Source: a virus. Taken from it: DNA of 64,000 nt. The DNA is taken from the IMG/VR virus record IMGVR_UViG_3300037189_015081, positions 32,001 through 96,000 of that record, one strand, 5' to 3'. The notes beneath the pieces were generated by a model. That model was not told the DNA's origin, made no database searches, and saw only the letters and a list, made by a program, of their open reading frames with translations. Of this stretch, positions 1 through 64,000 are shown one piece after another (position 1 is the stretch's first letter; every line of letters begins with the position of its first letter). The translations under genes and the position numbers were made by a program.

Positions 1-1
1 C

Positions 2-1117
2 ACACCCGCCGATGATGGTACAAAACTAAACATCGCGGGGACGGACCTGATCAACAACTGGTGGGATAAAGGTGGCGGAGGAACACCGTCACAGTACACA
101 TTTTTTAGAGGTGGAGTGCTCTATCCGTTTACACTGTACTACTATGAAAACGGCGGGGCAGCAAACGTCTCCTTCCAGTATCGTCAAACAACCACAAACT
201 GGCAGGTAGTTCCAGCCGCTCTCTTTGCGCAGAACCCTGTCACGACGATCACGTATGAACATGATCCAGAGCTTCTTACCGCGCTTAATTCCCGGCAGTC
301 AGAGTACGAGGCCGCCATTGCTGCAAGAGAGCAGGCCGATGCAGACGTAGCCACGGCTGAGCAAACCCTCAACACGCTCACAGCAACGCTGGCTGATTTA
401 GAACAACAGCTTCTTAGCGCACAGGAAAACCTGGCGGCGGTTCCAGCATACATCGCCCCGGTAATCGTTCCAACACCTGAACCAACACTTGAGCCGATAC
501 CGTCAGTGACGCCGGAGCCAGAGCCGTCACCGACACCGTCACAGGTAGCAACGCCGACCATAGAACCTGTTCCACCGGTGGTGCAGCCAGTTGCCGCACC
601 TGAGCCGGAACCAGCGCCAGCCGCTCCGCAGCCTGTAGAAGCACCAGCAACAACGACAAGCGCTGAACCTGCACCGGTTGCTCCGCTAGAGATCACCATT
701 CCAGAAGACCCGCAGAACATGACCGTGGCAGAAGCAGCAGTCCTAAAAGCTGACGCACTGGCCGTACTCGACAACGCGCAGCCGGGAAGCGAACAATACG
801 ACAAAGCCCTTGAAGCCCTGTACGCCGTCGCGCAGGCTGATGACATCAAGGTTGATCCACAACTAGCGGCTGTCCCGGTTCTTGGAGCCGCACTTAGCGG
901 GGTAGTATACCTTGTCAACTTTGTTGGCAACGTCGGGGCGGACATGTCACCTAAAATGCGTGAAGAGTCCAAGAAAGTAGTCGTGTCCGCCGTTGTCGCC
1001 GGACAGATCGCACAGGTTGCCGCATCCGCGGCCGTAGCAACCACTGGGGGAGCTAGCGGCGGAACCGGCGGGAGCAGCTCGTCCAAGAAATCATCACCAT
1101 CATCAAAAAGGAAGTAA
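2..1117 (+). CDS. 5'-truncated PA14-like domain protein with coiled coil, Pro-rich linker and C-terminal hydrophobic segments
   Basis: Frame is open from base 2. ADDG...NNWWDKGGG...LYYYENGG is PA14-like, followed by PEP repeats and a hydrophobic C-terminus. Confidence 0.7.
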   Translation, partial: TPADDGTKLNIAGTDLINNWWDKGGGGTPSQYTFFRGGVLYPFTLYYYENGGAANVSFQYRQTTTNWQVVPAALFAQNPVTTITYEHDPELLTALNSRQSEYEAAIAAREQADADVATAEQTLNTLTATLADLEQQLLSAQENLAAVPAYIAPVIVPTPEPTLEPIPSVTPEPEPSPTPSQVATPTIEPVPPVVQPVAAPEPEPAPAAPQPVEAPATTTSAEPAPVAPLEITIPEDPQNMTVAEAAVLKADALAVLDNAQPGSEQYDKALEALYAVAQADDIKVDPQLAAVPVLGAALSGVVYLVNFVGNVGADMSPKMREESKKVVVSAVVAGQIAQVAASAAVATTGGASGGTGGSSSSKKSSPSSKRK

Positions 1118-1120
1118 AAA

Positions 1121-1531
1121 ATGTATGAATATCGAGTAAAGTCAGTTCTCAATGTCGTTGACGGCGACACGATCGACGTTGACATCGACCTGGGGTTTGA
1201 CATCTCGCTGACAAAGCGCGTGCGACTCGCGGGCATTGACACGCCGGAATCGCGCACGAGCGACGACAATGAAAAGACCTTTGGTCTTGAAGCCAAAGAG
1301 GTTCTTAAGAAAGCTCTTGAACACGCAAAGGTAGTCGTGATTCGCACTGAACTGCCAGACTCGTCTGAAAAATACGGACGAATTCTTGGCTGGCTCTATA
1401 TCGACGGGGCTCAGGAATCATTCAACAAGACGCTGGTATCGTCTGGGTACGCCTGGGACTACGCTGGTGGAACCAAGGTAAAGGACTTCGAGATTCTTAA
1501 GCAGCGACGTGCCGCTGCAGGTATCAAGTAG
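1121..1531 (+). CDS. Thermonuclease (SNase-like)
   Basis: VVDGDTIDV, RVRLAGIDTPE and EKYGRILG motifs. Confidence 0.9.
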   Translation: MYEYRVKSVLNVVDGDTIDVDIDLGFDISLTKRVRLAGIDTPESRTSDDNEKTFGLEAKEVLKKALEHAKVVVIRTELPDSSEKYGRILGWLYIDGAQESFNKTLVSSGYAWDYAGGTKVKDFEILKQRRAAAGIK

Positions 1532-1545
1532 AAGCGAGGATAATC

Positions 1546-1743
1546 ATGAAAAAAATTGCAGCATTCTTTAAGGACCTGTTCAAGGACCTGGTTGACCAGG
1601 CTTGGACGCTACTCGGTCTCGCCATTGCGTACCTCGTTCTTGAAGGTTCGGCACGGACACTTACCGGAAACCTCATTCTTATCACTCTAGGGATCTGGGT
1701 TCTCACATTCCCGTTGCGACGCGATAAAAACGACCTCGAATAG
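1546..1743 (+). CDS. Small two-TM membrane protein
   Basis: GAGG RBS and two hydrophobic helices. Confidence 0.65.
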   Translation: MKKIAAFFKDLFKDLVDQAWTLLGLAIAYLVLEGSARTLTGNLILITLGIWVLTFPLRRDKNDLE

Positions 1744-1785
1744 TTCTCGCGCCTGGCGCGATAAAATAGCATCAAGGAGACAAAC

Positions 1786-1866
1786 ATGACTCTGTCGTTA
1801 AGTAAAACTATTACCGTAGCGGCTAAAGCAGCGTGCGGAGAAACCTGCACCTGCGGTAAAAAGTAG
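1786..1866 (+). CDS. 26-aa Cys-rich micropeptide (MTLSLSKTITVAAKAACGETCTCGKK)
   Basis: TAAAAT -10 and AAGGAG RBS upstream; the stop abuts the next gene. Not in the ORF track. Confidence 0.5.
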   Translation: MTLSLSKTITVAAKAACGETCTCGKK

Positions 1867-1867
1867 C

Positions 1868-2050
1868 GTGGCGTACCATAGCGAGGACAGAACCACTGTT
1901 CTTCGTGAGCTACTTGCCTTGGTCCAGGAAAAGGACTCGCAGGGCGACATCATAGCGGCCGAGGTTCTTATCTGGGCTTTCCGGCGGCTAGTCGGAGATC
2001 CAACAGACCCTAATAAGTACCCTGAAACGAAAGACAACTATGGCAACTAA
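1868..2050 (+). CDS. Hypothetical protein
   Basis: Packed between neighbours and overlaps the thioredoxin start. Confidence 0.5.
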   Translation: MAYHSEDRTTVLRELLALVQEKDSQGDIIAAEVLIWAFRRLVGDPTDPNKYPETKDNYGN

Positions 2051-2363
2051 AATAGCCAGCACCGAGACATTTGACGATCTAGTACTGCGCGCCGACAAGC
2101 CCGTTCTCGTTGACTTCTGGGCAGAGTGGTGCGGTCCGTGCCGCGCACTAGCTCCAATTCTTGATCAAATCGCTGAAGAGCACGGTGACAAGATCAAAAT
2201 TGTAAAAGTAAACGTTGACGACAACCCGGAACTTGGCTCGCGATACCGGGTAACGTCCTTGCCGATGATGAAGGTCATTGTCCAGGGTGAAGTCGCTAAA
2301 ACAATTCCAGGGGTCAAACCCAAACACGTGCTAGAATTTGAACTAGCAGATTTCATCCAATAG
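2040..2363 (+). CDS. trxA: Thioredoxin
   Basis: VDFWAEWCGPC active site; 107 aa. Confidence 0.95.
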   Translation: MATKIASTETFDDLVLRADKPVLVDFWAEWCGPCRALAPILDQIAEEHGDKIKIVKVNVDDNPELGSRYRVTSLPMMKVIVQGEVAKTIPGVKPKHVLEFELADFIQ

Positions 2364-2416
2364 GAGAGACTGCGTAAGAGCCGGTTATCGAATACGATTT
2401 CCGGCTCTTCTCCTAT
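2360..2416 (+). terminator. Stem-loop after thioredoxin
   Basis: AAGAGCCGG...CCGGCTCTT flanked by TAGGAGA...TCTCCTA. Confidence 0.5.
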
Positions 2417-2454
2417 TAGAATTGACCAATACGTCATGACGATAGGACTAAAAA

Positions 2455-3513
2455 ATGAAGGTTGCCGTTTACACCATCGCTCTAAATGAGGCGGCGCATG
2501 TTGAGCGCTGGTACGAATCTTCACGTGACGCTGACTATCATCTGATTCTCGACACTGGATCCACAGATGACACGGTACAGATCGCTCGTGATCTCGGGAT
2601 AACCGTACTCGAGGCACGTGTTTTTCCGTGGAGATTTGACCTGGCTAGAAACACGGCAATGGCGCTGTTGCCGAGCGACATTGACTACTGCGTCTCAATG
2701 GACATGGACGAGATTCTTATGCCAGGGTGGCGTTCTGAATTAGAAAAGGCGTATGAGGCAGGTGCAACACTTGCACGGCTAATGTTTACGTTCTCCTTTA
2801 ATCCAGACGGTACTCCAGGGTTTCAGTTTGGCGCAAGCCGTATTCACGCTAGAAACGGTTACATTTGGAAGTACCCGATCCACGAGGTGATAGCGCCGTA
2901 CCAGATTGAAGAGAAGCAGTTCTGGACTGGTATAGAAATGCAACACCACCCGGACAGGACAAAGTCTAGAGAACAGTACATGCCCATGCTCGAGGCTGCG
3001 GTACGGAGTGACCCGCTAGATGCACGCCTCTCCTTCTACTATGGTCGTGAACTTATGTATCACGGCAGGAACCGCGAGGCGGTACAGGAGCTGGAGCGAT
3101 TCCTGTCTCTCCCAACAGCAACATGGGTTGGTGACCGATCCGATGCCATGCTCTACATATCAAAGTGCGTCGCTGACCCGGTCGAGGCTCGCCAATGGGT
3201 GTCGATGTCTATCCGAGAAACACCTGATAGACGCGAAGGGTACGTTCGCATGGCGCTACTGTGCTATCACTCTGGAGAGTACCGTGAGGCTCTGAACTAC
3301 GCCGAGCGCGCGATAGCCATAACTGATAGACCGCTACAGTACATGTGCGAAGAATGGGCGTGGAACTGGGAGCTATGGGACGTGGCCGCGATCTCAGCCT
3401 GGTGCATTGGTGAAAAGGAAAAGGCCGTACAGTACGGAGAAATCGCACTGGATCTCGGGCCGCATGTTCCACGTCTACACGAAAACATGAAATACTACTC
3501 GGGTAAGGTCTAG
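2455..3513 (+). CDS. Glycosyltransferase family 2 with TPR-like C-terminus
   Basis: VYTIALNE, DTGSTD, FDLARN, DMDE (DxD) and IHE motifs; helical repeats such as FYYGRE. Confidence 0.85.
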   Translation: MKVAVYTIALNEAAHVERWYESSRDADYHLILDTGSTDDTVQIARDLGITVLEARVFPWRFDLARNTAMALLPSDIDYCVSMDMDEILMPGWRSELEKAYEAGATLARLMFTFSFNPDGTPGFQFGASRIHARNGYIWKYPIHEVIAPYQIEEKQFWTGIEMQHHPDRTKSREQYMPMLEAAVRSDPLDARLSFYYGRELMYHGRNREAVQELERFLSLPTATWVGDRSDAMLYISKCVADPVEARQWVSMSIRETPDRREGYVRMALLCYHSGEYREALNYAERAIAITDRPLQYMCEEWAWNWELWDVAAISAWCIGEKEKAVQYGEIALDLGPHVPRLHENMKYYSGKV

Positions 3514-3559
3514 TATCTCCAGGTAAAATAGATTGCAGGCGCGTGAGATTGAGGTTGGC

Positions 3560-3904
3560 GTGGCATTTCCTGCATCTGTACCGGTGTTGAAGATTTACAA
3601 GGGTGATACCTTCAATGCCTCTTTTGTGCTGAAAAGTAACGACGAACCAATCGACTTTGTTGCTCAGGGATGGACCACCTGGACAGCTCAATGGCGTGAA
3701 ACAAAAACAGCGACGGCTTCTGTACCGTTCATTGTTGACGCGTCACAGTCAAACATCGGGCGCATCAAGATCACTATGACGGCCATGAACACTCGCAGCG
3801 TGAAAAAAGGATACTGGGATATACAGGCAATCCGCGGTGAAGAAGTAAAAACATGGCTACGCGGTGACGTACTCACGGACGGGGACGTTACGCGTGGTAG
3901 TTAA
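3560..3904 (+). CDS. Putative virion/tail-fibre adaptor protein
   Basis: IYKGDTF...WDIQ...TWLRG.V pattern is typical of small phage baseplate/fibre-attachment proteins. GTG start after GAGG. Confidence 0.55.
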
Positions 3905-4340
3905 GTCGATAAAAAACGGCGATGAAGTCGTCGTCGAGGTTGTTGAGACACAGGTAGTAGAGGTCGAGGTATCCTCTGAGGTATCAGTAGTAGAGGTTGC
4001 CACTGGTGTAATTGGACCAGTCGGACAGACAGGTCCAACGGGTCCGATCGGACCTCAAGGTGTAACAGGCCCAACAGGTAGTACTGGACCGACTGGTGCC
4101 ACTGGTGCTACAGGGCCTGGAGTTACCCCAGAGGAAGTCATCGCGATTACCTCGTATACTCACAGCCAGCTTGCTCCTTTTTCTACTTGGACCATAACCC
4201 ACAATCTTGGTTTTCAACCCAACGTCACCGTCTTTGACACCGCATTGACGATGATCGAGGGCAATGTCGTACACAATAGCGCCAACTCACTAACCATTCA
4301 GTTTTCAGCGGCAATCTCTGGAAGCGCAGTTCTATCCTAA
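3894..4340 (+). CDS. Short collagen-like virion protein
   Basis: G-X-T repeats and a WTITHNLG C-terminal domain. Confidence 0.7.
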
Positions 4341-4349
4341 GGAAAGAAA

Positions 4350-6095
4350 ATGTCACGTAATTTTCTAACTAGCATCAATCTGAACAAGAACGAACTGCTA
4401 AACGCAGCGATTCAGAGCCTTGCTTATGAGCCAAACAGCCCGTCAATCGGTCAAATCTATTTTGATACCGCCATGAACCACCTGCGCCAGTGGGACGGTA
4501 CTCAGTGGCTTGAGTACCTAACCGCTGAATCGGGTGCTGGTTACATTACCTCTGTTGGTAGCAACCTGAGCGTTACTGACCAGCAGCTTGATCTGGGTGA
4601 AAAGGTAGTAATCACTGACGCTACTCAGACCCTGTCTAATAAAACCGTAGATGGCGCAAAGGTTACAGGAACCACGTCATTCCGCGATGGTTCTGACACT
4701 GAGTACGTAAAGATTGAGCAGTCATACACGGGTACAACCCGCGTCACCTCTGTAGATGACATCGCCATCCGCTCGACTGGCGGTGACGTAATCCTTTACC
4801 CAGGTAATGATGACGGCGGCCCTGGTCGCGCCTATGTCCACTGGGGTAATGACGCCACTGGATCAAACCCGCAGAACGAAATTACAACCGCTGGAAATAC
4901 CCAGACTCTTACCAACAAGACCATTGATAACGGTATTGTAACTGGCACCACATCGTTCCGTGACGCGAGCAACAATGAGGGACTTACTATCGATGTTTCT
5001 AACATCGGTACTGCTCACCTTATCGCTGCAGACGACCTCTCGCTTCGTGCAACTAATGACATCGTTCTCTACCCGGGCAACGATGCTGGCGGCGGACACA
5101 CTGGTAAGGCGTACATCCACTGGGGTAACGACTCCACAGACGCACACCCGGAGCGCGAGATCGCTACTGTGGGTACTAGCCAGACCTTCGACAGCAAGAC
5201 CCTCACCAACACTACTCTTGGTGATGACCTTGACGCCGCATCCACATACCGAGTAGTGAACCTGCTTGATCCCACAAATCCACAGGATGCTGCTACTAAG
5301 GCGTACGTTGACGCCACAGCTCAGGGGCTTTCGGTTCTTGGTTCAGTGCGCACCGCGACTGGTGTAAACATTGACATTACCGCGAACGCTTCGAGCCCAA
5401 TTAGTGGAGTAACGCTTGCCAATGGCGACCGTGTTCTTGTTAAAGCACAGGATACCGCCACTGAAAACGGTATTTACATCTACAACTCTGGTTCACAAAC
5501 CCTTGTAGCGTCAACCGTTCCTTCAGACACAGGGATCAAGGAGGGTTCCTACGTCCTCGTTGAGGAAGGCGCCTATGCTGCTCAGGGTTGGATCGTAACC
5601 GCGTTCTCTGCTGGTGCTTCTACTTGGACGCAGTTCTCTGCCGCGGGTGAGTACACCTCTGGTTATGGAATTGACATTAACGGTCAAGTAATCAGTGTTC
5701 TTTTGGACTCGGATAGCCTTTCATTGTCAGGTGATGGTCTACGGGTCAACTACCACACCGATGGTGGTCTTGACAACGACAGTGGTCTTTACGTAAAGAC
5801 TGGCACTGGTGTAACAATTGACAACAGCGGAAACGTCGCCCTTGACACAAACAACGGTTACGGTGTTCGCAAGGTTGCTACAAACAACAGCGCTCTTACC
5901 GCGTCTGGTGGTCAGGTTACGTGGGTTGTTACCCACAACCTGGGAACACAGGACGTCACCGTTCAACTTCGCGACCTAGCCACGAACGCCCTTGTCGAGG
6001 TTGACGTTGTGCTGACAAGCAGCAACGCAGCTACTCTTTCATGGGTTTCAGAGGACGTCAATGCTGATTCCTACCGTGTCGTCATTGTAGGATAG
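4350..6095 (+). CDS. Tail fibre/structural protein with internal duplication
   Basis: TQTLTNKT repeats, DPTNPQDAATKAYVD, GDRVLVKAQ..ENGIY and C-terminal VTHNLGT.DV.VQ. Confidence 0.75.
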   Translation: MSRNFLTSINLNKNELLNAAIQSLAYEPNSPSIGQIYFDTAMNHLRQWDGTQWLEYLTAESGAGYITSVGSNLSVTDQQLDLGEKVVITDATQTLSNKTVDGAKVTGTTSFRDGSDTEYVKIEQSYTGTTRVTSVDDIAIRSTGGDVILYPGNDDGGPGRAYVHWGNDATGSNPQNEITTAGNTQTLTNKTIDNGIVTGTTSFRDASNNEGLTIDVSNIGTAHLIAADDLSLRATNDIVLYPGNDAGGGHTGKAYIHWGNDSTDAHPEREIATVGTSQTFDSKTLTNTTLGDDLDAASTYRVVNLLDPTNPQDAATKAYVDATAQGLSVLGSVRTATGVNIDITANASSPISGVTLANGDRVLVKAQDTATENGIYIYNSGSQTLVASTVPSDTGIKEGSYVLVEEGAYAAQGWIVTAFSAGASTWTQFSAAGEYTSGYGIDINGQVISVLLDSDSLSLSGDGLRVNYHTDGGLDNDSGLYVKTGTGVTIDNSGNVALDTNNGYGVRKVATNNSALTASGGQVTWVVTHNLGTQDVTVQLRDLATNALVEVDVVLTSSNAATLSWVSEDVNADSYRVVIVG

Positions 6096-6140
6096 TAATA
6101 CCGCTCCACGTATTTTACCGACACCACTACAGGACGCGAC

Positions 6141-7481
<1,341 letters not shown>

Positions 7482-7491
7482 GAGATAAACA

Positions 7492-8448
7492 ATGGTTTAT
7501 TACGAACCCACATACGCCTCATCGGCAACACCTGCCGTTGACGTTATGAACGACATGCAGACCAAGATGGTTGCTGGTGGCTGGACTTTTGTTGAGACCT
7601 TTACGTCTGGTACAGATGTCACGGACGTTTACAAGTCCCCCGCTGCGAGTAACTCTCTTGCTATGGATTACTTTATCTACCTCAACAGAACAGCTACAAC
7701 TGCCACCGTTGTCACAGTTGGAATTTCCGAGCAGTATGACTCAACGGGTAAAAAAGCCCTAAAGTACGCCACTAACGTGTTGACTTCTCTAACTCCTAAC
7801 CCCACAGACTTTACTGTAAACGATACTGGTGTCGTGCTTAACGGAGCATCTGCACTAAACAAAATTACGCTGTTCTCTCTTGCACTAAACACCGCCCGAG
7901 CATTTAGCATCAATATAACTCCAGAAAGAGTTATGGTAACCTCTCAGACTCTAGCAACGGCAGGAACAGCAAACGGTGCCTACGTAGGCATCTTTGACGC
8001 TAGCTCCACTGCATGGACCGTATGTCTCGGAGTTGTAACCTTTACCATGAGCTCCACAAGCCCTTCTTCTGGTGCCACGTGGGGGGCTGTAACAAGGGCA
8101 CCAAATAGACCTGCAGGTATCAACTTGTTTCAAGCGTTCCAATCTACGTACAACTGGGTTCAGGGTATTTTTAGAAACGGGACCGCATCCTCGCCGACTT
8201 TCACCGACACCTACGGCGGCACAGTTATTGGTCGACTAGGGATGACAACATACCCGTCATATACCGACACGGGAGTTCCCCCAGCAGGAGTGTTTAAAGA
8301 CCTCATAATTACAACACAAGGTGGTGCCAACACTCTTGGAGGAGATACGCTCGCAGTTACTTACGGCTCAACAACCCTTAACTATTTTAGTCTTGGAAAG
8401 AGTACCACTCACGGTACTGTATACAGCTGCTGGTTCCCAAAGCAGTAG
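7492..8448 (+). CDS. Putative virion structural protein
   Basis: AGGAG RBS; Thr/Ser/Gly-rich; lies within the fibre cluster. Confidence 0.6.
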   Translation: MVYYEPTYASSATPAVDVMNDMQTKMVAGGWTFVETFTSGTDVTDVYKSPAASNSLAMDYFIYLNRTATTATVVTVGISEQYDSTGKKALKYATNVLTSLTPNPTDFTVNDTGVVLNGASALNKITLFSLALNTARAFSINITPERVMVTSQTLATAGTANGAYVGIFDASSTAWTVCLGVVTFTMSSTSPSSGATWGAVTRAPNRPAGINLFQAFQSTYNWVQGIFRNGTASSPTFTDTYGGTVIGRLGMTTYPSYTDTGVPPAGVFKDLIITTQGGANTLGGDTLAVTYGSTTLNYFSLGKSTTHGTVYSCWFPKQ

Positions 8449-8454
8449 GTATTT

Positions 8455-8685
8455 ATGACAGCATATACCGCCACCGTTCCAGCAGGCGCTCTCGCCTCTC
8501 CTTTTGCGAGGGTCAGTGCTTTAAGATACTCCCCAGCAGGAGCAACAACCACTTATACGTTTGTTTCTCACGCATACTCAGCTCCAGTTAGTATTCGCTC
8601 TCCGCATCTTGCCTTTCAAAAAGCGGCGCAGTCAACTACGGTTCCAAGTATTCCAATACAGACAACAATACCCAAACTACCTTAA
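8455..8685 (+). CDS. Hypothetical protein
   Basis: Operon packing with RBS. Confidence 0.5.
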   Translation: MTAYTATVPAGALASPFARVSALRYSPAGATTTYTFVSHAYSAPVSIRSPHLAFQKAAQSTTVPSIPIQTTIPKLP

Positions 8686-8694
8686 GGAAAACAC

Positions 8695-8925
8695 ATGTAC
8701 ACAGCAGGATACGGAGACTCCCCTACCGAGCCCACCGAACAGAAAAGCTTTAAGACCCGTGAAGAGGCGCAGGCCTGGCTCGACGAGATCATTCCTACTC
8801 TTCCAGAGCAGACACTCGTCTCTGAGGAAATCCCCGAGACAGTTGTTGACGGAAACGTGGTTCCCGCAGTTCCAGCAGTCTACGAGTGCTCTTGGTGCGC
8901 CTGGATCTCAAACGACGACGCGTAA
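8695..8925 (+). CDS. Hypothetical acidic protein
   Basis: AAGGA RBS. Confidence 0.6.
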   Translation: MYTAGYGDSPTEPTEQKSFKTREEAQAWLDEIIPTLPEQTLVSEEIPETVVDGNVVPAVPAVYECSWCAWISNDDA

Positions 8926-8954
8926 ACTCGTCAACAAAACAATAACAGAGATAA

Positions 8955-12401
<3,447 letters not shown>

Positions 12402-12410
12402 GATTAAAAA

Positions 12411-13346
12411 ATGTCAGTAGCAAAATACTATGATACGGTCTCTGGTACCTGGAAACCAATCATCACCGGACCGATCGGCCCTACCGGTGCGACCGGTGCG
12501 ACCGGTGCGACAGGCGGCACTGGCGCGACAGGTGCAACAGGTAGCACCCCGACCTCGATCTATAATGTAACGATCGCGCCAACAAGCGGTGTACGCATGG
12601 GTGACCAGTGGCTCGACCCGAACACGGGTAACCTGTTCACGTACTACACTGACGCAAATACTAGCCAGTGGATACAGATGGCGTCTGGGCTTTCTGGTAG
12701 CACGGATATTCGTGGTCGCGTAGGCTCCTTGGAAACTCGTGCAACCTCCATTGAATCGGTCAACACCACACAGGATGGTCGCCTAACATCGCTTGAAACG
12801 GCGGACTCCACTACCAATAAGTCAGGGCTTGTACCAATCATCCCGACAAGTGTGGCGGTAGGTTCCGGTACCGCGTCAGTTTCCTCCTCCGGAGTAGTAA
12901 CATTTACCGGTGCGTCAACGGTTTTACTAAACGGTGTGTTTAGTTCCACGTACAAAAACTATAAAATCTTTGCATCATTCCCTTCCGCGACAAACGCATA
13001 TGTCACCAACCAGTTGCAAATGAGATTCTCTACAGCTGGAACTGTAAACTCCACGAGCAACTACACGTGGACCGGGTTTTATACGCAGTCCGGCACGAGC
13101 GGTAACAATGGTGGAACAGGCACAGCTCAATCATACGGTGTGCTTAACTTTACCGCCGATGCGGAATGGACTGTTTACGGTCCGTTTGATTCCTCTAGGG
13201 GTACTGAAGTAGCGGTTTTAAGCATATATGCACACACAGCTGTTCTTGGGGAAGCGGGCTACAACGCCGCGGCATCATTTGATGGTATCCAGCTTCTCGG
13301 TAACACGTACACAGGCGCACTTCAGGTCTATGGATTGAGGAACTAA
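12411..13346 (+). CDS. Tail fibre protein
   Basis: Short collagen tract, GDQWLD module, coiled coil, LNGVFSSTYKNYKI...FDGIQL...VYG C-terminal domain. Confidence 0.75.
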   Translation: MSVAKYYDTVSGTWKPIITGPIGPTGATGATGATGGTGATGATGSTPTSIYNVTIAPTSGVRMGDQWLDPNTGNLFTYYTDANTSQWIQMASGLSGSTDIRGRVGSLETRATSIESVNTTQDGRLTSLETADSTTNKSGLVPIIPTSVAVGSGTASVSSSGVVTFTGASTVLLNGVFSSTYKNYKIFASFPSATNAYVTNQLQMRFSTAGTVNSTSNYTWTGFYTQSGTSGNNGGTGTAQSYGVLNFTADAEWTVYGPFDSSRGTEVAVLSIYAHTAVLGEAGYNAAASFDGIQLLGNTYTGALQVYGLRN

Positions 13347-13348
13347 AC

Positions 13349-13567
13349 ATGGAAATAGAAGAAATCACCCCTGACGATTCTGTCGCCCCGGTCTACCTGA
13401 TCCCTCCTACCGAGGAGGAGATCGCTGAACTCGAGCAATGGGCCGCAGAGTCCGAGGCTCGCCTGGCCGCGGAGGAACTACGCGTCGCCGCGCGCGCAAG
13501 CGCCCTTGATAAACTCGCCAAACTTGGGCTCACCGAGGACGAGGCAAAGGCGGTGATTGGTCTCTAA
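13349..13567 (+). CDS. Small acidic protein, possible fibre chaperone
   Basis: Follows a fibre gene; ends ASALDKLAKLGLTEDEA. Confidence 0.6.
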   Translation: MEIEEITPDDSVAPVYLIPPTEEEIAELEQWAAESEARLAAEELRVAARASALDKLAKLGLTEDEAKAVIGL

Positions 13568-14799
13568 TGGCACTAGACTTCCCTTCATCACCGACCAATG
13601 GTCAGGTATATGACAAGTACACCTGGGACTCAACCAAGGGCGTATGGACGATTAACTCGTCTATTGTGACGACAATGACTGCGTCCGACGCTCCGCCGTC
13701 CAGCCCTAATCCGGGTGACGCATGGTTTGAGTCCTCGACAGGTTCCGTGTTCGTTTACTATTCCGATGCCGACTCCAGTCAGTGGGTGCAGGCAACCTCG
13801 GCGTATGGTACCTCGTACACTCAGCTAGAGTACAGCTCACCCAACTATGTCATCAATGGCGCGTTCGATATCTGGCAGCGCTGGACAGGTACCGCGTTCG
13901 CATCCGCCGGGTACACCGCGGACCGGTGGGCTATCGTTGCCGCTAGCGGTCAAACCGTTTCCGTTTCCCAACAAGCCTTTACTCCCGGGACTGCACCTGT
14001 CGCCGGGTATGAGAGTAGCTATTTTTGTCGCATGGCGTGGACGGGTACACCTTCAGGGTACTTCTGGTTCACGCAACGCGTCGAGGATGTTCGCACACTG
14101 GCAGGGCAAACAGCAACCCTGTCGTTCTGGGCAAAGGCCGGTACAGCCACGTCCGCGTTTACACCGGTAATTGAACAAAACTTTGGTTCAGGTGGTTCAA
14201 GTGTTGTGCAAACTGTTGGCACCGCGATTTCGTTGACAACGTCGTGGCAACGCTACTCGGTGACGTTTAATATCCCCAGCATCACTGGTAAAACCATTGG
14301 TACAAGCTCCTACCTCGACGTTCGCCCGCTATATAGCAGCTCGACAGGTGTATCAGCGAACAACATTGACATCTGGGGTGTACAATTAGAGTATGGTTCC
14401 ACGCCCACGACGTTCCGTCGCAACGCAAACTCGCTGCAAGGTGAACTTGCAGCTTGTCAGCGGTATTACTGGCGCTGGTCTGCTACTGCCGCAAACACAA
14501 GCGAGTCGGTTATTGCTCAGGGCGTTTTCAACGGAACCAATAACGCACGAATCTTTATGCCGCTACCCGTGGAAATGCGAAGCGGAACTTTGTCGGTCGC
14601 CCAATCCGGAATTGTTGTTGGCGACCAAACTATCGCTTCAGCCACCCCAAACTCTTTCGCAACAGACAACTCAAGAAACACTACCAAAACAGTTCAGTTT
14701 GTTGTTGGTTGGGCTTCTCCCACATTTACAACAAGATACCCTGCTTTTATCTTTAACTCTACAACTTCCTCTTGGATAGAAGTTTCAGCGGAACTATAA
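13567..14799 (+). CDS. Tail fibre, paralogous to the C-terminus of 8964-12401
   Basis: MALDFPSSPTNGQ start; NYVINGAFDIWQR...ELAACQRYY...SAEL. Confidence 0.8.
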   Translation: MALDFPSSPTNGQVYDKYTWDSTKGVWTINSSIVTTMTASDAPPSSPNPGDAWFESSTGSVFVYYSDADSSQWVQATSAYGTSYTQLEYSSPNYVINGAFDIWQRWTGTAFASAGYTADRWAIVAASGQTVSVSQQAFTPGTAPVAGYESSYFCRMAWTGTPSGYFWFTQRVEDVRTLAGQTATLSFWAKAGTATSAFTPVIEQNFGSGGSSVVQTVGTAISLTTSWQRYSVTFNIPSITGKTIGTSSYLDVRPLYSSSTGVSANNIDIWGVQLEYGSTPTTFRRNANSLQGELAACQRYYWRWSATAANTSESVIAQGVFNGTNNARIFMPLPVEMRSGTLSVAQSGIVVGDQTIASATPNSFATDNSRNTTKTVQFVVGWASPTFTTRYPAFIFNSTTSSWIEVSAEL

Positions 14800-14808
14800 G
14801 GATGATTA

Positions 14809-15537
14809 ATGGCGCTCAACTTCCCATCCTCACCGACTAATGGGCAGACATACAAACAGTGGACATGGTCCTCTTCACTAAACGCGTGGAGAATCAACAA
14901 TAGTCTACCGTCATTCGTCGTATCCTCAACAGCACCCGTATCACCCGTCAATGGTACGCAATGGTTCGACACGAGTGACGGTTCCGTGTACACGTACTAC
15001 AATGACGGCGACAGCAGCCAGTGGGTTGAGGGTATCTCATCGACAACCCTTGACCTGACCACAACACTCGCCGCGCTACAAACCCAGGCAACCTCGTACA
15101 CGAACAGTCTCGCCAGGCTCGGCTCCTGGGGAGCCAAGTCCGGACCAACCGCGTACAACACCGCGTATAAATACACCTGGAGTTACGGTGTACACAGCGG
15201 TACCGGGATTGACGCGACAACGTACTCTGATGGTATTATGATTACTGAAACCGGTATCTATGAGGTAGCCACCGCGCAACGATCCAATGGAAACGGTAAC
15301 GGCGCGATCTGTCTCGCCGTTGACGGGAGCCGATACACCATTGACGGTTCAGGGCGAGGTATCTGGTCACATGACCATTCCACGAACAATGGTAGCTGGG
15401 CTAAATCATACTTCATCGGTAACCTGAACGCCGGGGAAAAAATCACCGCGGGTGTACCAGACACGACCTACGCTGGATGGATGACCTTTGGTTCAAACGG
15501 ATACAACGGGTACCTTTCAGTTAAGAGGCTTGGATAA
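14809..15537 (+). CDS. Fibre/receptor-binding paralog 1 of 3 (242 aa)
   Basis: MALNFPSSPTNGQ start; GIDA..Y..GI.I.E.G.YEV; WSHDHS; GYLSV.RL end. Confidence 0.7.
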   Translation: MALNFPSSPTNGQTYKQWTWSSSLNAWRINNSLPSFVVSSTAPVSPVNGTQWFDTSDGSVYTYYNDGDSSQWVEGISSTTLDLTTTLAALQTQATSYTNSLARLGSWGAKSGPTAYNTAYKYTWSYGVHSGTGIDATTYSDGIMITETGIYEVATAQRSNGNGNGAICLAVDGSRYTIDGSGRGIWSHDHSTNNGSWAKSYFIGNLNAGEKITAGVPDTTYAGWMTFGSNGYNGYLSVKRLG

Positions 15538-16265
15538 TGGCGCTAAACTTTCCTTCCTCACCAACGGACGGGCAAATCTACCAGGGTTGGAAATGGTCCA
15601 CGGCTTTAGGTGCCTGGAAATCCACGTACTCCTCTGACATCATGGTAGTTTCCGCTACCGCGCCAGTCTCACCAGTTGACGGTACGCAATGGTTTGACAC
15701 CAGTGATGGTTCAACGTACCTTTACTATAAAAACGGTACAAACCGCCAGTGGGTAGAGCTAATGGCGCAGGCTGGTACACCGATAAACACTTCCGCTGTT
15801 AACGCGCTAACCCCGCAGTTTGCCGCGAACAACTATTCACTGAACAAGACAGGTAGCTGGGGAGTGAAATCAGCTCCGTCATACTTTGCTTCAGCGTACT
15901 TGAACAGATGGAACTATGGCAGACATGGCGGGCGTGGAATCGACGCTCTTACCTATGATTACGGCATCTACATTCAAGAAGACGGGTATTACGAGGTTAG
16001 GGGTGCGCAAAGATGCGGCTCTACCACCAACCCGTATTTCGGGGTCACGGTCGGTGGAAACCGAACTACTCTTGAAGGTAGGACTGCGGGAATCTGGTCC
16101 CACAGTCACTCAAACACCCTGTACACGTGGACCGAATCATACTACATTGGTCCACTCTACGCAGGTGAAATAGTCACTGGAGGGGCACCAGACTCTGGAA
16201 CCGCGGCAAGTCTTATGTTTGGTTCCGGTTGGGCAGGGTACCTTTCCGTTGAGAGGTTACGCTAA
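15537..16265 (+). CDS. Fibre/receptor-binding paralog 2 of 3 (242 aa)
   Basis: Same motifs as 14809-15537; TAATG coupling. Confidence 0.7.
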   Translation: MALNFPSSPTDGQIYQGWKWSTALGAWKSTYSSDIMVVSATAPVSPVDGTQWFDTSDGSTYLYYKNGTNRQWVELMAQAGTPINTSAVNALTPQFAANNYSLNKTGSWGVKSAPSYFASAYLNRWNYGRHGGRGIDALTYDYGIYIQEDGYYEVRGAQRCGSTTNPYFGVTVGGNRTTLEGRTAGIWSHSHSNTLYTWTESYYIGPLYAGEIVTGGAPDSGTAASLMFGSGWAGYLSVERLR

Positions 16266-16996
16266 TGGGTTATAATTTTCCTGCAAGCCCTTCCAATGGT
16301 CAAGTATACGGTCGCTGGAAATGGTCCGCTGAGAAACAGGTATGGCGCGAAAACGCTGTCCCCTTTGTTTCCGCGATATATGAACAGGCAACCGCTCCAA
16401 CAAACCCGCGTCAAGGTGATTTATGGGTAAACACGAACACGGGAACAACCTACGTGTTTTACGATGACGGCACAAGTCGCCAATGGGTTGAGCGACAGGT
16501 TTCCGATCAGGCTATCCCTGCCAAGGACGGGGTCACCTTGCTAACCTCGGAATCAACGAACGTGTCCAGTCTACTCGCCCGTGAATACGCCTGGGGAGGA
16601 AAAAGTGGTCCGTCAAGTTGGTCGTCTGCTTACATCAATATCTGGAATTTTGGAAAACACAGCGGAACAGGTATTGACGCAACAACCTACACGGACGGTG
16701 TCATGATTACCGAAAGCGGAGTGTACGAGGTTAGAACCGGGCAGCGGGCAAGCGGTACTGGAAATGACTACGTCGGTATCGGTGTTGCAGGAAACCGAGC
16801 CACACTGGAAGGTCGCCTTGAAGGCATGTGGTCCCACGACCACTCATCTAACACATCAACCTGGACACAGTCATACTATATTGGTCCACTCTACGCTGGT
16901 GAAAAAATAACCTCAGGGTCCCCCGGTTCAGGAGCGGCACTAGTGTACGGGACAGACAACGCGTACGGATACCTTTCAGTTAGGCGACTCAAATAA
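16265..16996 (+). CDS. Fibre/receptor-binding paralog 3 of 3 (243 aa)
   Basis: Same motifs; TAATG coupling. Confidence 0.7.
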   Translation: MGYNFPASPSNGQVYGRWKWSAEKQVWRENAVPFVSAIYEQATAPTNPRQGDLWVNTNTGTTYVFYDDGTSRQWVERQVSDQAIPAKDGVTLLTSESTNVSSLLAREYAWGGKSGPSSWSSAYINIWNFGKHSGTGIDATTYTDGVMITESGVYEVRTGQRASGTGNDYVGIGVAGNRATLEGRLEGMWSHDHSSNTSTWTQSYYIGPLYAGEKITSGSPGSGAALVYGTDNAYGYLSVRRLK

Positions 16997-18546
16997 TGGC
17001 AACCTATACACTGCGACCAGCGTCTATCGCCAGCATTAACGTCCCTGCTCCAGACTTTACAACGACCGCGGCGACATACTCAACCACGGCCCAGCTACTG
17101 TCCGTTCTAAGCGACAACAATGACTCGACCTACGCATGGGTAACGGACACCGGTAACGGTGGTTCAGTAGCAGACTTCACGTTCCAGTTATCTACACCAA
17201 CAATCCCGAGCGACGAGTTTATCGTTCGCTGCGCCACGGACATGCGCTGGTTGCAGAACAACACTGGTTCCGGCAACCGAGTCAACGGTGAAACTCTTGC
17301 GCCCGGAGACACCTGGTCCGGATACGATGGGCCGCACATTGATGTTCCTAACTCTACTACGGTACCGCTCGGTACGAGTACACTAGTAACACGATCCGTT
17401 ACGTGGTCACGCTCCGTCGCGTCCAGTCTCCAATACCGATGGTACGGCGGCCGCACTGAACAGGACAGCGGTTACGCAAAGATCGTCGACCTCTCCACCC
17501 GAGTTCTAACCATAAAAAACGCCACGGCGACACCGGCAAACACCACGATGGGTTCCGGAAACTATGGTTACATTCCAGTAAGCATCGCGGCAACCATTGA
17601 CTGGGAAGCCTCCGCGAGTGAGAGCACAAAACTCCGCACGGTAACCGTAGAACTACGCGTCGAATCCGGCGGCAGCTCCGCGTACGGTGGCACCCTTATC
17701 ACCTCGACAACCTATGACACCGTTTTCACGTCAACGTCAACGTTCACCCCGAGTATCCCTTTACCCGGTTCCCTGGCAAACGGCACATACAAGGTGTACG
17801 CGCGTGCCACACGATACCGTGAAGGGCAAACATTCTCACAGGCTCAAGGATACTCGGAGCAGATCGGTGCATGGGCATCAGCGTCCCTGACCGTAAATGT
17901 TCCCGCACCGGACGCTGTCCTGACATTTCCATCCAGCCCGACAAATGGTCAAGTGTACAGCAACTGGACATATAACTCGTCCAAGTCCGTGTGGGAGGTA
18001 ACCCCTACCCCGGTAACCTCCATGGTGTTCACTGGTACCATTATGCAGTACGCGCTCCCGATCGCACCGCCGGGATGGTTACTGTGTAACGGGCAATCAA
18101 CCTCGGGTTACACTGCCTTGGCAGCAATTGTTGGCGGGACCGTTCCAGACCTGCGCGGACGTGTAATCGTTGGTCAAAACAGTGGAACATTCTCTACCCT
18201 GCTAGCAACTGGTGGTGAGGAGCAACACCTGCTCACCGCGGCGGAGTCCGGGCTTGTTGACCATAACCACGGCGGAGGAACGGGGTCGATGGATAGGAAC
18301 AACACCCACACACACGACGCGACGCACTGGCACGCGCTAGGTGGTACTAACCGAACCTTTGCCTCAAAGGCAGCTGGAAACTACCTGTACGGTGCCCAAA
18401 CAACCACCAGCACGGACAGCGGAACAGCTTCCCAAGGCGCAGACGTCGACCACGGGCACTCAATCCCGTCATCAGGAGCAGACGCGCTGGTGGCGCACAA
18501 CAATCTTCAACCTTACATTGTTTTGAACTACATCATTAAGACGTGA
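16996..18546 (+). CDS. Tail-collar domain fibre with extra N-terminal domain
   Basis: Internal FPSSPTNGQ; PPGWLLCNG...PDLRGRV; HxH motifs; AHNNLQPYIVLNYIIK end. Confidence 0.8.
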   Translation: MATYTLRPASIASINVPAPDFTTTAATYSTTAQLLSVLSDNNDSTYAWVTDTGNGGSVADFTFQLSTPTIPSDEFIVRCATDMRWLQNNTGSGNRVNGETLAPGDTWSGYDGPHIDVPNSTTVPLGTSTLVTRSVTWSRSVASSLQYRWYGGRTEQDSGYAKIVDLSTRVLTIKNATATPANTTMGSGNYGYIPVSIAATIDWEASASESTKLRTVTVELRVESGGSSAYGGTLITSTTYDTVFTSTSTFTPSIPLPGSLANGTYKVYARATRYREGQTFSQAQGYSEQIGAWASASLTVNVPAPDAVLTFPSSPTNGQVYSNWTYNSSKSVWEVTPTPVTSMVFTGTIMQYALPIAPPGWLLCNGQSTSGYTALAAIVGGTVPDLRGRVIVGQNSGTFSTLLATGGEEQHLLTAAESGLVDHNHGGGTGSMDRNNTHTHDATHWHALGGTNRTFASKAAGNYLYGAQTTTSTDSGTASQGADVDHGHSIPSSGADALVAHNNLQPYIVLNYIIKT

Positions 18547-18551
18547 TATAA

Positions 18552-19262
18552 ATGGCACTCGATTTTCCAAGCAACCCAACCGATGGGCAAACCTACAATG
18601 GTTGGGCATACTCCTCGTCACGCGGCGCGTGGGAGGTTGCGCCATCATACGCCTTTGTACCCGTAGCAGCAATCATGCCATACCGGGGTTCCAGTGCGCC
18701 GACAGGCTGGTTGTTCTGTGATGGTTCGACGATCGACATAACAAACACCGCGTACACCGCGCTTGCGTCGCTTCTTGGTGACATGTACGGAACACACTCT
18801 GGTAACAATTATTATCTTCCAAACATGCAAGGAAGAGTACCCGTGGCAAAGGCCGGGTATGGAACATTCGATGTTCTCGGTGCTAAAGGCGGGGAAGAAA
18901 CACACCTGCTCAACTACACTCGGTGCGGGCTGCAGAGCCACTCTCACAGTACAGGCGGCATGATCCAGTACAACACTGACTGGAGTGGCGGGAGCCACTA
19001 CCACACCCTCAGCACCCACAACCACAGCAACGGTGTCTATGACAGAGGCGCGTACGTCATCGTTACAGGTGGAACAAACTTCAGCTACAACAACGGTGGT
19101 TTGACCGATCTACAAGCAACAAGCAACCCTGGTAGCGTGTCAGGTAACAACTCGGACATGACCCATCACCACAGCATTGGTGCTCAATCACAGGAATACG
19201 CGTCCAGTGCACACAACAACCTTCAACCGTACGTTGTGCTGAACTACATCATTAAGTATTAG
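18552..19262 (+). CDS. Tail-collar domain short fibre
   Basis: PTGWLFCDG, PNMQGRVPV, HxH motifs, AHNNLQPYVVLNYIIKY. Confidence 0.85.
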   Translation: MALDFPSNPTDGQTYNGWAYSSSRGAWEVAPSYAFVPVAAIMPYRGSSAPTGWLFCDGSTIDITNTAYTALASLLGDMYGTHSGNNYYLPNMQGRVPVAKAGYGTFDVLGAKGGEETHLLNYTRCGLQSHSHSTGGMIQYNTDWSGGSHYHTLSTHNHSNGVYDRGAYVIVTGGTNFSYNNGGLTDLQATSNPGSVSGNNSDMTHHHSIGAQSQEYASSAHNNLQPYVVLNYIIKY

Positions 19263-19271
19263 GATTAAACA

Positions 19272-19898
19272 GTGGCGCTAGACTTTCCTTTAAACCCCAC
19301 CAACGGGCAAACATACAATGGTTGGTCATACAACTCTTCAAAGTCAGTGTGGGAGGTAATCACCACAACGCAACCGAGTATCCCTGTTGGCTCAATCGCC
19401 ATGTGGGCAACAGCTACTCCCCCCAGCGGATGGCTACTCTGCAACGGACAGAGTACCTCCGCGTACCCTGTTTTAGCGGCCATTGTCGGGCAAAACGTTC
19501 CTGACCTTACAGGGCGTGTCCCTGTAGGAAAAGCATCAAGTGGCACCTTTGCAACACTAGGAGCAACTGGTGGGGAGGAAACACACGCGCTCACCCCATC
19601 GGAATCCGCTATGCCCAGCCACAGCCATGGCGGAAACACGTATGACGGTGGAAACGTCACCCACTCCCACACCTTTAACCACAGACACCTCCAGGGGCAA
19701 GGTGGTAACCGCACTGCGACGGGCGGTACTGGTTCGAGCAACTGGTCGTACGGAAGCAACACTGGAACAGCCGCTGCTTCACTTACCGCGGCAGACACAA
19801 ACCACTATCACACGATCAATGGCAGTGGCTCCGCGAACGGGGCAGCTCACAACAATCTTCAACCCTACATCGTGCTAAACTACATCATTAAATACTAA
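19272..19898 (+). CDS. Tail-collar domain short fibre
   Basis: PSGWLLCNG, PDLTGRVPVG, MPSHSH, AHNNLQPYIVLNYIIKY. Confidence 0.85.
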   Translation: MALDFPLNPTNGQTYNGWSYNSSKSVWEVITTTQPSIPVGSIAMWATATPPSGWLLCNGQSTSAYPVLAAIVGQNVPDLTGRVPVGKASSGTFATLGATGGEETHALTPSESAMPSHSHGGNTYDGGNVTHSHTFNHRHLQGQGGNRTATGGTGSSNWSYGSNTGTAAASLTAADTNHYHTINGSGSANGAAHNNLQPYIVLNYIIKY

Positions 19899-19911
19899 GG
19901 AGAAAAACAAA

Positions 19912-20124
19912 ATGGCAAAGCGACCAACAAATGAAGTTGCGCAGTTTATTGAAAAAACACGCAACCATGACGCCCAGCGACTGGTACTAATCGCTGAGTA
20001 CCAGAAACAAATCGACGCGAATGAGACTCTCATCGCGCAAATGGAACCACTGGCTACCTGGGAAGAAGACCCGGAGTACCCTGACTACATGAACGCGGAG
20101 CAGACAGCCCCGCCGCTCCCCTAG
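19912..20124 (+). CDS. Hypothetical coiled-coil protein
   Basis: AAGGAG RBS. Confidence 0.6.
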   Translation: MAKRPTNEVAQFIEKTRNHDAQRLVLIAEYQKQIDANETLIAQMEPLATWEEDPEYPDYMNAEQTAPPLP

Positions 20125-20243
20125 CGTATTCTGCCACGGTGATCCTGCCTTGCAGGGTTACATTCTCTGTAGTAAAAGCCGAGTGTACAAAATCACCACT
20201 CCAGTAACACGCTATAATTTTACTACCAAGAGATAGGAAAAAC

Positions 20244-21485
20244 ATGGCAGACAACTGGGGCGGCTACAAAAACGGCGACATCCCAAAAAGTGCACTGTAC
20301 CCTGTACAAGGCGTACACTACTTTAAACCAGAGGTAGGGCACGCGCTCGTTGCCGCGCTCACCGAGTGTGAAGCAAAAGGCATCAAGGTTCACATCAATG
20401 AGGGCTACCGTCCCCTCGGCGTACCCGCTGACGCCAAGGTAAAATCAAACGGCAACGGTGACCCTGCGGGTAAAACGTCCACTGGTGGCTCAAACCAGTG
20501 GTTCCAGTACGGTCGCATGCAGCGCGGTGAAACACCAACCGCTGCCTACCCGGGTGGATCAATCCACGGTTGGGGCAAGGCTGCGGACGTCTCTCCTGGT
20601 CGCAGCAACCCGACAGTGAACGCGATCTTCAATAAGCACGGGTTTACCTTTGACATTGGTTCAGAGTCTTGGCACGCGCACTACGTCGGTGGACAGGCCA
20701 GTTCGGTAAGTGACGGAAGCTCCGCTGGCGCCAGCAACCCTGACGAAAAGTCCGTCCAGCAGAGCCTGCAGAAGCTTGGACTCTACAGCGGTCCTATCGA
20801 CGGTATCTTTGGTCCTAACTCGTGGAAGGGTGTACAGACGTTCCTTACACAGCAGAAGGTCAAGATCGACCACATCGACGGTGTTCCCGACGCTGAGACC
20901 AACCGCGGTCTGCAGACGTACGCCAAGAAAGGTGGTTACACTGGTCCCGTTGACGGTATCCTTGGACCAAAGTCCTGGGCTGGTTTTGCTGCCGCGTTGA
21001 AGAAGGCACCTGCACCTGCACCTGCTGCCGCTGCACCAGCCGCAACTCCTGCGCCAGCTGCAACGCCAGTTGCTGACGCAGCAGCGCCTGCCCCGGTCGC
21101 CACACCAGTCGCTGACGCACCAGCAAAAACCGATGCGCCAGCAGCCGTGCCAGTCGCAAAAAAGACAGCGCCTAAAAAACCAGCACCAGCACCCGTACCC
21201 GTATCCAAAGAAATCCTTGAAGAACAGGAGAAGGAAATCGCTACTCTAAACGAACAACCACAGAACCAGAACCTTGGCGCGATCCTTCCAAACCCGGAAA
21301 GCCGTCGCATCGCATACGCCGTTTACACTGGCGCGTCGGTACTCGTAACCAACGTCGCCATTGGCTACTCCGCTCTGCACGCAGAGTTCCCGGGTTGGTT
21401 GACCGTCGCCATCGCGGTAATTGGTAACCTGGCAGTGCCATTCGGTGCACTCGCCATCGCGAACTCTTCACCCAAAAAGAAGTAA
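20244..21485 (+). CDS. Endolysin (M15/VanY-like Zn peptidase plus PG-binding repeats) with C-terminal holin-like two-TM domain
   Basis: EGYR, AAYPGGSIHGWGKAADV (SxH..D) and ESWH motifs; GPIDGIFGP and GPVDGILGP repeats; Ala/Pro linker; two hydrophobic helices at the end. Confidence 0.85.
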   Translation: MADNWGGYKNGDIPKSALYPVQGVHYFKPEVGHALVAALTECEAKGIKVHINEGYRPLGVPADAKVKSNGNGDPAGKTSTGGSNQWFQYGRMQRGETPTAAYPGGSIHGWGKAADVSPGRSNPTVNAIFNKHGFTFDIGSESWHAHYVGGQASSVSDGSSAGASNPDEKSVQQSLQKLGLYSGPIDGIFGPNSWKGVQTFLTQQKVKIDHIDGVPDAETNRGLQTYAKKGGYTGPVDGILGPKSWAGFAAALKKAPAPAPAAAAPAATPAPAATPVADAAAPAPVATPVADAPAKTDAPAAVPVAKKTAPKKPAPAPVPVSKEILEEQEKEIATLNEQPQNQNLGAILPNPESRRIAYAVYTGASVLVTNVAIGYSALHAEFPGWLTVAIAVIGNLAVPFGALAIANSSPKKK

Positions 21486-21500
21486 CCACGCGAACAAATG

Positions 21501-21540
21501 AAGAAACCTCCCTGGTGAAAACCGGGGAGGTTCTTCTTTT
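21501..21540 (+). terminator. Intrinsic terminator between convergent genes
   Basis: AACCTCCCTGGT-GAAA-ACCGGGGAGGTT followed by CTTCTTTT. Confidence 0.8.
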
Positions 21541-21551
21541 ACGCGAGGAAA

Positions 21552-21686
21552 CTAAACCTGCTTAGTTACAAGGCGACCCTTAGCGTGATCAAAAACCTTT
21601 GGGCGCTTCTTATACGCCTTGTGGTTGTTACGATCCGTGGTCTCCTTTGCGACAGGCTTACCGCCGCCACCCTTACCTTTAGCCAT
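21552..21686 (-). CDS. 44-aa Lys-rich micro-protein (MAKGKGGGGKPVAK...)
   Basis: Leaderless TAGGAT-N6-ATG start. Not in the ORF track. Confidence 0.6.
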   Translation of the reverse strand: MAKGKGGGGKPVAKETTDRNNHKAYKKRPKVFDHAKGRLVTKQV

Positions 21687-21703
21687 GAGTAGATCCTATC
21701 CGG

Positions 21704-22516
21704 TTAGTTTAAAACAATTGCCTTGGCAAACACGACACGTGACGCCATTTTTGACGCGCTAATAATCGCCAATGGTGCAGCAACACTTAGCATGGTACCG
21801 GCCCAGAGACGAGGTTCAGCCCAGTCAAAGTTCCAGTAGTTCAAGGTGTGGAACGCGTTGGCAACAACCGCTACCACGCCAAAGGCAAACATGCCAAGGA
21901 CCGCACCAAAGGTTTTCTCCTTGCGACCATTATCGTCAACACGTGACGCTAAAACAAGGTACGCGATAAGGAACAACAGGTACATCAACTCGATGAAGAA
22001 AAAGAACAACCCGCCCATCCAGGCTTGCGACAAGCCAACAAACTGGGCAACCGCGGTAATCCCGTTATATGAAACAATCGCCGATGAAACAAAGGCAAGT
22101 GAAATACCAGCAATCCATAACCAGAGAACAAGGCGCTGATCAATCTGCACCTTTGGTGCGCGACGCTCCTCCTGGTGTTGGTAACGACGCAACCTTTGCA
22201 AACGTGCCTCGTCACGAAGAAGATCGTGCTCCAATCGCGCGGGTTCATCAACACTGGTAGACGCAGACGGCGCCTGTACAGGGACCGGGATAGGAACCGT
22301 CACGGCGGCAGGTTCATACTCTGGAACCTGTTCCGTTGCGTCAGGTAACACGTCAACAAGCGGCACACGCTCCAGCGTCGCGATCTCATCAAGTGTTAGC
22401 ACAGGGACATCGGAAACCACCTGTGCCGGGAATGAGGCAGGTGGCGGGGCCGGGGCTGGTTCCGGTACCTGTGCTTGAGGGTCAAACCCAAAAGGGTCAA
22501 TTTGTCTTGCGTCCAT
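21704..22516 (-). CDS. Four-TM membrane protein (DUF2637-like) with Pro-rich N-terminus
   Basis: AFVSSAIVSY...IEL...VVANAFH...AAPL pattern; TATAAT-N7-ATG start. Confidence 0.65.
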   Translation of the reverse strand: MDARQIDPFGFDPQAQVPEPAPAPPPASFPAQVVSDVPVLTLDEIATLERVPLVDVLPDATEQVPEYEPAAVTVPIPVPVQAPSASTSVDEPARLEHDLLRDEARLQRLRRYQHQEERRAPKVQIDQRLVLWLWIAGISLAFVSSAIVSYNGITAVAQFVGLSQAWMGGLFFFFIELMYLLFLIAYLVLASRVDDNGRKEKTFGAVLGMFAFGVVAVVANAFHTLNYWNFDWAEPRLWAGTMLSVAAPLAIISASKMASRVVFAKAIVLN

Positions 22517-22575
22517 AGGTTTGATTATACCCTAAAACAGGATTAATGGATCACCAACTGTTATACAATCATTCC

Positions 22576-22764
22576 ATGGCGATAAGCAAAAACGACCTGA
22601 TCGAACACCTTGTAGAGGTGTTACTTGTCGACCATGGATACGACGATGACAATGAACTCGAATGGGACCCTGAGGACCCTGAAAGCCAGTATTCCATTAT
22701 CCGCGACGACGTGGAACTAATCATCGAGGTCCTTGAAAACATCGGGTTACTCAGCGAAAACTAG
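22576..22764 (+). CDS. Acidic hypothetical protein
   Basis: Leaderless TACAAT-N6-ATG start. Confidence 0.65.
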   Translation: MAISKNDLIEHLVEVLLVDHGYDDDNELEWDPEDPESQYSIIRDDVELIIEVLENIGLLSEN

Positions 22765-22988
22765 CGCTTAAGCAGCTTATCCGTTTCATCGACAATGTCG
22801 TCAATCAACGGTAGCAATCGCGCACTATACCTTGACCAGTGGTGACCACAAAACATCAAGGGCAGTTGTAGCGTTGCAATACTCACCATTACATACGCCT
22901 GTGCCCCGCAGGAATCACAGCGATCCGAGGCGGTGAGAATCTCAAACGCCTGATCCGGGTTGGCATTAGGTAGGGTGTCAGTGTCCAT
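22761..22988 (-). CDS. Actinobacterial-type small Zn-binding protein
   Basis: LTASDRCDSCGAQAYV...LMFCGHH; TATGAT-N7-ATG start. Confidence 0.7.
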   Translation of the reverse strand: MDTDTLPNANPDQAFEILTASDRCDSCGAQAYVMVSIATLQLPLMFCGHHWSRYSARLLPLIDDIVDETDKLLKR

Positions 22989-23125
22989 TACAACAATCAT
23001 ACATAAAACAACCAATAGCGACTAGGCTAAACGCCAAAACTAGTGGCGCTCAGACACTCTCTAAGACACTTTCAACCCTGCGCCAGGGTAAATACATGCC
23101 GGAAAAACAGGCATATAGTCAATAT

Positions 23126-23362
23126 ATGAGCACCCTGGTCAAACCCGATGAAGCAGTAAACACTGACACTGGTGACCATGACAAGTTCGCCCACTACGCG
23201 GAACGCGGCGAGGTCGTGCGCGCCTATATCGAAGGCATCCCGATCATCGCACTCTGCGGAAAAATATGGGTACCATTCGGTGACCCGACCAAGTACCCGG
23301 TATGCCAGACGTGTAAGGAAATAATGGATGCGCTATTCATCGGTGAAGGACATGAACAGTGA
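23126..23362 (+). CDS. DUF3039-like protein
   Basis: GDHDKFAHY...ALCGKIWVP..DP.KYPVC..CKEI; TATAGT-N6-ATG start. Confidence 0.85.
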   Translation: MSTLVKPDEAVNTDTGDHDKFAHYAERGEVVRAYIEGIPIIALCGKIWVPFGDPTKYPVCQTCKEIMDALFIGEGHEQ

Positions 23363-23517
23363 TTAAATACGGTTACCAGTGCGAGCGACACCATATGATC
23401 TGGGAGGACGGTGAACACATCCCTGGAATGGAACTATCCTGCCCTAAATGTGGTGAACCAATGACACTGCTATACATGGTAAGTGAATACCAGCGGCAAG
23501 GTAAGGACAGGAACTAG
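23359..23517 (+). CDS. Small zinc-ribbon protein
   Basis: GTGA overlap with the upstream stop; YQC..H...CPKCGEPM. Confidence 0.55.
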   Translation: MIKYGYQCERHHMIWEDGEHIPGMELSCPKCGEPMTLLYMVSEYQRQGKDRN

Positions 23518-23795
23518 TCCTCGTCGTCATCCCATTCAATGCCGTCATCGTCATCATCGGAAGACACGGAAATACCCACGCCGCCTTCCATGAAAAAATA
23601 ACTGGTCAACCGTAAAGCCTGCTGCTCAGAAAAACCAGCCGACATGAACGTGATAAACAGTTCATGCATATAGAGCGCGTCCATTTGCAAGGACGTCAAT
23701 GAGCTGCTCGTGAGTTCCTCGAGACTCTCAGTTTCACTGATCTCGGGTTCTTCAAACTCTTCACTATCCAAAGAGAGCACCTCCTGCAGGTTCAC
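23514..23795 (-). CDS. Acidic hypothetical protein
   Basis: MHELFITFMSAGFSEQQAL motif; start uncertain. Confidence 0.6.
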   Translation of the reverse strand: MNLQEVLSLDSEEFEEPEISETESLEELTSSSLTSLQMDALYMHELFITFMSAGFSEQQALRLTSYFFMEGGVGISVSSDDDDDGIEWDDDED

Positions 23796-23905
23796 ATACA
23801 ACAATACCGTGGGTACAACCTGGTTGAGCTTGATGACGCGCGCCTTTTAAATAACATAAACCCGCGAGGTAAACACCTACACGGGTCTATATTAGTGCTT
23901 TGAGA

Positions 23906-24154
23906 CTAGTCCGAAACCTTACCCTCAGCGCGAAGTTTAGCCATGATCTGCTCACCGAGCGCAAGCATCTCCTGCGTAAACGCGTCACCGTCATCGATAC
24001 GCGAACGACGAACCGTGTGACCACCAGGCGCGTACCTGAGAGCGGTATCGCGGGAAACACCCAGATACTCCGCGATCCGGTCGTGCGACCAGCCATTCGC
24101 ACGCAATGAGCGCATCTCGCGAATCATTCTTTCGGTAACCTTTACATACTTCAA
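23906..24154 (-). CDS. HTH DNA-binding protein
   Basis: GWSHDRIAEYLGVSRDTALRY. Confidence 0.7.
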   Translation of the reverse strand: MKYVKVTERMIREMRSLRANGWSHDRIAEYLGVSRDTALRYAPGGHTVRRSRIDDGDAFTQEMLALGEQIMAKLRAEGKVSD

Positions 24155-24438
24155 AGTGAAGCCTCCTCGATACTTACGACCCTCGTGGTCCAGCGAAACG
24201 TTGTAATCTCTGGGTCAATCGCGATAGCACTCGACGATATACCCATAAGTTGATCAACGGAACAATCAATGGCGATGAAATCAAACCAGTCATGATCCCC
24301 GCGAAGAGTAGACGCGTCAACGGCTCCAGGGAACCGTATCGCCCGGTAACTGTCAAGGTCAATGATGTATGTGCTACTCATGGTTGTCACCTTGTACTTA
24401 CCAGTCAGGCGATCATTCAATGTCGTAATGTCACTCAC
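24151..24438 (-). CDS. Hypothetical protein
   Basis: Coupled 4-bp overlaps in a minus-strand operon. Confidence 0.6.
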   Translation of the reverse strand: MSDITTLNDRLTGKYKVTTMSSTYIIDLDSYRAIRFPGAVDASTLRGDHDWFDFIAIDCSVDQLMGISSSAIAIDPEITTFRWTTRVVSIEEASL

Positions 24439-24632
24439 TGAGAGTCTCCCTTAATAAGCGCAAGAGCAAAACAGGCCGCGCAATCATCAATGTACATTTT
24501 CTTATCCCCTTGATGTTGCGCCGTGAACTCGCTATGCTCAGAATCAAGCAGCGCGATAATACGCTCACGTTCCATCCACTCACCAGTAGCAATCCCGAGC
24601 TGGTACGCGTCCTCGACGCTATCCCCTGTCAC
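24435..24632 (-). CDS. Hypothetical protein
   Basis: Coupled overlaps; ERERIIALL motif. Confidence 0.6.
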   Translation of the reverse strand: MTGDSVEDAYQLGIATGEWMERERIIALLDSEHSEFTAQHQGDKKMYIDDCAACFALALIKGDSQ

Positions 24633-25027
24633 TTCTCCATCCCGTACTTTGAATGATCAATCGAAAGATCAATACCCGCCAGGCGAAGCTCATTGATAAT
24701 CGCGTCAATGTTCCACTTAATCGCGTCACGCTGAACAGGCAGCATCAACCCGTAAAACTCTGGTTCACCAAACAACTCTTCAAGAACCCGGATCTCATAT
24801 TCCCCGGTTTTCTTATCGATCAAAAGATTAAAGGTAATGTCCTTACCAACAGACCTGGACAAATACCAGTGTGTACCTCGCTGGTCAATAAACCCGAGAT
24901 TGCGCATCTTATCCACTACCGGAGAATGCTTCTGTTGCTCAGCGTTCTCCCTTGTTTTCGCAAAAACACGAACCACGACGTATACGAGAAGTATACCAAT
25001 CGCTACAAAAATCATTTTCAGTCTCAC
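24629..25027 (-). CDS. Hypothetical protein with N-terminal TM helix
   Basis: Coupled overlaps. Confidence 0.55.
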   Translation of the reverse strand: MRLKMIFVAIGILLVYVVVRVFAKTRENAEQQKHSPVVDKMRNLGFIDQRGTHWYLSRSVGKDITFNLLIDKKTGEYEIRVLEELFGEPEFYGLMLPVQRDAIKWNIDAIINELRLAGIDLSIDHSKYGMEK

Positions 25028-25248
25028 TTAAACAGGTTACCCGGTACTCGGCTACCAGTGTTCACAATCTCGATGACACGAGAAAGACTAACAAGAAGCC
25101 ATTGCGCGTTTTCAAGCTCGAGTTCCTGTGCGTACTCGTCATTTAAATCCCGTACAATACGGTCACGCTCAAGCGCAACAGCGTCACAGGCGGGGCAGGT
25201 GTCCTCTTCCGAAAAGAAAACATTGTGTTTCTCGCAACTAGGATTCAC
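25024..25248 (-). CDS. Hypothetical protein
   Basis: C..H...CPAC and ERDRIV motifs. Confidence 0.55.
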   Translation of the reverse strand: MNPSCEKHNVFFSEEDTCPACDAVALERDRIVRDLNDEYAQELELENAQWLLVSLSRVIEIVNTGSRVPGNLFK

Positions 25249-25388
25249 TTTGGGTCGCCACCAATACGATCCTTGAGCGCGCTCTTCTCGTCATCGGTCA
25301 ACCATTTAACAGCGTCAAGTATTCGTAAAACACGTTCGCGTTCATGTTGAATACCCTGGCGGTATGCCCTTGTGTTCTTGTTCTCCAC
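25245..25388 (-). CDS. Small hypothetical protein
   Basis: GTG start with RBS; ERERVLRIL; overlaps the next start. Not in the ORF track. Confidence 0.5.
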   Translation of the reverse strand: MENKNTRAYRQGIQHERERVLRILDAVKWLTDDEKSALKDRIGGDPK

Positions 25389-25446
25389 CTTACACCTCTT
25401 CTCCTTGGATCAATGTTTACCCGTTACGCGGGTGCGCAAAGGGAAC

Positions 25447-25719
25447 CTAGTCATCACCCTGTCGACGTGACAGGAGCAACATTGCGTGTTTAAACCCTGC
25501 CTCAAATGAAACCTTGTCAACGTTCAAAGGGAGACAGTTATCGTCGTGCACATGCGCCTCGGTTTCCTCGAGAATATCGAGACCACGTAGACGACCGCGA
25601 ACAACACCCTGGTAGTGCGCGTAGTGTAATACCTCGTTAAACACGCTCTCAAGGAGTTCACGATGCGACCGGTCCAGGTTCTTAAACTTGAAACCGTACC
25701 TGTTCTTTTTCTTTGTCAC
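25447..25719 (-). CDS. Hypothetical protein
   Basis: Coupled overlap with the upstream gene. Confidence 0.55.
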   Translation of the reverse strand: MTKKKNRYGFKFKNLDRSHRELLESVFNEVLHYAHYQGVVRGRLRGLDILEETEAHVHDDNCLPLNVDKVSFEAGFKHAMLLLSRRQGDD

Positions 25720-26021
25720 TGGGTACCTGCCAGTTTTCGTTCAACGTACTCGATACCACGCTGATGAGCGGCAAGGGCGTCATCGAGTGTGTGGGTGCGC
25801 TCAACCCAGTCGTCCTGGAAATCACTGTCGGGTGGGAAAACCATTGTCTCAAAGATCAATGGTTTCTTATGCTTACCCCAGTCGTCGATACCAAGCCAGA
25901 CCGTTGAGACAAACCAGCCGTCGATCTTCTTGGATGCAACATGGCGATACTCCTGGTCACTGAACAACTCAAGGAGCTTTTCCCGGGTAATCGGTTTACC
26001 TGTTTTGTCGAAGTACTTCAC
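25716..26021 (-). CDS. Conserved phage hypothetical protein
   Basis: VSTVWLGID...PLIFETMVF...ALAAH pattern. Confidence 0.7.
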   Translation of the reverse strand: MKYFDKTGKPITREKLLELFSDQEYRHVASKKIDGWFVSTVWLGIDDWGKHKKPLIFETMVFPPDSDFQDDWVERTHTLDDALAAHQRGIEYVERKLAGTQ

Positions 26022-26042
26022 TGCGTCACTGCCTTTCCTATG

Positions 26043-26501
26043 CTACGCGTTTGCCCGAATAGCTGCGCGCTGTACACCGAAATAGAGAGGTTGCGATGAG
26101 GACAGGCCGAGACCCTTCGCGATCTTTGCAAGGGAAACACCGTTCTCATACTCGAGTGCGAGCTGGTCGTGGTACGCCTCTGGTCCTTGAAGCTTTGCCT
26201 CGCGAATACGCTCAATGGCGAGCTCGGTTTCCTCCGGGGTTGCACGTGAACGTGAACGATTTGGCAGGGCGGGTAGTTCACTTGTCATAACGCGCCGACG
26301 CAACCCAGCGTATGTTACGCCGAGTTCCTTTGCCATGGCGACAAGGCTACCACCCTTATCCGTGTATTCAACGAGAAGTCGAGTGTATTCGCGGCTGGCC
26401 TCATGCTCGGGTGTTACATGCGTACGTGAACCATACGCCCGTTTTGCGAGTGGGAGAAGACGCTCAAGCTGCGCGCCATACTCGCTAACAAGGTCAGTCA
26501 T
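26043..26501 (-). CDS. Double-HTH DNA-binding protein
   Basis: SLVAMAKELGVTYAGLRRR and VSLAKIAKGLGLSS; GAAAGGA RBS. Confidence 0.75.
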   Translation of the reverse strand: MTDLVSEYGAQLERLLPLAKRAYGSRTHVTPEHEASREYTRLLVEYTDKGGSLVAMAKELGVTYAGLRRRVMTSELPALPNRSRSRATPEETELAIERIREAKLQGPEAYHDQLALEYENGVSLAKIAKGLGLSSSQPLYFGVQRAAIRANA

Positions 26502-26525
26502 TGTGTTGTTGTTCCTTTCAGTTGC

Positions 26526-26867
26526 CTAGTCGACGAGAATGTCAACAAGGATTTTCAGTGTTTTTACAGAGAATAGTTGCACCGTGACAAGTGCGCGTAA
26601 CGCGGTTTCGATCGAGGATATAAAGGTACCAGTTACCTTGTGGTTGACCGGGTCCTCAAGAGTGAACACACCGGTTGCGCCCCTAGCGGCGCTTGATGGT
26701 TCAAATGTTAGTGAACCAAGGTCAACACCGGCGCATGGTAGCGATAACCCGTCAATGGCGAGTGATATTGCCTGTTGGGCTATTTCCTCGTCGACACCGG
26801 TAACGGTGACGTGTACAGTGTACAAGGGTGTCTCCTTTGTAATTGTCCTTACGTGATCCCCCTGCAA
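26526..26867 (-). CDS. Hypothetical protein
   Basis: TATAAT just upstream; start uncertain. Confidence 0.5.
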   Translation of the reverse strand: MQGDHVRTITKETPLYTVHVTVTGVDEEIAQQAISLAIDGLSLPCAGVDLGSLTFEPSSAARGATGVFTLEDPVNHKVTGTFISSIETALRALVTVQLFSVKTLKILVDILVD

Positions 26868-26904
26868 AAACCATTATATACGTGGTTTATGCTTTTTGGT
26901 ACAA

Positions 26905-27171
26905 CTACCGGTACCTGTCGTCATCCTCGTCACGGTCATGAAGCGGGTCAGGGTCCATGAATGGTCCAACATCGCGCCAAGCGATCTCGCGGGTGCGCAG
27001 CGTAAGCTCCTGTGCCGCGGCGGTAATGTCCTCTGAAAGGAGCATCAGGTCAACCCGGTCATCAACGGTTTCAGGGTCGTTGACGCGTTCATTGAGTACA
27101 TTGAGCGTGTTGAGTACCGTGCGCATTGCGCGCATGGTGCGTTCAGTGCGCACTTCTCGGTCCATGTCCAT
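26905..27171 (-). CDS. Hypothetical protein (MDMDREVRTER...)
   Basis: Leaderless TACGAT-N6-ATG at 27171. The upstream extension in the ORF track merely crosses tandem repeats. Confidence 0.6.
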   Translation of the reverse strand: MDMDREVRTERTMRAMRTVLNTLNVLNERVNDPETVDDRVDLMLLSEDITAAAQELTLRTREIAWRDVGPFMDPDPLHDRDEDDDRYR

Positions 27172-27212
27172 GTGTACATCGTACATTGCGGTGTAGAAAC
27201 CGAGTGGTCTTT

Positions 27213-27293
27213 TCTTGCGTATCTTGCGTATCTTGCGTATCTTGCGTTTTGTCCGGCGTTCTGTCTTGCGTGTATCCTGCGCGTATCCTGCGT
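27213..27293. repeat. 9-bp tandem repeat TCTTGCGTA (x4) plus degenerate copies
   Basis: Copies at 27213, 27222, 27231 and 27240; variants near 27264-27293. Confidence 0.9.
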
Positions 27294-27402
27294 TTAGGCG
27301 CCGGGCGGGCACCCTGGAACACGGCGCGGCGGGGTGTGAAACTCTGGCGGGCAGGCTAAAAGCGGAGGCGGCGGAGGGAGAAAAGGGGAGAGTTTTTTGA
27401 CA

Positions 27403-27552
27403 AAAACGCTTAGTACCTGAAAGGTCATGCGAAAACACGGCGGGTCAGTACTAAGCGAAAAAGAGGGAGACGAAGAGAAAAAACGCTTAGTATCAAGGGC
27501 AAGGGTACTAAGAAAGAAGAGTGAAGAAAAAACAGTTTAGGCGCTTAGTACT
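27403..27552. repeat. Iteron-like CGCTTAGTA repeats in both orientations
   Basis: Direct copies near 27407, 27484 and 27542; inverted GTACTAAG near 27448 and 27505. Confidence 0.75.
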
Positions 27553-27563
27553 ATAAAAAAACT

Positions 27564-27663
27564 ATACATGAATAGCTGAATACTGGATTATTTCTAGTTT
27601 ACGTGTATACACCTAGGCAGGGGCCCTTAACTAAAAATAGTTCAGTATCCAACTATTGTGTAT
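27564..27663. repeat. AT-rich imperfect inverted repeat with arms of about 35 bp
   Basis: ATACATGAATAGCTGAATACTGGATTATTTCTAGTT versus AACTAAAAATAGTTCAGTATCCAACTATTGTGTAT. Confidence 0.8.
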
Positions 27664-27731
27664 TTTAGGTATCTTTTTGTTCGTATAGTCTCAGCTTTCC
27701 TGTTACAGTATAAACAACCGAAAGGAACACC

Positions 27732-28187
27732 ATGACGCAAAACAACCCATTCTCAGCATTCGACTTCACACTCGAGGAAGCGCTCAAGATCGACGCTGAA
27801 CTCACATCACGCAAACCAAGAGACGGACGCATCTGCAGCTGCGGTCACGCCGCTGCGCGACATGACGTCACAAGCGGAGTCGTCTACTGCAAACCATCAA
27901 GACTCGAATGTAACTGCCGCGCACTAAAGGTAGTACTCGAATCAGATGACGTACGACCCTTCCTGAGAAAAACCGAGGGCGCAGGTGCACTACACGCACT
28001 CGGTCGAGGAACAGCGGCAGCACTCAAAAAAGGTATCCACTTTGAGTGGGTCATTGAGCCAGTATGCGAACGCTGCAAAACACCAGGACCAATCAGCCCG
28101 GTACCAGTAACCAAAAACGGTATCGCCGCTCGCGAGGATACCGGGTACAATGTGCTACTCTGCGCAACGTGCAGAACAGAGGTCTAA
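27732..28187 (+). CDS. Cys-rich Zn-binding protein
   Basis: CSCGH, C...C.C, CERC and CATC motifs; GAAAGGA RBS. Confidence 0.75.
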   Translation: MTQNNPFSAFDFTLEEALKIDAELTSRKPRDGRICSCGHAAARHDVTSGVVYCKPSRLECNCRALKVVLESDDVRPFLRKTEGAGALHALGRGTAAALKKGIHFEWVIEPVCERCKTPGPISPVPVTKNGIAAREDTGYNVLLCATCRTEV

Positions 28188-28405
28188 TGGTACATGAGAT
28201 AAGAAAAATCCGTGACGGGTTATCCGCGTGCCCATGGTGGGTAAAAATCGTTGTCGCGCTCGGTATCCTGTACCTGCTAAACCCGATCGACCTGATCCCA
28301 GACTTCATACCAGTAATCGGAGTAATGGACGACGTCGCACTCGTCCTGGTACTCTCAAACCTAGTGAGGAAATATGCTGACACCAAAGATGCAACAAAAC
28401 TTTGA
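28187..28405 (+). CDS. DUF1232/YkvA-like membrane protein
   Basis: YLLNPIDLIPDFIPVIGVMDD. Confidence 0.85.
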   Translation: MVHEIRKIRDGLSACPWWVKIVVALGILYLLNPIDLIPDFIPVIGVMDDVALVLVLSNLVRKYADTKDATKL

Positions 28406-29048
28406 CGTGCTAATCGCAACACCAGGAAGAATGCTGCACGCCGAATACGTGCAGTCCCTTGTCGAAACCTGTGCAGCACTCGACCAGCAACACATCACAT
28501 ACAAGTTCCTGAACAAATACTCGAGCCTTGTTGCGTCCGCTCGTGAACTCACAATCCTGGACTCGTACTCACATGAGTACGGACGGGTCAATGAGGTTGC
28601 GTCCGGGAAATACAAGTACAAGAAGATCATGTGGATCGACTCGGATATCTCATGGGAACCGCACGAGTTTCTGAGACTCTACCAGAGCGACAAGGACATC
28701 ATCGGTGGACTCTATCAGACGGGTCCAGACGGAACGGTCGCCGTGTCAATGAACGACAAAAACGGGAACCCGAGATTTGTGAACAAGAGCGAGTTCATCC
28801 TTGACGCTGAACCGATCAAGGTAGACGGGTTAGGTTTCGGCTTCCTGTGTGTCGGTGCAGGTGTCTTTGAAAAGATGCAGCGACCATGGTTCAAGACGAG
28901 AACAATGCAGTGGCCGGACGTTCCATACGAGACTGATATGGGTGAGGACTACTCCTGGTGTGTTGGCGCCAAGGATGCTGGTTTCGATATTTGGCTCGAC
29001 CCGCTTGTGAATGTTGAGCACCACAAGGAAACCATCTACATGATATAA
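28389..29048 (+). CDS. GT-A fold glycosyltransferase
   Basis: VLIATP, MWIDSDI (DxD), GFGFL and GEDYSWC...H motifs. Confidence 0.8.
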   Translation: MQQNFDVLIATPGRMLHAEYVQSLVETCAALDQQHITYKFLNKYSSLVASARELTILDSYSHEYGRVNEVASGKYKYKKIMWIDSDISWEPHEFLRLYQSDKDIIGGLYQTGPDGTVAVSMNDKNGNPRFVNKSEFILDAEPIKVDGLGFGFLCVGAGVFEKMQRPWFKTRTMQWPDVPYETDMGEDYSWCVGAKDAGFDIWLDPLVNVEHHKETIYMI

Positions 29049-29055
29049 TAGAATC

Positions 29056-29430
29056 ATGAATGACGAACAAGAGCTGACCGCTGAGGCGGAGGCAAAAACC
29101 GAACCGACAAAACCAATCAAACCACGACGCACATCAAATGACGACCCTGCCGGGTACAAAGGTGGACGACGCGTAACACGCCAATCCCGATGCGGATGGT
29201 GCATGGACGACCTGCACGAAAAATGCAAACACGAAATCGCGCACTTCGACAAGCTCAGCATTTGCGCCTGCGACTGCAACAATGACTGGACACCACGCGA
29301 CCTTGGTAGCGGTGAAATCATCGACACTCCACGACCAGCAGTCGAGGACTTGGACAGCGAAGACGATGATGAAACCCAGGAACCAGCAGCATCCAAGCCA
29401 CACACCGTGAGACGCAAGACGACGCACTAA
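29056..29430 (+). CDS. Zn-binding hypothetical protein
   Basis: TGATATAAT-N6-ATG start; CGWC...H..C...CACDC. Confidence 0.7.
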   Translation: MNDEQELTAEAEAKTEPTKPIKPRRTSNDDPAGYKGGRRVTRQSRCGWCMDDLHEKCKHEIAHFDKLSICACDCNNDWTPRDLGSGEIIDTPRPAVEDLDSEDDDETQEPAASKPHTVRRKTTH

Positions 29431-29607
29431 CGCGAGCAGTTATATACTTCTGTTTCTGAGGAGCCGAAACGGCCTCCCTGTCTCCCCTCTTTGCGCCAGA
29501 ACCCTTGGAGTGTCCGCGTTTTTTCGTTTTGTACAACTCGGGTGTTTTCGTGGTGTGAGTGTCTTCTTACCCTCCTCACCTTCCCGTGACCCTGGTACAC
29601 TGGTGGC

Positions 29608-30528
29608 ATGACAGAGCTGCGTAGTTTGTTTGGTGAACCTGAGGATGAGACCCCTGAGGTTCGCATTGATGAACCCGTGAATCTTCGCCCTGATCTTTCG
29701 GAGATCGGGATCGAGGAGGTGGAGCGTGGCGTGTGTGAGGACACGTACGAGAACCGCGGGATTCTTCGTCGTGCGAAGATGGGTTGGGACACGGTGTACT
29801 CCACGAATGGTGTACCGACCGGGTTGATCATGGCTCGCAGTTACGCGATGAACAAGGAGCGTCGTCTTCTTTCGCTCGCGGAGAAGAAACCTTTGCTGGT
29901 GGACCCGGATCATTTGAACTCTGATTACCTGACGGGTCTTGACCTGGTAGCGGAGGAGGCATCGGATTACCTGGTTCCACCTTGGGTTATTGGTGCGACA
30001 CGGATGTGGATCAAGGAGCAGGATGATCCGATCGCGACGGAGAAGCGGAAGCCAACGGCTTTACCTCATCGTTGTCGGGCGATCAAGGATGACGGGATCC
30101 GGTGTATGCTCTGGTCATCTGGTCGTCCAAAGGATGATGGTTTGTGCCGGATCCATCTTCGCCATGTGAATAAGCGACCGGGTGATGATATTGAGCGTGC
30201 CCGTGCGCGTTTGACGCAGGCTGCGCCTCACGCGGTTGATACCCTTGAGGAGCTGATGATCTACGCGACCTCGGAGCCGGTGAAGTTGAAGGCGGCGACG
30301 GAGATCCTGGATCGTGCTGGTGTTCGCGGCGGTGTGGAGTTTGACGCGAACGTGAAGGTGATGGATGCTCGACCGGCGGCACAGGTTATCGCGGAGCGTT
30401 TGCAGCGTCTTGCTGCTCCTGCCCTTGACGCGGCGGTTGATCTTGTCGGGGATGGAGTCACTGAAAACGGATCGGAACCTAATATCATTGACGCTGTGGT
30501 CATTGACTCCACAGAGGAGAACGGGTAA
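29608..30528 (+). CDS. Probable terminase small subunit
   Basis: RC.A...G.RC...LCRIH finger, then ARARL..AAPHAVDTL...VKLKAATEILDRAG, as in actinophage TerS-like proteins; leaderless start. Confidence 0.55.
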   Translation: MTELRSLFGEPEDETPEVRIDEPVNLRPDLSEIGIEEVERGVCEDTYENRGILRRAKMGWDTVYSTNGVPTGLIMARSYAMNKERRLLSLAEKKPLLVDPDHLNSDYLTGLDLVAEEASDYLVPPWVIGATRMWIKEQDDPIATEKRKPTALPHRCRAIKDDGIRCMLWSSGRPKDDGLCRIHLRHVNKRPGDDIERARARLTQAAPHAVDTLEELMIYATSEPVKLKAATEILDRAGVRGGVEFDANVKVMDARPAAQVIAERLQRLAAPALDAAVDLVGDGVTENGSEPNIIDAVVIDSTEENG

Positions 30529-30690
30529 ATGGAACTTGATGGTGTTATCGCGGCTGCGGAAAAGGTTGCTGCCGGGTTGGAACGGGATGTTCAATTGGCG
30601 TCTACGCGCGAGGAGCATGTCCGGTTGACGGCTCGCTGGAACGAGGCCGTTGCCCTGGTGAATTTGCTCGTGGCGAATCAGCCGTCCTGA
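30529..30690 (+). CDS. Small helical hypothetical protein
   Basis: Abuts the upstream stop, with GAGGAG RBS. Not in the ORF track. Confidence 0.6.
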   Translation: MELDGVIAAAEKVAAGLERDVQLASTREEHVRLTARWNEAVALVNLLVANQPS

Positions 30691-30702
30691 TAGTATAAAC
30701 GT

Positions 30703-31479
30703 ATGTTTAAAGTGACGAATCGCACGGCCGTGTCCTTTCTGGAAGAGGCACGGGCGCAACTCGGGTACGTGGCTCGCCCGAACCGGGATAGTTTTTACGG
30801 TGGTCAGGTCGGGTATCAGAATCTCCCGTGGGACGGGTCGTTTATTGACGTTGTAGCACGGGTGGCCGGGGTATCGGACCGGGTGCCAGCGTGCGCGTAT
30901 AGCCCGAACGGGCTTGCCGGGTTTGTACGGGACGGGCGAGTGTACCCGAATCCGCAGCCCGGGGACGTCGTGTTTTTTACCTTTTCAACGGGCGCGAATT
31001 TTGAGGCTCCGCATGTGGGGATCGTGTCCGATGTTTCAGCCTGGCGAACACACCGGGTGTTTAAATCCATTGAGGGCATGGTTGCGTCGGGTAACCCGAA
31101 GGGTATTCCGACGAATGACGGGGTTTATGAGCGTGTTCGCTACGCGCATGAGGTGCTTGCTTTTGGACGCCCAGCCTGGGGGCGCAAAATAAGCTACCGG
31201 GTGACGGGTGATGTTTTACCTAAACCCGTGAAGTTTACGCATGTTCAGCCCGGGAACCGGAAACCTTTGCGTGCTGTGCGTCTGGTTCAGGACGCGTTGG
31301 CCTTGACGGTTGGGCTTGAAGGTTTTAGTGACGGGGTGTTTGACCCTGTTACGCGTTCCGGGTACGCGTCATGGCAACGATTGTTGGGGTATGTGGGTTC
31401 GGATGCGAATGGTGTACCTGACATGGAGTCATTGACCTTGCTTGGTTCGCGTACCGGGTTGTTTAGTGTTGCCCAGTGA
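30703..31479 (+). CDS. CHAP-like domain plus PG-binding-like domain; catalytic Cys absent
   Basis: ARAQLGY, PWDGSFI, PQPGDVVFF, HVGIV and SIEG motifs; C-terminal VQDAL...DGVF...T...WQR.LG...ANGVP. Confidence 0.7.
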   Translation: MFKVTNRTAVSFLEEARAQLGYVARPNRDSFYGGQVGYQNLPWDGSFIDVVARVAGVSDRVPACAYSPNGLAGFVRDGRVYPNPQPGDVVFFTFSTGANFEAPHVGIVSDVSAWRTHRVFKSIEGMVASGNPKGIPTNDGVYERVRYAHEVLAFGRPAWGRKISYRVTGDVLPKPVKFTHVQPGNRKPLRAVRLVQDALALTVGLEGFSDGVFDPVTRSGYASWQRLLGYVGSDANGVPDMESLTLLGSRTGLFSVAQ

Positions 31480-31668
31480 ACTAGAACTGGAGTGGACTTA
31501 TGGACAGCTTCTAACTTCCCTGTGGGGTTACTAGGAAGTTGGTTTCGTGTCGCTGGCGCGTGTTATATAAATCCATGATATAACTGGCGCAAATTCCGCA
31601 AACACCTGATATAATTCTGTTATGGCGTTGCAACCCAGCATGCCTGTTGACGGAAGTGATATCACTAC

Positions 31669-32238
31669 ATGACAAATACCAAGATCGGATTCCACGAATC
31701 CCTTTTGAAGCGCAAGCGCGAGGCCGACGAGTTTCGCTCAATTGTTTTTGACGCGATCCTTGAGATCGGGCAGCCCGTGACGGTTGCCGAGGTTCAGGCG
31801 TATGTCGGGCAGGAACTCAACCGTGAGTTCAATCAGCCTCGCATTCGCTACGCCTTTGACGCGCTTGTCCTTGAAGGGAAACTTATTCACCGTAAGGAAA
31901 CCGCACAGGAGCGGGTGCTCCGTTTCAACGGGCGTACCCCGGTTGCGGGTGCGGCTGAGCTGTACTATCCGGCGCACATCTCCGGGATTGTCCCAGCCCG
32001 CACGGCGGTGAGCGTGGTACCGGGTGTCGAGTTGACGGGTCCGCTTGGAGCCCGTGGTCGTAAGCCGGGTTCGAAAAACAAGTCGAAGCACGCGAAGCCC
32101 TCTGCGGGTTCGGTTTTTGACGGGCTTGCCTTTGATCTTCTCGTGGAGAAGCTTGTTGAAGCCCGCCACGCGGATCTCATTGCTGAGAACACCGGGTTGA
32201 AGAAGCAGCTCGCGGAAATCCGTAAACTCGTTTCATAG
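31669..32238 (+). CDS. Winged-helix-like DNA-binding protein with AT-hook-like motif and C-terminal coiled coil
   Basis: PVTVAEVQAYV...PRIRYAFDALVLEGKL and RGRKPGSKNK. Confidence 0.65.
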   Translation: MTNTKIGFHESLLKRKREADEFRSIVFDAILEIGQPVTVAEVQAYVGQELNREFNQPRIRYAFDALVLEGKLIHRKETAQERVLRFNGRTPVAGAAELYYPAHISGIVPARTAVSVVPGVELTGPLGARGRKPGSKNKSKHAKPSAGSVFDGLAFDLLVEKLVEARHADLIAENTGLKKQLAEIRKLVS

Positions 32239-32460
32239 CCTGCCTAGCCCGGGGGAGCGTTTACCGGGCGGGTGACGGGTCGACTCCAGTGCCAGTGGCA
32301 TTGGAGTCACACTCGTTTCTAAAACTGGTCACTTTTTTGAAGTGTAGCCTGGGGAGTACTAATAAGCCCGACGGGCGCGTTTTTTGAAGTGTAGCCTGGG
32401 CAGGGGTTTATAAGGCGCTGCCGGGCTGGTTTTTCAGGTCTGCTGCGAAGTCCTCGCAGG
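32237..32460. repeat. Non-coding repeat element with hairpin and 21-bp direct repeat
   Basis: TTTTTTGAAGTGTAGCCTGGG at 32333 and 32380; hairpin GACTCCAGTGCCA-G-TGGCATTGGAGTC; its first 20 bp recur at 39247. Confidence 0.8.
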
Positions 32461-32566
32461 TTAAGCCAGCTTCCTGGTGGGTACACGGAAGAGGCTTGAT
32501 GCTACCCCATCCCGATCCGAAACCGTGCCTGATATAATTGACACGTATCCAACCCAAGGAGGAAAA

Positions 32567-32740
32567 ATGGCAAAGTACAAGATCTACGCAACCAAGACGA
32601 TTACGCTTGAGGCGATCGTCGATGCTGAAAACGAATTCGAGGCATGGACTGCTTCGGATGAGCTCATCACCGATGACTTCGATCAGGTCAACACCGTGTT
32701 CAAGATCGATGAGATCGTGTTCCAAGATCACCTGATATAA
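32567..32740 (+). CDS. Cassette gene, hypothetical
   Basis: AGGAGG RBS; the stop codon lies inside the next motif copy. Confidence 0.7.
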   Translation: MAKYKIYATKTITLEAIVDAENEFEAWTASDELITDDFDQVNTVFKIDEIVFQDHLI

Positions 32741-32795
32741 TAGATATTGCTTCACAAGAGGCAAAATCCGAATGACGAAACGAAACGAGGACAAC

Positions 32796-32990
32796 ATGGA
32801 TCCTTTTGAGTGTGAAATCGAAGGCTGCTTCAACTCAGCCATGCAGGACGCAACACTTTCCAGTGAAACCGAGGGCGATGAAACCCTGCAGCTCTGTGAC
32901 GAGTGTCTCGAGTTCTTCAAGGAAGAGCTCGAGTATGAGATCGTCAAGATCGAACGCTACAACTCGACGTGGACAGGCGACTCCGAATAG
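32796..32990 (+). CDS. Cassette gene, acidic Cys-containing protein
   Basis: GAGG RBS; CEIEGC...LCDEC. Confidence 0.65.
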   Translation: MDPFECEIEGCFNSAMQDATLSSETEGDETLQLCDECLEFFKEELEYEIVKIERYNSTWTGDSE

Positions 32991-33062
32991 ATACCTGATA
33001 TAATTAGATATATCAACGCGGAAACCCAAAATCCGCAATCCGAACGACGAAAGGAAACGCCC

Positions 33063-33377
33063 ATGGACGTTACCATCACCTCAGATAAAGAACGCGCCTG
33101 GTCCAAATTCAAGTCGACCAAGTACGACCACCCCTACCGTGAGAGCCGCGTGTTCGTCGACTTTGGCGAGAACGTGTGGGAACACCTGCAGAACCGCAGG
33201 AACCGTCCCTACACGACGCTCAAGCCTCTCATCGCTGCCGCACTTCGTGAGCGCGGCATTCCCTTCACCAAGCTCTCATGGAACCGCTATGCGGGATGCG
33301 GCATGTGCCCCTGCTCCGGTGGGTTCATCATCGAGGGTGGACAGACTGGCCACGACCTCTGGGTCGCGGTCTCCTAA
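33063..33377 (+). CDS. Cassette gene, hypothetical
   Basis: Motif plus ACGACGAAAGGA leader; WNRYAGCGMCPCSGGF. Confidence 0.75.
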   Translation: MDVTITSDKERAWSKFKSTKYDHPYRESRVFVDFGENVWEHLQNRRNRPYTTLKPLIAAALRERGIPFTKLSWNRYAGCGMCPCSGGFIIEGGQTGHDLWVAVS

Positions 33378-33480
33378 ACCAGGCGCCAGGTCGCGCATCC
33401 CCCCAGTGCGGCCTGGCACCTGATATAATTAGAACATAGCAACACCAACCCAATATCCGTAACGACGAAAGGAGTCCATC

Positions 33481-33909
33481 ATGGGCTACTACGTAAAGAT
33501 CAAAGAATCCACATTCCGAATTCCCGCCGCAAACCTCGACGCAGCACTTGTCGAGCTCAAGGCACTCAACCACAAGCCAGACGTCGAAAAGCACGGTGGC
33601 CACTTCAACAAGGATGGCGCCAAGGACGTTCGCTGGTTCTCGTGGATGCCGGAAGATTACGACAAGCACGTCAAGACCGCTGAAGAGGTTTTCGTTCTTC
33701 TCGGTTTCGAGTGCGAACAGGACCCGGCGACTGGTGATCTTCTCATCACCGACTACGACAATAAGACGGGTCAGGAGGAGCTCTTCCTTGACGCGGTCAA
33801 GAACCTGGTCAATCCAGACTCGTTCATCACCTGGATGGGTGAGGAAGGCGAGATGTGGCGCTGGACTCCTGAAGGAGTCTGGGAACCCGTCATCAGCTGG
33901 CGCAAATAA
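33481..33909 (+). CDS. Cassette gene, hypothetical
   Basis: Motif plus leader; MGY start; W.GEEGE.WRW. Confidence 0.75.
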   Translation: MGYYVKIKESTFRIPAANLDAALVELKALNHKPDVEKHGGHFNKDGAKDVRWFSWMPEDYDKHVKTAEEVFVLLGFECEQDPATGDLLITDYDNKTGQEELFLDAVKNLVNPDSFITWMGEEGEMWRWTPEGVWEPVISWRK

Positions 33910-34001
33910 CCACGACAGGAGCGTCTGCCATGCGGCAGGCGCTCCACTGTCGTAGGCACCTGATATAATTAGCACATAGCGTAACGACGAAAGGACACGC
34001 C

Positions 34002-34409
34002 ATGACTACAAACCCAATCACCTACATCTACGACCCGGCTCAGATGGAAGCCATCTTCGAGGAGCTCACCCGTGAGGGTGGCGAGTACGAGGTAAACGCC
34101 ATTTGGAACACCAAACGCATCTACGACGTTGACGCCCAGAAGTGGATTGACGTCGAGAACCAGACGCACGACACCTTCATCATCAATGACGTGAGCTACC
34201 AGTGGTACCACGGTCACAACATGAAGCACCCGCAGACACCCACGCTCGTCGCGTTCTGGACGTCCAATCACCGCGAGGATGACTGGGACGAGCACGAGGT
34301 CGAGATCGACGCGACTGCGGCTGAGGTCTACGCCTTCATGCGTAGCGTCAATGGCTACGACTTCTATGATGGTCCCGACACCATCGCTGAGGCGCGAGGT
34401 GAGAGGTAA
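34002..34409 (+). CDS. Cassette gene, hypothetical
   Basis: Motif plus leader. Confidence 0.75.
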   Translation: MTTNPITYIYDPAQMEAIFEELTREGGEYEVNAIWNTKRIYDVDAQKWIDVENQTHDTFIINDVSYQWYHGHNMKHPQTPTLVAFWTSNHREDDWDEHEVEIDATAAEVYAFMRSVNGYDFYDGPDTIAEARGER

Positions 34410-34588
34410 TGACACTGCGCGCGGTCATCGACGTCTACTGTGGATACTGTGATGGTGTCCATGAGACGCAGCCCGTCGAGGGAATCATCGATGGTGACAG
34501 TAAGTCCTTCAGCTGGATCGCGTTCTGCCCTGAATGTGATCTCCACATCGAGGGACAGGACTCGATCGAAAAGCTGAATCTCAAGTAG
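34409..34588 (+). CDS. Small CxxC...CxxC protein
   Basis: TAATG coupling; CGYC and CPEC. Not in the ORF track. Confidence 0.65.
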   Translation: MTLRAVIDVYCGYCDGVHETQPVEGIIDGDSKSFSWIAFCPECDLHIEGQDSIEKLNLK

Positions 34589-34634
34589 GCACCTGATATA
34601 ATTAGATATATCAAAACGACGAAAGGAAAATGCC

Positions 34635-34892
34635 ATGGGAATTTACTACCAGGACATCATCAAGGTCGAGGAGAAACTCTTCGAGGACCTGACCACTGCA
34701 CTCGAGTGTGCACGCGCGGACTACGACAAGTGGTGCACGGTGAGCAAGAGCTACACCGAGCTGCGTGACGTTTTCCGTGACGACGCGACTGGCGAGATCG
34801 TCATCAAGTACAAGTACGATGACGACCTTGACGAGTCGGAGCGAGAGGATCGCTTCAGCGTCGAGTGGATGGAAATCGCGACCAGCGTCTAA
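34635..34892 (+). CDS. Cassette gene, hypothetical
   Basis: Motif plus leader. Confidence 0.75.
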   Translation: MGIYYQDIIKVEEKLFEDLTTALECARADYDKWCTVSKSYTELRDVFRDDATGEIVIKYKYDDDLDESEREDRFSVEWMEIATSV

Positions 34893-34939
34893 GACCTGAT
34901 ATAATTAGATCATCAACAAAACGACGAAAGGAAACTGCC

Positions 34940-35404
34940 ATGGAAAATATCCAGAGCAAGATCATCGGAAAAGCTCTCTACCTTGAGCTCCGCAACGGAA
35001 ACTACACCAACCAAATCATTCTGATGCCGGAAGGCACCAGCGCGGAGGGAAAGTACGTGCCCACAACCACGTACCGTCGCCGCATCTCTGAGTCGACGCC
35101 GCGCAAAACCTGGCGCGTCATGTCCAGCCTGTTCCGCAGCGAGCGAACCATCGATGGAACCCTCGTTCCGCTCGGTCGCGAGCACGCGCTCGCCACAGTC
35201 ACAGATCGCCTTGGCTACACCAAGGGACTGTTCGACCAGCTCGTCAGTGGAGGGTACAGCATCTACAAGCAGCCCATCACTGTCGAGGTTACTCCCGAGG
35301 ACCTGGTCGACGTGTACAACGCGAAGACTCCCTACAAGGTCATCGCGCGAATCACCCGTTCGCGCCGTGCGCTTGGCTTTGGCGAAGACCTCTTCGTCAA
35401 GTAG
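34940..35404 (+). CDS. Cassette gene, hypothetical
   Basis: Motif plus leader; start corrected to MENIQ. Confidence 0.75.
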   Translation: MENIQSKIIGKALYLELRNGNYTNQIILMPEGTSAEGKYVPTTTYRRRISESTPRKTWRVMSSLFRSERTIDGTLVPLGREHALATVTDRLGYTKGLFDQLVSGGYSIYKQPITVEVTPEDLVDVYNAKTPYKVIARITRSRRALGFGEDLFVK

Positions 35405-35452
35405 CACCTGATATAATTACATTACCCAAACAAACGACGAAAGGACACGCCC

Positions 35453-36433
35453 ATGAATCCCACGGATTATGATGTGTTATACCCAGGACTCGGAGAGATC
35501 CTGAACTCAGCTGCCACCCAGTCGGTGAACGACGACCTCGCGACACTGCTCGCGAAGTACATGGTCGACCAGGGCAAGGCAGTCGCAAAGACTCCCACCA
35601 AGAAGAAGGTTGTTCCAGTCGTGAACGCTGACGCACTGCTTGGCTCATCCAAGTACAAGCGCCCGAACGGCGACGACTACTTCACCCGCAAGTGGGGCGA
35701 GCACGATGACGTCGAGGTTGTGCGCAAGGCGCGCGACAAGTCACAGTTCATCCTTCTGTACGGTGCGCCAGGTTGCGGTAAGACCGCACTGGTCGAGGCC
35801 GCCTTTGGTGAAAACCTTCACACCGTTCTCGGTAGCGGTGACACCGAGGTCTCCGACCTTGTAGGTGGATACGTCCAGACGCCGTCTGGTGGATTCGTCT
35901 GGGAGGATGGTCCTCTGCTCAAGGCTGCAATCGCTGGTGAGCCGCTGCTCATCGATGAGGTTGGTCTCATCGACCCGAAGGTCCTGTCGATCGTGTACGG
36001 TCTGATGGATGGTCGCCGTGAGTACACTGTCACTGCGAACCCTGAGCGCGGTACCGTGAAGGCGAAGGATGGTTTCTACGTCATCGCCGCCACGAACCCG
36101 AACGCTCCTGGTGTTCGACTCAGCGAGGCGCTCCTGTCGCGATTCACCATGCACGCTGAGATGACGACTGACTGGTCACTCGCCAAGAAGCTTGGCGCTC
36201 CTGCCACCATCGTCACTGCGGCGCAGAACCTCGCGAAGAAGCAAAAGGAGGGCGAGGTAAGCTGGGCACCACAGATGCGCGAGCTTCTCGCGTTCCGTGA
36301 CGTCTCTGCGGACTATGGCACCAAGTTCGCTATCGCGAACCTGCTGGCTGCTTCTCCTGAGATGGATCGCCCGGTCGTCGCTGACGTGTTCACTCGCGTC
36401 TTTGGCGAGGAGTGCCGTCCAGCCAAGATCTAA
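35453..36433 (+). CDS. MoxR/CbbQ/CobS-like AAA+ ATPase
   Basis: GAPGCGKT (Walker A), WEDGPL, LLIDE (Walker B), AATNP and LSEALLSRF. Confidence 0.9.
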   Translation: MNPTDYDVLYPGLGEILNSAATQSVNDDLATLLAKYMVDQGKAVAKTPTKKKVVPVVNADALLGSSKYKRPNGDDYFTRKWGEHDDVEVVRKARDKSQFILLYGAPGCGKTALVEAAFGENLHTVLGSGDTEVSDLVGGYVQTPSGGFVWEDGPLLKAAIAGEPLLIDEVGLIDPKVLSIVYGLMDGRREYTVTANPERGTVKAKDGFYVIAATNPNAPGVRLSEALLSRFTMHAEMTTDWSLAKKLGAPATIVTAAQNLAKKQKEGEVSWAPQMRELLAFRDVSADYGTKFAIANLLAASPEMDRPVVADVFTRVFGEECRPAKI

Positions 36434-36483
36434 CAAGCCCGGTGCCGCGGTTTCTTCGTCGTTCCCGCCGCACCGTTCCCCAA

Positions 36484-36516
36484 GGAGGGGGCCTGATTTG
36501 GGTTCAGGCTCCCTCC
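36484..36516 (+). terminator. Hairpin preceding a motif copy
   Basis: GGAGGGGGCCTGA...TCAGGCTCCCTCC. Similar hairpins near 33383, 33912, 38370, 38723, 39458, 40260, 40308, 42637 and 46195. Confidence 0.6.
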
Positions 36517-36578
36517 ATCTAAAACGACCTGATATAATTAGAACATAGCATAACGACATCTTGACGGAAGGACACGCT

Positions 36579-38363
36579 ATGGCACACATTCACTCTTCAA
36601 ACACCCGCGCAGAGGCAACGCCATCCAAATGGCTCCGACTTGGCGCACAGCTCGGTGAACTCGTAAACACCTGGGCACATCGCACTGACCTGGTTGCCTA
36701 CGTTGGTCCAGGCGCTGGTGGTCAAGCTCCCGCATGTTACAACCCGCGGCTCGCCGAGGTCGAGGTAAACGTAACCGTGGCATTCGGTGCGGCAACCACT
36801 CCAGAGATGATTGACAACATCACCAAGCGCGACACGCAGTTCGAGTACCCCAAGGCAACAGGCGCCATCTACCACGAGGCGCTTCACGCCAAGTACTCAC
36901 GCTGGTCGCTCGAGGATGCAGCACGCGAACTCAGCGAAAAGGAGCTCCAGGCAATCAACCTTCTCGAGGAAACGCGCATCGAGGCAAATGGCGTCAATGA
37001 CGTCCCGAAGAACCAAGTGTTCCTTCGCGCCTGCGCACTGGAGATTGTTCTCGCTGACGCCGAGGAAGGACTCGGAAAGATGACGTCCACTCGTGCGGCT
37101 GCCCAGCTCGCTGGACTCACACTCGCGCGCGTTGACGCTGGTGTCCTTGAGCGCAGCGACGTGGACATCATCGCTGACGTTCTCGATGGGATGCTCGGCG
37201 AAGACCTCATCATCAAGCTGCGTTCCATCTGGAATCGTTTCCAAATGCACGACCAGCACTATGACGCAACGCCGCTCTACGACCTTGCCCGTGAATGGGT
37301 TGCGGTCGTCGAGGAAGCCGCCAAGGATGACGAGCCAGAGGGCACTGATGGCGAGGGTGACGAAGTACCCGAACACATCAAAGAACTTCTCGACGCTCTT
37401 GTAAATGATGCCGAGGCAACTGGGTTTGCTGCCGCAGACCAGGCTGCCGACCAGGCTGAAGGTGAGGCGTGGATCGAGATCGCTGGTGGAAAGTCGCGCG
37501 CGGCAAAGGAGCGTCAGGAAAACGCCAGGACTGCCACCACTGTCTTCAGCAAGGGCACTGGCCCGATGGCAACCAGCAAGTCAAGTTCGCGTCTCTATGA
37601 GAAGCGCAAGCCAACCTCTGAGGAGCGCGTTGCCGCGGTCAAGGTGGCGACCATGCTTGAGAAGGCGAAGTACCGTGAGCGCGACATGCACGAGATCCAG
37701 TCCGTGACTCCTCCCGGTCGCCTGCGCACTCGAGCTCTTGTTCAGGGCGCGGCACTCAAGTCTAAGGGAATCATGGCGCAGACCGAGCCGTGGCGTCGTC
37801 ACGTGCGCAAGCACACCGATGAGCCAACGCTCAAGGTTGGCGTGATGGTCGACATCTCTGGTTCTATGGGTTCCGCGATGGTTCCAATGGCTGTCACCGC
37901 GTGGGTCATGTCTGAGGCGTCTAAGCGCGTTCAGGCACGCGCCGCGATGGTGTACTACGGTAGCGACGTGTTCCCGACCTTGAAGCCAGGTCAGAGTCTC
38001 GACCAGGTGCACGTGTATACTGCGCCTGACGGAACCGAGAAGTTCGACAAGGCGTTCAAGGCGATCGACGGTGCGCTCGATCTTCTGCACGGTGATGGCG
38101 CCCGCTTGCTCGTCGTGGTGAGCGATGGACACTACACCTACGAGGAGACCGCGCGAGCCGAAGCGTGGGTCAAGCGTTGTCACGCTGAAGGCGTTGCCGT
38201 CCTGTGGTTGCCGTTTGACTCTGGCATGATGGCTCAGCGAGTCTGCAAGGGCACTGACGCGATTGTGCTCAGCGGTCGACTGGATCCCGCCGAGGCAGCA
38301 ACCAAGATTGGTCAGGCTGCCGCGATGGCGCTGACCAAGGCAGGCGCACGCGCGGCTGCATAA
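36579..38363 (+). CDS. VWA (CobT-like) protein with N-terminal HExxH motif
   Basis: YHEALH...NLLEETRIE; MIDAS motif DISGSM...T...VVSDG. Confidence 0.88.
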   Translation: MAHIHSSNTRAEATPSKWLRLGAQLGELVNTWAHRTDLVAYVGPGAGGQAPACYNPRLAEVEVNVTVAFGAATTPEMIDNITKRDTQFEYPKATGAIYHEALHAKYSRWSLEDAARELSEKELQAINLLEETRIEANGVNDVPKNQVFLRACALEIVLADAEEGLGKMTSTRAAAQLAGLTLARVDAGVLERSDVDIIADVLDGMLGEDLIIKLRSIWNRFQMHDQHYDATPLYDLAREWVAVVEEAAKDDEPEGTDGEGDEVPEHIKELLDALVNDAEATGFAAADQAADQAEGEAWIEIAGGKSRAAKERQENARTATTVFSKGTGPMATSKSSSRLYEKRKPTSEERVAAVKVATMLEKAKYRERDMHEIQSVTPPGRLRTRALVQGAALKSKGIMAQTEPWRRHVRKHTDEPTLKVGVMVDISGSMGSAMVPMAVTAWVMSEASKRVQARAAMVYYGSDVFPTLKPGQSLDQVHVYTAPDGTEKFDKAFKAIDGALDLLHGDGARLLVVVSDGHYTYEETARAEAWVKRCHAEGVAVLWLPFDSGMMAQRVCKGTDAIVLSGRLDPAEAATKIGQAAAMALTKAGARAAA

Positions 38364-38475
38364 CAAGCTCCAGTGCGGGGACGGTTACCTTCCGTCAATC
38401 GTCCCGTCCCTGCACTGGGTTCTCTGTCAGGGCGACCTGATATAATAAAACTAACAACGACGAAAGGACAGCATT

Positions 38476-38715
38476 ATGGCTGAACAAATCTTCATCTCAC
38501 ACAACGGATCCGGAACCTTCTTCGGTCTGGACGACGACGTGCAGCTCATCAGCGCGACGGACGTCGAGAACAATGACAGCGAAGCACTTGTCTCCGGTGA
38601 CATCTCCGACGTTGCGGTTGACTACGGGTACACGATTACGCCCGAGCTCGCACAGATTCTCTACGAGGTAGCAATGAACTATCACGAAAAGGGAGTAGTA
38701 CCCGTGATACAATAG
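38476..38715 (+). CDS. Cassette gene, acidic hypothetical
   Basis: Motif plus leader. Confidence 0.7.
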   Translation: MAEQIFISHNGSGTFFGLDDDVQLISATDVENNDSEALVSGDISDVAVDYGYTITPELAQILYEVAMNYHEKGVVPVIQ

Positions 38716-38841
38716 TATCTACGGCCGCGGAGGCTACCACTAGTTTCCGCGGCCAAACACATACAACTGAATACCCGCGGCTGATGCGGGACTGTGTGCA
38801 AGAAGAAGCGCGGGAAATACCCACGCAGGAAGGAGAACACA

Positions 38842-39438
38842 GTGACAAACAAGCAAACCAAAAAAGAACAACTAAACCAGCTCCGCGAAAAGTGGAACTG
38901 GGACTCCAAGGAAGCGATCGAAGACCGGGTCACTTTCATTCTCAACAAAGCCCGCCAGGATTACCTGCGGGTGTACGGCAAGGCGGACGGGATCGCACTG
39001 GCGCGGTATCAGTCCGAGCTACTGCACGAAGATCGTGCGGTCGGGACGCAGCGTGCGATCCGACGACAGGAGCGGGCACGGGCTCGTAACCTGATCCTTG
39101 AAACCTTCAAGGATTTCCCACGGGACACTGTCACTGGCATGATTGCAGCCGGGGTGGTAGACGAGATTACCGGGTCAGAGCCCGAGGACGTCTTCGCCCA
39201 GATTGAGCTCGATCCAAGCGTGGCACGCGTCGAGACAGGACCAATCAGCCTGCCTAGCCCGGGGGATATGACGGGTGCTGACGGGTCACTATTTGACGAC
39301 CTGACTAGCCCGACGAACCTTGGCGCGCTTTTTGGCAACCGGGTTGCCTTGTCAAGCAGGTCAGCGAAGGCTCGTGAGATCGTGCAAGCGGTTTCTGGAT
39401 CTGTCCAGTACCCTACAACAGAGTACCTAGCCTCGTAG
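38842..39438 (+). CDS. Hypothetical protein
   Basis: AGGAG RBS with GTG start; the 3' third overlaps a repeat element. Confidence 0.6.
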   Translation: MTNKQTKKEQLNQLREKWNWDSKEAIEDRVTFILNKARQDYLRVYGKADGIALARYQSELLHEDRAVGTQRAIRRQERARARNLILETFKDFPRDTVTGMIAAGVVDEITGSEPEDVFAQIELDPSVARVETGPISLPSPGDMTGADGSLFDDLTSPTNLGALFGNRVALSSRSAKAREIVQAVSGSVQYPTTEYLAS

Positions 39439-39546
39439 GTTCAAGCTACTCGTAACGGAAGTGGTCACCAGGTTACTGGTGGCCATTTCTGTCATAGGTG
39501 CCTGATATAATTAGATATATCAACGCAATGACGAAAGGAGCCGATT

Positions 39547-39765
39547 ATGGCTGCTAATGAAATCCCTGAAACTCTGGTCATCAACCTCAAGTTCTCTGTC
39601 GATCGAGACTGGATCGAGGAATACATCGCCGATGGCGAGGAAGTCACCTTGCAGATGATGCTTGACGCTCTTCGCGAACAGGCACTCGAATGGCTCGCAG
39701 ATGACGCGTACAACATGGTTCAGACCGCTGACGTCTTCGACGGAGACGGAAACCAGGTCTGCTAG
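39547..39765 (+). CDS. Cassette gene, acidic hypothetical
   Basis: Motif plus leader. Confidence 0.7.
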   Translation: MAANEIPETLVINLKFSVDRDWIEEYIADGEEVTLQMMLDALREQALEWLADDAYNMVQTADVFDGDGNQVC

Positions 39766-39921
39766 TTGATTGGGTGTCACAGGCACCTGATATAATTAGA
39801 TACATAAGCCCAAACCAAACGGTTTGGATATCCGGAGCGAAAGCACCTGATATAATTAGATACATCAAGCCAAACGGTTTGGTAAACGACGCAAGACAAA
39901 AACCGAAAGGACGTGATGATT

Positions 39922-40248
39922 ATGGCTACTGTCGAGATCACCACTACCATTACCACCCAGACCGAGGTCGCTGACCTCACCGGAACGAACGCAGCGGCCT
40001 TGCTCGCCGAGTTCGAGGAAACCAAGGCTGCCATCAAGGCGCTCGAGGAAAAGAAGGATGCTGCTGAAGCTCTCCTTCGCGAGCTGCTCGGTGACGCGGA
40101 GGTTGCCACCATCAACGGCGAGAAGCTGTTCAAGCTCGTACACGGCATGAACACTAGTTTCGACCGCGAGCTCATGAAGAAGGCATTCCCTGAAGCCTTC
40201 AGCGCGACGCTCAAGAAGAAGGCTTACACCTACATCAAGGCGATGTAG
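39922..40248 (+). CDS. Cassette gene, coiled-coil protein
   Basis: IKALEEKKDAAEALLRELLGDAE...SFD..LMK..FPE.F resembles the C-termini of YqaJ-associated phage proteins. Confidence 0.7.
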   Translation: MATVEITTTITTQTEVADLTGTNAAALLAEFEETKAAIKALEEKKDAAEALLRELLGDAEVATINGEKLFKLVHGMNTSFDRELMKKAFPEAFSATLKKKAYTYIKAM

Positions 40249-40390
40249 GTTCCCAGACTGGATACCGCACGTATGCAGAATGTTGCACAACGCGTGCGGT
40301 ATCCTCCGGCCCTGGTGAGAATCCCCCCTCTCATCAGGGCCATTTCCATTAGTGCGCGGTATCGTAGACACCAGGTCAACAAGGAGAATC

Positions 40391-40561
40391 ATGAACACAG
40401 TTGCTGAGTTACTCAGTGTGGTAAAGACACTCGCGCCTTACGCGCGGATTGAGCAATATCTTGATGGCAACATTGTCATCGTCCTCAATGCGCGGTTGGC
40501 AGATGACAACGCGCACCTTGAACCTCTGGACGCTGACGTTTTTGACGCGGCAGGAGAGTAG
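40391..40561 (+). CDS. Hypothetical protein
   Basis: AAGGAG RBS. Confidence 0.6.
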   Translation: MNTVAELLSVVKTLAPYARIEQYLDGNIVIVLNARLADDNAHLEPLDADVFDAAGE

Positions 40562-40631
40562 ATACCGCGCGGTCATTTGAAGTCGCCTGATATAATCATT
40601 ACAGCAATACAAAATGACGAAAGGAGTCCTC

Positions 40632-40844
40632 ATGGACGCTACCAAACACGACTGCGAAGACGCCGGTGGGAACCTTGACTACTGGGCAGAGACCTTCACC
40701 TGTGAGGACTGCGGCGCGGTACGCGCGGCAACTCAGAGCGAGCTTGATGACTACCGTGCCATGCTCCAGGAGGACTTTGAAAGGGACATGGCAATCATCT
40801 ACCAGCAAGAACTCCGTGACGCCTCTGACGCTCTGGAGAGCTAG
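40632..40844 (+). CDS. Cassette gene, Zn-ribbon-like
   Basis: Motif plus leader; HDC...CEDC. Confidence 0.7.
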   Translation: MDATKHDCEDAGGNLDYWAETFTCEDCGAVRAATQSELDDYRAMLQEDFERDMAIIYQQELRDASDALES

Positions 40845-40922
40845 CGCCCCGAGACTCGAGTACCTGATATAATAGGTACTAGCAACACGGAAACACAAAG
40901 ACAAATGACGAAGGGAGTTGCC

Positions 40923-41105
40923 ATGGCAATTCGACTGACAGACGGAAACGCGTTCGCCATCATCGGTGAGGGACGCGAGGAACTCAAAAAGCAGGGACGC
41001 AGCGATGAAATCGCCCAGTTCACTGCTGAAATGACCGCAGGTGACTACAATCACCTTTTGCAGACCATGCTCCGCTGGTTCCCAGACGTAGAGGTTGGTG
41101 AGTAA
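40923..41105 (+). CDS. Cassette gene, conserved phage hypothetical
   Basis: DGNAFAIIG...GDYNHLL. Confidence 0.75.
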   Translation: MAIRLTDGNAFAIIGEGREELKKQGRSDEIAQFTAEMTAGDYNHLLQTMLRWFPDVEVGE

Positions 41106-41453
41106 ATGAAGACAGCGCTTCGCGTCAACGCGGATCTCACCACTGAGGTCCTCGACCTGACCAATGACGAATACGACCAGCTCAGCAGAGCGGTGGATGG
41201 CTGGATTCAGGCCGTCAACCTAAACCCAAATCTCACCATCTGGTGTAATGAGGAAGGCAAGCTAAACGGCTTGCCAGTCAACATCGCGGGAACAGCGGTC
41301 TGGGAGGAATACTTCGGCCGCACGGACGTAATCGTCGGAAACGTCGTATTCACTGGCACACCAGATGAGAATGGCGACACTCTTCCGCTCGCCGACTTCC
41401 AGGTTGCACAACTCCAGAAGATCGTCGCCAGCGTTCGCGAGCTGACGCAGTGA
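41106..41453 (+). CDS. DUF3846-like protein
   Basis: VDGWIQAV...CNEEGKLNGLPVN...DVIVGNVVFTG. Confidence 0.85.
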   Translation: MKTALRVNADLTTEVLDLTNDEYDQLSRAVDGWIQAVNLNPNLTIWCNEEGKLNGLPVNIAGTAVWEEYFGRTDVIVGNVVFTGTPDENGDTLPLADFQVAQLQKIVASVRELTQ

Positions 41454-41641
41454 CCGAGCGCAAGAAGGCGAAAGGTGCGGGCGTCTGGGAAATCCTGGAC
41501 GCTCACACCGGCGCACGTCTGAACAAGTTTCGTGCGCGGCGTCAAGCAGATGTCGATCGAAACATGCAAATCGTTCTCGTGGGTCTCGGTAAACAGCCAG
41601 ACGACGTCAAACTCGTGTTCGTCGCAGACTGGGAAGACTAG
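41450..41641 (+). CDS. Hypothetical protein
   Basis: GTGA overlap. Confidence 0.6.
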   Translation: MTERKKAKGAGVWEILDAHTGARLNKFRARRQADVDRNMQIVLVGLGKQPDDVKLVFVADWED

Positions 41642-41702
41642 ACCGCGCGGTAACTAGAGTACCTGATATAATTAGAATATCAGCACGACGAAAGGACACC
41701 AC

Positions 41703-41873
41703 ATGAACACTGTAAAAGAAGTTCTGGAACTCCTGGAAACAAAAATAACCGAGACTCAGGAAGAAATCGACGCGGCAGACGCCGCAGGCGAAACTTCAGA
41801 GCTCGAGTACCTTGACGGTCTCATGGAAGCGTACACGCTTATCGAAACCGCAATCAAAACCAAGAGAGACTGA
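41703..41873 (+). CDS. Cassette gene, small acidic helical protein
   Basis: Motif plus ACGACGAAAGGA leader. Not in the ORF track. Confidence 0.7.
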   Translation: MNTVKEVLELLETKITETQEEIDAADAAGETSELEYLDGLMEAYTLIETAIKTKRD

Positions 41874-41880
41874 GGTAGCC

Positions 41881-42093
41881 ATGACAGAAAACATCTGCAC
41901 GGACTGCGGGCTAACGCCAGGCTATGAAATAGCCCAGCACTCTCTCAACAAGGCCGCCTTTATCAAACTTGACTCTGTGAAAGGCGTCATGATGACCGCA
42001 AACCAGCCAGACTACGCTGCGGCCATTGAAAAGGTTCTCACGGAATGGCGAACGCACGCTCTTCCAGCCTGTGATCCGTTGGCAATATCGTGA
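41881..42093 (+). CDS. Hypothetical protein
   Basis: GAGG RBS; CTDC. Confidence 0.6.
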   Translation: MTENICTDCGLTPGYEIAQHSLNKAAFIKLDSVKGVMMTANQPDYAAAIEKVLTEWRTHALPACDPLAIS

Positions 42094-42320
42094 AAGCCGT
42101 CTACTGGATCCAGGCCAGAATGAAAGGTGCCGTTTGGTACCTTGAACGAGGATACATACCAGTCTGGCTGTATGCGGCAATCCACTTCACACTCTGGGCG
42201 ATTGGGTTTACATTACTCGTTCTTCTCCAGCCGCTTATTCTTCTCGCCGACAGGCGCGAATCCCGGTCCCGACAGGGACTAGAAAATGAAACAATGACGA
42301 AAGGACAGGTGGTCGTATGA
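42090..42320 (+). CDS. Small membrane protein
   Basis: Overlap coupling and a TM helix. Confidence 0.5.
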   Translation: MKAVYWIQARMKGAVWYLERGYIPVWLYAAIHFTLWAIGFTLLVLLQPLILLADRRESRSRQGLENETMTKGQVVV

Positions 42321-42616
42321 CAACCGAAATCGAAACAGCAACTGCACCCACGGCAACAGCGAAGAAGCTCGTTCGCGTAAAACCATACACGCGAACTGAA
42401 GAGCTCCCTGAACTTGCCGAGGGAGTGACCCTTCCCGCAGGATACACGCCCGCCTACTTCCGTAAGCGCAAGACCCTTGCGGTTTTGCGCGCGGTTGACC
42501 GAACGCACTACTTGGTGTTCGACACCTCAACTGGAAACAAGTTGAAGGTGGGAACCTGCAAGGAAGCGTCGTCCACGATGAGCGAGATTCGTCGAGGACT
42601 CAAGACCTTCGCGTAA
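42317..42616 (+). CDS. Hypothetical basic protein
   Basis: ATGACGAAAGGA leader; hairpin terminator follows. Confidence 0.7.
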   Translation: MTTEIETATAPTATAKKLVRVKPYTRTEELPELAEGVTLPAGYTPAYFRKRKTLAVLRAVDRTHYLVFDTSTGNKLKVGTCKEASSTMSEIRRGLKTFA

Positions 42617-42745
42617 ATGCCTCCTCGCGAAGAAAAAGGAGAGACCCGGACTGGACCCCGGGTCTCTTCCTTTATGCGGCTGATGACCAGTCTGGAGTGC
42701 ATGATATAATTAGAATATCACGGCAACCAGACGGAAGGAGATGCC

Positions 42746-42916
42746 ATGGCTAAAAACAAAAAGCCTAAGGGCACGGAGAATAAGGCGTACATCGAAGGTA
42801 TGCGTCAGATTCGCCGCTCCAATGCCGCGGGAACGCATGACAGCCGTCCCAACCGCGAACGCACTCGTTCCGCTGCGCGGAACAAGGCAATTCACGAATA
42901 TCGTGACATCTCGTAG
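42746..42916 (+). CDS. Cassette gene, 56-aa basic protein (MAKNKKPKG...RRSNAAGTHDSRPNRERTR)
   Basis: Variant motif plus GACGGAAGGAG leader. Different frame from the ORF-track call. Confidence 0.65.
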   Translation: MAKNKKPKGTENKAYIEGMRQIRRSNAAGTHDSRPNRERTRSAARNKAIHEYRDIS

Positions 42917-42992
42917 CAAATAGAGTAAATACTCCAAAGCACCTGATATAATAGATATATCAGCACAACGACGCATGACGGAAGGAACCATC

Positions 42993-43226
42993 ATGAATGA
43001 AAAACCAAAGTACATCATCCGACGAGCCATCATTGGACTCGCAAGCGTACCATTCATCGCCTCCATCTACACCATCGGATACTCACTGCTCGTACTCGCA
43101 GGAGTAAACCCAACCAGCACGTTCGACGGTGTAATGGTGAACGGTGTCATCATCGGATTCGCGGTAGCAATCGTCTTCACCTTCATCAAGCAGGTAGTGC
43201 GATTCGCGGCATGGATCACGGAGTAA
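42993..43226 (+). CDS. Cassette gene, two-TM membrane protein
   Basis: Motif plus leader. Confidence 0.7.
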   Translation: MNEKPKYIIRRAIIGLASVPFIASIYTIGYSLLVLAGVNPTSTFDGVMVNGVIIGFAVAIVFTFIKQVVRFAAWITE

Positions 43227-43330
43227 CGACATGACAACCAGCACGTACGCAATCTTCGTATCAATTCCGTTCACCAAACTTCAACTCGAGATCGAGATCG
43301 ATCTCCCGCTCTTCAGAAAGGCAGGACGCC

Positions 43331-43603
43331 ATGAGTCTTGAAAATCTACAAATCATCTCAACCGATCACCACCGCAACGGTGTCGGAGGACACCCGTTCC
43401 GCGTCGCACTTGTCGACGACCCGAACGAAGGCGACACGAAACTCGTCATCATGTTCGCGGAACCAGGTTACACCGCGGTGCTATCGCTCGACAAGCTGAT
43501 TCAGGACGAGGACATCGCCTTTGGATCAAACTCGTGGAGAGGCGACAAATACGAAGACGCTCTCCGCGACAAGCTCTTCTCCAGCGATGACGAGGACGAC
43601 TAA
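43331..43603 (+). CDS. Conserved phage hypothetical protein
   Basis: HHRNGVGG.PF...NSWRGD.YE. Confidence 0.7.
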   Translation: MSLENLQIISTDHHRNGVGGHPFRVALVDDPNEGDTKLVIMFAEPGYTAVLSLDKLIQDEDIAFGSNSWRGDKYEDALRDKLFSSDDEDD

Positions 43604-43605
43604 CC

Positions 43606-43935
43606 ATGACCTCGACAGTTTCGATCCGTACGATCCTTGACCAAATCGTTTCCGGTGAACACGATGACCATCTTGCGGTTATCATGAGCACCGCGAGTAC
43701 GCGGCTAACCAGAGTACGCGGCAGCGTTGAGTATGGAATCGGCGACAGGGTCAGATTCAACTCAGCCTGTGGAACCAAGTACCTGATTGGACACACTGCC
43801 CAGGTCGTGGGCAAACGACGCACCAAGGTCGTCGTCAAACTCGACAAACCAACAGGTCGATTCATTCGCATGACATCCGATGGACCAGTCAGCGCGGAAA
43901 TCACTGTTCCACCTGCAATCATTGACCTCGCCTAG
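43606..43935 (+). CDS. SH3/KOW-like beta-barrel protein
   Basis: IGDRVRF...KYLIG...VV...RTKVVV. Confidence 0.65.
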   Translation: MTSTVSIRTILDQIVSGEHDDHLAVIMSTASTRLTRVRGSVEYGIGDRVRFNSACGTKYLIGHTAQVVGKRRTKVVVKLDKPTGRFIRMTSDGPVSAEITVPPAIIDLA

Positions 43936-43988
43936 TCAATACAGCCATTTTCCACACCTTCTTGATACTATTCACCTAAGGAGTTACC

Positions 43989-44153
43989 ATGACAGAACCA
44001 TTGATAAACGCCTGGTACCCTGACGGAACCTGGGTTGGCTCATTCGTAAGCGCGGAATACGCAAAGGAATGGCTAACCAACGCGGGTTACAAGATCGACG
44101 AGTGCGAGGTTTCAAACCGTCGCTACGTTCGTCCTGAAAAGAAAGAAGAATAG
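43989..44153 (+). CDS. Small hypothetical protein
   Basis: TGATACTAT promoter and AAGGAG RBS. Not in the ORF track. Confidence 0.65.
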   Translation: MTEPLINAWYPDGTWVGSFVSAEYAKEWLTNAGYKIDECEVSNRRYVRPEKKEE

Positions 44154-44157
44154 CAAC

Positions 44158-44307
44158 ATGGAACCATGGACAATTCTCGGTTGGATTCTCGTTTTCCTCG
44201 CCGTGTTCGTAGGGGTTGTGTTCTGTATCGCCGTTATCGCCGCGCTATGGATCTCGATCAAGGGTGCAGGCGCCGACCTTCGCGGTAAAAGCCACAATAA
44301 GAACTAG
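44158..44307 (+). CDS. Small single-TM protein
   Basis: MEPWTILGWILVFL...; operon packing. Confidence 0.55.
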   Translation: MEPWTILGWILVFLAVFVGVVFCIAVIAALWISIKGAGADLRGKSHNKN

Positions 44308-44458
44308 CGCAATGGACAGCAAACTTTCCAGCGCGGTTATCGCCTTGGCCTGCGCGGTTGCCATCGTGATTATTCTTGCTATCTCAGCAACAGGTGCCAG
44401 GTAAAATCTTCCCAACCTACCTGATATAATAAGTAATACAAGAGACGAAAGGACGCAC

Positions 44459-44734
44459 ATGGACAAAGAAAAAGTCATCTACTCTGTGCCAGTCAATGTC
44501 AAGCGCGCCGTAAAAATTACCAAGGAAAAAAACGCGCAAGCCGAGGCACTAGCCAAGGCCGCTGTTGAGCCAGCGCCACTCGGGCCAATCAGATCCTGGA
44601 TCAAGTATCACACGACCAAGGACGAATACGGTTTCGTACCAGTCGAAACCCGTGAAGCCTACATCATTGTAGGTATCTGCTACATCATTTTCCTACCCGT
44701 TGCCATTTGCGGCATCGTAATTGCCTTAACCTAA
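44459..44734 (+). CDS. Cassette gene with C-terminal TM helix
   Basis: Motif plus GACGAAAGGA leader. Confidence 0.7.
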   Translation: MDKEKVIYSVPVNVKRAVKITKEKNAQAEALAKAAVEPAPLGPIRSWIKYHTTKDEYGFVPVETREAYIIVGICYIIFLPVAICGIVIALT

Positions 44735-44743
44735 GGAGCAAAC

Positions 44744-45025
44744 ATGAAGGATTACTCAACATACTTCGCCGGATACCGCTACCGTCGCTACGCGGCAGCC
44801 TTGTGGCTCGCTGATCTGCTTTGGGCGGCCGGAATAACAGTCATCGCGGTTTTTGACGCAAATGACTGGTTTGAAATTCTCGCAGCCGCTCTTCTGATCT
44901 TTGCGGGCATATCGTCAATCACGGTTGCCGCTCTACACTTCGTTCACCTTTCACGCGCCGAGTTTGCAAAGATTCGACCGCTTATCGGGGTGGTCAGCCC
45001 TTTCGACTGGAGGTACGGACAGTGA
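44744..45025 (+). CDS. Two-TM membrane protein
   Basis: AAGGAG RBS. Confidence 0.65.
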   Translation: MKDYSTYFAGYRYRRYAAALWLADLLWAAGITVIAVFDANDWFEILAAALLIFAGISSITVAALHFVHLSRAEFAKIRPLIGVVSPFDWRYGQ

Positions 45026-45162
45026 AAAACGCAATACTGTTCAGTACCTACGGAATGACAGCCCCGTGTCACCATTGCGGCAGCCCGGTTCGCGAAGGAA
45101 TAAAGTTCTGCGACCCGTACTGCAGCGTGAGCTACAAGGCGAAACAGCAAGGTGCCAAATGA
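45022..45162 (+). CDS. Small Zn-finger protein
   Basis: CHHCG...FCDPYC; overlap-coupled at both ends. Confidence 0.55.
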   Translation: MKNAILFSTYGMTAPCHHCGSPVREGIKFCDPYCSVSYKAKQQGAK

Positions 45163-45467
45163 CACGCGGCACTGACCAGCGAGAAAAGATCTACGTTCGC
45201 CAAGCCTGTGAGATCTGCAAGGGTGACGAGGTTCTCGTATACGAGGCAGGCGACCAGCTGCTTTGCGCGGAACACACGCGCAAACATCTGCGCGCCAACC
45301 CGACCAAGCAAACCTGTGACACCTGCGGGTCAGATCAAAACGTGTTCCGCGACCCATCACATCGTCGCAATGAGTATCTCTGCATGAGCTGTCACAATGT
45401 GAACGGATTCAAGGTTCAGGACTCTGTCACGATGCGTGCGCTGCGTAACATCGCGGGAGGTTCATGA
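45159..45467 (+). CDS. Double Zn-finger protein
   Basis: CEIC..LCAEH and CDTC..LCMSCH. Confidence 0.65.
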   Translation: MTRGTDQREKIYVRQACEICKGDEVLVYEAGDQLLCAEHTRKHLRANPTKQTCDTCGSDQNVFRDPSHRRNEYLCMSCHNVNGFKVQDSVTMRALRNIAGGS

Positions 45468-45649
45468 TGGGAGAAATCCAGCAGGTCGCCGAGTTGTATC
45501 TTGGCGGTAAATCACTCGTCGAGGTTGCAGCGGCGATGGACATAACGTACGGCAAGGCGAGAAAGTTGCTTGCCGCTTCAGGAACAGAGCTTCGCGACCC
45601 GTCGAAGCGACTAGTTGGGCGCACGCGCCCGGAAAAGGAAAAGAAATGA
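45464..45649 (+). CDS. Small HTH protein
   Basis: LYLGGKSLVEVAAAMDITYGKARKLL..SGTELR. Confidence 0.75.
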   Translation: MMGEIQQVAELYLGGKSLVEVAAAMDITYGKARKLLAASGTELRDPSKRLVGRTRPEKEKK

Positions 45650-45813
45650 GATTCACTCGTTTTATTCGCTCGATCGTTTGGCCCGCAGTACTTGCCGTCG
45701 CGTTTGGCATCGCGGCACTTGCCGTCGCGTTTCTTTCATCGGGCGATCTTGCCCAGGTAATCGCGCTTTCATCAGCCGCGGTAACATCTGCTCTTCTCGC
45801 AACGCGCGCATAA
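45646..45813 (+). CDS. Small two-TM protein
   Basis: ATGA overlap; hydrophobic. Confidence 0.6.
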   Translation: MRFTRFIRSIVWPAVLAVAFGIAALAVAFLSSGDLAQVIALSSAAVTSALLATRA

Positions 45814-45938
45814 CCTGACAAAAAGGTTTCAAACTTTTTTGAACTTTTTTAGCAAAATGACTCCAAATGAGCAATTGACCTGATATAATAGATCTATCAA
45901 CGCCAAACGGCTAGATAAAACGACGGAAGGACAATGCC

Positions 45939-46181
45939 ATGGAAAAGAAATTCTGCCTCCTCAAGATCTCGGACGGTACTCGCGGAGCGAGCGGCAAGAA
46001 GAAGATCTACGAAGTAACTGTCAGCGGTCGCAAGGTGACCATGAGCTGGGGAATGGCTGAGAAGCCAAACCGTCAGACCAAGGTCGAATACGGCTACACG
46101 GAAAACGACGCGATGCAGATCGCGACCAACAAGGTCGGCGAGAAGCTCATCAGCGGATACCAGATGGCGTACAGCGTCTAG
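45939..46181 (+). CDS. Cassette gene, WGR-like domain
   Basis: KIYEV.V....V..SWG...A....K..EK...GY. Confidence 0.7.
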   Translation: MEKKFCLLKISDGTRGASGKKKIYEVTVSGRKVTMSWGMAEKPNRQTKVEYGYTENDAMQIATNKVGEKLISGYQMAYSV

Positions 46182-46298
46182 CAAAAAATCTCCAGGAGAG
46201 GAGACGCCGAAAGGCGTCTCCTTTCTCCATTTGTCGCGCAACTCCAAAGTACCTGATATAATAGATACATCAGCAAGCCAAACAAACAAGGAGTCAAT

Positions 46299-46421
46299 AT
46301 GAAGCGATACATCGACATCGAGGAAATCCAACTCATCGCAGGAGTAACTGCAACCATTCTCGCCATCGCCGGATTCGTCACCTTCGTGGTAACCATCGCT
46401 TACCTGGCAAGCGTGCGCTAG
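46299..46421 (+). CDS. Cassette gene, 40-aa single-TM peptide
   Basis: Motif plus AAGGAG RBS. Not in the ORF track. Confidence 0.6.
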   Translation: MKRYIDIEEIQLIAGVTATILAIAGFVTFVVTIAYLASVR

Positions 46422-46490
46422 TAGGCGCGCCGCTCCAAAGGCACCTGATATAATTACATACATAACGACGCGACGACCAGAGGAGACGCC

Positions 46491-47069
46491 ATGACATCAA
46501 CACTCATCACCAACGCGGCAAGCGAAAAACAAATCAACTTCATCAAGACACTCGTCGACGAACGAGAAATGACGCAGGACGAGCGCGACGCACGACGCAT
46601 GACCACCCACCTGCTCACCAAGAAAACCGCGAGCGACCTCATCGACACCCTGCTCAAGCTACCAAAGCGCACGGACAAGGTCGCCTTCACTTCAACCGCG
46701 ACAGGTTCACTGCAGGAGGCGTTAGCCAAGGCGCCCAAATCCAAGTACGCGATACCCGTCGATGAAATCGACATCGTTGTCGAAAACACGCCGATGCATG
46801 GTGACCTGCTCTTCATCGAAATCCGCGAATACATGAACCGCCTGTTCATGCGCCGCCTGACCGGAGCACCCGGCGGATTCAGCCGCTGGCACGTAAACCC
46901 CAAGGATGCAACCACCATCGTGGAACACATCGCCAAGGACCCATACCGTTACGCAAAAATCTTCGGTAAGCACTACAGCTGCTGCGGAAGTTGCGGCGCA
47001 GAACTAACCGACCCGGTAAGCCGCGAGCTCCAGCTCGGCCCGGAATGCCGAAAAAAGTTCGGAAAATGA
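46491..47069 (+). CDS. Cassette gene, DUF6011-like Zn-finger protein
   Basis: ASEKQINFI N-terminus; CGSCGAELTDPVSRELQLGPEC. Confidence 0.8.
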   Translation: MTSTLITNAASEKQINFIKTLVDEREMTQDERDARRMTTHLLTKKTASDLIDTLLKLPKRTDKVAFTSTATGSLQEALAKAPKSKYAIPVDEIDIVVENTPMHGDLLFIEIREYMNRLFMRRLTGAPGGFSRWHVNPKDATTIVEHIAKDPYRYAKIFGKHYSCCGSCGAELTDPVSRELQLGPECRKKFGK

Positions 47070-47110
47070 AACCATGGTGATAAAATCACCAATAACGAAA
47101 GGAGCCAGAC

Positions 47111-47320
47111 ATGGCCGACGTAATCGCACACAAAATCACAGCAACAGACTCAACCGGTGAAATCCTCATCCAGTACGTTCAACCAGCATTCCTTCGACAG
47201 GTACGCAACATCCTCCAGGAGGAAGGTTACGACATCGTCAACGAGGAAGAAGTAACCGAACTACCAAGCGGGGTAGACTTCGACGTCACACCAGTAGAAA
47301 ACACTGACGCCGTGGAATAA
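47111..47320 (+). CDS. Hypothetical protein
   Basis: TGATAAAAT promoter and ACGAAAGGAG RBS. Confidence 0.7.
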   Translation: MADVIAHKITATDSTGEILIQYVQPAFLRQVRNILQEEGYDIVNEEEVTELPSGVDFDVTPVENTDAVE

Positions 47321-47379
47321 CACGCACCCGTCCGGGGGGACATCAACCAATGACACAATGACGAAAGGAATGATGCCCT

Positions 47380-47763
47380 ATGTGGATCTTCACTGAAACC
47401 GGATTCGTATCCGCCGTACAACACCGCGACAACCCCGACCTGCTCGTCGTCCGCGGTCGAGACATGCTCTCACTCGAACCAATCACAAACAAGTTCCCTG
47501 AACTCGACATCACCAGCAACGCGACAAGCGACTACCCGCACCGAATCATCATGCCCAAAACAAAGTTCAACGACTGGGTAGGCGAAAGCATCACGGACCT
47601 GAACTACCCCAACTTCAAAAACCAGGTAGCCAAGGTACGCGGAAACGCGTTCGCAGGACTACTCGGCAAGGTCTGGGGTATCATGCTCGGGGCCGAGGAC
47701 GAGGAAGCCCGTCGCGTACGCGCCGCGTACGACCGCAAACACGGATTCGCGGAATACCGCTAA
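47380..47763 (+). CDS. Conserved phage hypothetical protein
   Basis: MWIFTETGFVSAV...LVVRGR...DYPHR...YPNFK. Confidence 0.75.
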   Translation: MWIFTETGFVSAVQHRDNPDLLVVRGRDMLSLEPITNKFPELDITSNATSDYPHRIIMPKTKFNDWVGESITDLNYPNFKNQVAKVRGNAFAGLLGKVWGIMLGAEDEEARRVRAAYDRKHGFAEYR

Positions 47764-47797
47764 CCACAAAACCACTGACCAGGACACCCGGCCAGTA

Positions 47798-47871
47798 CGG
47801 GACGTAGCTCAGCTTGGTAGAGCGCTCGGTTTGGGACCGAGAAGTCGCAGGTTCAAATCCTGTCGTCCCGA
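47798..47871 (+). tRNA. tRNA-Pro (anticodon TGG); CCA not encoded
   Basis: CGGGACG/CGTCCCG acceptor stem, TAGCTCAGCTTGGTAGAGC D-arm, CTCGG-TTTGGGA-CCGAG anticodon arm, GGTTCAAATCC T-loop. Confidence 0.95.
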
Positions 47872-47901
47872 CAATAAAAACAAACCCGAAGGAGCAGTAT
47901 C

Positions 47902-48378
47902 ATGGGAACACTTATCATTCTGCGAGGACTACCCGCCAGCGGGAAAAGCACGTGGGCAAAACAATGGGCCGACGAGGAACCCAACCGCCTGCGGGTAAAC
48001 CGTGATGACCTGCGCTACGCGCTATTCGGTCGATACATCAACGTAGACGAAAACCTGGTAACCAAGGTACAAAAAGCCGCCATGCAGGAGGCAATGCGCC
48101 ATGGCTACGACATCGTACTAGACAACACCAACCTGAACACGATCCACGCCTACGCGGCAATGGACCTTGCCATACGTGCGGGGTACCACATCCAGGTTAA
48201 GGACTTCGAAATCACGCTCGAGGAATCCATAACCCGTGACGCCCTGCGACCAGACCGAAACGTAGGCCAGGACGCCATCACAAAAATCTACAAACGGTAC
48301 ATGCCTGCGGGTAAACTCCCGTACCTGAAGATAAAACAGCCAGAAAACAAAACACATAGAACAGAAAATCAGGTATAG
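47902..48378 (+). CDS. Polynucleotide kinase-like P-loop kinase (kinase domain only)
   Basis: RGLPASGKSTWA, RVNRDDLR, LDNTN and RD..R motifs. Confidence 0.85.
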   Translation: MGTLIILRGLPASGKSTWAKQWADEEPNRLRVNRDDLRYALFGRYINVDENLVTKVQKAAMQEAMRHGYDIVLDNTNLNTIHAYAAMDLAIRAGYHIQVKDFEITLEESITRDALRPDRNVGQDAITKIYKRYMPAGKLPYLKIKQPENKTHRTENQV

Positions 48379-48385
48379 TACAAAC

Positions 48386-48847
48386 ATGGAAAACGAAAAA
48401 CCTGACTTCACGCCAATTGACGAACCCGTCGAGGTCGTCAAGCCTGCGGCTACTCCAAAACCAGCAGCACGCAAGATGCCAGTACCCGACATCGCGTTCA
48501 TCGAGGACACTGAGTCCCCGAACGTCAAGGTAACAAGCATCTCCAACCCTGTCGCCGAACACGTCGTATCCGGTGGTGACCACGACGAGGTACACCTCGC
48601 CAGTTGCGTGTTCAAAAACAAGTACGCACGTAAAAGCCTTACGGTACACCACCTTCAGCGCCGTCTAACCGAACTCGGCTATGGCGAAGCATCCGTGGAC
48701 AGTGACGGTTACTTCGGGGACTACACCCTGCAAGCCATCGAGGCTTTCCGCAAGGACAAGAACATCAAGGGAACAGACCCGATCGATGCGGCAACCTTCG
48801 AAGCCATCTTCATCGGTGACCCTAACGTCAAGGTAGTCATCAAGTAA
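48386..48847 (+). CDS. Peptidoglycan-binding domain protein
   Basis: VHHLQRRLTELGY....DGYFGDYT..AI..F; leaderless start. Confidence 0.75.
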   Translation: MENEKPDFTPIDEPVEVVKPAATPKPAARKMPVPDIAFIEDTESPNVKVTSISNPVAEHVVSGGDHDEVHLASCVFKNKYARKSLTVHHLQRRLTELGYGEASVDSDGYFGDYTLQAIEAFRKDKNIKGTDPIDAATFEAIFIGDPNVKVVIK

Positions 48848-48865
48848 CCTGCGGGTAACCAAGTA

Positions 48866-48899
48866 GACAGGATCCTCTTGTGGGGATCCTGTCTTTTTT
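48866..48899 (+). terminator. Intrinsic terminator
   Basis: GACAGGATCCTC-TTGT-GGGGATCCTGTC-TTTTTT. Confidence 0.85.
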
Positions 48900-49684
48900 C
48901 ATACCAAACCCTTGCGGGTATGCGGGAAACCCTTTCACACAACCAACACGACCCTAGTACATCGCCACGACACCCGAACAAACCCCGCACTTACAAACAG
49001 CCAAATACCACGTGCCACATAGCGCTCGGGCGCCCATAGAGTCACTTTCACGTCACCAACACCATAACCATTGTTGCCCTAAAAAGCCCACCAGAACAGG
49101 CAACCAGGCTACATAAGCAACAGCCAGGCCCCCCGGGGAGCCCCTAGACGCCTGCCAAGACCTGCACCAACCAGCCAGACAGGCACCAGGCATACCCGTC
49201 AACCATCCCGAAAGCCCGGAACCCCGGGACACCATGGCAACCTAGCAGGTATCAGACCAGGACGATACCCAGGCGATCGACAGGGACACCACAGGATACC
49301 CAGCATACATCAGCAGGGAACCCAGCACAACAACCCATGGAACCCCTGGAAACCTAGATAGGTTACACAGGCTATACCAGCCTGTCTACCAGGTTTTCCA
49401 AGGCCAACACATTGACCTGTCTACACCAACCTACAAAGCCAGCAACAACTAGAGTACAACATGGTGCCATTGACGCTCGCAGAAGTGTAACCCTGAAGGA
49501 AAAATGCAAATGGTTGCCACCGTCGGAAAAGTTCCTCGAGACACCTAGGAAAGGGCCTCTCGTATCCCGTAGCCTTCTCTCGCGTCCAAGCGAGTTTACC
49601 TTAAGGTACTACTTCTTCTCCGTCTGTACAAAAGTCTGCTGCCCTTGCTGGTACATCTCCGGATTGGAGTGATACAATAACTAA

Positions 49685-51088
49685 ATGGCAAAGAGCATCA
49701 TGGAACAGCTCGCCCTCCTCTCTGAAGAGGAGCGACGTGAAGTCTTGGCGGGCATGGATCCCGAGATGATCCTGTGGGACTGGTCCCTGTGGGGTCGACC
49801 TGAGCAGCACCAGCCCGTGGATAAGGACTGGAACATCTGGCTCGTGCTTGCTGGTCGTGGTTTTGGTAAGACACGTCTTGCATCGGAGTGGGTTCGCGAG
49901 GAGGCAAAGTACACCACTACCGGTCAGCGTCGTTTCGCGCTTGTTGCGCGTACCGCCGCGGACGTGCGTGACGTTATCGTTGAGGGTGAGTCCGGGATCA
50001 TCAATGTCTCTCCCCCGAGCGAGAAGCCGCACTATGAGCCGTCGAAGCGTCGTCTAACCTGGCCGAACGGTAATACCGCGACCCTGTTTACCGCGGATGA
50101 GCCTGACTCATTGCGTGGTCCGCAGTTTACGCACGCCTGGGGTGACGAGATCGCCGCCTGGCGTCAAACACCTGACGCGGCTGGTATGACCGCGTTCGAT
50201 AACCTTCGTGTGGGTACGCGTCTCGGTGATAAGCCAAAGCTCGTGTTGACAACGACCCCTAAGCGCGTGCCGATCCTGTACCAGTTGATCCGTGAGTCTG
50301 AGAAGGGTAGTGACGTGCGGATCACCAAGGGTTCGACCATGGATAACGCTGGTAACCTGTCTAGCGCGTACCTGAACGCGATCACGGGCGTGTATGAGGG
50401 TACGCGTCTTGCCCAGCAGGAGCTTATGGGTGAGATGTTGTCTGACGTTGAGGGTGCGTTGTGGACCCCGGAGCTGATTGACGCTGCCCGTGAAAGCGCG
50501 CTCCCGCCGTCGACGCCTTTGCGTTTGATTGGCGTTGACCCCTCGGTCGCGGAGAATCCGCGTGACGAGTGCGGTATCGTTGTTGTTGCGTCGACGGGTG
50601 ACCATGATCTGTATAAGCGCCACGCCTGGGTTCTCGAGGACGCCTCGGTGCTTGGTGCCCCGAATGTCTGGGCGCAGCGCGTTGTTGCCATGGCGCGTAA
50701 GTGGGGTTGCCCGGTTGTTGCCGAGGTGAATCAGGGTGGTGCCCTTGTTCGGAACGCGATTAACGCGATTGACCCGTCGGTGAAGGTTCTCGAGGTTCAC
50801 TCGAAGTATGGTAAGGCTTTGCGCGCTGAGCCCGTGACTCTTGCGTATGAGCAGGGGCGTGTTCACCACGTGGATTACCATGCGCAGCTTGAGTCGCAGA
50901 TGATTTCCTGGATCCCGGGTGAAGGTAAGTCCCCGGACCGTGTTGACGCGCTGGTTCACGCCTTGACCGCTCTCTTGATTAAGCCGCCTGCCGGGTTTAC
51001 TGGCGGTAAGGTCCGTGCGTCGTCACCGTCCGCCGCGCGTCTCCCGAATATGCGTGGCTCGGCTGGTCGAGTGTTTAAGGCGCGCTAG
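49685..51088 (+). CDS. terL: Terminase large subunit
   Basis: LAGRGFGKT (Walker A), LRGPQF..AWGDE (Walker B), TTTP; nuclease motifs IGVDP, DECGIVV and SPDRVDA. Confidence 0.95.
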   Translation: MAKSIMEQLALLSEEERREVLAGMDPEMILWDWSLWGRPEQHQPVDKDWNIWLVLAGRGFGKTRLASEWVREEAKYTTTGQRRFALVARTAADVRDVIVEGESGIINVSPPSEKPHYEPSKRRLTWPNGNTATLFTADEPDSLRGPQFTHAWGDEIAAWRQTPDAAGMTAFDNLRVGTRLGDKPKLVLTTTPKRVPILYQLIRESEKGSDVRITKGSTMDNAGNLSSAYLNAITGVYEGTRLAQQELMGEMLSDVEGALWTPELIDAARESALPPSTPLRLIGVDPSVAENPRDECGIVVVASTGDHDLYKRHAWVLEDASVLGAPNVWAQRVVAMARKWGCPVVAEVNQGGALVRNAINAIDPSVKVLEVHSKYGKALRAEPVTLAYEQGRVHHVDYHAQLESQMISWIPGEGKSPDRVDALVHALTALLIKPPAGFTGGKVRASSPSAARLPNMRGSAGRVFKAR

Positions 51089-51126
51089 TTTTTATTTTTC
51101 ACTGATACCTGATACGGTATAAATAA

Positions 51127-51347
51127 CGCAAGAACGACGGTTCGAGCGGAGTGATGGCTGAATGTGACCTTCCAGTAGGGTCCTAAGGCACGGCTGGCCC
51201 TAGCGGGTTTCCTTAGCGGGAGTAACGGCTGGTCGGGTGCGGTACATACTAATGTTCTGCTGGAAACCCGTGGTGGTAAAACGCAATCCACCCACTCACA
51301 CTAAACCCCCGGAACAAGTTCGAAAGAGCGCCGGGGGTTTTATTTTT
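51127..51347 (+). ncRNA. Candidate structured non-coding RNA ending in a terminator
   Basis: AT-rich promoter-like start, several complementary stems, terminal AAACCCCCGG...CCGGGGGTTTTATTTTT. Confidence 0.5.
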
Positions 51348-51359
51348 CCTGAATGAAAG

Positions 51360-51968
51360 GTGGTTCCCGTGTTGGTTAATGTTCCTACCGTTGACACGGT
51401 GTATATCAACCTTGATGATCGACCTGATCTGGACGCGCGGATGCGTGAGTTGCTCAGGGAATACAGGAGCGTGACAAGGTTACCCGCCACGGTTTGGTCG
51501 TTACCAGCGGCGGTTTCGATGAGTCACCGTCGTGCCCTTGATCACAATGCGGATGATAAACCATTGTTGATCCTGGAGGATGACTGTGTGCCTTTTGAGC
51601 CGCGCGCCTTGATCGAGGTTCCGGATGACGCGGACATTGTTTATCTCGGTATTTCGAGTATCCCGTATCTTGGTAACCCGGAGCGCAAGGAGGATTTTAT
51701 TAAACCGTATGAACCTGTTGACGCGTCCCGTGATGTTTGGCGGGCGTATGGTTCACTGCTTACGCACGCGGTTTTGTATTTGACGCCTCGCGGGCGTGAG
51801 TATATGCGCGCGGTGTGTGATTTTGCGATCAAGGTGAATGGTCCGCATGATTTTTATGTCGCGGAGTCATTGTTCACGGTCAAGGCGTACGCATTGAATT
51901 CCCCCTTTTTTGCGCAGTCCTCGCAGTTTGAGGTGTCGAATGGTACGCTCGATTTTTTCTATGACTAA
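51360..51968 (+). CDS. Glycosyltransferase family 25-like
   Basis: YINLDDRPD, SH, LILEDD, DIVYLG and THAVLY motifs; start uncertain. Confidence 0.75.
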   Translation: MVPVLVNVPTVDTVYINLDDRPDLDARMRELLREYRSVTRLPATVWSLPAAVSMSHRRALDHNADDKPLLILEDDCVPFEPRALIEVPDDADIVYLGISSIPYLGNPERKEDFIKPYEPVDASRDVWRAYGSLLTHAVLYLTPRGREYMRAVCDFAIKVNGPHDFYVAESLFTVKAYALNSPFFAQSSQFEVSNGTLDFFYD

Positions 51969-52003
51969 CATAACGGTGTACACTTCCCCGATATATTGAA
52001 TAA

Positions 52004-52504
52004 ATGAGTTCAACTGAGCGCCGCCCCGCGTATCGACAGGCGCTACCACCGCAGGAGGCGGAGCTGTTGAACACGCTTTTTGACGAGGAACTCTACACCC
52101 GGGTTCGCAGCCTGTTTGATGCTGGCTGGACGTTGCAGGCTATCGGTGACGCCTTTACACCGCCGCGCACAAGGTCAACGGTACGGTACTGGGCTACGCG
52201 TCGCCATTCACCGTCAACGCTGCCACAGGAGCTTCCTGCACCCAGGTACAAGGCTCGCGGGTATGTTTCACGTCGACCCAAGTCGCCTGGTATCCCGCAG
52301 GATGTTCGCGACCGGATCCTGAACCTGTCAAATGTTGCCCGTCGCTACCGGGCGAAGATGAACCCTTTGTCCCGCGAGGCTTTGGCCAATGAGGAACTAA
52401 CCAATCTTTGCACGTCACTGTACGAGGCAAATGTACCAGTCCGCGAACTTGCCGAGGCTGCTGGTGTCACCTATCGTGCAATGGCACGTCGGCTTGGGAG
52501 ATAG
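52004..52504 (+). CDS. Double-HTH DNA-binding protein
   Basis: GWTLQAIGDA...RSTVRYW and VPVRELAEAAGVTYRAMARR; leaderless start. Confidence 0.75.
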   Translation: MSSTERRPAYRQALPPQEAELLNTLFDEELYTRVRSLFDAGWTLQAIGDAFTPPRTRSTVRYWATRRHSPSTLPQELPAPRYKARGYVSRRPKSPGIPQDVRDRILNLSNVARRYRAKMNPLSREALANEELTNLCTSLYEANVPVRELAEAAGVTYRAMARRLGR

Positions 52505-52506
52505 AA

Positions 52507-52869
52507 ATGCAGATCATCTATGACGTGTTCCCGGCGCATGTCGCTGTTGCACCCGCTGGTTTATGCGAGCTTTCAGAGATGACCGCCTTTCCGCCACCGG
52601 AAGGGGCGTACCGCGTTGACAAGGCTCGCGTTGTTGTCACGGCAACGCATGTCATGGTCGCCAAGGACATGGATGGCGGGCCGGCGGTTATTTTTCGCGA
52701 GGAGTACAGTGAACTCGTGAAGAACAGCAAGGATAACGATTCATTTGTGAAAACGAGCTCCGGGAAGATGCTCGCGTTCCGAAAGGACACGACCTGTGGC
52801 TGTGGTTCGCGTCTTCGCGGCTGGAACCCGTTTACCGTGTTACACTCGTCAAGCGACCCGGCGCAGTAA
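52507..52869 (+). CDS. Hypothetical protein
   Basis: C-terminal CGCGSRLR.WNP. Confidence 0.7.
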   Translation: MQIIYDVFPAHVAVAPAGLCELSEMTAFPPPEGAYRVDKARVVVTATHVMVAKDMDGGPAVIFREEYSELVKNSKDNDSFVKTSSGKMLAFRKDTTCGCGSRLRGWNPFTVLHSSSDPAQ

Positions 52870-52878
52870 GGTAGAGCA

Positions 52879-53172
52879 ATGCCACAGGTTGATTTTTTAA
52901 CGGTTATCGTTCTCGCACTCGCCGTGTACCGGTTGTGCCGACTTGTCATCGAGGACACGGTGTTTAACGGCCTGCGTAACCTGGTCTGGTCAAAGTTTCC
53001 GCCGTCCACGCTGGTTGGCTACTGGTTTACCTGTTACTGGTGTACGAGCGTCTGGTTCGCATCACTTGTTGTGATTTCATATATGATTATTCCAGTACCT
53101 ACTTTTGTGGTTTCGCTTATTTTAGCGTTGTCCACGATTGTTGGTATTGTTGCCGCGCGGATTGACAACTAG
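52879..53172 (+). CDS. DUF1360-like membrane protein
   Basis: LAVYRLCRLV.ED...LR...TCYWCTSVW. Confidence 0.8.
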   Translation: MPQVDFLTVIVLALAVYRLCRLVIEDTVFNGLRNLVWSKFPPSTLVGYWFTCYWCTSVWFASLVVISYMIIPVPTFVVSLILALSTIVGIVAARIDN

Positions 53173-53207
53173 TCACCCGTTCCGTATACAGAGACGAGGA
53201 GAGTATC

Positions 53208-54965
53208 TTGGGAGTTTTTCGCCGCGAGGATGAGCCGGTTAACCGCGCCGCTCGCCGTGCCGCTGGTCAACGTTCGCAGCAGCCTAGCGTTCCAATTGTT
53301 CAGTCATTCCCGAACTACAACACGGCTAATTCCGCCGCGTTCTCTACCCCTCGTGCACTGACCGCTGCCGCGGCACAGATCAACCTTAATGATAAGGGTG
53401 AGGCTGAGCGGTTCCGTAATCGTCGCAATGGCGGTGGCGACTCCTGGCAGGATGAAGCCTGGGAGTATTACGACGCGATTGGCGAGATCAAGTACGCCTT
53501 TACACTTGTTGCCTCGGTTGTTTCGCGTATTCGTCTTTTCGCCGGGTACGTCGAGGACCCGAGCCAGCCTCCTATCCCTATCCGTGCATCTACCATTGAC
53601 GATGCGCGTCTTGCTTCGGCGGCTGAGCGTGCGATTGTGCGTCTTGACTCCGCCTATGGCGGCCAGGCTGGTCTTCTTCGTGACGCCGCCTTGAACCTGT
53701 CGGTTGCTGGCGAGTGTTACCTTGTTCAGATCCCTGAGCGTCTCGGTTCGGGTGTCCCTGAGTCATGGGATATTCGTTCAATTGACGAGCTTCGCGTTGA
53801 CCCTCGCGGCACGTACACCGTTGTTCCTCGCGGCGATGTTCAACAGGGTAGCGGCCAGAAGGGTAATGGCGGTTTCCCGCTTCCTAAGGGCGCATTTGTT
53901 GGTCGTATCTGGAAGGCTCACCCGCGTTACTCGGACGACCCGGATTCGTCGATGCGTGGTATCCTTGATCTCTGCTCGGAGCTGCTGCTGTTGAACCGTA
54001 CGTTCCGTGCAACGGCGCGCTCGCGTCTTAACGCTGGAGCCTTGTATCTGCCTGACGGCCTGTCCGTGGCAAGTGACGCGGGACCTGACTATCCTTACGC
54101 TGATGACGCCATTAACCAGGATTACACCCCGGAGGAGGCCGAGGACGAATTCGAGGAGCAGCTCATCGACGCGATGACAACTCCGATTCGTGACGAGGAC
54201 TCTGCGGCCGCGGTTGTGCCATTGATTATCCGCGGTCCAGCTGAACTCGGGGATAAAATAAAGCAGTTCAAGTTTGAGCGCTCATTTGATGAGGCGCTGG
54301 TTGCTCGTGCTGACCGTGTCCTTGAGCGTATTCTTCAAGGTATCGACGTTCCAAAGGACGTTGTTACTGGTCTCGCGAACGTTAAGTACTCGAACGCCTT
54401 GCAAATTGACGAGTCCTTGTACAAGGCGCACATTGAGCCATTGATGCTTTTGATCGTTGATGCTCTTACCGTTGTTTATCTTCGCCCGTACCTCTTGGCC
54501 AATGGTTTTGACCCAGCGCATGTCGAGCGTGTATGCGTCTGGTATGACCCGTCGCAGGTCGCGACGCGCAATGACCGCGCGGCTGACGCTGATTCGGGCT
54601 TTGACAAGATGGCTGTGAGCTTTGACACCTGGCGTCGCGCACATGGCTTCACTGACGCGGACGCACCGCAACCAACGGAGCTTGCGTTGCGTCTGCTTAT
54701 CGAGAAGGGCATGATCACTCCTGAAACGAGTGAGGCGATGCTCAAGGCGTTTGCTCCTGAGGCAATGGACGCGGCACGTGGCGCATCGCAGGCTTCCTCG
54801 GTTGCCCCGATCCCGTCTGCCTTGCAGGATTTGTTGAAGGGTGGAGCACCGGCTGCCCCGGTGGCTGAACCCGCGTCTGCGCCGGTTGAACCGCCTGTTC
54901 TCGCTGAACCTACCGCTCCTGCTGCACCGGAAGGGGATCAGGGTGAGCAGCCTGCAGGGTCATAA
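53208..54965 (+). CDS. Portal protein
   Basis: Lies downstream of TerL; WQDEAWEYYDAIGE..Y...SRIRLF, NLSVAGECY, RSRL..G.L.LP and SAAAVVP, as in actinophage portals. Confidence 0.8.
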   Translation: MGVFRREDEPVNRAARRAAGQRSQQPSVPIVQSFPNYNTANSAAFSTPRALTAAAAQINLNDKGEAERFRNRRNGGGDSWQDEAWEYYDAIGEIKYAFTLVASVVSRIRLFAGYVEDPSQPPIPIRASTIDDARLASAAERAIVRLDSAYGGQAGLLRDAALNLSVAGECYLVQIPERLGSGVPESWDIRSIDELRVDPRGTYTVVPRGDVQQGSGQKGNGGFPLPKGAFVGRIWKAHPRYSDDPDSSMRGILDLCSELLLLNRTFRATARSRLNAGALYLPDGLSVASDAGPDYPYADDAINQDYTPEEAEDEFEEQLIDAMTTPIRDEDSAAAVVPLIIRGPAELGDKIKQFKFERSFDEALVARADRVLERILQGIDVPKDVVTGLANVKYSNALQIDESLYKAHIEPLMLLIVDALTVVYLRPYLLANGFDPAHVERVCVWYDPSQVATRNDRAADADSGFDKMAVSFDTWRRAHGFTDADAPQPTELALRLLIEKGMITPETSEAMLKAFAPEAMDAARGASQASSVAPIPSALQDLLKGGAPAAPVAEPASAPVEPPVLAEPTAPAAPEGDQGEQPAGS

Positions 54966-55662
54966 CGCTGACGAGGACGCCGTTGTCACGGCTGCTGGTT
55001 CCAAGCCTGCGCCAAAGAAGGACCGGATTCACGGATCAAAGGTAAATAAGCCTGGTTCCGCTGAGACTGGCACAAAGGTGAAGTTTTCCGCACGCACCGA
55101 GGATCTGCTCCGTAAGAAACTCGAGGATCACAACAAAAAGGCGTCACCTGGTCGCAAGGCGACAATGGCGCAGCTCAAGGCTGTTTACCGTCGTGGCGCT
55201 GGTGCGTACTCGTCGAGCCACCGTGCTGGTGTTGGTCGTGACCAGTGGGCGATCGCTCGCGTTAACGCGTACCTTCACCTGTTGAAGAGCGGTAAACCAG
55301 CGAACTCTAACTACGTGCAGGATAATGATCTTCTCCCTGCGACCCACCCGCGCTCGACAAAGAACGAGGCGCAGGTTCTTATCGCGTCCGGTGTTCTCCC
55401 CGAGGAGCACGCGCTCGAGATCGAGATTCTCCCCGAGGAGGAGTACGCATCCTCCGAGGACGCCTTGCTTGCCATGGCGGAGATTTCTGGTGCTGGCTAT
55501 GAGATTATCCCGGCGCTACGCGCCGCGTGGCTTCGCGGGGTTCACGCAAAGGAATCACCTTTTGATCGTGCCATGTTGCTCGCGTCCGCCTTGTACGCCA
55601 GCGAGGACGCTGATCTTCTTCCACTAGTAAATGATGACACACGGGAAGGTTTTTACCTGTGA
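54943..55662 (+). CDS. DUF5824-like domain protein
   Basis: LKAVYRRGAGAY..SHR.G...QWA.ARVN; GTG start overlaps the portal end. Confidence 0.65.
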   Translation: MSSLQGHNADEDAVVTAAGSKPAPKKDRIHGSKVNKPGSAETGTKVKFSARTEDLLRKKLEDHNKKASPGRKATMAQLKAVYRRGAGAYSSSHRAGVGRDQWAIARVNAYLHLLKSGKPANSNYVQDNDLLPATHPRSTKNEAQVLIASGVLPEEHALEIEILPEEEYASSEDALLAMAEISGAGYEIIPALRAAWLRGVHAKESPFDRAMLLASALYASEDADLLPLVNDDTREGFYL

Positions 55663-58600
55663 ATGAGTTCCTGAACGCGCTGATCACGAAGATCGATGGC
55701 GAGCCAGTTAAGTCTACGGTCAAGCCACACGATTCTGCCTCGCTGCGTAAGGCTATTGCTGAGCTTGCCGCGTCAGAGAACACCCTGGTGCCCGCTGAGC
55801 GCCGCGTTACCGCGCGTGATATTGAAACCGTTGCTGCGCGTTCATTGACCGCGACGGCTGGTATGGAGCGCCAGGTTAGGTTCTTCCGCGCGTACCGTGA
55901 CGTTGCCGCATTTGTGTCAATGGCGATCCACGGCAAGGTTCGCGAAGGTGACGTGCGTAACCGTGATCTTCTCCCGGTTGGTCACCCGTTGTCTGAGCGT
56001 CGTCACGCCATGACCGCCTCCGCCCACGCCACCGCGTACGCGCGCTGGGTCGCGGCTGATCCGCGTATCGCTGAGTCCGCGCGCGAGCTTGTTACCTCGG
56101 CGTATCTTGCCCCGGTGTCGTCAATTGAGTACACACACGCGACGACGCGTTTGCGCGCGATGACGGCTGGAGCTGTTCCTCAGGATGTTCTTCTTGCCTT
56201 GTCCGAGACGGTTTTACCGATCATCGCGGTTGGTAACCCGTTTACAGGAAATAACTCGAGTCTTGCCCGTTCTCTTCGCGCGCGCATGCAGCACCGCGAT
56301 CGCCACGGCCAGTTTGCCTTCGAGGGCGGAGGTATCCAGTTCTTCCTGAAGTCGCCAAAGGGTGTCACATCGGTGACTGGTCGTTTTGCTGGTAACTCGT
56401 CAACGAGCAACGCGTTTATCGTCGAGGTGCACAATGACCCCGTGTTGAAGAACGGCTTGTATGCTGTTCCAGCGGCGGATTCCGAGGCAACAAAGGCGTA
56501 TCTGCCTTTACCTGGTGGTGCTGAGAACCAGGCGACATATGTGACACCTCCAAGCGGTGTAAAGGTTGCTGAGCTTGGTGATCTTACACCAATGCAGGCT
56601 CCGGATGGCTGGACGCTTATTCATGAGAAGAAACCCGGCGAATCTGGCCCTGACCGAGTGTATAAGACGGAGGACGGGTACAGCGTTGCTGTTTTTGACG
56701 CCGGTGCGAACAAGGACGAGGTCAACGGCTTTATTAAGGACGGAGCCAATCCGTACTTTAAGAGTGTAACAAACACTAAGTACAAGAAGGCGGAACCTGA
56801 CGCGGCAAGTGTCTGGTACAAGCCATTTGATCAAAACGCCGTGCAGGTACCTCAGGCAGCGGCTGGCAAATGGTCTTCGGACGAACCGTTCTACTTTACC
56901 TTCCGCGACGCGACGGATCACACGGATAAGCAGTGGGTCGGATTGTCGCAGTCCTGGGCAGACGTGAACGACCTGGTCCAGGCTGATCAGCCTAAGTTTG
57001 AAAAAGCGTATGGCGACATTGTCTCTGGTAAGGAAAGTGCCGCTCAGAAAAAGATCGAGCAGGACAAGCTTGACGCTGAAAACGCGAAGAAAAAAGAGGC
57101 AACAACCGCTGAAGTACTCGCACACAATGACGCGGCACGCGCGCAGATTGCTGCCAATCTCGCTGACGGTAAGGACGCCGTAGGAAATGATCTTCCTGGC
57201 GGTTGGACGCCTGTCGCAAATGACGCGGTGTTGAACCCGACCCCTAGTCAAACATGGACTAAGCCGGACGGGTCGCAAGGGGCGTACTTCCTTGAATCGG
57301 CAAAGATCGACCCGTCAAAGGCGTACTCGTACGAGTACACCAGCAATGGCGTAAAGTTCACTGTCACTAACAATGAGGACGGGTCGCTGCAGATCAACGG
57401 TGCGGACGCGCCTGACTGGAACGCGGCAATAAAGATGGCAAGCGAGGCTGCTGCTGGTAAAAAGGCCGCGGACATCTACGAGGCAAAGAAGGCTGTTGCC
57501 AGCTTTGATCCAAATGGCGATATCGCCGCCGCGATTGACGCTGGAGCGTCGCCATCAGAGATCAACGCGATGCTCGATGAAAGTCCGGAATATAAGCAGT
57601 TCCTGACGGGTCTTCACGGCGCCGAAATGGCAGATTTCCCTAATGCCGGGGACAAGGCGCTGATCGAGCAGAGCAAGCAACTGGGAGCCGCGATCCAGGC
57701 TCTCGGCACCCACGACACTGCACCGGGGCTTGATCCTGCATACGCCGACTACTCCGACGAGCAACTGCTAAAGGCGCTCAATGCTCGAATTGCTGAGGGT
57801 ACGTCAAGCGACAACCTAAAGAAGATCGAAAATCTTACCAATGAACTGAAGGCCCGCGGCGTAGAGAACATTCCTTCGCTCCAAACGGACGAGGAAAAGG
57901 CACAGGCAAAGGCTGAAGCCAAGGCGGCGGCGCAGGCAGGCGAGCCAGCGTGGAACATTCCTGACGGCGCATTCAAGCTCGTTCACCCAGAGGACTATCA
58001 ACCCGAGGGGCGCATTGACGAGGTTGCCAGTGACTACACTGATGACCCGAAGGTTCTTGCCAATAAGTTTAATGCAGCCGAGCTAAAGGACGCCCTCGCC
58101 GAGGCTGTTCTCGGTGTCAACGATAGTTTCATCGAGGACATCATTAATTCTCCTGTAGACGAGAACATTGACGAAGAGGCTGCACCGCAGAAGGGTAAGC
58201 CTGGTCCTAAGAAGAAGAAACCAGAAACCCCCGTCGAGGGGTCCGGTTTCGGTAAACTAGCGTTTAAGGGTGGAGACGAGTTTGTCCCAGCAGACGCACT
58301 GTACAACGCGCTCATTGAGCAGGGTGTCGATGCACAGATGTACCTGGCTGAACTGTACGACTACAACACTGGTGAAAATAAGAACGTCAGCATTCTTGAC
58401 GCATTCCGCAACAATAAGCCCGAAGAGGTCAAGGCCGCCGAGCCAAAGGCCGTAATTGACAACTTTGATCAGGGTGTTCCTCCTGCAGAGGATGTCGTGG
58501 CTAACCCCGATGCAGCGGCGAGGGTGGCTAATCTTTCGCCGGCCGCAGTTGCCCAGCTCGAGGAACTTTCAAAGCAGCCGGACTCTAATCCACATATCAA

Positions 58601-61600
58601 TGAGATCGCTGACTACGTTAAGAGCATCGAGGACAACAATGCGCCAATAAACCACTTTATTGGTATTATTGACAAGTTTGCCCCGTGGGCTATTGATGGT
58701 ACGCCAGAGCAAAAGGACGCCTTCCGCGCTCTGTGGGGTGTCATGCTTTCACTTGACGGTGGATACGGTAGCCAAGAGAATTACCAGGGCAGCGACTTCT
58801 ACATGACACTGCATGACGCGATCATGAAGTACCAGGGTAGTAGCCCGACTAGTGCGGAGTTTAGAAAGCTTCTTGCAGAGCTCGGGTCATTCGCGGACTG
58901 GAAGAAAGATAAGACTGCCATCGCGAATGGTAGCGTCGATGCTGCCAATAGCGACGGTATTGCCGCTCTCTCGTACCGACTTATGGCGCAGCTGAGTTCT
59001 CCAAACACCACCGATCTGTATCGCGGGATCCAAGCAAATGTTGGATCCGATAAGCTTGCCGCTTATACTGGTGAAGGAAACATTCTGTCCTTTGACCCTC
59101 GCTCATTTAGCACCGGTAGAAACACCGCCGCTAGTTTTGCTGGCGTTTTCGGTAATAGTGGCGAACTGGCTGCGGTTATTTTCCATATTCCTACAGGTGA
59201 CGGTGTCTCTGTAGGTGTTAGCGACATTTCTCCGTACCAGGAGGAGGGCGAGCAGCTCGCCTGGGGAAACTATAAGGTTGTCAGTGTAAAGAAGACGATG
59301 AATGGCGATAAGCCAATCTACGAGGTTACACTTGGCAAGGTTGACGAAAACGCCGCTGTTCTTAACGGGCAGTCAAGTGACTACTCGAAGCTTTTGACGC
59401 CAAATGAGGACGTCAGTCTTCCAGAGTTCGCGTACACACCCAACCCTGAACCGTACACGCCGCAGGGTATCAATGTCGACGGTGTGCCTGCTGGTGTAAC
59501 CGATAATCCTGCCGATATCGCTAAGCAGTTCGACGTGACCGAGCTCGAGCATGCCTTTGAGTCTGGTATCATCGATGGTAGCGGAAAGGCGATCCTGGAG
59601 TTCCCCGCCGATGGCGGATACATGGCCGTTGTCGATGTCGAGGCAATTCGCGACGCTCTGCAGATTCACGGCGTTGATACTAATGAGATCTTGAAGAGTA
59701 TCTCAAGTGACGAACTAATGGCTGACACCGCGCAGAGCCCCGTGAGTGCCCCTGAGAACAAGGAAGCCGTCACAGCTCCTGGAGTTGTTGACGTTTCTGG
59801 CTGGACAAAGATCGGCAACCAGGCTGGTTCTAACCCGGGAGGGTTCTACCAGGACGAGAATGGCAATAAGTACTACGTCAAGTATCCTTTGACTGATCTT
59901 CACGGCGAGAACGAGGCGCTTGCCTCGGAGCTGTACAAGCTCGCTGGCGTAGATTCTGCACAGCAGCTTATTGGTCGTGACGGGCAGGGAAATCTTGTCA
60001 CCGTGTCGCCGCTTATTCCAGACGCGAAGGCTGACATGGCTGATCGTTTGAAGAACCCGGACTACAAGAAGAAACTTCAGGACGGTTTTGCCATTGACGC
60101 ATGGCTCGCGAACTGGGACGTCGCTGGTCTAGGGTTTGACAATGTTGTCACTGACGCCAATGGTGATCCTGTTCGCGTTGACCCCGGTGGGGCTCTTCTG
60201 TTCCGCGCTATGGGTAACCCCAAGGGCGGTGCATTTGGCGATACCGTCCCTGAGCTCGATTCACTGCGTGACCCGAATAAAAACTCGAAGTCAGCCGCGG
60301 TGTTTGGTGACATGACCACCGAGCAGCAGATCGACTCTGCCCGCAAGTTGCTTGATATCACCCCGGATCAGATCGATCAGCTTGTTGACTCCATGATCAC
60401 GGATCCTGCCGCCCGCGACAAGCTCAAGTCGACTCTAAAGGCGCGTCGTGATTATATTCTGGATCGCTATGGCCTAAACGGTAACGCGCCTGAAGCGGCA
60501 CCGAGCGCGCCTGAGACAAGCGTACCCGAGACTCCTGCCGGTGAGGTAAAGCGTATCACGTCCGATGGTGCAGAGATTTCGATCGGCATGCAGGTTGGTC
60601 ACAAGAAGTCTGGCGAAACTGGAACCATTGTCAAGTACGACAAGGGTAACCCCAAGTACGTGTACGTACAGTACCCTGACGGCACAATAAAGAACACGTC
60701 AACAAACCAACTCGTATCCAAGAACAGCGGAGGTGGTGGTGGTAACGGCGGAACAGAGACCCCGTCTGCTCCTGAGACGCCATCAGTTGGTGAACCAAAC
60801 GCTGTCGAGACGCTGGCTAACCCAACCTCGACGCCTGATCTGCAGAAAACCCAAGGCGAGGAAGCGCTGACTCCTCCTCCTGGAGCGATGACGATCAAGG
60901 ACAGTACCGGCGGGGACGTTTGGGCTGGTCTTGAGGTTACCGATAAGAACGGTGCAACTGCAACAGTCGTAAGGGTCAATAAGGACAACTACGCAGAGGT
61001 TCAGTTCCCTGACGGTAAAAAGGCTTGGCGCTCTGGTAAGACTCTTACAGCCACAGGAAACCAGGGCAAGGCTGCTATCACGCCAGCAAAAATTAAAACA
61101 GGAAAAGTAACGCCGGCTGGAACAGCGCCAGTTGTTGTTCAGGAGCAGCTCGACTGGAACACGCCTCAGATTGATGGAACGCCCTCACTTGGTACTATTC
61201 TTTCCGATGTTGTAAATGGCACGGGTCCAAATCGCGGCATGGCCGGTGCATCCGCCGCTGTCGACAGTGACTCGATCGAGGACCTAGATGTTCGCGTCAT
61301 GCACGTCAAGGATGTAAATGGCACCGACGGCGTTCGTCTAAAGTTCAAGCTCACCGCGTGGGCTGGAAACAACAAGGTCAAGGAGCTTTTGAAGATGTCG
61401 GACGCGGAACTTGCCGCGGCCGGTGTCCAAAAGTTCAATGGAATTAAGATTGAAAAGATCATGGTAGACGCCAATGGCGTCGGCCGCGTCGTGCCCAATG
61501 AGTACGGATTCCAGGACTACGCGGGACAGGCGTTTAAGATCACGACACCCGACGGGATCACGATTACGCTGTATCGTGCAAACACCACCTCGGGATCAGC

Positions 61601-62498
61601 GATAAGTAGCGGATCGCCAAAGGCGTTCCACAACCTGGTGCAGATCCAGGCTCCAGCCGGGGCGACACAGGAGCAGATCGCAGACGCGATCCACCGGGCT
61701 GGTGTTGTCGACACGCGACCGGCAACTCCTGCGGACGCAAGAATTCTTATCGAGAATCGTCTAATGAGCATCTTTGACTCAAAGGTAGACGCCACGAAGA
61801 ACCTGTCTGGCGCAGAGCGCGAGGCAAGCCTGAAGCGAATTGCTGACAAGTACGGTATCACACCGGACGACGTCGTCATGGCAACCGGCGCAGCTGGTCG
61901 CATCGAGACGCGCCTGAGCCCCGAAGGAGCGCAAAAGATTGTCCAGGCAACTGGAAACCCGACGGCGATTCAGCACAATGTTACTGTTCCGTTCTTTGGT
62001 AGCAACATTTCCGATGAAGAAAAGGCGCAGAAGCTGGCCGAGTGGATCGCAAATCTATTAGCTACTCCTCAAGGTGGTCTTCTGTCTACGACAGTTCGCT
62101 GGACTGAGGGAGTCGGTGGAAGTGGAATGTCAAGTCAGAAGGACGTAACCACTGGCGGAGCTGACTACGTGTTCACCAAGCCAGTCAAGCACATCTGGGA
62201 CAAGGTTGGTTATGGCGTAGTTGTCTACTTCGATCCAGCCAAGTTGTATGAGCGCCTAGACTTCTACGCCAACTACAGTGACAACTTCGGTAAGCGCCAT
62301 TCCTCGCAGGACATTCTAAAGGCCGCGAATGTTGGAGCGTATGAGTTGATGTTTAAGAACCGCGTGTCCTTTGACGCGGCAACAAAGATTCTTGTTCCAA
62401 GTCAGGATATTCGCACCAGAATTATTACTATTCTTCGTCAGAGGGGGATCACCGAGATCGGTGGTATGCCTCTTGAGCAAGCAATTATCGCAGGTTAG
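55659..62498 (+). CDS. 2279-aa multi-domain head-region protein: ADP-ribosyltransferase-like, HipA/PI-kinase-like, two SH3-like and a C-terminal ART-like domain
   Basis: RDRHGQF; LYRG...SFST...EGE; GSNPGG..YYVK..ENE..NWD....DN..VDPG; GMQV...TGTIV..YVYVQYPDG (two copies); GLLST..GGADYVFT..YELMFK. Confidence 0.75.
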   Translation: MNEFLNALITKIDGEPVKSTVKPHDSASLRKAIAELAASENTLVPAERRVTARDIETVAARSLTATAGMERQVRFFRAYRDVAAFVSMAIHGKVREGDVRNRDLLPVGHPLSERRHAMTASAHATAYARWVAADPRIAESARELVTSAYLAPVSSIEYTHATTRLRAMTAGAVPQDVLLALSETVLPIIAVGNPFTGNNSSLARSLRARMQHRDRHGQFAFEGGGIQFFLKSPKGVTSVTGRFAGNSSTSNAFIVEVHNDPVLKNGLYAVPAADSEATKAYLPLPGGAENQATYVTPPSGVKVAELGDLTPMQAPDGWTLIHEKKPGESGPDRVYKTEDGYSVAVFDAGANKDEVNGFIKDGANPYFKSVTNTKYKKAEPDAASVWYKPFDQNAVQVPQAAAGKWSSDEPFYFTFRDATDHTDKQWVGLSQSWADVNDLVQADQPKFEKAYGDIVSGKESAAQKKIEQDKLDAENAKKKEATTAEVLAHNDAARAQIAANLADGKDAVGNDLPGGWTPVANDAVLNPTPSQTWTKPDGSQGAYFLESAKIDPSKAYSYEYTSNGVKFTVTNNEDGSLQINGADAPDWNAAIKMASEAAAGKKAADIYEAKKAVASFDPNGDIAAAIDAGASPSEINAMLDESPEYKQFLTGLHGAEMADFPNAGDKALIEQSKQLGAAIQALGTHDTAPGLDPAYADYSDEQLLKALNARIAEGTSSDNLKKIENLTNELKARGVENIPSLQTDEEKAQAKAEAKAAAQAGEPAWNIPDGAFKLVHPEDYQPEGRIDEVASDYTDDPKVLANKFNAAELKDALAEAVLGVNDSFIEDIINSPVDENIDEEAAPQKGKPGPKKKKPETPVEGSGFGKLAFKGGDEFVPADALYNALIEQGVDAQMYLAELYDYNTGENKNVSILDAFRNNKPEEVKAAEPKAVIDNFDQGVPPAEDVVANPDAAARVANLSPAAVAQLEELSKQPDSNPHINEIADYVKSIEDNNAPINHFIGIIDKFAPWAIDGTPEQKDAFRALWGVMLSLDGGYGSQENYQGSDFYMTLHDAIMKYQGSSPTSAEFRKLLAELGSFADWKKDKTAIANGSVDAANSDGIAALSYRLMAQLSSPNTTDLYRGIQANVGSDKLAAYTGEGNILSFDPRSFSTGRNTAASFAGVFGNSGELAAVIFHIPTGDGVSVGVSDISPYQEEGEQLAWGNYKVVSVKKTMNGDKPIYEVTLGKVDENAAVLNGQSSDYSKLLTPNEDVSLPEFAYTPNPEPYTPQGINVDGVPAGVTDNPADIAKQFDVTELEHAFESGIIDGSGKAILEFPADGGYMAVVDVEAIRDALQIHGVDTNEILKSISSDELMADTAQSPVSAPENKEAVTAPGVVDVSGWTKIGNQAGSNPGGFYQDENGNKYYVKYPLTDLHGENEALASELYKLAGVDSAQQLIGRDGQGNLVTVSPLIPDAKADMADRLKNPDYKKKLQDGFAIDAWLANWDVAGLGFDNVVTDANGDPVRVDPGGALLFRAMGNPKGGAFGDTVPELDSLRDPNKNSKSAAVFGDMTTEQQIDSARKLLDITPDQIDQLVDSMITDPAARDKLKSTLKARRDYILDRYGLNGNAPEAAPSAPETSVPETPAGEVKRITSDGAEISIGMQVGHKKSGETGTIVKYDKGNPKYVYVQYPDGTIKNTSTNQLVSKNSGGGGGNGGTETPSAPETPSVGEPNAVETLANPTSTPDLQKTQGEEALTPPPGAMTIKDSTGGDVWAGLEVTDKNGATATVVRVNKDNYAEVQFPDGKKAWRSGKTLTATGNQGKAAITPAKIKTGKVTPAGTAPVVVQEQLDWNTPQIDGTPSLGTILSDVVNGTGPNRGMAGASAAVDSDSIEDLDVRVMHVKDVNGTDGVRLKFKLTAWAGNNKVKELLKMSDAELAAAGVQKFNGIKIEKIMVDANGVGRVVPNEYGFQDYAGQAFKITTPDGITITLYRANTTSGSAISSGSPKAFHNLVQIQAPAGATQEQIADAIHRAGVVDTRPATPADARILIENRLMSIFDSKVDATKNLSGAEREASLKRIADKYGITPDDVVMATGAAGRIETRLSPEGAQKIVQATGNPTAIQHNVTVPFFGSNISDEEKAQKLAEWIANLLATPQGGLLSTTVRWTEGVGGSGMSSQKDVTTGGADYVFTKPVKHIWDKVGYGVVVYFDPAKLYERLDFYANYSDNFGKRHSSQDILKAANVGAYELMFKNRVSFDAATKILVPSQDIRTRIITILRQRGITEIGGMPLEQAIIAG

Positions 62499-62509
62499 GA
62501 AAAGACACA

Positions 62510-63178
62510 ATGGCTGACAATCGCAAATTGACCCTGGTTCCAGTAGACAATCGTCTCACGGATGGCTTCGTCCAGGGACCCTGTGTGTTCGTAACCGAGG
62601 ATGACGAAGGAAATGTCGCGTATGTTCCGATCTATGCGGTTACTCTTGAGATCATTGACGGGCAGTACCATGTCGGCGCCGCTGAGGTTTCTGGAACACG
62701 TTACTACCCGATCGACAAGGTCTCGGACGTGAAAATCAGTGACGCTCGCGGGACACTAACCTTCTCGAGCTACGGTAATATCTATAAGGTACGTGCGTTC
62801 CAAGAGTCAGACGGTTCCTGGGCCTCACGGTTTGGCGCTGTTGTGCCTGTAGAATCATTAGAGGAGCGATACATGGCCGAGGTCGAGAACGCGTTTTCTC
62901 CCAACGCGCCGGCGGATGATGAAAATCTTTACGCCGCTATTGACGAGAACACCAATGAGGTAAAGTACCTCGTGTACTCCTGCGCAAGCGGTCTTTACAT
63001 TCGCTCAAATGGCGGATGGTTTGCTCTCCCGTCAGATGACGAATCCCTGGACAATCTCATTGTTGACGAGATGGACCCCAAGGTTATTAAGATTTTTGAC
63101 CTCGCCGAGGCGGAAAACGAAACACTCATGTCGGACGACGTGCAGAAGTACGCGGTCGCATTTCGGAATGGACAGTAA
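62510..63178 (+). CDS. Acidic hypothetical protein
   Basis: AGGA RBS; directly follows the giant gene. Confidence 0.7.
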   Translation: MADNRKLTLVPVDNRLTDGFVQGPCVFVTEDDEGNVAYVPIYAVTLEIIDGQYHVGAAEVSGTRYYPIDKVSDVKISDARGTLTFSSYGNIYKVRAFQESDGSWASRFGAVVPVESLEERYMAEVENAFSPNAPADDENLYAAIDENTNEVKYLVYSCASGLYIRSNGGWFALPSDDESLDNLIVDEMDPKVIKIFDLAEAENETLMSDDVQKYAVAFRNGQ

Positions 63179-64000
63179 TGGCTGAGTTTCTTGGATCGCA
63201 GGGTTCATATGTTCTATTTAGCAATGGAGCAAATGGCGCAATCGTCGATACCGCGCTGAACATCGTTGTAGAGACAGGCGACGCTCGTACTATTTTTTCT
63301 GCTGGAGAGTGGAGTCTGTCTCCTGTAGAAGTAAGTCAAGCTGCCCGCGATCTCGCCGATGCGGCCATGTCGTCGCTTGACATCCGCGTAATCACTGCTT
63401 CTGGTCGCATGTACACGATCCCTAAGGGTGTACAGGCCGAGGCACAGCGCGCACTTGACTGGCACAAGGAATTTAATCGCGGCGGAACCCCTGTAGGTCT
63501 AGGCATGGCACGCACTCTTGCCGAGGGCGGACAGATTGGTATCGAGCGTGTTCGTCACATCGCGAAGTATTTTCCACGTCACGAAGTTGACAAGAAGGCG
63601 ACAGGTTACCAGCCTGGAGAGGACGGGTTCCCTTCAGCTGGCCGTATCGCCTGGGCTCTTTGGGGCGGGGACGCCGGGTGGCGCTGGGCTAGCGTAATCG
63701 TTGATCGCGAAAATAAGAAGGCCGTGACAGCTGATGGACTCGGCTATGAGCCGTCACCAGCAGTAGACTTTGACTATGACGCTGATCTTGACGCATTCCA
63801 CGCGGCTAATGAGCTCGATGAAGGTGTTGGACCAGAGTTCATCGCCCGTGTGCGCATGGACGGTTCAGGTATCGACCGTCTGTACCGCGTTGACATCGAC
63901 GGTCAGGTTTACGTATGGGACGACCTTTCCTGGGACGATCTCGGGCACGTCAATGGCGACATCTATACCTATGACCGTGCGCTCGACGACCCGTACGACA
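63178..64000 (+). CDS. 3'-truncated head-morphogenesis-region protein
   Basis: TAATG coupling; IPKGVQAEAQRALDW...GGTPVG...YFPRHEVDK...PSAGRIAWALWGGDAG; frame stays open to the window end. Confidence 0.7.
   Translation, partial: MAEFLGSQGSYVLFSNGANGAIVDTALNIVVETGDARTIFSAGEWSLSPVEVSQAARDLADAAMSSLDIRVITASGRMYTIPKGVQAEAQRALDWHKEFNRGGTPVGLGMARTLAEGGQIGIERVRHIAKYFPRHEVDKKATGYQPGEDGFPSAGRIAWALWGGDAGWRWASVIVDRENKKAVTADGLGYEPSPAVDFDYDADLDAFHAANELDEGVGPEFIARVRMDGSGIDRLYRVDIDGQVYVWDDLSWDDLGHVNGDIYTYDRALDDPYD

Follow-up and report, generated by a model that had tools for sequence, protein, structure and literature searches.

An array of putative extended −10 early promoters in a freshwater actinophage, with gene gain and loss often at the repeated element

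A lake-water phage of actinobacteria (genome 116,681 bp, ~116.7 kb) carries a 15-kb array on the + strand (31604-47070) of 23 promoter-headed transcription units holding 38 called genes. The array is probably made of early promoter units with an extended −10 element, which would double as short-homology joints, much as PeSL elements do, over a conserved backbone. It would represent the early small-gene arm, about 23 short units long, of a ~117-kb lytic-type phage of freshwater actinobacteria. Coordinates refer, unless marked as genome positions, to the window, the whole 64,000-nt stretch that was analyzed (positions 32,001 to 96,000 of IMG/VR record IMGVR_UViG_3300037189_015081), and the evidence consists of DNA contigs.

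The array is bordered by an endolysin gene (30703-31479) on one side and by a tRNA-Pro/terminase region on the other. The phage had been taken for an actinophage in an earlier note, and its portal protein bears this out: the best match is the portal of Actinomycetia phage DSL-LC01 (69.5% identity), followed by those of Microbacterium, Arthrobacter and Gordonia phages. The array genes are mostly small and mostly of unknown kind. Their description as unrelated and short holds for the first part, as an all-against-all blastp returned one weak pair only, but not for the second, as a 326-aa AAA ATPase and a 594-aa VWA/CobT-like protein are among the products.

The repeated element and its leader

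The window contains 22 exact copies of CCTGATATAAT, all on the + strand between 31605 and 46454, and the one-mismatch variant CATGATATAAT at 42700, in agreement with the count and the single orientation given before; 100 dinucleotide-preserving shuffles yield a mean of 0.02 exact copies (maximum 1). A second instance of the variant is at 29039, outside the range of the array. A scan of the whole genome recovered the identical 22 exact copies, none outside the array and none on the reverse strand. The conserved core is 12 nt long, ACCTGATATAAT, and is followed by a looser tAGAtAcATCA; the 12-mers of the motif are the most repeated 12-mers of the genome. The extended −10 consensus TGnTATAAT is matched exactly in 23/23 copies and occurs genome-wide 25 times forward and never in reverse, the two occurrences outside the array being at genome position 7871, at the head of a nucleotide-metabolism/replication module, and at window position 29041. 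Upstream of the core the information content is ~0 at every position, and a −35/−10 consensus scan picks out a single one of the 23 copies (the variant at 42700), which upholds the claim that a conserved −35 is lacking. For every copy having a gene, the distance to the first ATG is 28-59 nt. Stop codons at 32990, 34588, 34892 and 35404 lie 3, 3, 2 and 2 nt from the next motif, not 1-2 nt as was first noted, whereas the stop at 32740 is indeed a TAA within the motif.

Judged by its letters, the repeat has every feature of an extended −10 promoter without a −35, and each unit would be headed by a promoter that needs none. In Corynebacterium glutamicum, −35 regions are described as weakly conserved and TGnTATAAT as sufficient (PMC3890552). 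The exact matches and the missing −35 are what the same account leads one to expect of many actinobacterial sigma-70/sigma-A promoters; the array departs from them in an invariant ACC upstream, an A at the n position and a semi-conserved predicted initial transcribed region. The genome gave no match to the Sigma70_r2 profile, and a T7-type RNA polymerase was not found (PF00940 was also without a match, a result of little weight since its control stayed silent too). As neither a phage sigma factor nor a T7-type polymerase was found, host sigma-A early promoters are the best reading. Immediately upon infection, the host RNA polymerase with its primary sigma-A would most likely read these promoters; transcription would begin ~6-8 nt past TATAAT and give transcripts that share a conserved 5' end, and the array may serve host takeover. 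The invariant ACC before TG, the fixed A of TGA and the lineage-specific flanks described below exceed the known needs of sigma-A, which counts against a plain sigma-A reading.

A conserved Shine-Dalgarno leader of the GACGAAAGGA type stands behind 15/23 promoter copies. There are 8 exact matches to ACGACGAAAGGA, and the relaxed form GA[AC]G[AG]AAGGA is present 17 times forward and never in reverse in the 64-kb window; 15 of these 17 follow a promoter copy and come before the first ATG, and two (42296 and 47360) precede genes without a promoter of their own. In most units this leader, AACGACGAAAGGA, placed 4-8 nt before the ATG, is likely to act in translation. Hairpins were sought in the 57-nt stretch running up to the motif, with −18 kcal/mol as the weakest fold accepted. 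Such folds are present at 8/23 copies and in 21.5% of the 400 control windows (Mann-Whitney p = 0.21), indicating that "often" was too strong a word for them. Four are very strong (−28 to −35 kcal/mol). The hairpins differ in sequence between copies and are not part of the repeat.

Table 1. Promoter copies, the units that follow them, and leaders (window coordinates)
Feature	Position	Strand	What follows; remarks
Copy 1	31605..31615	+	gene 31669-32238 (189 aa)
Copy 2	32528..32538	+	gene 32567-32740 (57 aa), its stop the TAA inside copy 3
Copy 3	32731..32741	+	gene 32772-32990; left breakpoint of extra gene block in L058
Copy 4	32994..33004	+	gene 33063-33377
Copy 5	33419..33429	+	gene 33481-33909; upstream hairpin 33368-33420, −28.1 kcal/mol
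Copy 6	33959..33969	+	genes 34002-34409, 34409-34588; hairpin 33910-33956, −35.1 kcal/mol
Copy 7	34592..34602	+	gene 34635-34892
Copy 8	34895..34905	+	backbone gene 34940-35404
Copy 9	35407..35417	+	AAA_5 ATPase gene 35453-36433
Copy 10	36528..36538	+	594-aa VWA/CobT-like gene 36579-38363; hairpin 36474-36526, −30.1 kcal/mol
Copy 11	38436..38446	+	gene 38476-38715, uncertain ORF 38794-39438
Copy 12	39501..39511	+	gene 39547-39765; hairpin 39447-39500, −32.2 kcal/mol
Copy 13	39786..39796	+	first of tandem pair; 60-nt unit without ORF
Copy 14	39846..39856	+	genes 39916-40248, 40391-40561
Copy 15	40586..40596	+	gene 40632-40844
Copy 16	40863..40873	+	genes 40923-41105, 41106-41453 (DUF3846), 41450-41641
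Copy 17	41662..41672	+	four genes over 41703-42616
Copy 18, variant CATGATATAAT	42700..42710	+	gene 42746-42916; only copy with −35-like hexamer
Copy 19	42942..42952	+	five genes over 42993-44307
Copy 20	44420..44430	+	~five genes over 44459-45813
Copy 21	45879..45889	+	WGR-like gene 45939-46181
Copy 22	46252..46262	+	gene 46299-46421; hairpin 46198-46223
Copy 23	46444..46454	+	gene 46491-47069 and onward
Outside variant CATGATATAAT, same promoter class	29039..29049	+	6 nt upstream of gene 29056-29430
Leader example GACGAAAGGA	33046..33055	+	leaders end 4-8 nt before start codon
Other leader starts	33464, 33986, 34618, 34923, 35436, 36563, 38459, 39530, 40616, 41687, 42296, 42730, 42977, 44444, 45922, 47360	+

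Conservation among related phages

The comparison set comprised 45 related loci from freshwater viromes, with proteins ~55% identical and an anchor protein 46-64% identical to that of this phage. CCTGATATAAT is the dominant repeat, with at least 5 forward copies, in 25/45 loci, the overall tally being 262 forward and 9 reverse, and the leader reaches this threshold in 28/45 (308 forward, 8 reverse). Dominance in so many loci at such protein identity indicates a conserved promoter consensus of the family and not a repeat private to one genome; this consensus would be under purifying selection over the whole freshwater phage family. The spread of the motif among relatives has an exception in the cultured relative Pumpernickel, whose left arm is without such a repeat.

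The linkage of promoter and gene is conserved as well. Homologues of g34940, the gene behind copy 8, are found in 37/45 loci and lie directly behind TATAAT (within 90 nt) in 18/19 examined, as do those of g45939 in 11/12, and operon-internal genes lie within 90 nt of TATAAT in 0/18, 0/13 and 0/15 cases. The homologues of g45939 occupy at least 3 different contexts, moving together with the promoter. Gene 39916, which stands behind copy 14 here, has its homologue upstream of the ATPase in most relatives.

The flanks of the −10 are lineage-specific and invariant within each genome, taking the form TTCTAAAG(A/T)TGTTATAAT in DSL-LC01, where inverted GATTC/GAATC arms bracket the −10, and CAAGGTATAAT in the loci L010/12/13/18. 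Such invariance would suit a binding site for a phage-encoded regulator, formed by the ACC, the fixed A, the downstream AGAtAcATCA and the GATTC...GAATC pair of DSL-LC01, in which case the repeat would serve equally as operator and promoter. The factor could be a repressor that closes the early genes, or one that redirects the polymerase, for example a phage WhiB. Stoperators of L5-like phages are repressor sites of this kind, which shut off early genes. A WhiB-family protein is encoded in the genome, g45467 within the array is a weak HTH candidate, and some copies contain an inverted repeat with 7-nt arms, TGATATA-N6-TATATCA. This inverted repeat, however, is complete in only ~4/23 copies and absent in relatives sharing the same 12-mer, and no repressor was identified in the genome. 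Moreover, the 12-mer is constant over phages with proteins at ~55% identity, which argues against a co-evolving pair of factor and site, as such a pair should drift. An operator role is judged improbable.

Gene gain and loss at the repeat

Fourteen backbone genes largely keep their order in relatives at ~55% protein identity, and collinearity with the closest relative, L058, extends to all ten left-hand units. An extra gene block in L058 begins exactly where a motif copy ends and includes a promoter-headed homologue of g45939, at another position than here. Empty tandem promoter units are present here, in L058 and in L059, the L059 pair at the site orthologous to copies 13/14. Insertion sites were counted as being at the motif if they fell within −30 to +60 of TATAAT, as 24/36 unique sites among close relatives do, compared with 272/539 gene junctions (~50%) that carry TATAAT. 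This enrichment is weak (67% vs ~50%, binomial p = 0.037); the gene calls behind it are heuristic, and the events are not entirely independent of one another. The other 12 sites are away from any copy, several of them at gene junctions with an ATGA-type overlap. Direct repeats of 24-48 nt border 11 of 47 clean indels between close relatives, and in 11/11 the flanking repeat is the promoter, with or without the leader, or the leader.

The same data bear on a plainer explanation, in which these are ordinary repeated early promoters only, with motif and leader kept for expression. Indels would then lie near the motif since viable indels are intergenic and about half of the gaps hold a promoter, and BLAST would extend alignments through the shared motif, pulling apparent breakpoints onto it. 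Both ends are at the motif in 10 of the 47 indels, one in 22 and none in 15, close to what independent ends would give if each were at the motif ~45% of the time; among replacements, both ends are at the motif in 3/34 and neither in 19/34. The insertion sites elsewhere and the collinear backbone point the same way, as do the orphan genes, which are just as frequent inside multi-gene units (9/24) as in single-gene promoter units (6/14). The repeat-flanked indels do not fit, because illegitimate insertion would not yield such flanks, nor do the modest excess at motif junctions, the empty tandem units and the change of context of g45939 together with its promoter. The plainer explanation is considered rather unlikely.

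The favored reading, in which the repeats would be conserved early promoters and also frequent recombination joints, is partly supported. The earlier note had made the repeat a module boundary, which holds insofar as gain and loss often start or end there, but the motif is not the sole boundary. Conserved order in relatives had been named as grounds for seeing ordinary promoters only, and the outcome lies in between, with a backbone order largely kept and motif-flanked indels nevertheless present. Promoter-plus-leader stretches of 25-50 nt are the only repeated DNA of the arm, and for this reason would be the preferred short-homology joints for the insertion, deletion or relocation of small genes. 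Recombination would then be the likely cause of the indels, the shuffling being superimposed on a conserved backbone of units, as with PeSL in T4-like phages. A search for a RecT or ERF annealing protein found none.

The indel junctions vary in position within promoter or leader, which fits homology-driven and not site-specific events. This bears on the earlier proposal of an integron-like array, in which a dedicated recombinase would move cassettes at the repeat. In its favor, the array runs one way with small unrelated genes and a recurring element between them, stops adjoin or fall inside the motif, and a small serine recombinase is encoded in the genome (genome 27703-28410, − strand). That gene, however, is ~35 kb from the array and on the opposite strand, and no tyrosine recombinase was found in the genome by a search whose control was positive in 14/14 genomes; there is no IntI. 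There is no attI or conserved attC-like structure, the hairpins at 8/23 sites differing in sequence, and each cassette carries a promoter of its own, whereas integron cassettes are promoterless. The proposal is close to refuted, and a site-specific system of this kind is very improbable.

Likeness to known systems

The promoter-early stem-loop (PeSL) cassettes of T4-type phages (Arbiol et al. 2010, PMC2839356) are the nearest parallel. As that report describes them, they are strong host-type early promoters in many copies, each of which runs up to a Shine-Dalgarno sequence and a start codon. They cluster in a hyperplastic region where the genes are small and mostly unknown, and insertions are directed to tolerated intergenic sites and carry their own expression signals. 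Differential genes often adjoin a copy in both systems, being contiguous with PeSL in 10/14 cases between phi1 and RB49 (PMC2839356) and at 24/36 sites here. PeSL promoter activity and mini-circles have been demonstrated (PMC2839356), whereas the promoters of the present array are predicted from the sequence. Set against that description, the array is without a −35 or an AT-rich upstream part, it conserves 12 nt and, more loosely, a further 11 nt where PeSL measures ~100 bp, its stem-loops (8/23 copies) lie outside the repeat, its separate conserved leader may also act as a joint, and it belongs to a phage of an actinobacterial host that is not a T4-like virus. Comeau et al. (2014, PMC4122927) reportedly also dealt with the PeSL cassettes of T4-type phages.

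The leader resembles the SAS/ESAS elements of Cluster K mycobacteriophages (Pope et al. 2011, PMC3203893) and Cluster EF Microbacterium phages (Jacobs-Sera et al. 2020, PMC7302621). As portrayed there, these too are very well-conserved asymmetric motifs (~13 nt) holding a Shine-Dalgarno core, in a single orientation a few nt before the ATG of non-structural genes, and kept across subgroups even before unrelated genes. The sequences differ, AACGACGAAAGGA here and GGGATAGGAGCCC or GGGAAAGGACCCC in SAS. Both have a second conserved element immediately upstream, which is a recognizable promoter here and, in those accounts, a 17-bp inverted repeat.

A repeated element, a probable extended −10 promoter, heads the units of the array

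TGnTATAAT is the consensus of the extended −10 promoter, and all 23 copies of the element that opens the units of the array read TGATATAAT, with a TG one base 5′ of a TATAAT-like −10 hexamer. The 11-mer CCTGATATAAT is present as 22 exact copies, all on the + strand (window 31605-46454), where shuffled sequence gives 0.02, and copies with one mismatch are found at window 42700 and window 29039. A scan of the whole genome (116,681 bp) revealed no further exact copy; of 25 copies of the same class genome-wide, 23 are located in this 15-kb arm. These counts bear out the earlier note, which had described 22 exact copies and one variant in a single orientation, and its claim that there is no conserved −35 stands as well. 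In the aligned copies a 12-nt core, ACCTGATATAAT, is followed by a looser tAGAtAcATCA, the information content upstream of the core is about zero, and a −35-like hexamer (at least 4/6 matches, 16-18 nt spacing) is found at 1/23 sites, the variant at 42700. For the 22 copies with a gene, the first ATG lies 28-59 nt 3′ of the hexamer. Together, the TG, the −10 hexamer, the lack of a −35 and a same-strand gene at 5′-UTR distance are the sequence features of a predicted extended −10 promoter. Two further claims fared less well. Upstream stop codons do abut the motif at four sites, and one lies inside it, but the gaps are 2-3 nt rather than 1-2 nt; a hairpin, said to sit often before the next copy, accompanies 8/23 copies at a strength of at least −18 kcal/mol versus 21.5% of control windows (p = 0.21), and among the 23 copies the hairpins are sporadic, unrelated to each other and without a conserved sequence.

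In the actinobacterium C. glutamicum the −35 is weakly conserved, and TGnTATAAT extended −10 promoters are described as sufficient (PMC3890552), while the housekeeping −10 consensus of mycobacteria is TANNNT (PMC6529629). The best reading of the array repeats is that they are predicted host sigma-A promoters, since no phage sigma factor or polymerase was detected, the copies are co-oriented with genes, and two copies of the same class lie outside the array, one of them heading the replication module. Sigma70_r2 had no match in the genome, and neither had the T7-type polymerase (PF00940), the latter being a weak negative as the control search was also without a match. We infer early timing of the array genes from their content and from analogy with other phages.

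This genome and its two closest relatives, L058 and L059, also contain promoter copies in tandem, spaced 47-79 nt apart and enclosing no ORF; one of the L059 pairs sits at the site orthologous to window 39786/39846. The short first unit contains a small hairpin. Such an empty unit could encode a very short non-coding RNA, act as a double promoter or be the scar of a recombination event. An inverted repeat, TGATATA-N6-TATATCA, was considered as a functional element and dropped, because it is complete in about four copies and absent from relatives that have the same 12-mer.

A conserved leader links promoter and gene

A leader, GA[AC]G[AG]AAGGA, precedes the ATG in 15/23 units and ends 4-8 nt before it, as counted from aligned leaders. 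The 64 kb contain 17 forward and 0 reverse copies, two of which precede genes without a promoter copy. The leader, with the consensus AACGACGAAAGGA, harbors GAAAGGA, the complement of the 3′ terminus of 16S rRNA in actinobacteria, and further conserved bases beyond it. The start-associated sequences (SAS) of Cluster K and EF actinophages are alike in being an asymmetric conserved motif with a Shine-Dalgarno core, found 3-8 nt before the start in one orientation, whereas their sequence, GGGATAGGAGCCC or GGGAAAGGACCCC, differs from that of the leader (PMC3203893, PMC7302621).

Gene content of the array and its surroundings

The window covers bases 32001-96000 of a virus record of 116,681 bp, the ends of which share an exact overlap of 87 bp, listed as a "terminal repeat", and the assembly is therefore circular. 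Of the 38 genes called in the array, 32 have no Pfam family at E 0.01 or better; the other six are an AAA_5 ATPase, a VWA/CobT-like protein, DUF3846, DUF6011 and, as weak matches, an HTH and a WGR protein. There are no paralogous cassettes among 50 proteins, save one weak 25-aa pair. Outside the array, the genome carries genes for a family-A DNA polymerase, an SNF2 helicase, a PD-(D/E)XK nuclease, a primase-helicase, thymidylate synthase, dCMP deaminase, a WhiB protein and a small serine recombinase; RecT and ERF were not found in the genome. The serine recombinase is the sole opposite-strand gene beside the primase-helicase and does not reach the length of a typical large serine integrase.

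Table. Features of the array, its surroundings and related loci
Feature	Position	Strand	Remarks
Tail fibres	window 2-20 kb
Endolysin	window 30703-31479
20-nt exact repeat	window 32237-32256 and 39247-39266		7 kb apart, flanks unrelated
24-nt near-tandem repeat	window 32333-32356 and 32380-32403		in 289-nt non-coding gap before promoter copy 2
Tandem "empty" promoters	window 39786-39856		copies 39786/39846
Tandem "empty" promoters	L059:5021-5157, 5452-5541		closest relative
Tandem "empty" promoters	L058:1416-1477		closest relative
tRNA-Pro (anticodon TGG)	window 47798-47872	+	directly 3′ of array
Kinase-like gene			between tRNA-Pro and large terminase
Large terminase	window 49685-51088
Portal	window 53208-54965
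Large virion proteins			after portal
2279-aa ORF	window 55659-62498	+	3′ of portal; no PHROG or Pfam match
Same-class promoter GTGATATAAT and leader AACGACAAAAGGA	genome 7871 (L054, piece of own genome)		ahead of first gene of nucleotide-metabolism/replication module
Serine recombinase	genome 27703-28410 (L055:7703-8410, piece of own genome)	−	Resolvase and part of Recombinase domain, 235 aa
Low-GC insertion	L028:9304-9964		660 bp, just 5′ of promoter copy

The element is shared by a large clade of actinophages

By megablast the array had no match among 50,697 phage records, and by blastn its matches are confined to the ATPase and CobT genes. The portal has its best match, at 69.5% identity, in Actinomycetia phage DSL-LC01, a lake phage assembled from a metagenome; the portals of Microbacterium, Arthrobacter and Gordonia phages come next. 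The layout of DSL-LC01 is the same, with an endolysin, some 50 small genes, the ATPase-CobT pair among them, and then terminase and portal. It carries a repeat of its own, gATTCTAAAG(A/T)TGTTATAAT-aGAATCA, followed by the same ACGACGAAAGGA leader, and TATAAT has 25 forward copies and one reverse copy there. The cultured relative Pumpernickel, considered as a model for experiments, contains no such repeat in its left arm. The words "promoter" and "repeat" do not occur in the main text of the DSL-LC01 paper, nor "promoter" and "intergenic" in that of the COBRA paper, and a literature search for the strings CCTGATATAAT, TGATATAAT and ACGACGAAAGGA had no phage paper among the matches listed.

A scan of IMG/VR with the CobT-like protein yielded 44 related loci with 46-64% identity. 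CCTGATATAAT reaches at least five forward copies in 25/45 related loci, with overall totals of 262 forward and 9 reverse copies, and the leader does so in 28/45. The 11-mer is therefore the consensus of a large phage clade and not private to this genome. Identical copies within one genome might also be produced by homogenisation; the clade-wide distribution argues for selection on function instead. Other sublineages have CAAGGTATAAT, the DSL-LC01 form, a canonical TTGACA-N17-TAnnnT or unrelated AT-rich repeats. The possibility that a −35 compensates for a missing TG in some sublineages did not give a clean picture, as L030 has TTGACA-N17-TAnnnT but lineages with the TG show a weak upstream T.TACTT. 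Some sublineages (L033-L040, L042, L047) share the ATPase-CobT backbone and have quite different intergenic repeats in place of the TATAAT promoter, such as CGTATTCATTTTTTCA (18 copies in L042), AAAACTGAAATTTTTTA and GAGGTAAAAATT, often 3′ of T-rich terminators.

The repeat as a probable joint for gene gain and loss

The earlier note held that the repeat is also a module boundary, which was addressed by aligning relatives. For fourteen array genes, homologues are present in 13-45 of the 45 loci, largely in conserved order, with 1-4 order breaks per locus that mainly concern g39916 and g45939 (array genes are named by window start). Homologues of g34940 lie directly behind TATAAT in 18/19 cases and those of g45939 in 11/12, whereas those of operon-internal genes never do; promoter-gene linkage is stable. 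No homologue was found in the 45 related loci for 15/38 array genes, and these orphans are about equally frequent in single-gene (6/14) and multi-gene units (9/24).

A metagenome scan provided the closest relatives, L058 (CobT 83% identical) and L059 (70%). L058 is collinear with all ten left-hand units of the array and has an extra block whose left edge coincides exactly with the end of a motif copy, the orthologue of that at window 32731. This block consists of an empty promoter, a g45939 homologue, a 116-aa gene and a 79-aa gene, each of these three headed by a promoter, and a promoter-less 124-aa gene that ends just 5′ of the next motif copy; g45939 itself is found 13 kb further on in this genome. 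The g32567 homologues of both genomes end inside the motif in different frames, indicating that the motif supplies the stop codon.

An indel survey of 24 pairs of closer relatives (75-99% identity) gave 116 alignment breaks; it covers pairs of relatives, the comparison for this genome itself being the one with L058 and L059. Of 47 clean indels, 10 have both ends at the motif, 22 a single end and 15 none. In 11/47 the flanks overlap, by 24-48 nt, and in 11/11 the repeat is promoter (with or without leader) or leader. Distinct insertion sites fall within −30 to +60 of TATAAT in 24/36 cases, versus 272/539 gene junctions carrying one (p = 0.037, with heuristic gene calls and events that are not fully independent), and 4-10% of random positions fall in this range. 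Among 34 replacements, both ends are at the motif in 3, one in 12 and neither in 19. The boundary claim may thus hold in part: breakpoints are frequently at the motif, as insertion sites and repeat-flanked indels indicate, but the backbone order is mostly kept, and many indels and most replacements have neither end there. Taken together, the repeat appears to be a family of early promoters in which promoter and leader are both conserved and, judging from these alignments, probably a frequent but not exclusive joint for the gain, loss and movement of small genes. Such joints would most simply result from recombination between the only repeated sequences available.

Comparison with known systems and implications

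The earlier description of the array as integron-like does not hold. Integrons have an IntI-type tyrosine recombinase beside the array, an attC at each cassette end, and promoterless cassettes served by one common promoter, whereas this genome has no PF00589 match at E 0.1 or better (control positive in 14/14 genomes), no conserved element other than promoter and leader was found in the array, and each unit has its own promoter copy. Integron identity thus fails every defining test. The logic of the array seems closer to the promoter-early stem-loop (PeSL) cassettes of T4-type phages (PMC2839356), with a different architecture. PeSLs have −35 and −10 boxes and are AT-rich upstream, and a stable stem-loop (terminator/attenuator) is part of the element, whereas the array copies have a −10 only, without upstream conservation, and hairpins not significantly above the control frequency. 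PeSLs also bound indels and replacements between close relatives, and neighbouring elements exchange to form mini-circles; for the array, no motif-to-motif joint is listed among the contigs of the four runs, a form of data in which rare variants would escape notice. Both are concentrated, PeSLs in a hyperplastic region 5′ of ORFans and the promoter copies in a single arm that is rich in genes without homologues.

It is tempting, if rather doubtful, to propose that a global freshwater actinophage family has a portable adaptor for expression, in which a conserved ribosome-binding leader follows an invariant promoter without a −35, as a form of PeSL-like gene shuffling that arose independently in phages of Gram-positive hosts. 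The adaptor would be kept identical across deeply diverged genomes, so that the small genes it flanks could be swapped by short-homology recombination between co-infecting relatives, possibly via mini-circle intermediates, and be expressed at once. A phage factor, or a partner of RNA polymerase specific to actinobacteria, may recognise the extra invariant bases (ACC and a fixed A). Apart from this proposal, a dual role of the repeat as promoter and joint would carry over to actinophages, with another promoter architecture, a concept from T4-like coliphages in which repeated regulatory cassettes also serve as sites of recombination. If the promoter role alone holds, the outcome is a tidy annotation result and no new mechanism. 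We know of no promoters mapped in uncultured freshwater actinobacteria or their phages, for which the element would provide a precise promoter and leader consensus. It would also mark the early gene set of a large, widespread, uncharacterised phage family, and could become a compact, strong promoter-plus-RBS part for actinobacterial genetics.

Additional observations

Rfam searches of window 29000-49000 gave nothing besides the tRNA. Run X1 is probably the source of the sequence, run X2 contains a nearly identical strain at low depth, its contigs being 200-380 nt long, and runs X3 and X4 contain conserved gene pieces and the tRNA only; contigs of many other organisms pile up at tRNA-Pro in all four runs. 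The insertion in the related locus L028 has its own, different −10 and an ORF that, by eye, resembles a putative GIY-YIG-type homing endonuclease.

Follow-up and report, generated by a model that had tools for sequence, protein, structure and literature searches.

Primary-sigma promoters of the extended -10 (TGn) class, in which the -35 hexamer is dispensable, are common in Actinobacteria, as are leaderless mRNAs. In the host-takeover module of the Bacillus phage SPO1, small early genes are each preceded by a host-type promoter and a ribosome-binding site, both of them strong. Sites of the dif type consist of two arms of ~11 bp each around a fixed core of 6 to 8 bp. The promoter-early stem-loop (PeSL) regulatory cassettes of T4-type phages have been described by Arbiol et al. 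2010 (PMC2839356) and Comeau et al. 2014 (PMC4122927). In these cassettes, many near-consensus copies of a host-type promoter are concentrated in a variable stretch whose genes are small and have no known function. The upstream gene ends with its stop codon just ahead of each copy, and a Shine-Dalgarno sequence and start codon follow closely; stem-loops adjoin or cover the -10 box, and the points at which homology between close relatives breaks off are clustered at the promoters. The stoperators of Cluster A mycobacteriophages are reported (PMC9283540) to be asymmetric sites at which a bound monomeric repressor stops elongation.

The locus described here shares the promoter arrangement of PeSL cassettes in these respects, with stem-loops at a part of the copies, although its homology breaks were seen in relatives only and are confounded with gene boundaries. 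The likeness is one of architecture, with no sequence homology. Unlike the T4-type cassettes, the promoter belongs to a phage of an actinobacterium and lacks a -35 box and an AT-rich upstream element. Each PeSL cassette includes a stable stem-loop (terminator), but here GC-rich stem-loops accompany just 9 of 24 copies, and the contigs of two runs showed neither mini-circles nor recombinants at the motif. The SPO1 module is likewise a promoter-per-gene array of small genes, but phage and host are unrelated. As with the stoperators, an actinophage genome contains numerous copies of a short site tied to transcription control; here, however, the repeat is itself the promoter, and no repressor was found in the record.

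A probable promoter unit repeated through the array

The source record (116,681 bp) comes from a freshwater actinobacterial phage akin to phage DSL-LC01; the window is the 64,000-nucleotide stretch analyzed, positions 32,001 to 96,000 of that record. A rightward array, flanked by lysis genes and a terminase gene, bears the promoters. No Pfam match (E ≤ 0.01) was obtained for 31 of 42 array ORFs and no PHROG match for 16 of 21. The copies are listed below in window coordinates, with the start of the following gene and a right-arm score, the number of matches to TATATCA, the right half of the palindrome TGATATA-N5/6-TATATCA.

29039..29060, + strand, promoter copy: CATGATATAAT-AGAATC-ATG; right arm 3/7
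29056-29430, + strand, ORF of copy 29039: 124 aa, Cys-rich, probably leaderless; its ATG (29056) opens at the 7th nt past the -10
31605..31626, + strand, promoter copy: 3/7; near-copy TGATATAAC 31 nt upstream (31576)
32528..32549, + strand, promoter copy: gene start 32567; 2/7
32731..32752, + strand, promoter copy: gene start 32772; 4/7
32994..33015, + strand, promoter copy: perfect palindrome TGATATA-ATTAGA-TATATCA, 7/7; gene start 33063
33419..33440, + strand, promoter copy: downstream TAGAACATAGCA; gene start 33481; 3/7; upstream GC-rich hairpin, -28.2 kcal/mol
33959..33980, + strand, promoter copy: TAGCACATAGCG; gene start 34002; 3/7; upstream hairpin, -35.1 kcal/mol
34592..34613, + strand, promoter copy: perfect palindrome, 7/7; gene start 34635
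34895..34916, + strand, promoter copy: TAGATCATCA; gene start 34940; 4/7
35407..35428, + strand, promoter copy: precedes the AAA_5 ATPase gene (35453-36433); 3/7
36528..36549, + strand, promoter copy: precedes the VWA-like gene (36579-38363); 3/7; upstream hairpin, -28.9 kcal/mol
38436..38457, + strand, promoter copy: gene start 38476; 4/7
39501..39522, + strand, promoter copy: perfect palindrome, 7/7; gene start 39547; upstream hairpin, -30.7 kcal/mol
39786..39807, + strand, promoter copy: upstream member of a tandem pair; 5/7
39846..39867, + strand, promoter copy: downstream member of that pair; gene start 39916; 6/7
40586..40607, + strand, promoter copy: gene start 40632; 5/7
40863..40884, + strand, promoter copy: other palindrome, AGTACCT-GATATAAT-AGGTACT, from 40858, with a different center; gene start 40923; main palindrome 4/7
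41662..41683, + strand, promoter copy: TAGAATATCA; gene start 41703; 6/7
42700..42721, + strand, promoter copy: CATGATATAAT, TAGAATATCA; gene start 42746; 6/7; sole copy also called by a two-hexamer scan
42942..42962, + strand, promoter copy: perfect palindrome with 5-bp core, 7/7; gene start 42993
44420..44441, + strand, promoter copy: gene start 44459; 4/7
45879..45900, + strand, promoter copy: AGATCTATCA; gene start 45939; 6/7
46252..46273, + strand, promoter copy: AGATACATCA; gene start 46299; 6/7; upstream hairpin, -26.9 kcal/mol
46444..46465, + strand, promoter copy: TACATACATAA; gene start 46491; 5/7

The truly conserved repeat is (A)CCTGATATAAT, present in 24 copies between 29039 and 46454, all on the + strand. 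Its core, C[C/A]TGATATAAT, occurs 24 times, exclusively on that strand, against 0.37 expected; across the whole record TGATATAAT is found 25 times forward and never in reverse. The repeat is a perfect extended -10 promoter (TGnTATAAT) without a -35 box: TGn and a TATAAT-like -10, in the form TGATATAAT, are present in 24 of 24 copies. A logo of the copies gave ~2 bits per position over CCTGATATAAT and 0.2 to 1 bit downstream, with nothing conserved upstream of -5, the -35 hexamer included, and a two-hexamer promoter scan called a single copy, at 42700. A ribosome-binding site and start codon follow 39 to 70 nt downstream of 21 copies, and one further copy, at 29039, stands directly before an ATG and is probably leaderless; its 124-aa ORF has 16 tblastn matches among the relatives' loci. 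Orientation and short gene distance are also those of primary-sigma extended -10 promoters. Unlike that class, 12 bases are invariant in 19 copies, ACC before the TG among them, which exceeds known sigma-contact needs, and the discriminator is specific to the genome.

The position of start codons bears on where transcription begins. Among 618 distinct copies of the promoter family, a start codon lies at position 7 after the -10 in 33, of which 27 open at least 40 codons, and at position 8 in 24, of which 14 are open; positions 3 to 6 hold one in all. This pile-up, exactly at positions 7 and 8 in 57 copies, is the pattern that would be expected of leaderless mRNAs starting there, and so points to a transcription start inside the "right arm," 7 to 8 nt after the -10 as in other extended -10 promoters. 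A pyrimidine-A step occupies positions 6 and 7 in 14 of the 24 copies of this phage.

Judging from these sequence features, we consider it likely that the motif serves the primary-sigma RNA polymerase of the host as an extended -10 promoter lacking a -35 box, used ~24 times, and that its dyad is a lineage-specific start-site sequence with no separate function. TGnTATAAT, with the conserved ACC in front, would be read by the host enzyme, presumably early in infection, and each copy would drive one small gene, mostly without a function by annotation, or a short gene group. No sigma70_r2 match was obtained anywhere in the 116,681-bp record. Read this way, the repeat supplies a clean, testable promoter consensus and a likely start site for a group of uncultured freshwater actinophages, and hence a consensus for the primary RNA polymerase of their hosts; the promoter-per-gene cassette architecture of T4-type phages, whose hosts are Gram-negative, would recur in actinophages.

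The dyad over the -10 box

The initial annotation had singled out the palindrome TGATATA-N5/6-TATATCA, counting each copy from the A of ACCTGATATAAT, 3 nt before TGATATA. Its description of the sequence was borne out. The window holds four matches (32996, 34594, 39503, and 42944), against none in 100 dinucleotide-preserving shuffles; the 6-bp-core form, TGATATAATTAGATATATCA, is present at the first three and the 5-bp-core form, TGATATAATAGATATATCA, at 42944. TGAT...ATCA is kept, as had been noted, at 34895, 39846, 41662, 42700, 45879, and 46252, and the other palindrome at 40863 reads as given there. The motif overlaps the -10, as proposed. What forms its left arm is the extended -10 (TG-A-TATA of TGATATAAT), made up of the TG element and bases 1 to 4 of the -10 hexamer, and the right arm would correspond to the end of the discriminator, the start (7th to 8th nt after the -10), and the beginning of the transcript. 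The right arm is degenerate elsewhere, with 7/7 matches in 4 of 24 copies, 6/7 in 5, and at most 5/7 in 15, and the core is 5, 6, or 7 bp long.

Right-arm symmetry nonetheless exceeds composition in this phage, with a mean of 4.71/7 against 2.76 (sd 0.19) in 2000 shuffles, a comparison that ignores the kinship of the copies. TATATCA ties for best among all 16,384 heptamers at that position, and the dyad is over-represented (z 7.9 against composition-shuffled controls). The downstream-element consensus is the exact reverse complement of the left arm, so that in this phage its own downstream stretch and the -10 form a 20-bp dyad. The exact 20-mer was found in just one other IMG/VR contig, once.

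Such a palindrome might act as RNA: when transcription of the upstream gene reads through, it would fold and serve for attenuation or processing. PeSL stem-loops are reported (PMC2839356) over the -10 box or just before the start site, and folding energies of the four perfect copies range from -4.7 to -6.7 kcal/mol. The folds are weak and AU-rich, however, with a mean of -2.2 kcal/mol over the 24 copies and none at all in 4, and 9 copies already have a separate GC-rich hairpin upstream, with -20 kcal/mol or stronger (overall, upstream hairpins stand at -18.0 kcal/mol, against -14.7 in controls; Mann-Whitney p 0.06). With arms that do not covary (see below), we regard an RNA function as highly improbable.

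Probable start-site sequences in related phages

The same promoter family is found in related loci, almost always in the forward orientation; in some of them, such as L053 (TTGACT-N17), it is accompanied by a canonical TTGACT -35 at 17-bp spacing. The perfect palindrome is absent from all 541 copies in 36 related loci, and a right arm of at least 6/7 occurs in 14 of the 541. This phage ranks first of 37 loci for palindrome match; the dyad was enriched at z > 2 in 4 of 40 loci tested and not enriched in 36. No covariation between the arms was detected in 631 copies: TGA promoters carry TATCA in 35 cases and TAACA in 54, TGT promoters in 16 and 11 (odds ratio 0.45).

These results bear on a proposal of the initial annotation, that one protein could switch off the whole array. 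A dimeric DNA-binding protein of the phage would bind TGATATA-N6-TATATCA over the -10 and start, shutting off or timing the palindromic subset, with weaker right arms less regulated. Enrichment of the dyad in this phage, whose consensus is a perfect palindrome, agrees with this proposal, as does a different inverted repeat in DSL-LC01 (GATTC..GAATC around its -10, in another register, z 3.3); genome-specific downstream elements, described next, would follow from a separate factor in each phage. On the other side, half-site spacing is not constant, few copies are perfect, the dyad is neither conserved nor covarying in the relatives, and no DNA-binding family scored above threshold in the record, where most small proteins match no family. 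Sub-threshold matches were to HTH_58 (E 4.6e-4, window 45464-45649), HTH_23 (E 3.4e-4, window 23906-24154, minus strand), and HTH_3 (E 0.04), and sequence searches of two weak DNA-binding candidates against solved structures returned nothing useful. A WhiB protein is encoded in the record, outside the window. An operator of this kind seems to us unlikely.

The 8 nt downstream of the -10 are alike within a genome and unlike between genomes (4.49 versus 3.34 of 8 positions); the observed difference of 1.15 compares with 200 permutations that never exceeded 0.15. At the orthologues of copy 35407 in relatives, the downstream element is in each case the genome's own. Under the promoter reading, every phage of the family would have its own version of this stretch, and the commonest version in this phage would happen to complement the -10 region, a coincidence made easier because both stretches contain the self-complementary ATAT. 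The host polymerase alone does not obviously explain a genome-specific element, which raises the question of how repeated promoters stay uniform within one phage. Each phage of the family would keep its own stretch of 7 to 11 nt, from the -10 to the presumed first transcribed bases, uniform over 10 to 24 promoters and differing between phages. It is a speculative and rather improbable suggestion that this marks a phage-specific factor co-evolving with the start-site region, the repeats serving also as joints of cassette exchange. Such a factor, perhaps a repressor for shut-off or a protein bound to the polymerase, would read all start-site regions of the array at once.

Possible recombination at the promoter copies

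The initial annotation also raised a Xer-like recombinase excising cassettes at dif/pdif/lox-like sites. The four perfect copies do have inverted 7-bp arms and a short asymmetric core of 5 to 6 bp, and a serine recombinase, which might serve in place of a tyrosine enzyme, is encoded elsewhere in the record (G000:C1:27703-28410, minus strand). Symmetry ends at 7 bp, though, where dif-type arms are longer, the core varies in length, the full right arm is missing from 20 of 24 copies, and promoter function fully explains the left arm. A six-frame search of the record for PF00589, the control for which responded in 14 of 14 genomes, found no tyrosine recombinase. The near absence of the exact 20-mer from other contigs points the same way, and contigs of two runs contained no joints at any copy, a weak observation that covers contigs only. 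We therefore set the Xer-like excision system aside as a false lead, and consider site-specific recombination of either type extremely improbable.

General recombination is a better candidate and is compatible with the promoter reading. The 12- to 23-bp promoter core may, as in PeSL cassettes, offer short homology for deletion, duplication, or swapping of cassettes with no dedicated recombinase, a possibility to which we give somewhat less than even chances. The joint-free contigs, and strong upstream hairpins at no more than 9 copies, speak against it. In T4-type phages, strong sigma-70-like promoters combined with stem-loops are reported (PMC2839356) to mediate such shuffling and to form mini-circles. 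Across 14 disjoint pairs of closely related loci, relatives rather than this phage, 44 of 106 internal homology breakpoints lay between -15 and +60 nt of a promoter, against 8.4% of random positions (p 2.7e-20); since the promoters sit at boundaries between genes, and mosaic joints would be expected at such places in any case, this enrichment is no proof that the motif causes the joints. Also consistent with exchange at the copies are the tandem promoters at 39786 and 39846, 60 nt apart, and a shared gene (window 45853-46068) that stands in a different order in the related loci L011 and L012.

The rightward array and its predicted promoter motif

The window covers bases 32001-96000 of a virus record that is 116,681 bases long, with 87 bases repeated at both ends. 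The portal protein shares 69.5% identity with that of the metagenome-assembled Actinomycetia phage DSL-LC01 and about 61-63% with the portal proteins of large Microbacterium phages; a megablast search with window bases 32000-47000 against phage records gave no match. The window is laid out as follows.

Gene layout of the window
First section: tail-fibre and lysis genes
21704-27438 (21.7-27.4 kb), minus strand: cluster of about 15 small genes read leftward, including DUF7455 and a weak HTH_23 protein
About 28-48 kb, rightward: small-gene array
47798-47872: tRNA-Pro(TGG) gene, beyond the rightward array and before terminase and portal
After the tRNA-Pro gene: terminase and portal genes

The motif C[C/A]TGATATAAT occurs 24 times in the window (expected, 0.37), always on the plus strand, between 29039 and 46454. 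Over the whole record, TGATATAAT is present 25 times forward and 0 times in reverse, and 25 of 30 TATAAT hexamers on the forward strand are part of it. In a sequence logo built from the 24 window copies, CCTGATATAAT has about 2 bits per position and the preceding A has 1.3 bits; the eleven downstream positions hold only 0.2-1.0 bit each, and the -35 region is without signal. TGATATAAT consists of TGn and TATAAT, which together make up the extended -10 consensus recognised by primary sigma factors. Since a two-hexamer promoter scan detects just 1 of the 24 copies, they are classed as promoters without a -35 element. The minus-strand cluster contains no copy of the motif and must therefore use other promoters. 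Most of 80 related IMG/VR loci, fetched with the array's AAA_5 ATPase as query, have the same promoter family, with copies nearly all forward; in some of these loci a canonical TTGACT is also present, with 17-bp spacing. A six-frame search of the record turned up no sigma-factor domain; a search for the T7-type RNA polymerase family, which gave no match either, is uninformative because its control was silent everywhere. We conclude that the array consists of host-type extended -10 promoter cassettes of an uncultured actinophage, the activity and start site of the copies being predicted from sequence. The word "promoter" occurs 0 times in the searched text of the DSL-LC01 paper (PMC10611076), and a literature search on freshwater actinophage promoters returned nothing relevant by title.

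Start codons point to the likely position of the transcription start. Of 618 distinct family members, 33 have a start codon at position 7 downstream of the -10 (27 of these stay open over at least 40 codons) and 24 have one at position 8 (14 stay open to that length), compared with 1 in total at positions 3-6 and 1 to 11 each, few of them open, at positions 9-15. Such a pile-up is what leaderless mRNAs would give, so the likely start site is the 7th or 8th base. A pyrimidine followed by A occupies the 6th and 7th bases in 14 of the 24 copies. In the first copy, 29039, position 7 is the exact place of an ATG, with which a 124-residue Cys-rich ORF begins (window 29056-29430, plus strand); this ORF lacks a ribosome-binding site and is therefore probably leaderless. 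It has 16 tblastn matches among the relatives' loci and no family in either Pfam or PHROG.

Often the preceding gene ends just a few bases 5' of the motif with its stop codon, and 21 copies are followed, 39-70 nt on, by a ribosome-binding site of GAAAGGA type and a start codon. The 5' leaders at many sites within window 33041-47369 have AACGACGAAAGGA in common ahead of the start codon, and these same words are the most frequent 10-mers of DSL-LC01; as a ribosome-binding context they are strongly conserved across the family. Two copies 60 nt apart (window 39786-39900), each followed by a similar leader with a small CCAAACCGTTTGG-like hairpin, give the impression that promoter and leader were duplicated together in tandem. 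GC-rich hairpins (-27 to -35 kcal/mol) without a T tract stand directly 5' of several copies; they probably terminate the preceding gene or form the 3' end of its transcript.

GC-rich hairpins upstream of motif copies (window coordinates)
33360-33418
33900-33958
36470-36527
39440-39500
42640-42699
46190-46251

The palindrome at the inferred start site

The initial annotation described the motif as a palindrome, TGATATA-N5/6-TATATCA, that could serve as an operator or a Xer-like site. Every sequence that it quoted is found in the window, and the perfect palindrome occurs four times there but in none of 100 shuffles. As a description of the motif this holds for those four copies, whereas the unit conserved in all 24 is C[C/A]TGATATAAT. 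The left arm, TG-A-TATA, is part of the promoter; the right arm would run from the end of the discriminator over the inferred start into the beginning of the transcript. Each copy was scored for matches to TATATCA with a core of 5 or 6.

Right-arm matches to TATATCA in the 24 copies
7 of 7: 4 copies
6 of 7: 5 copies
5 of 7: 3 copies
4 of 7: 5 copies
3 of 7: 6 copies
2 of 7: 1 copy

The distance between the arms varies by one base between otherwise similar copies. The mean right-arm match was 4.71 of 7, against 2.76 (standard deviation, 0.19) from composition, and a search for the best inverted repeat gave a z score of 7.9, both controls ignoring kinship among the copies; TATATCA ties for best among the 16,384 heptamers at this place. 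The initial annotation would have dropped its reading had the symmetry been no greater than AT-rich base preferences around the start site predict and had binding and recombination both been absent; by this measure the symmetry goes beyond composition. As RNA, the palindrome forms a weak hairpin (-4.7 to -6.7 kcal/mol for the perfect copies, -2.2 on average). The palindrome is real in four copies and partial in about eight more.

Comparison with related phages

The relatives decide more than the symmetry controls within this phage. In 36 other loci, each with at least 10 distinct copies, the perfect palindrome is present in 0 of 541 copies and the right arm reaches 6 of 7 in 14 (mean of means, 3.31); this phage ranks first of the 37 loci in palindrome score. 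Dyad enrichment exceeded a z score of 2 in 4 of 40 loci, namely this window, DSL-LC01, L082, and L053. Changes in the variable base of TGn are not matched by changes in the downstream TAnCA; over 631 copies, TGA promoters were followed by TATCA in 35 cases and TAACA in 54, and TGT promoters by TATCA in 16 and TAACA in 11, an odds ratio of 0.45, opposite to what covariation would give (P = 0.08). On this comparison the promoter family works without the dyad, which is peculiar to this one lineage. The exact 20-mer turns up once more in IMG/VR, in a single other contig with one copy; with only three TGnTATAAT sites, on mixed strands, this is not an array.

What does recur is an element private to each genome. 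The eight bases after the -10 are similar inside one genome and different between genomes, for example AGTACTA, TATCCTA, TAACCTA, TGTACTAT, and AGAATCA in relatives and (T)AGATATATCA in this phage. Agreement over these positions was 4.49 within and 3.34 between loci, a difference of 1.15 compared with a maximum of 0.15 over 200 label permutations, and the orthologous promoter of the ATPase gene has each genome's own version. DSL-LC01 (L009, 2415-12150) contains GATTCTAAAG-n-TGTTATAAT-n-GAATCA 15 times, and in these copies an inverted repeat, GATTC..GAATC, flanks the -10 in a register other than that of this phage; its copy at 8880 has AGATCT on either side. Such an element would be explained if the repeated promoters evolve in concert, and equally if a factor specific to each phage reads the start-site region. 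An operator is kept alive by this uniformity within and divergence between genomes, but we consider it unlikely. Comparison of two candidate regulators, the weak HTH_58 and HTH_23 proteins, with solved structures and PHROGs gave nothing interpretable. We read the palindrome as, most probably, the form that the start-site sequence takes in this phage. A direct repeat of the promoter's left flank was also considered as the source of the downstream element and rejected, being unenriched in 40 of 40 loci (z scores, -2.2 to 1.7).

In the cultured relative Microbacterium phage Pumpernickel, a small-gene array lies at the left end of the linear genome. Its first 32 kb contain no TATAAT; the most repeated word there, GTGATAGACT (5 times), reads as a putative extended -10 of high-GC type.

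Possible recombination at the promoter copies

The palindrome is not a Xer-like site. Judged by the usual dimensions of dif-type sites, it does not fit them in the length of its arms, in a core that varies, or in the many copies that lack a right arm. Tyrosine recombinases were sought in all six frames of the whole record and none was found, although the control gave a response in 14 of 14 genomes. A lone serine recombinase is encoded outside the window.

Recombinase gene of the record
27703-28410 of the whole record (G000:C1; L092:8703-9410), minus strand: serine recombinase, 235 residues, with a Resolvase domain (E = 2e-34) and the start of a Recombinase domain

Its neighbours are the D5-type primase/DUF4406 genes on one side and the gene for the small subunit of ribonucleotide reductase on the other. 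It may be a truncated or mobile element; nothing links it to the motif.

Recombination of another kind, like that of the promoter-early stem-loop (PeSL) cassettes of T4-type phages, is plausible. PMC2839356 and PMC4122927 describe PeSLs as strong sigma-70-like promoters with stem-loops, preceded by an upstream stop codon and followed by a Shine-Dalgarno sequence; PeSLs are concentrated ahead of genes whose function is unknown, and modular shuffling and the formation of mini-circles are mediated by them. The present array resembles them in its homology breaks at promoters, the stop codon before, and the ribosome-binding site after. When close relatives were compared in 14 disjoint pairs of loci, homology blocks had 106 internal ends, of which 44 fell within -15 to +60 nt of a promoter (random positions, 8.4%), an enrichment that is not proof, because promoters also mark gene boundaries. 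Homology to the window often starts exactly at a promoter, as at 34895 and 45877. Of two sequencing runs available as contigs only, X1 spans the whole window and may be the run from which this DNA comes, and X2 gives short pieces; neither contained a joint at a promoter copy, which carries little weight given contigs alone, and the three joints in X2 were 29990/30082, 46835/46917, and 46835/47378. Several unrelated X1 contigs of high depth match the tRNA-Pro(TGG) gene, presumably as tRNA genes of the host or other organisms.
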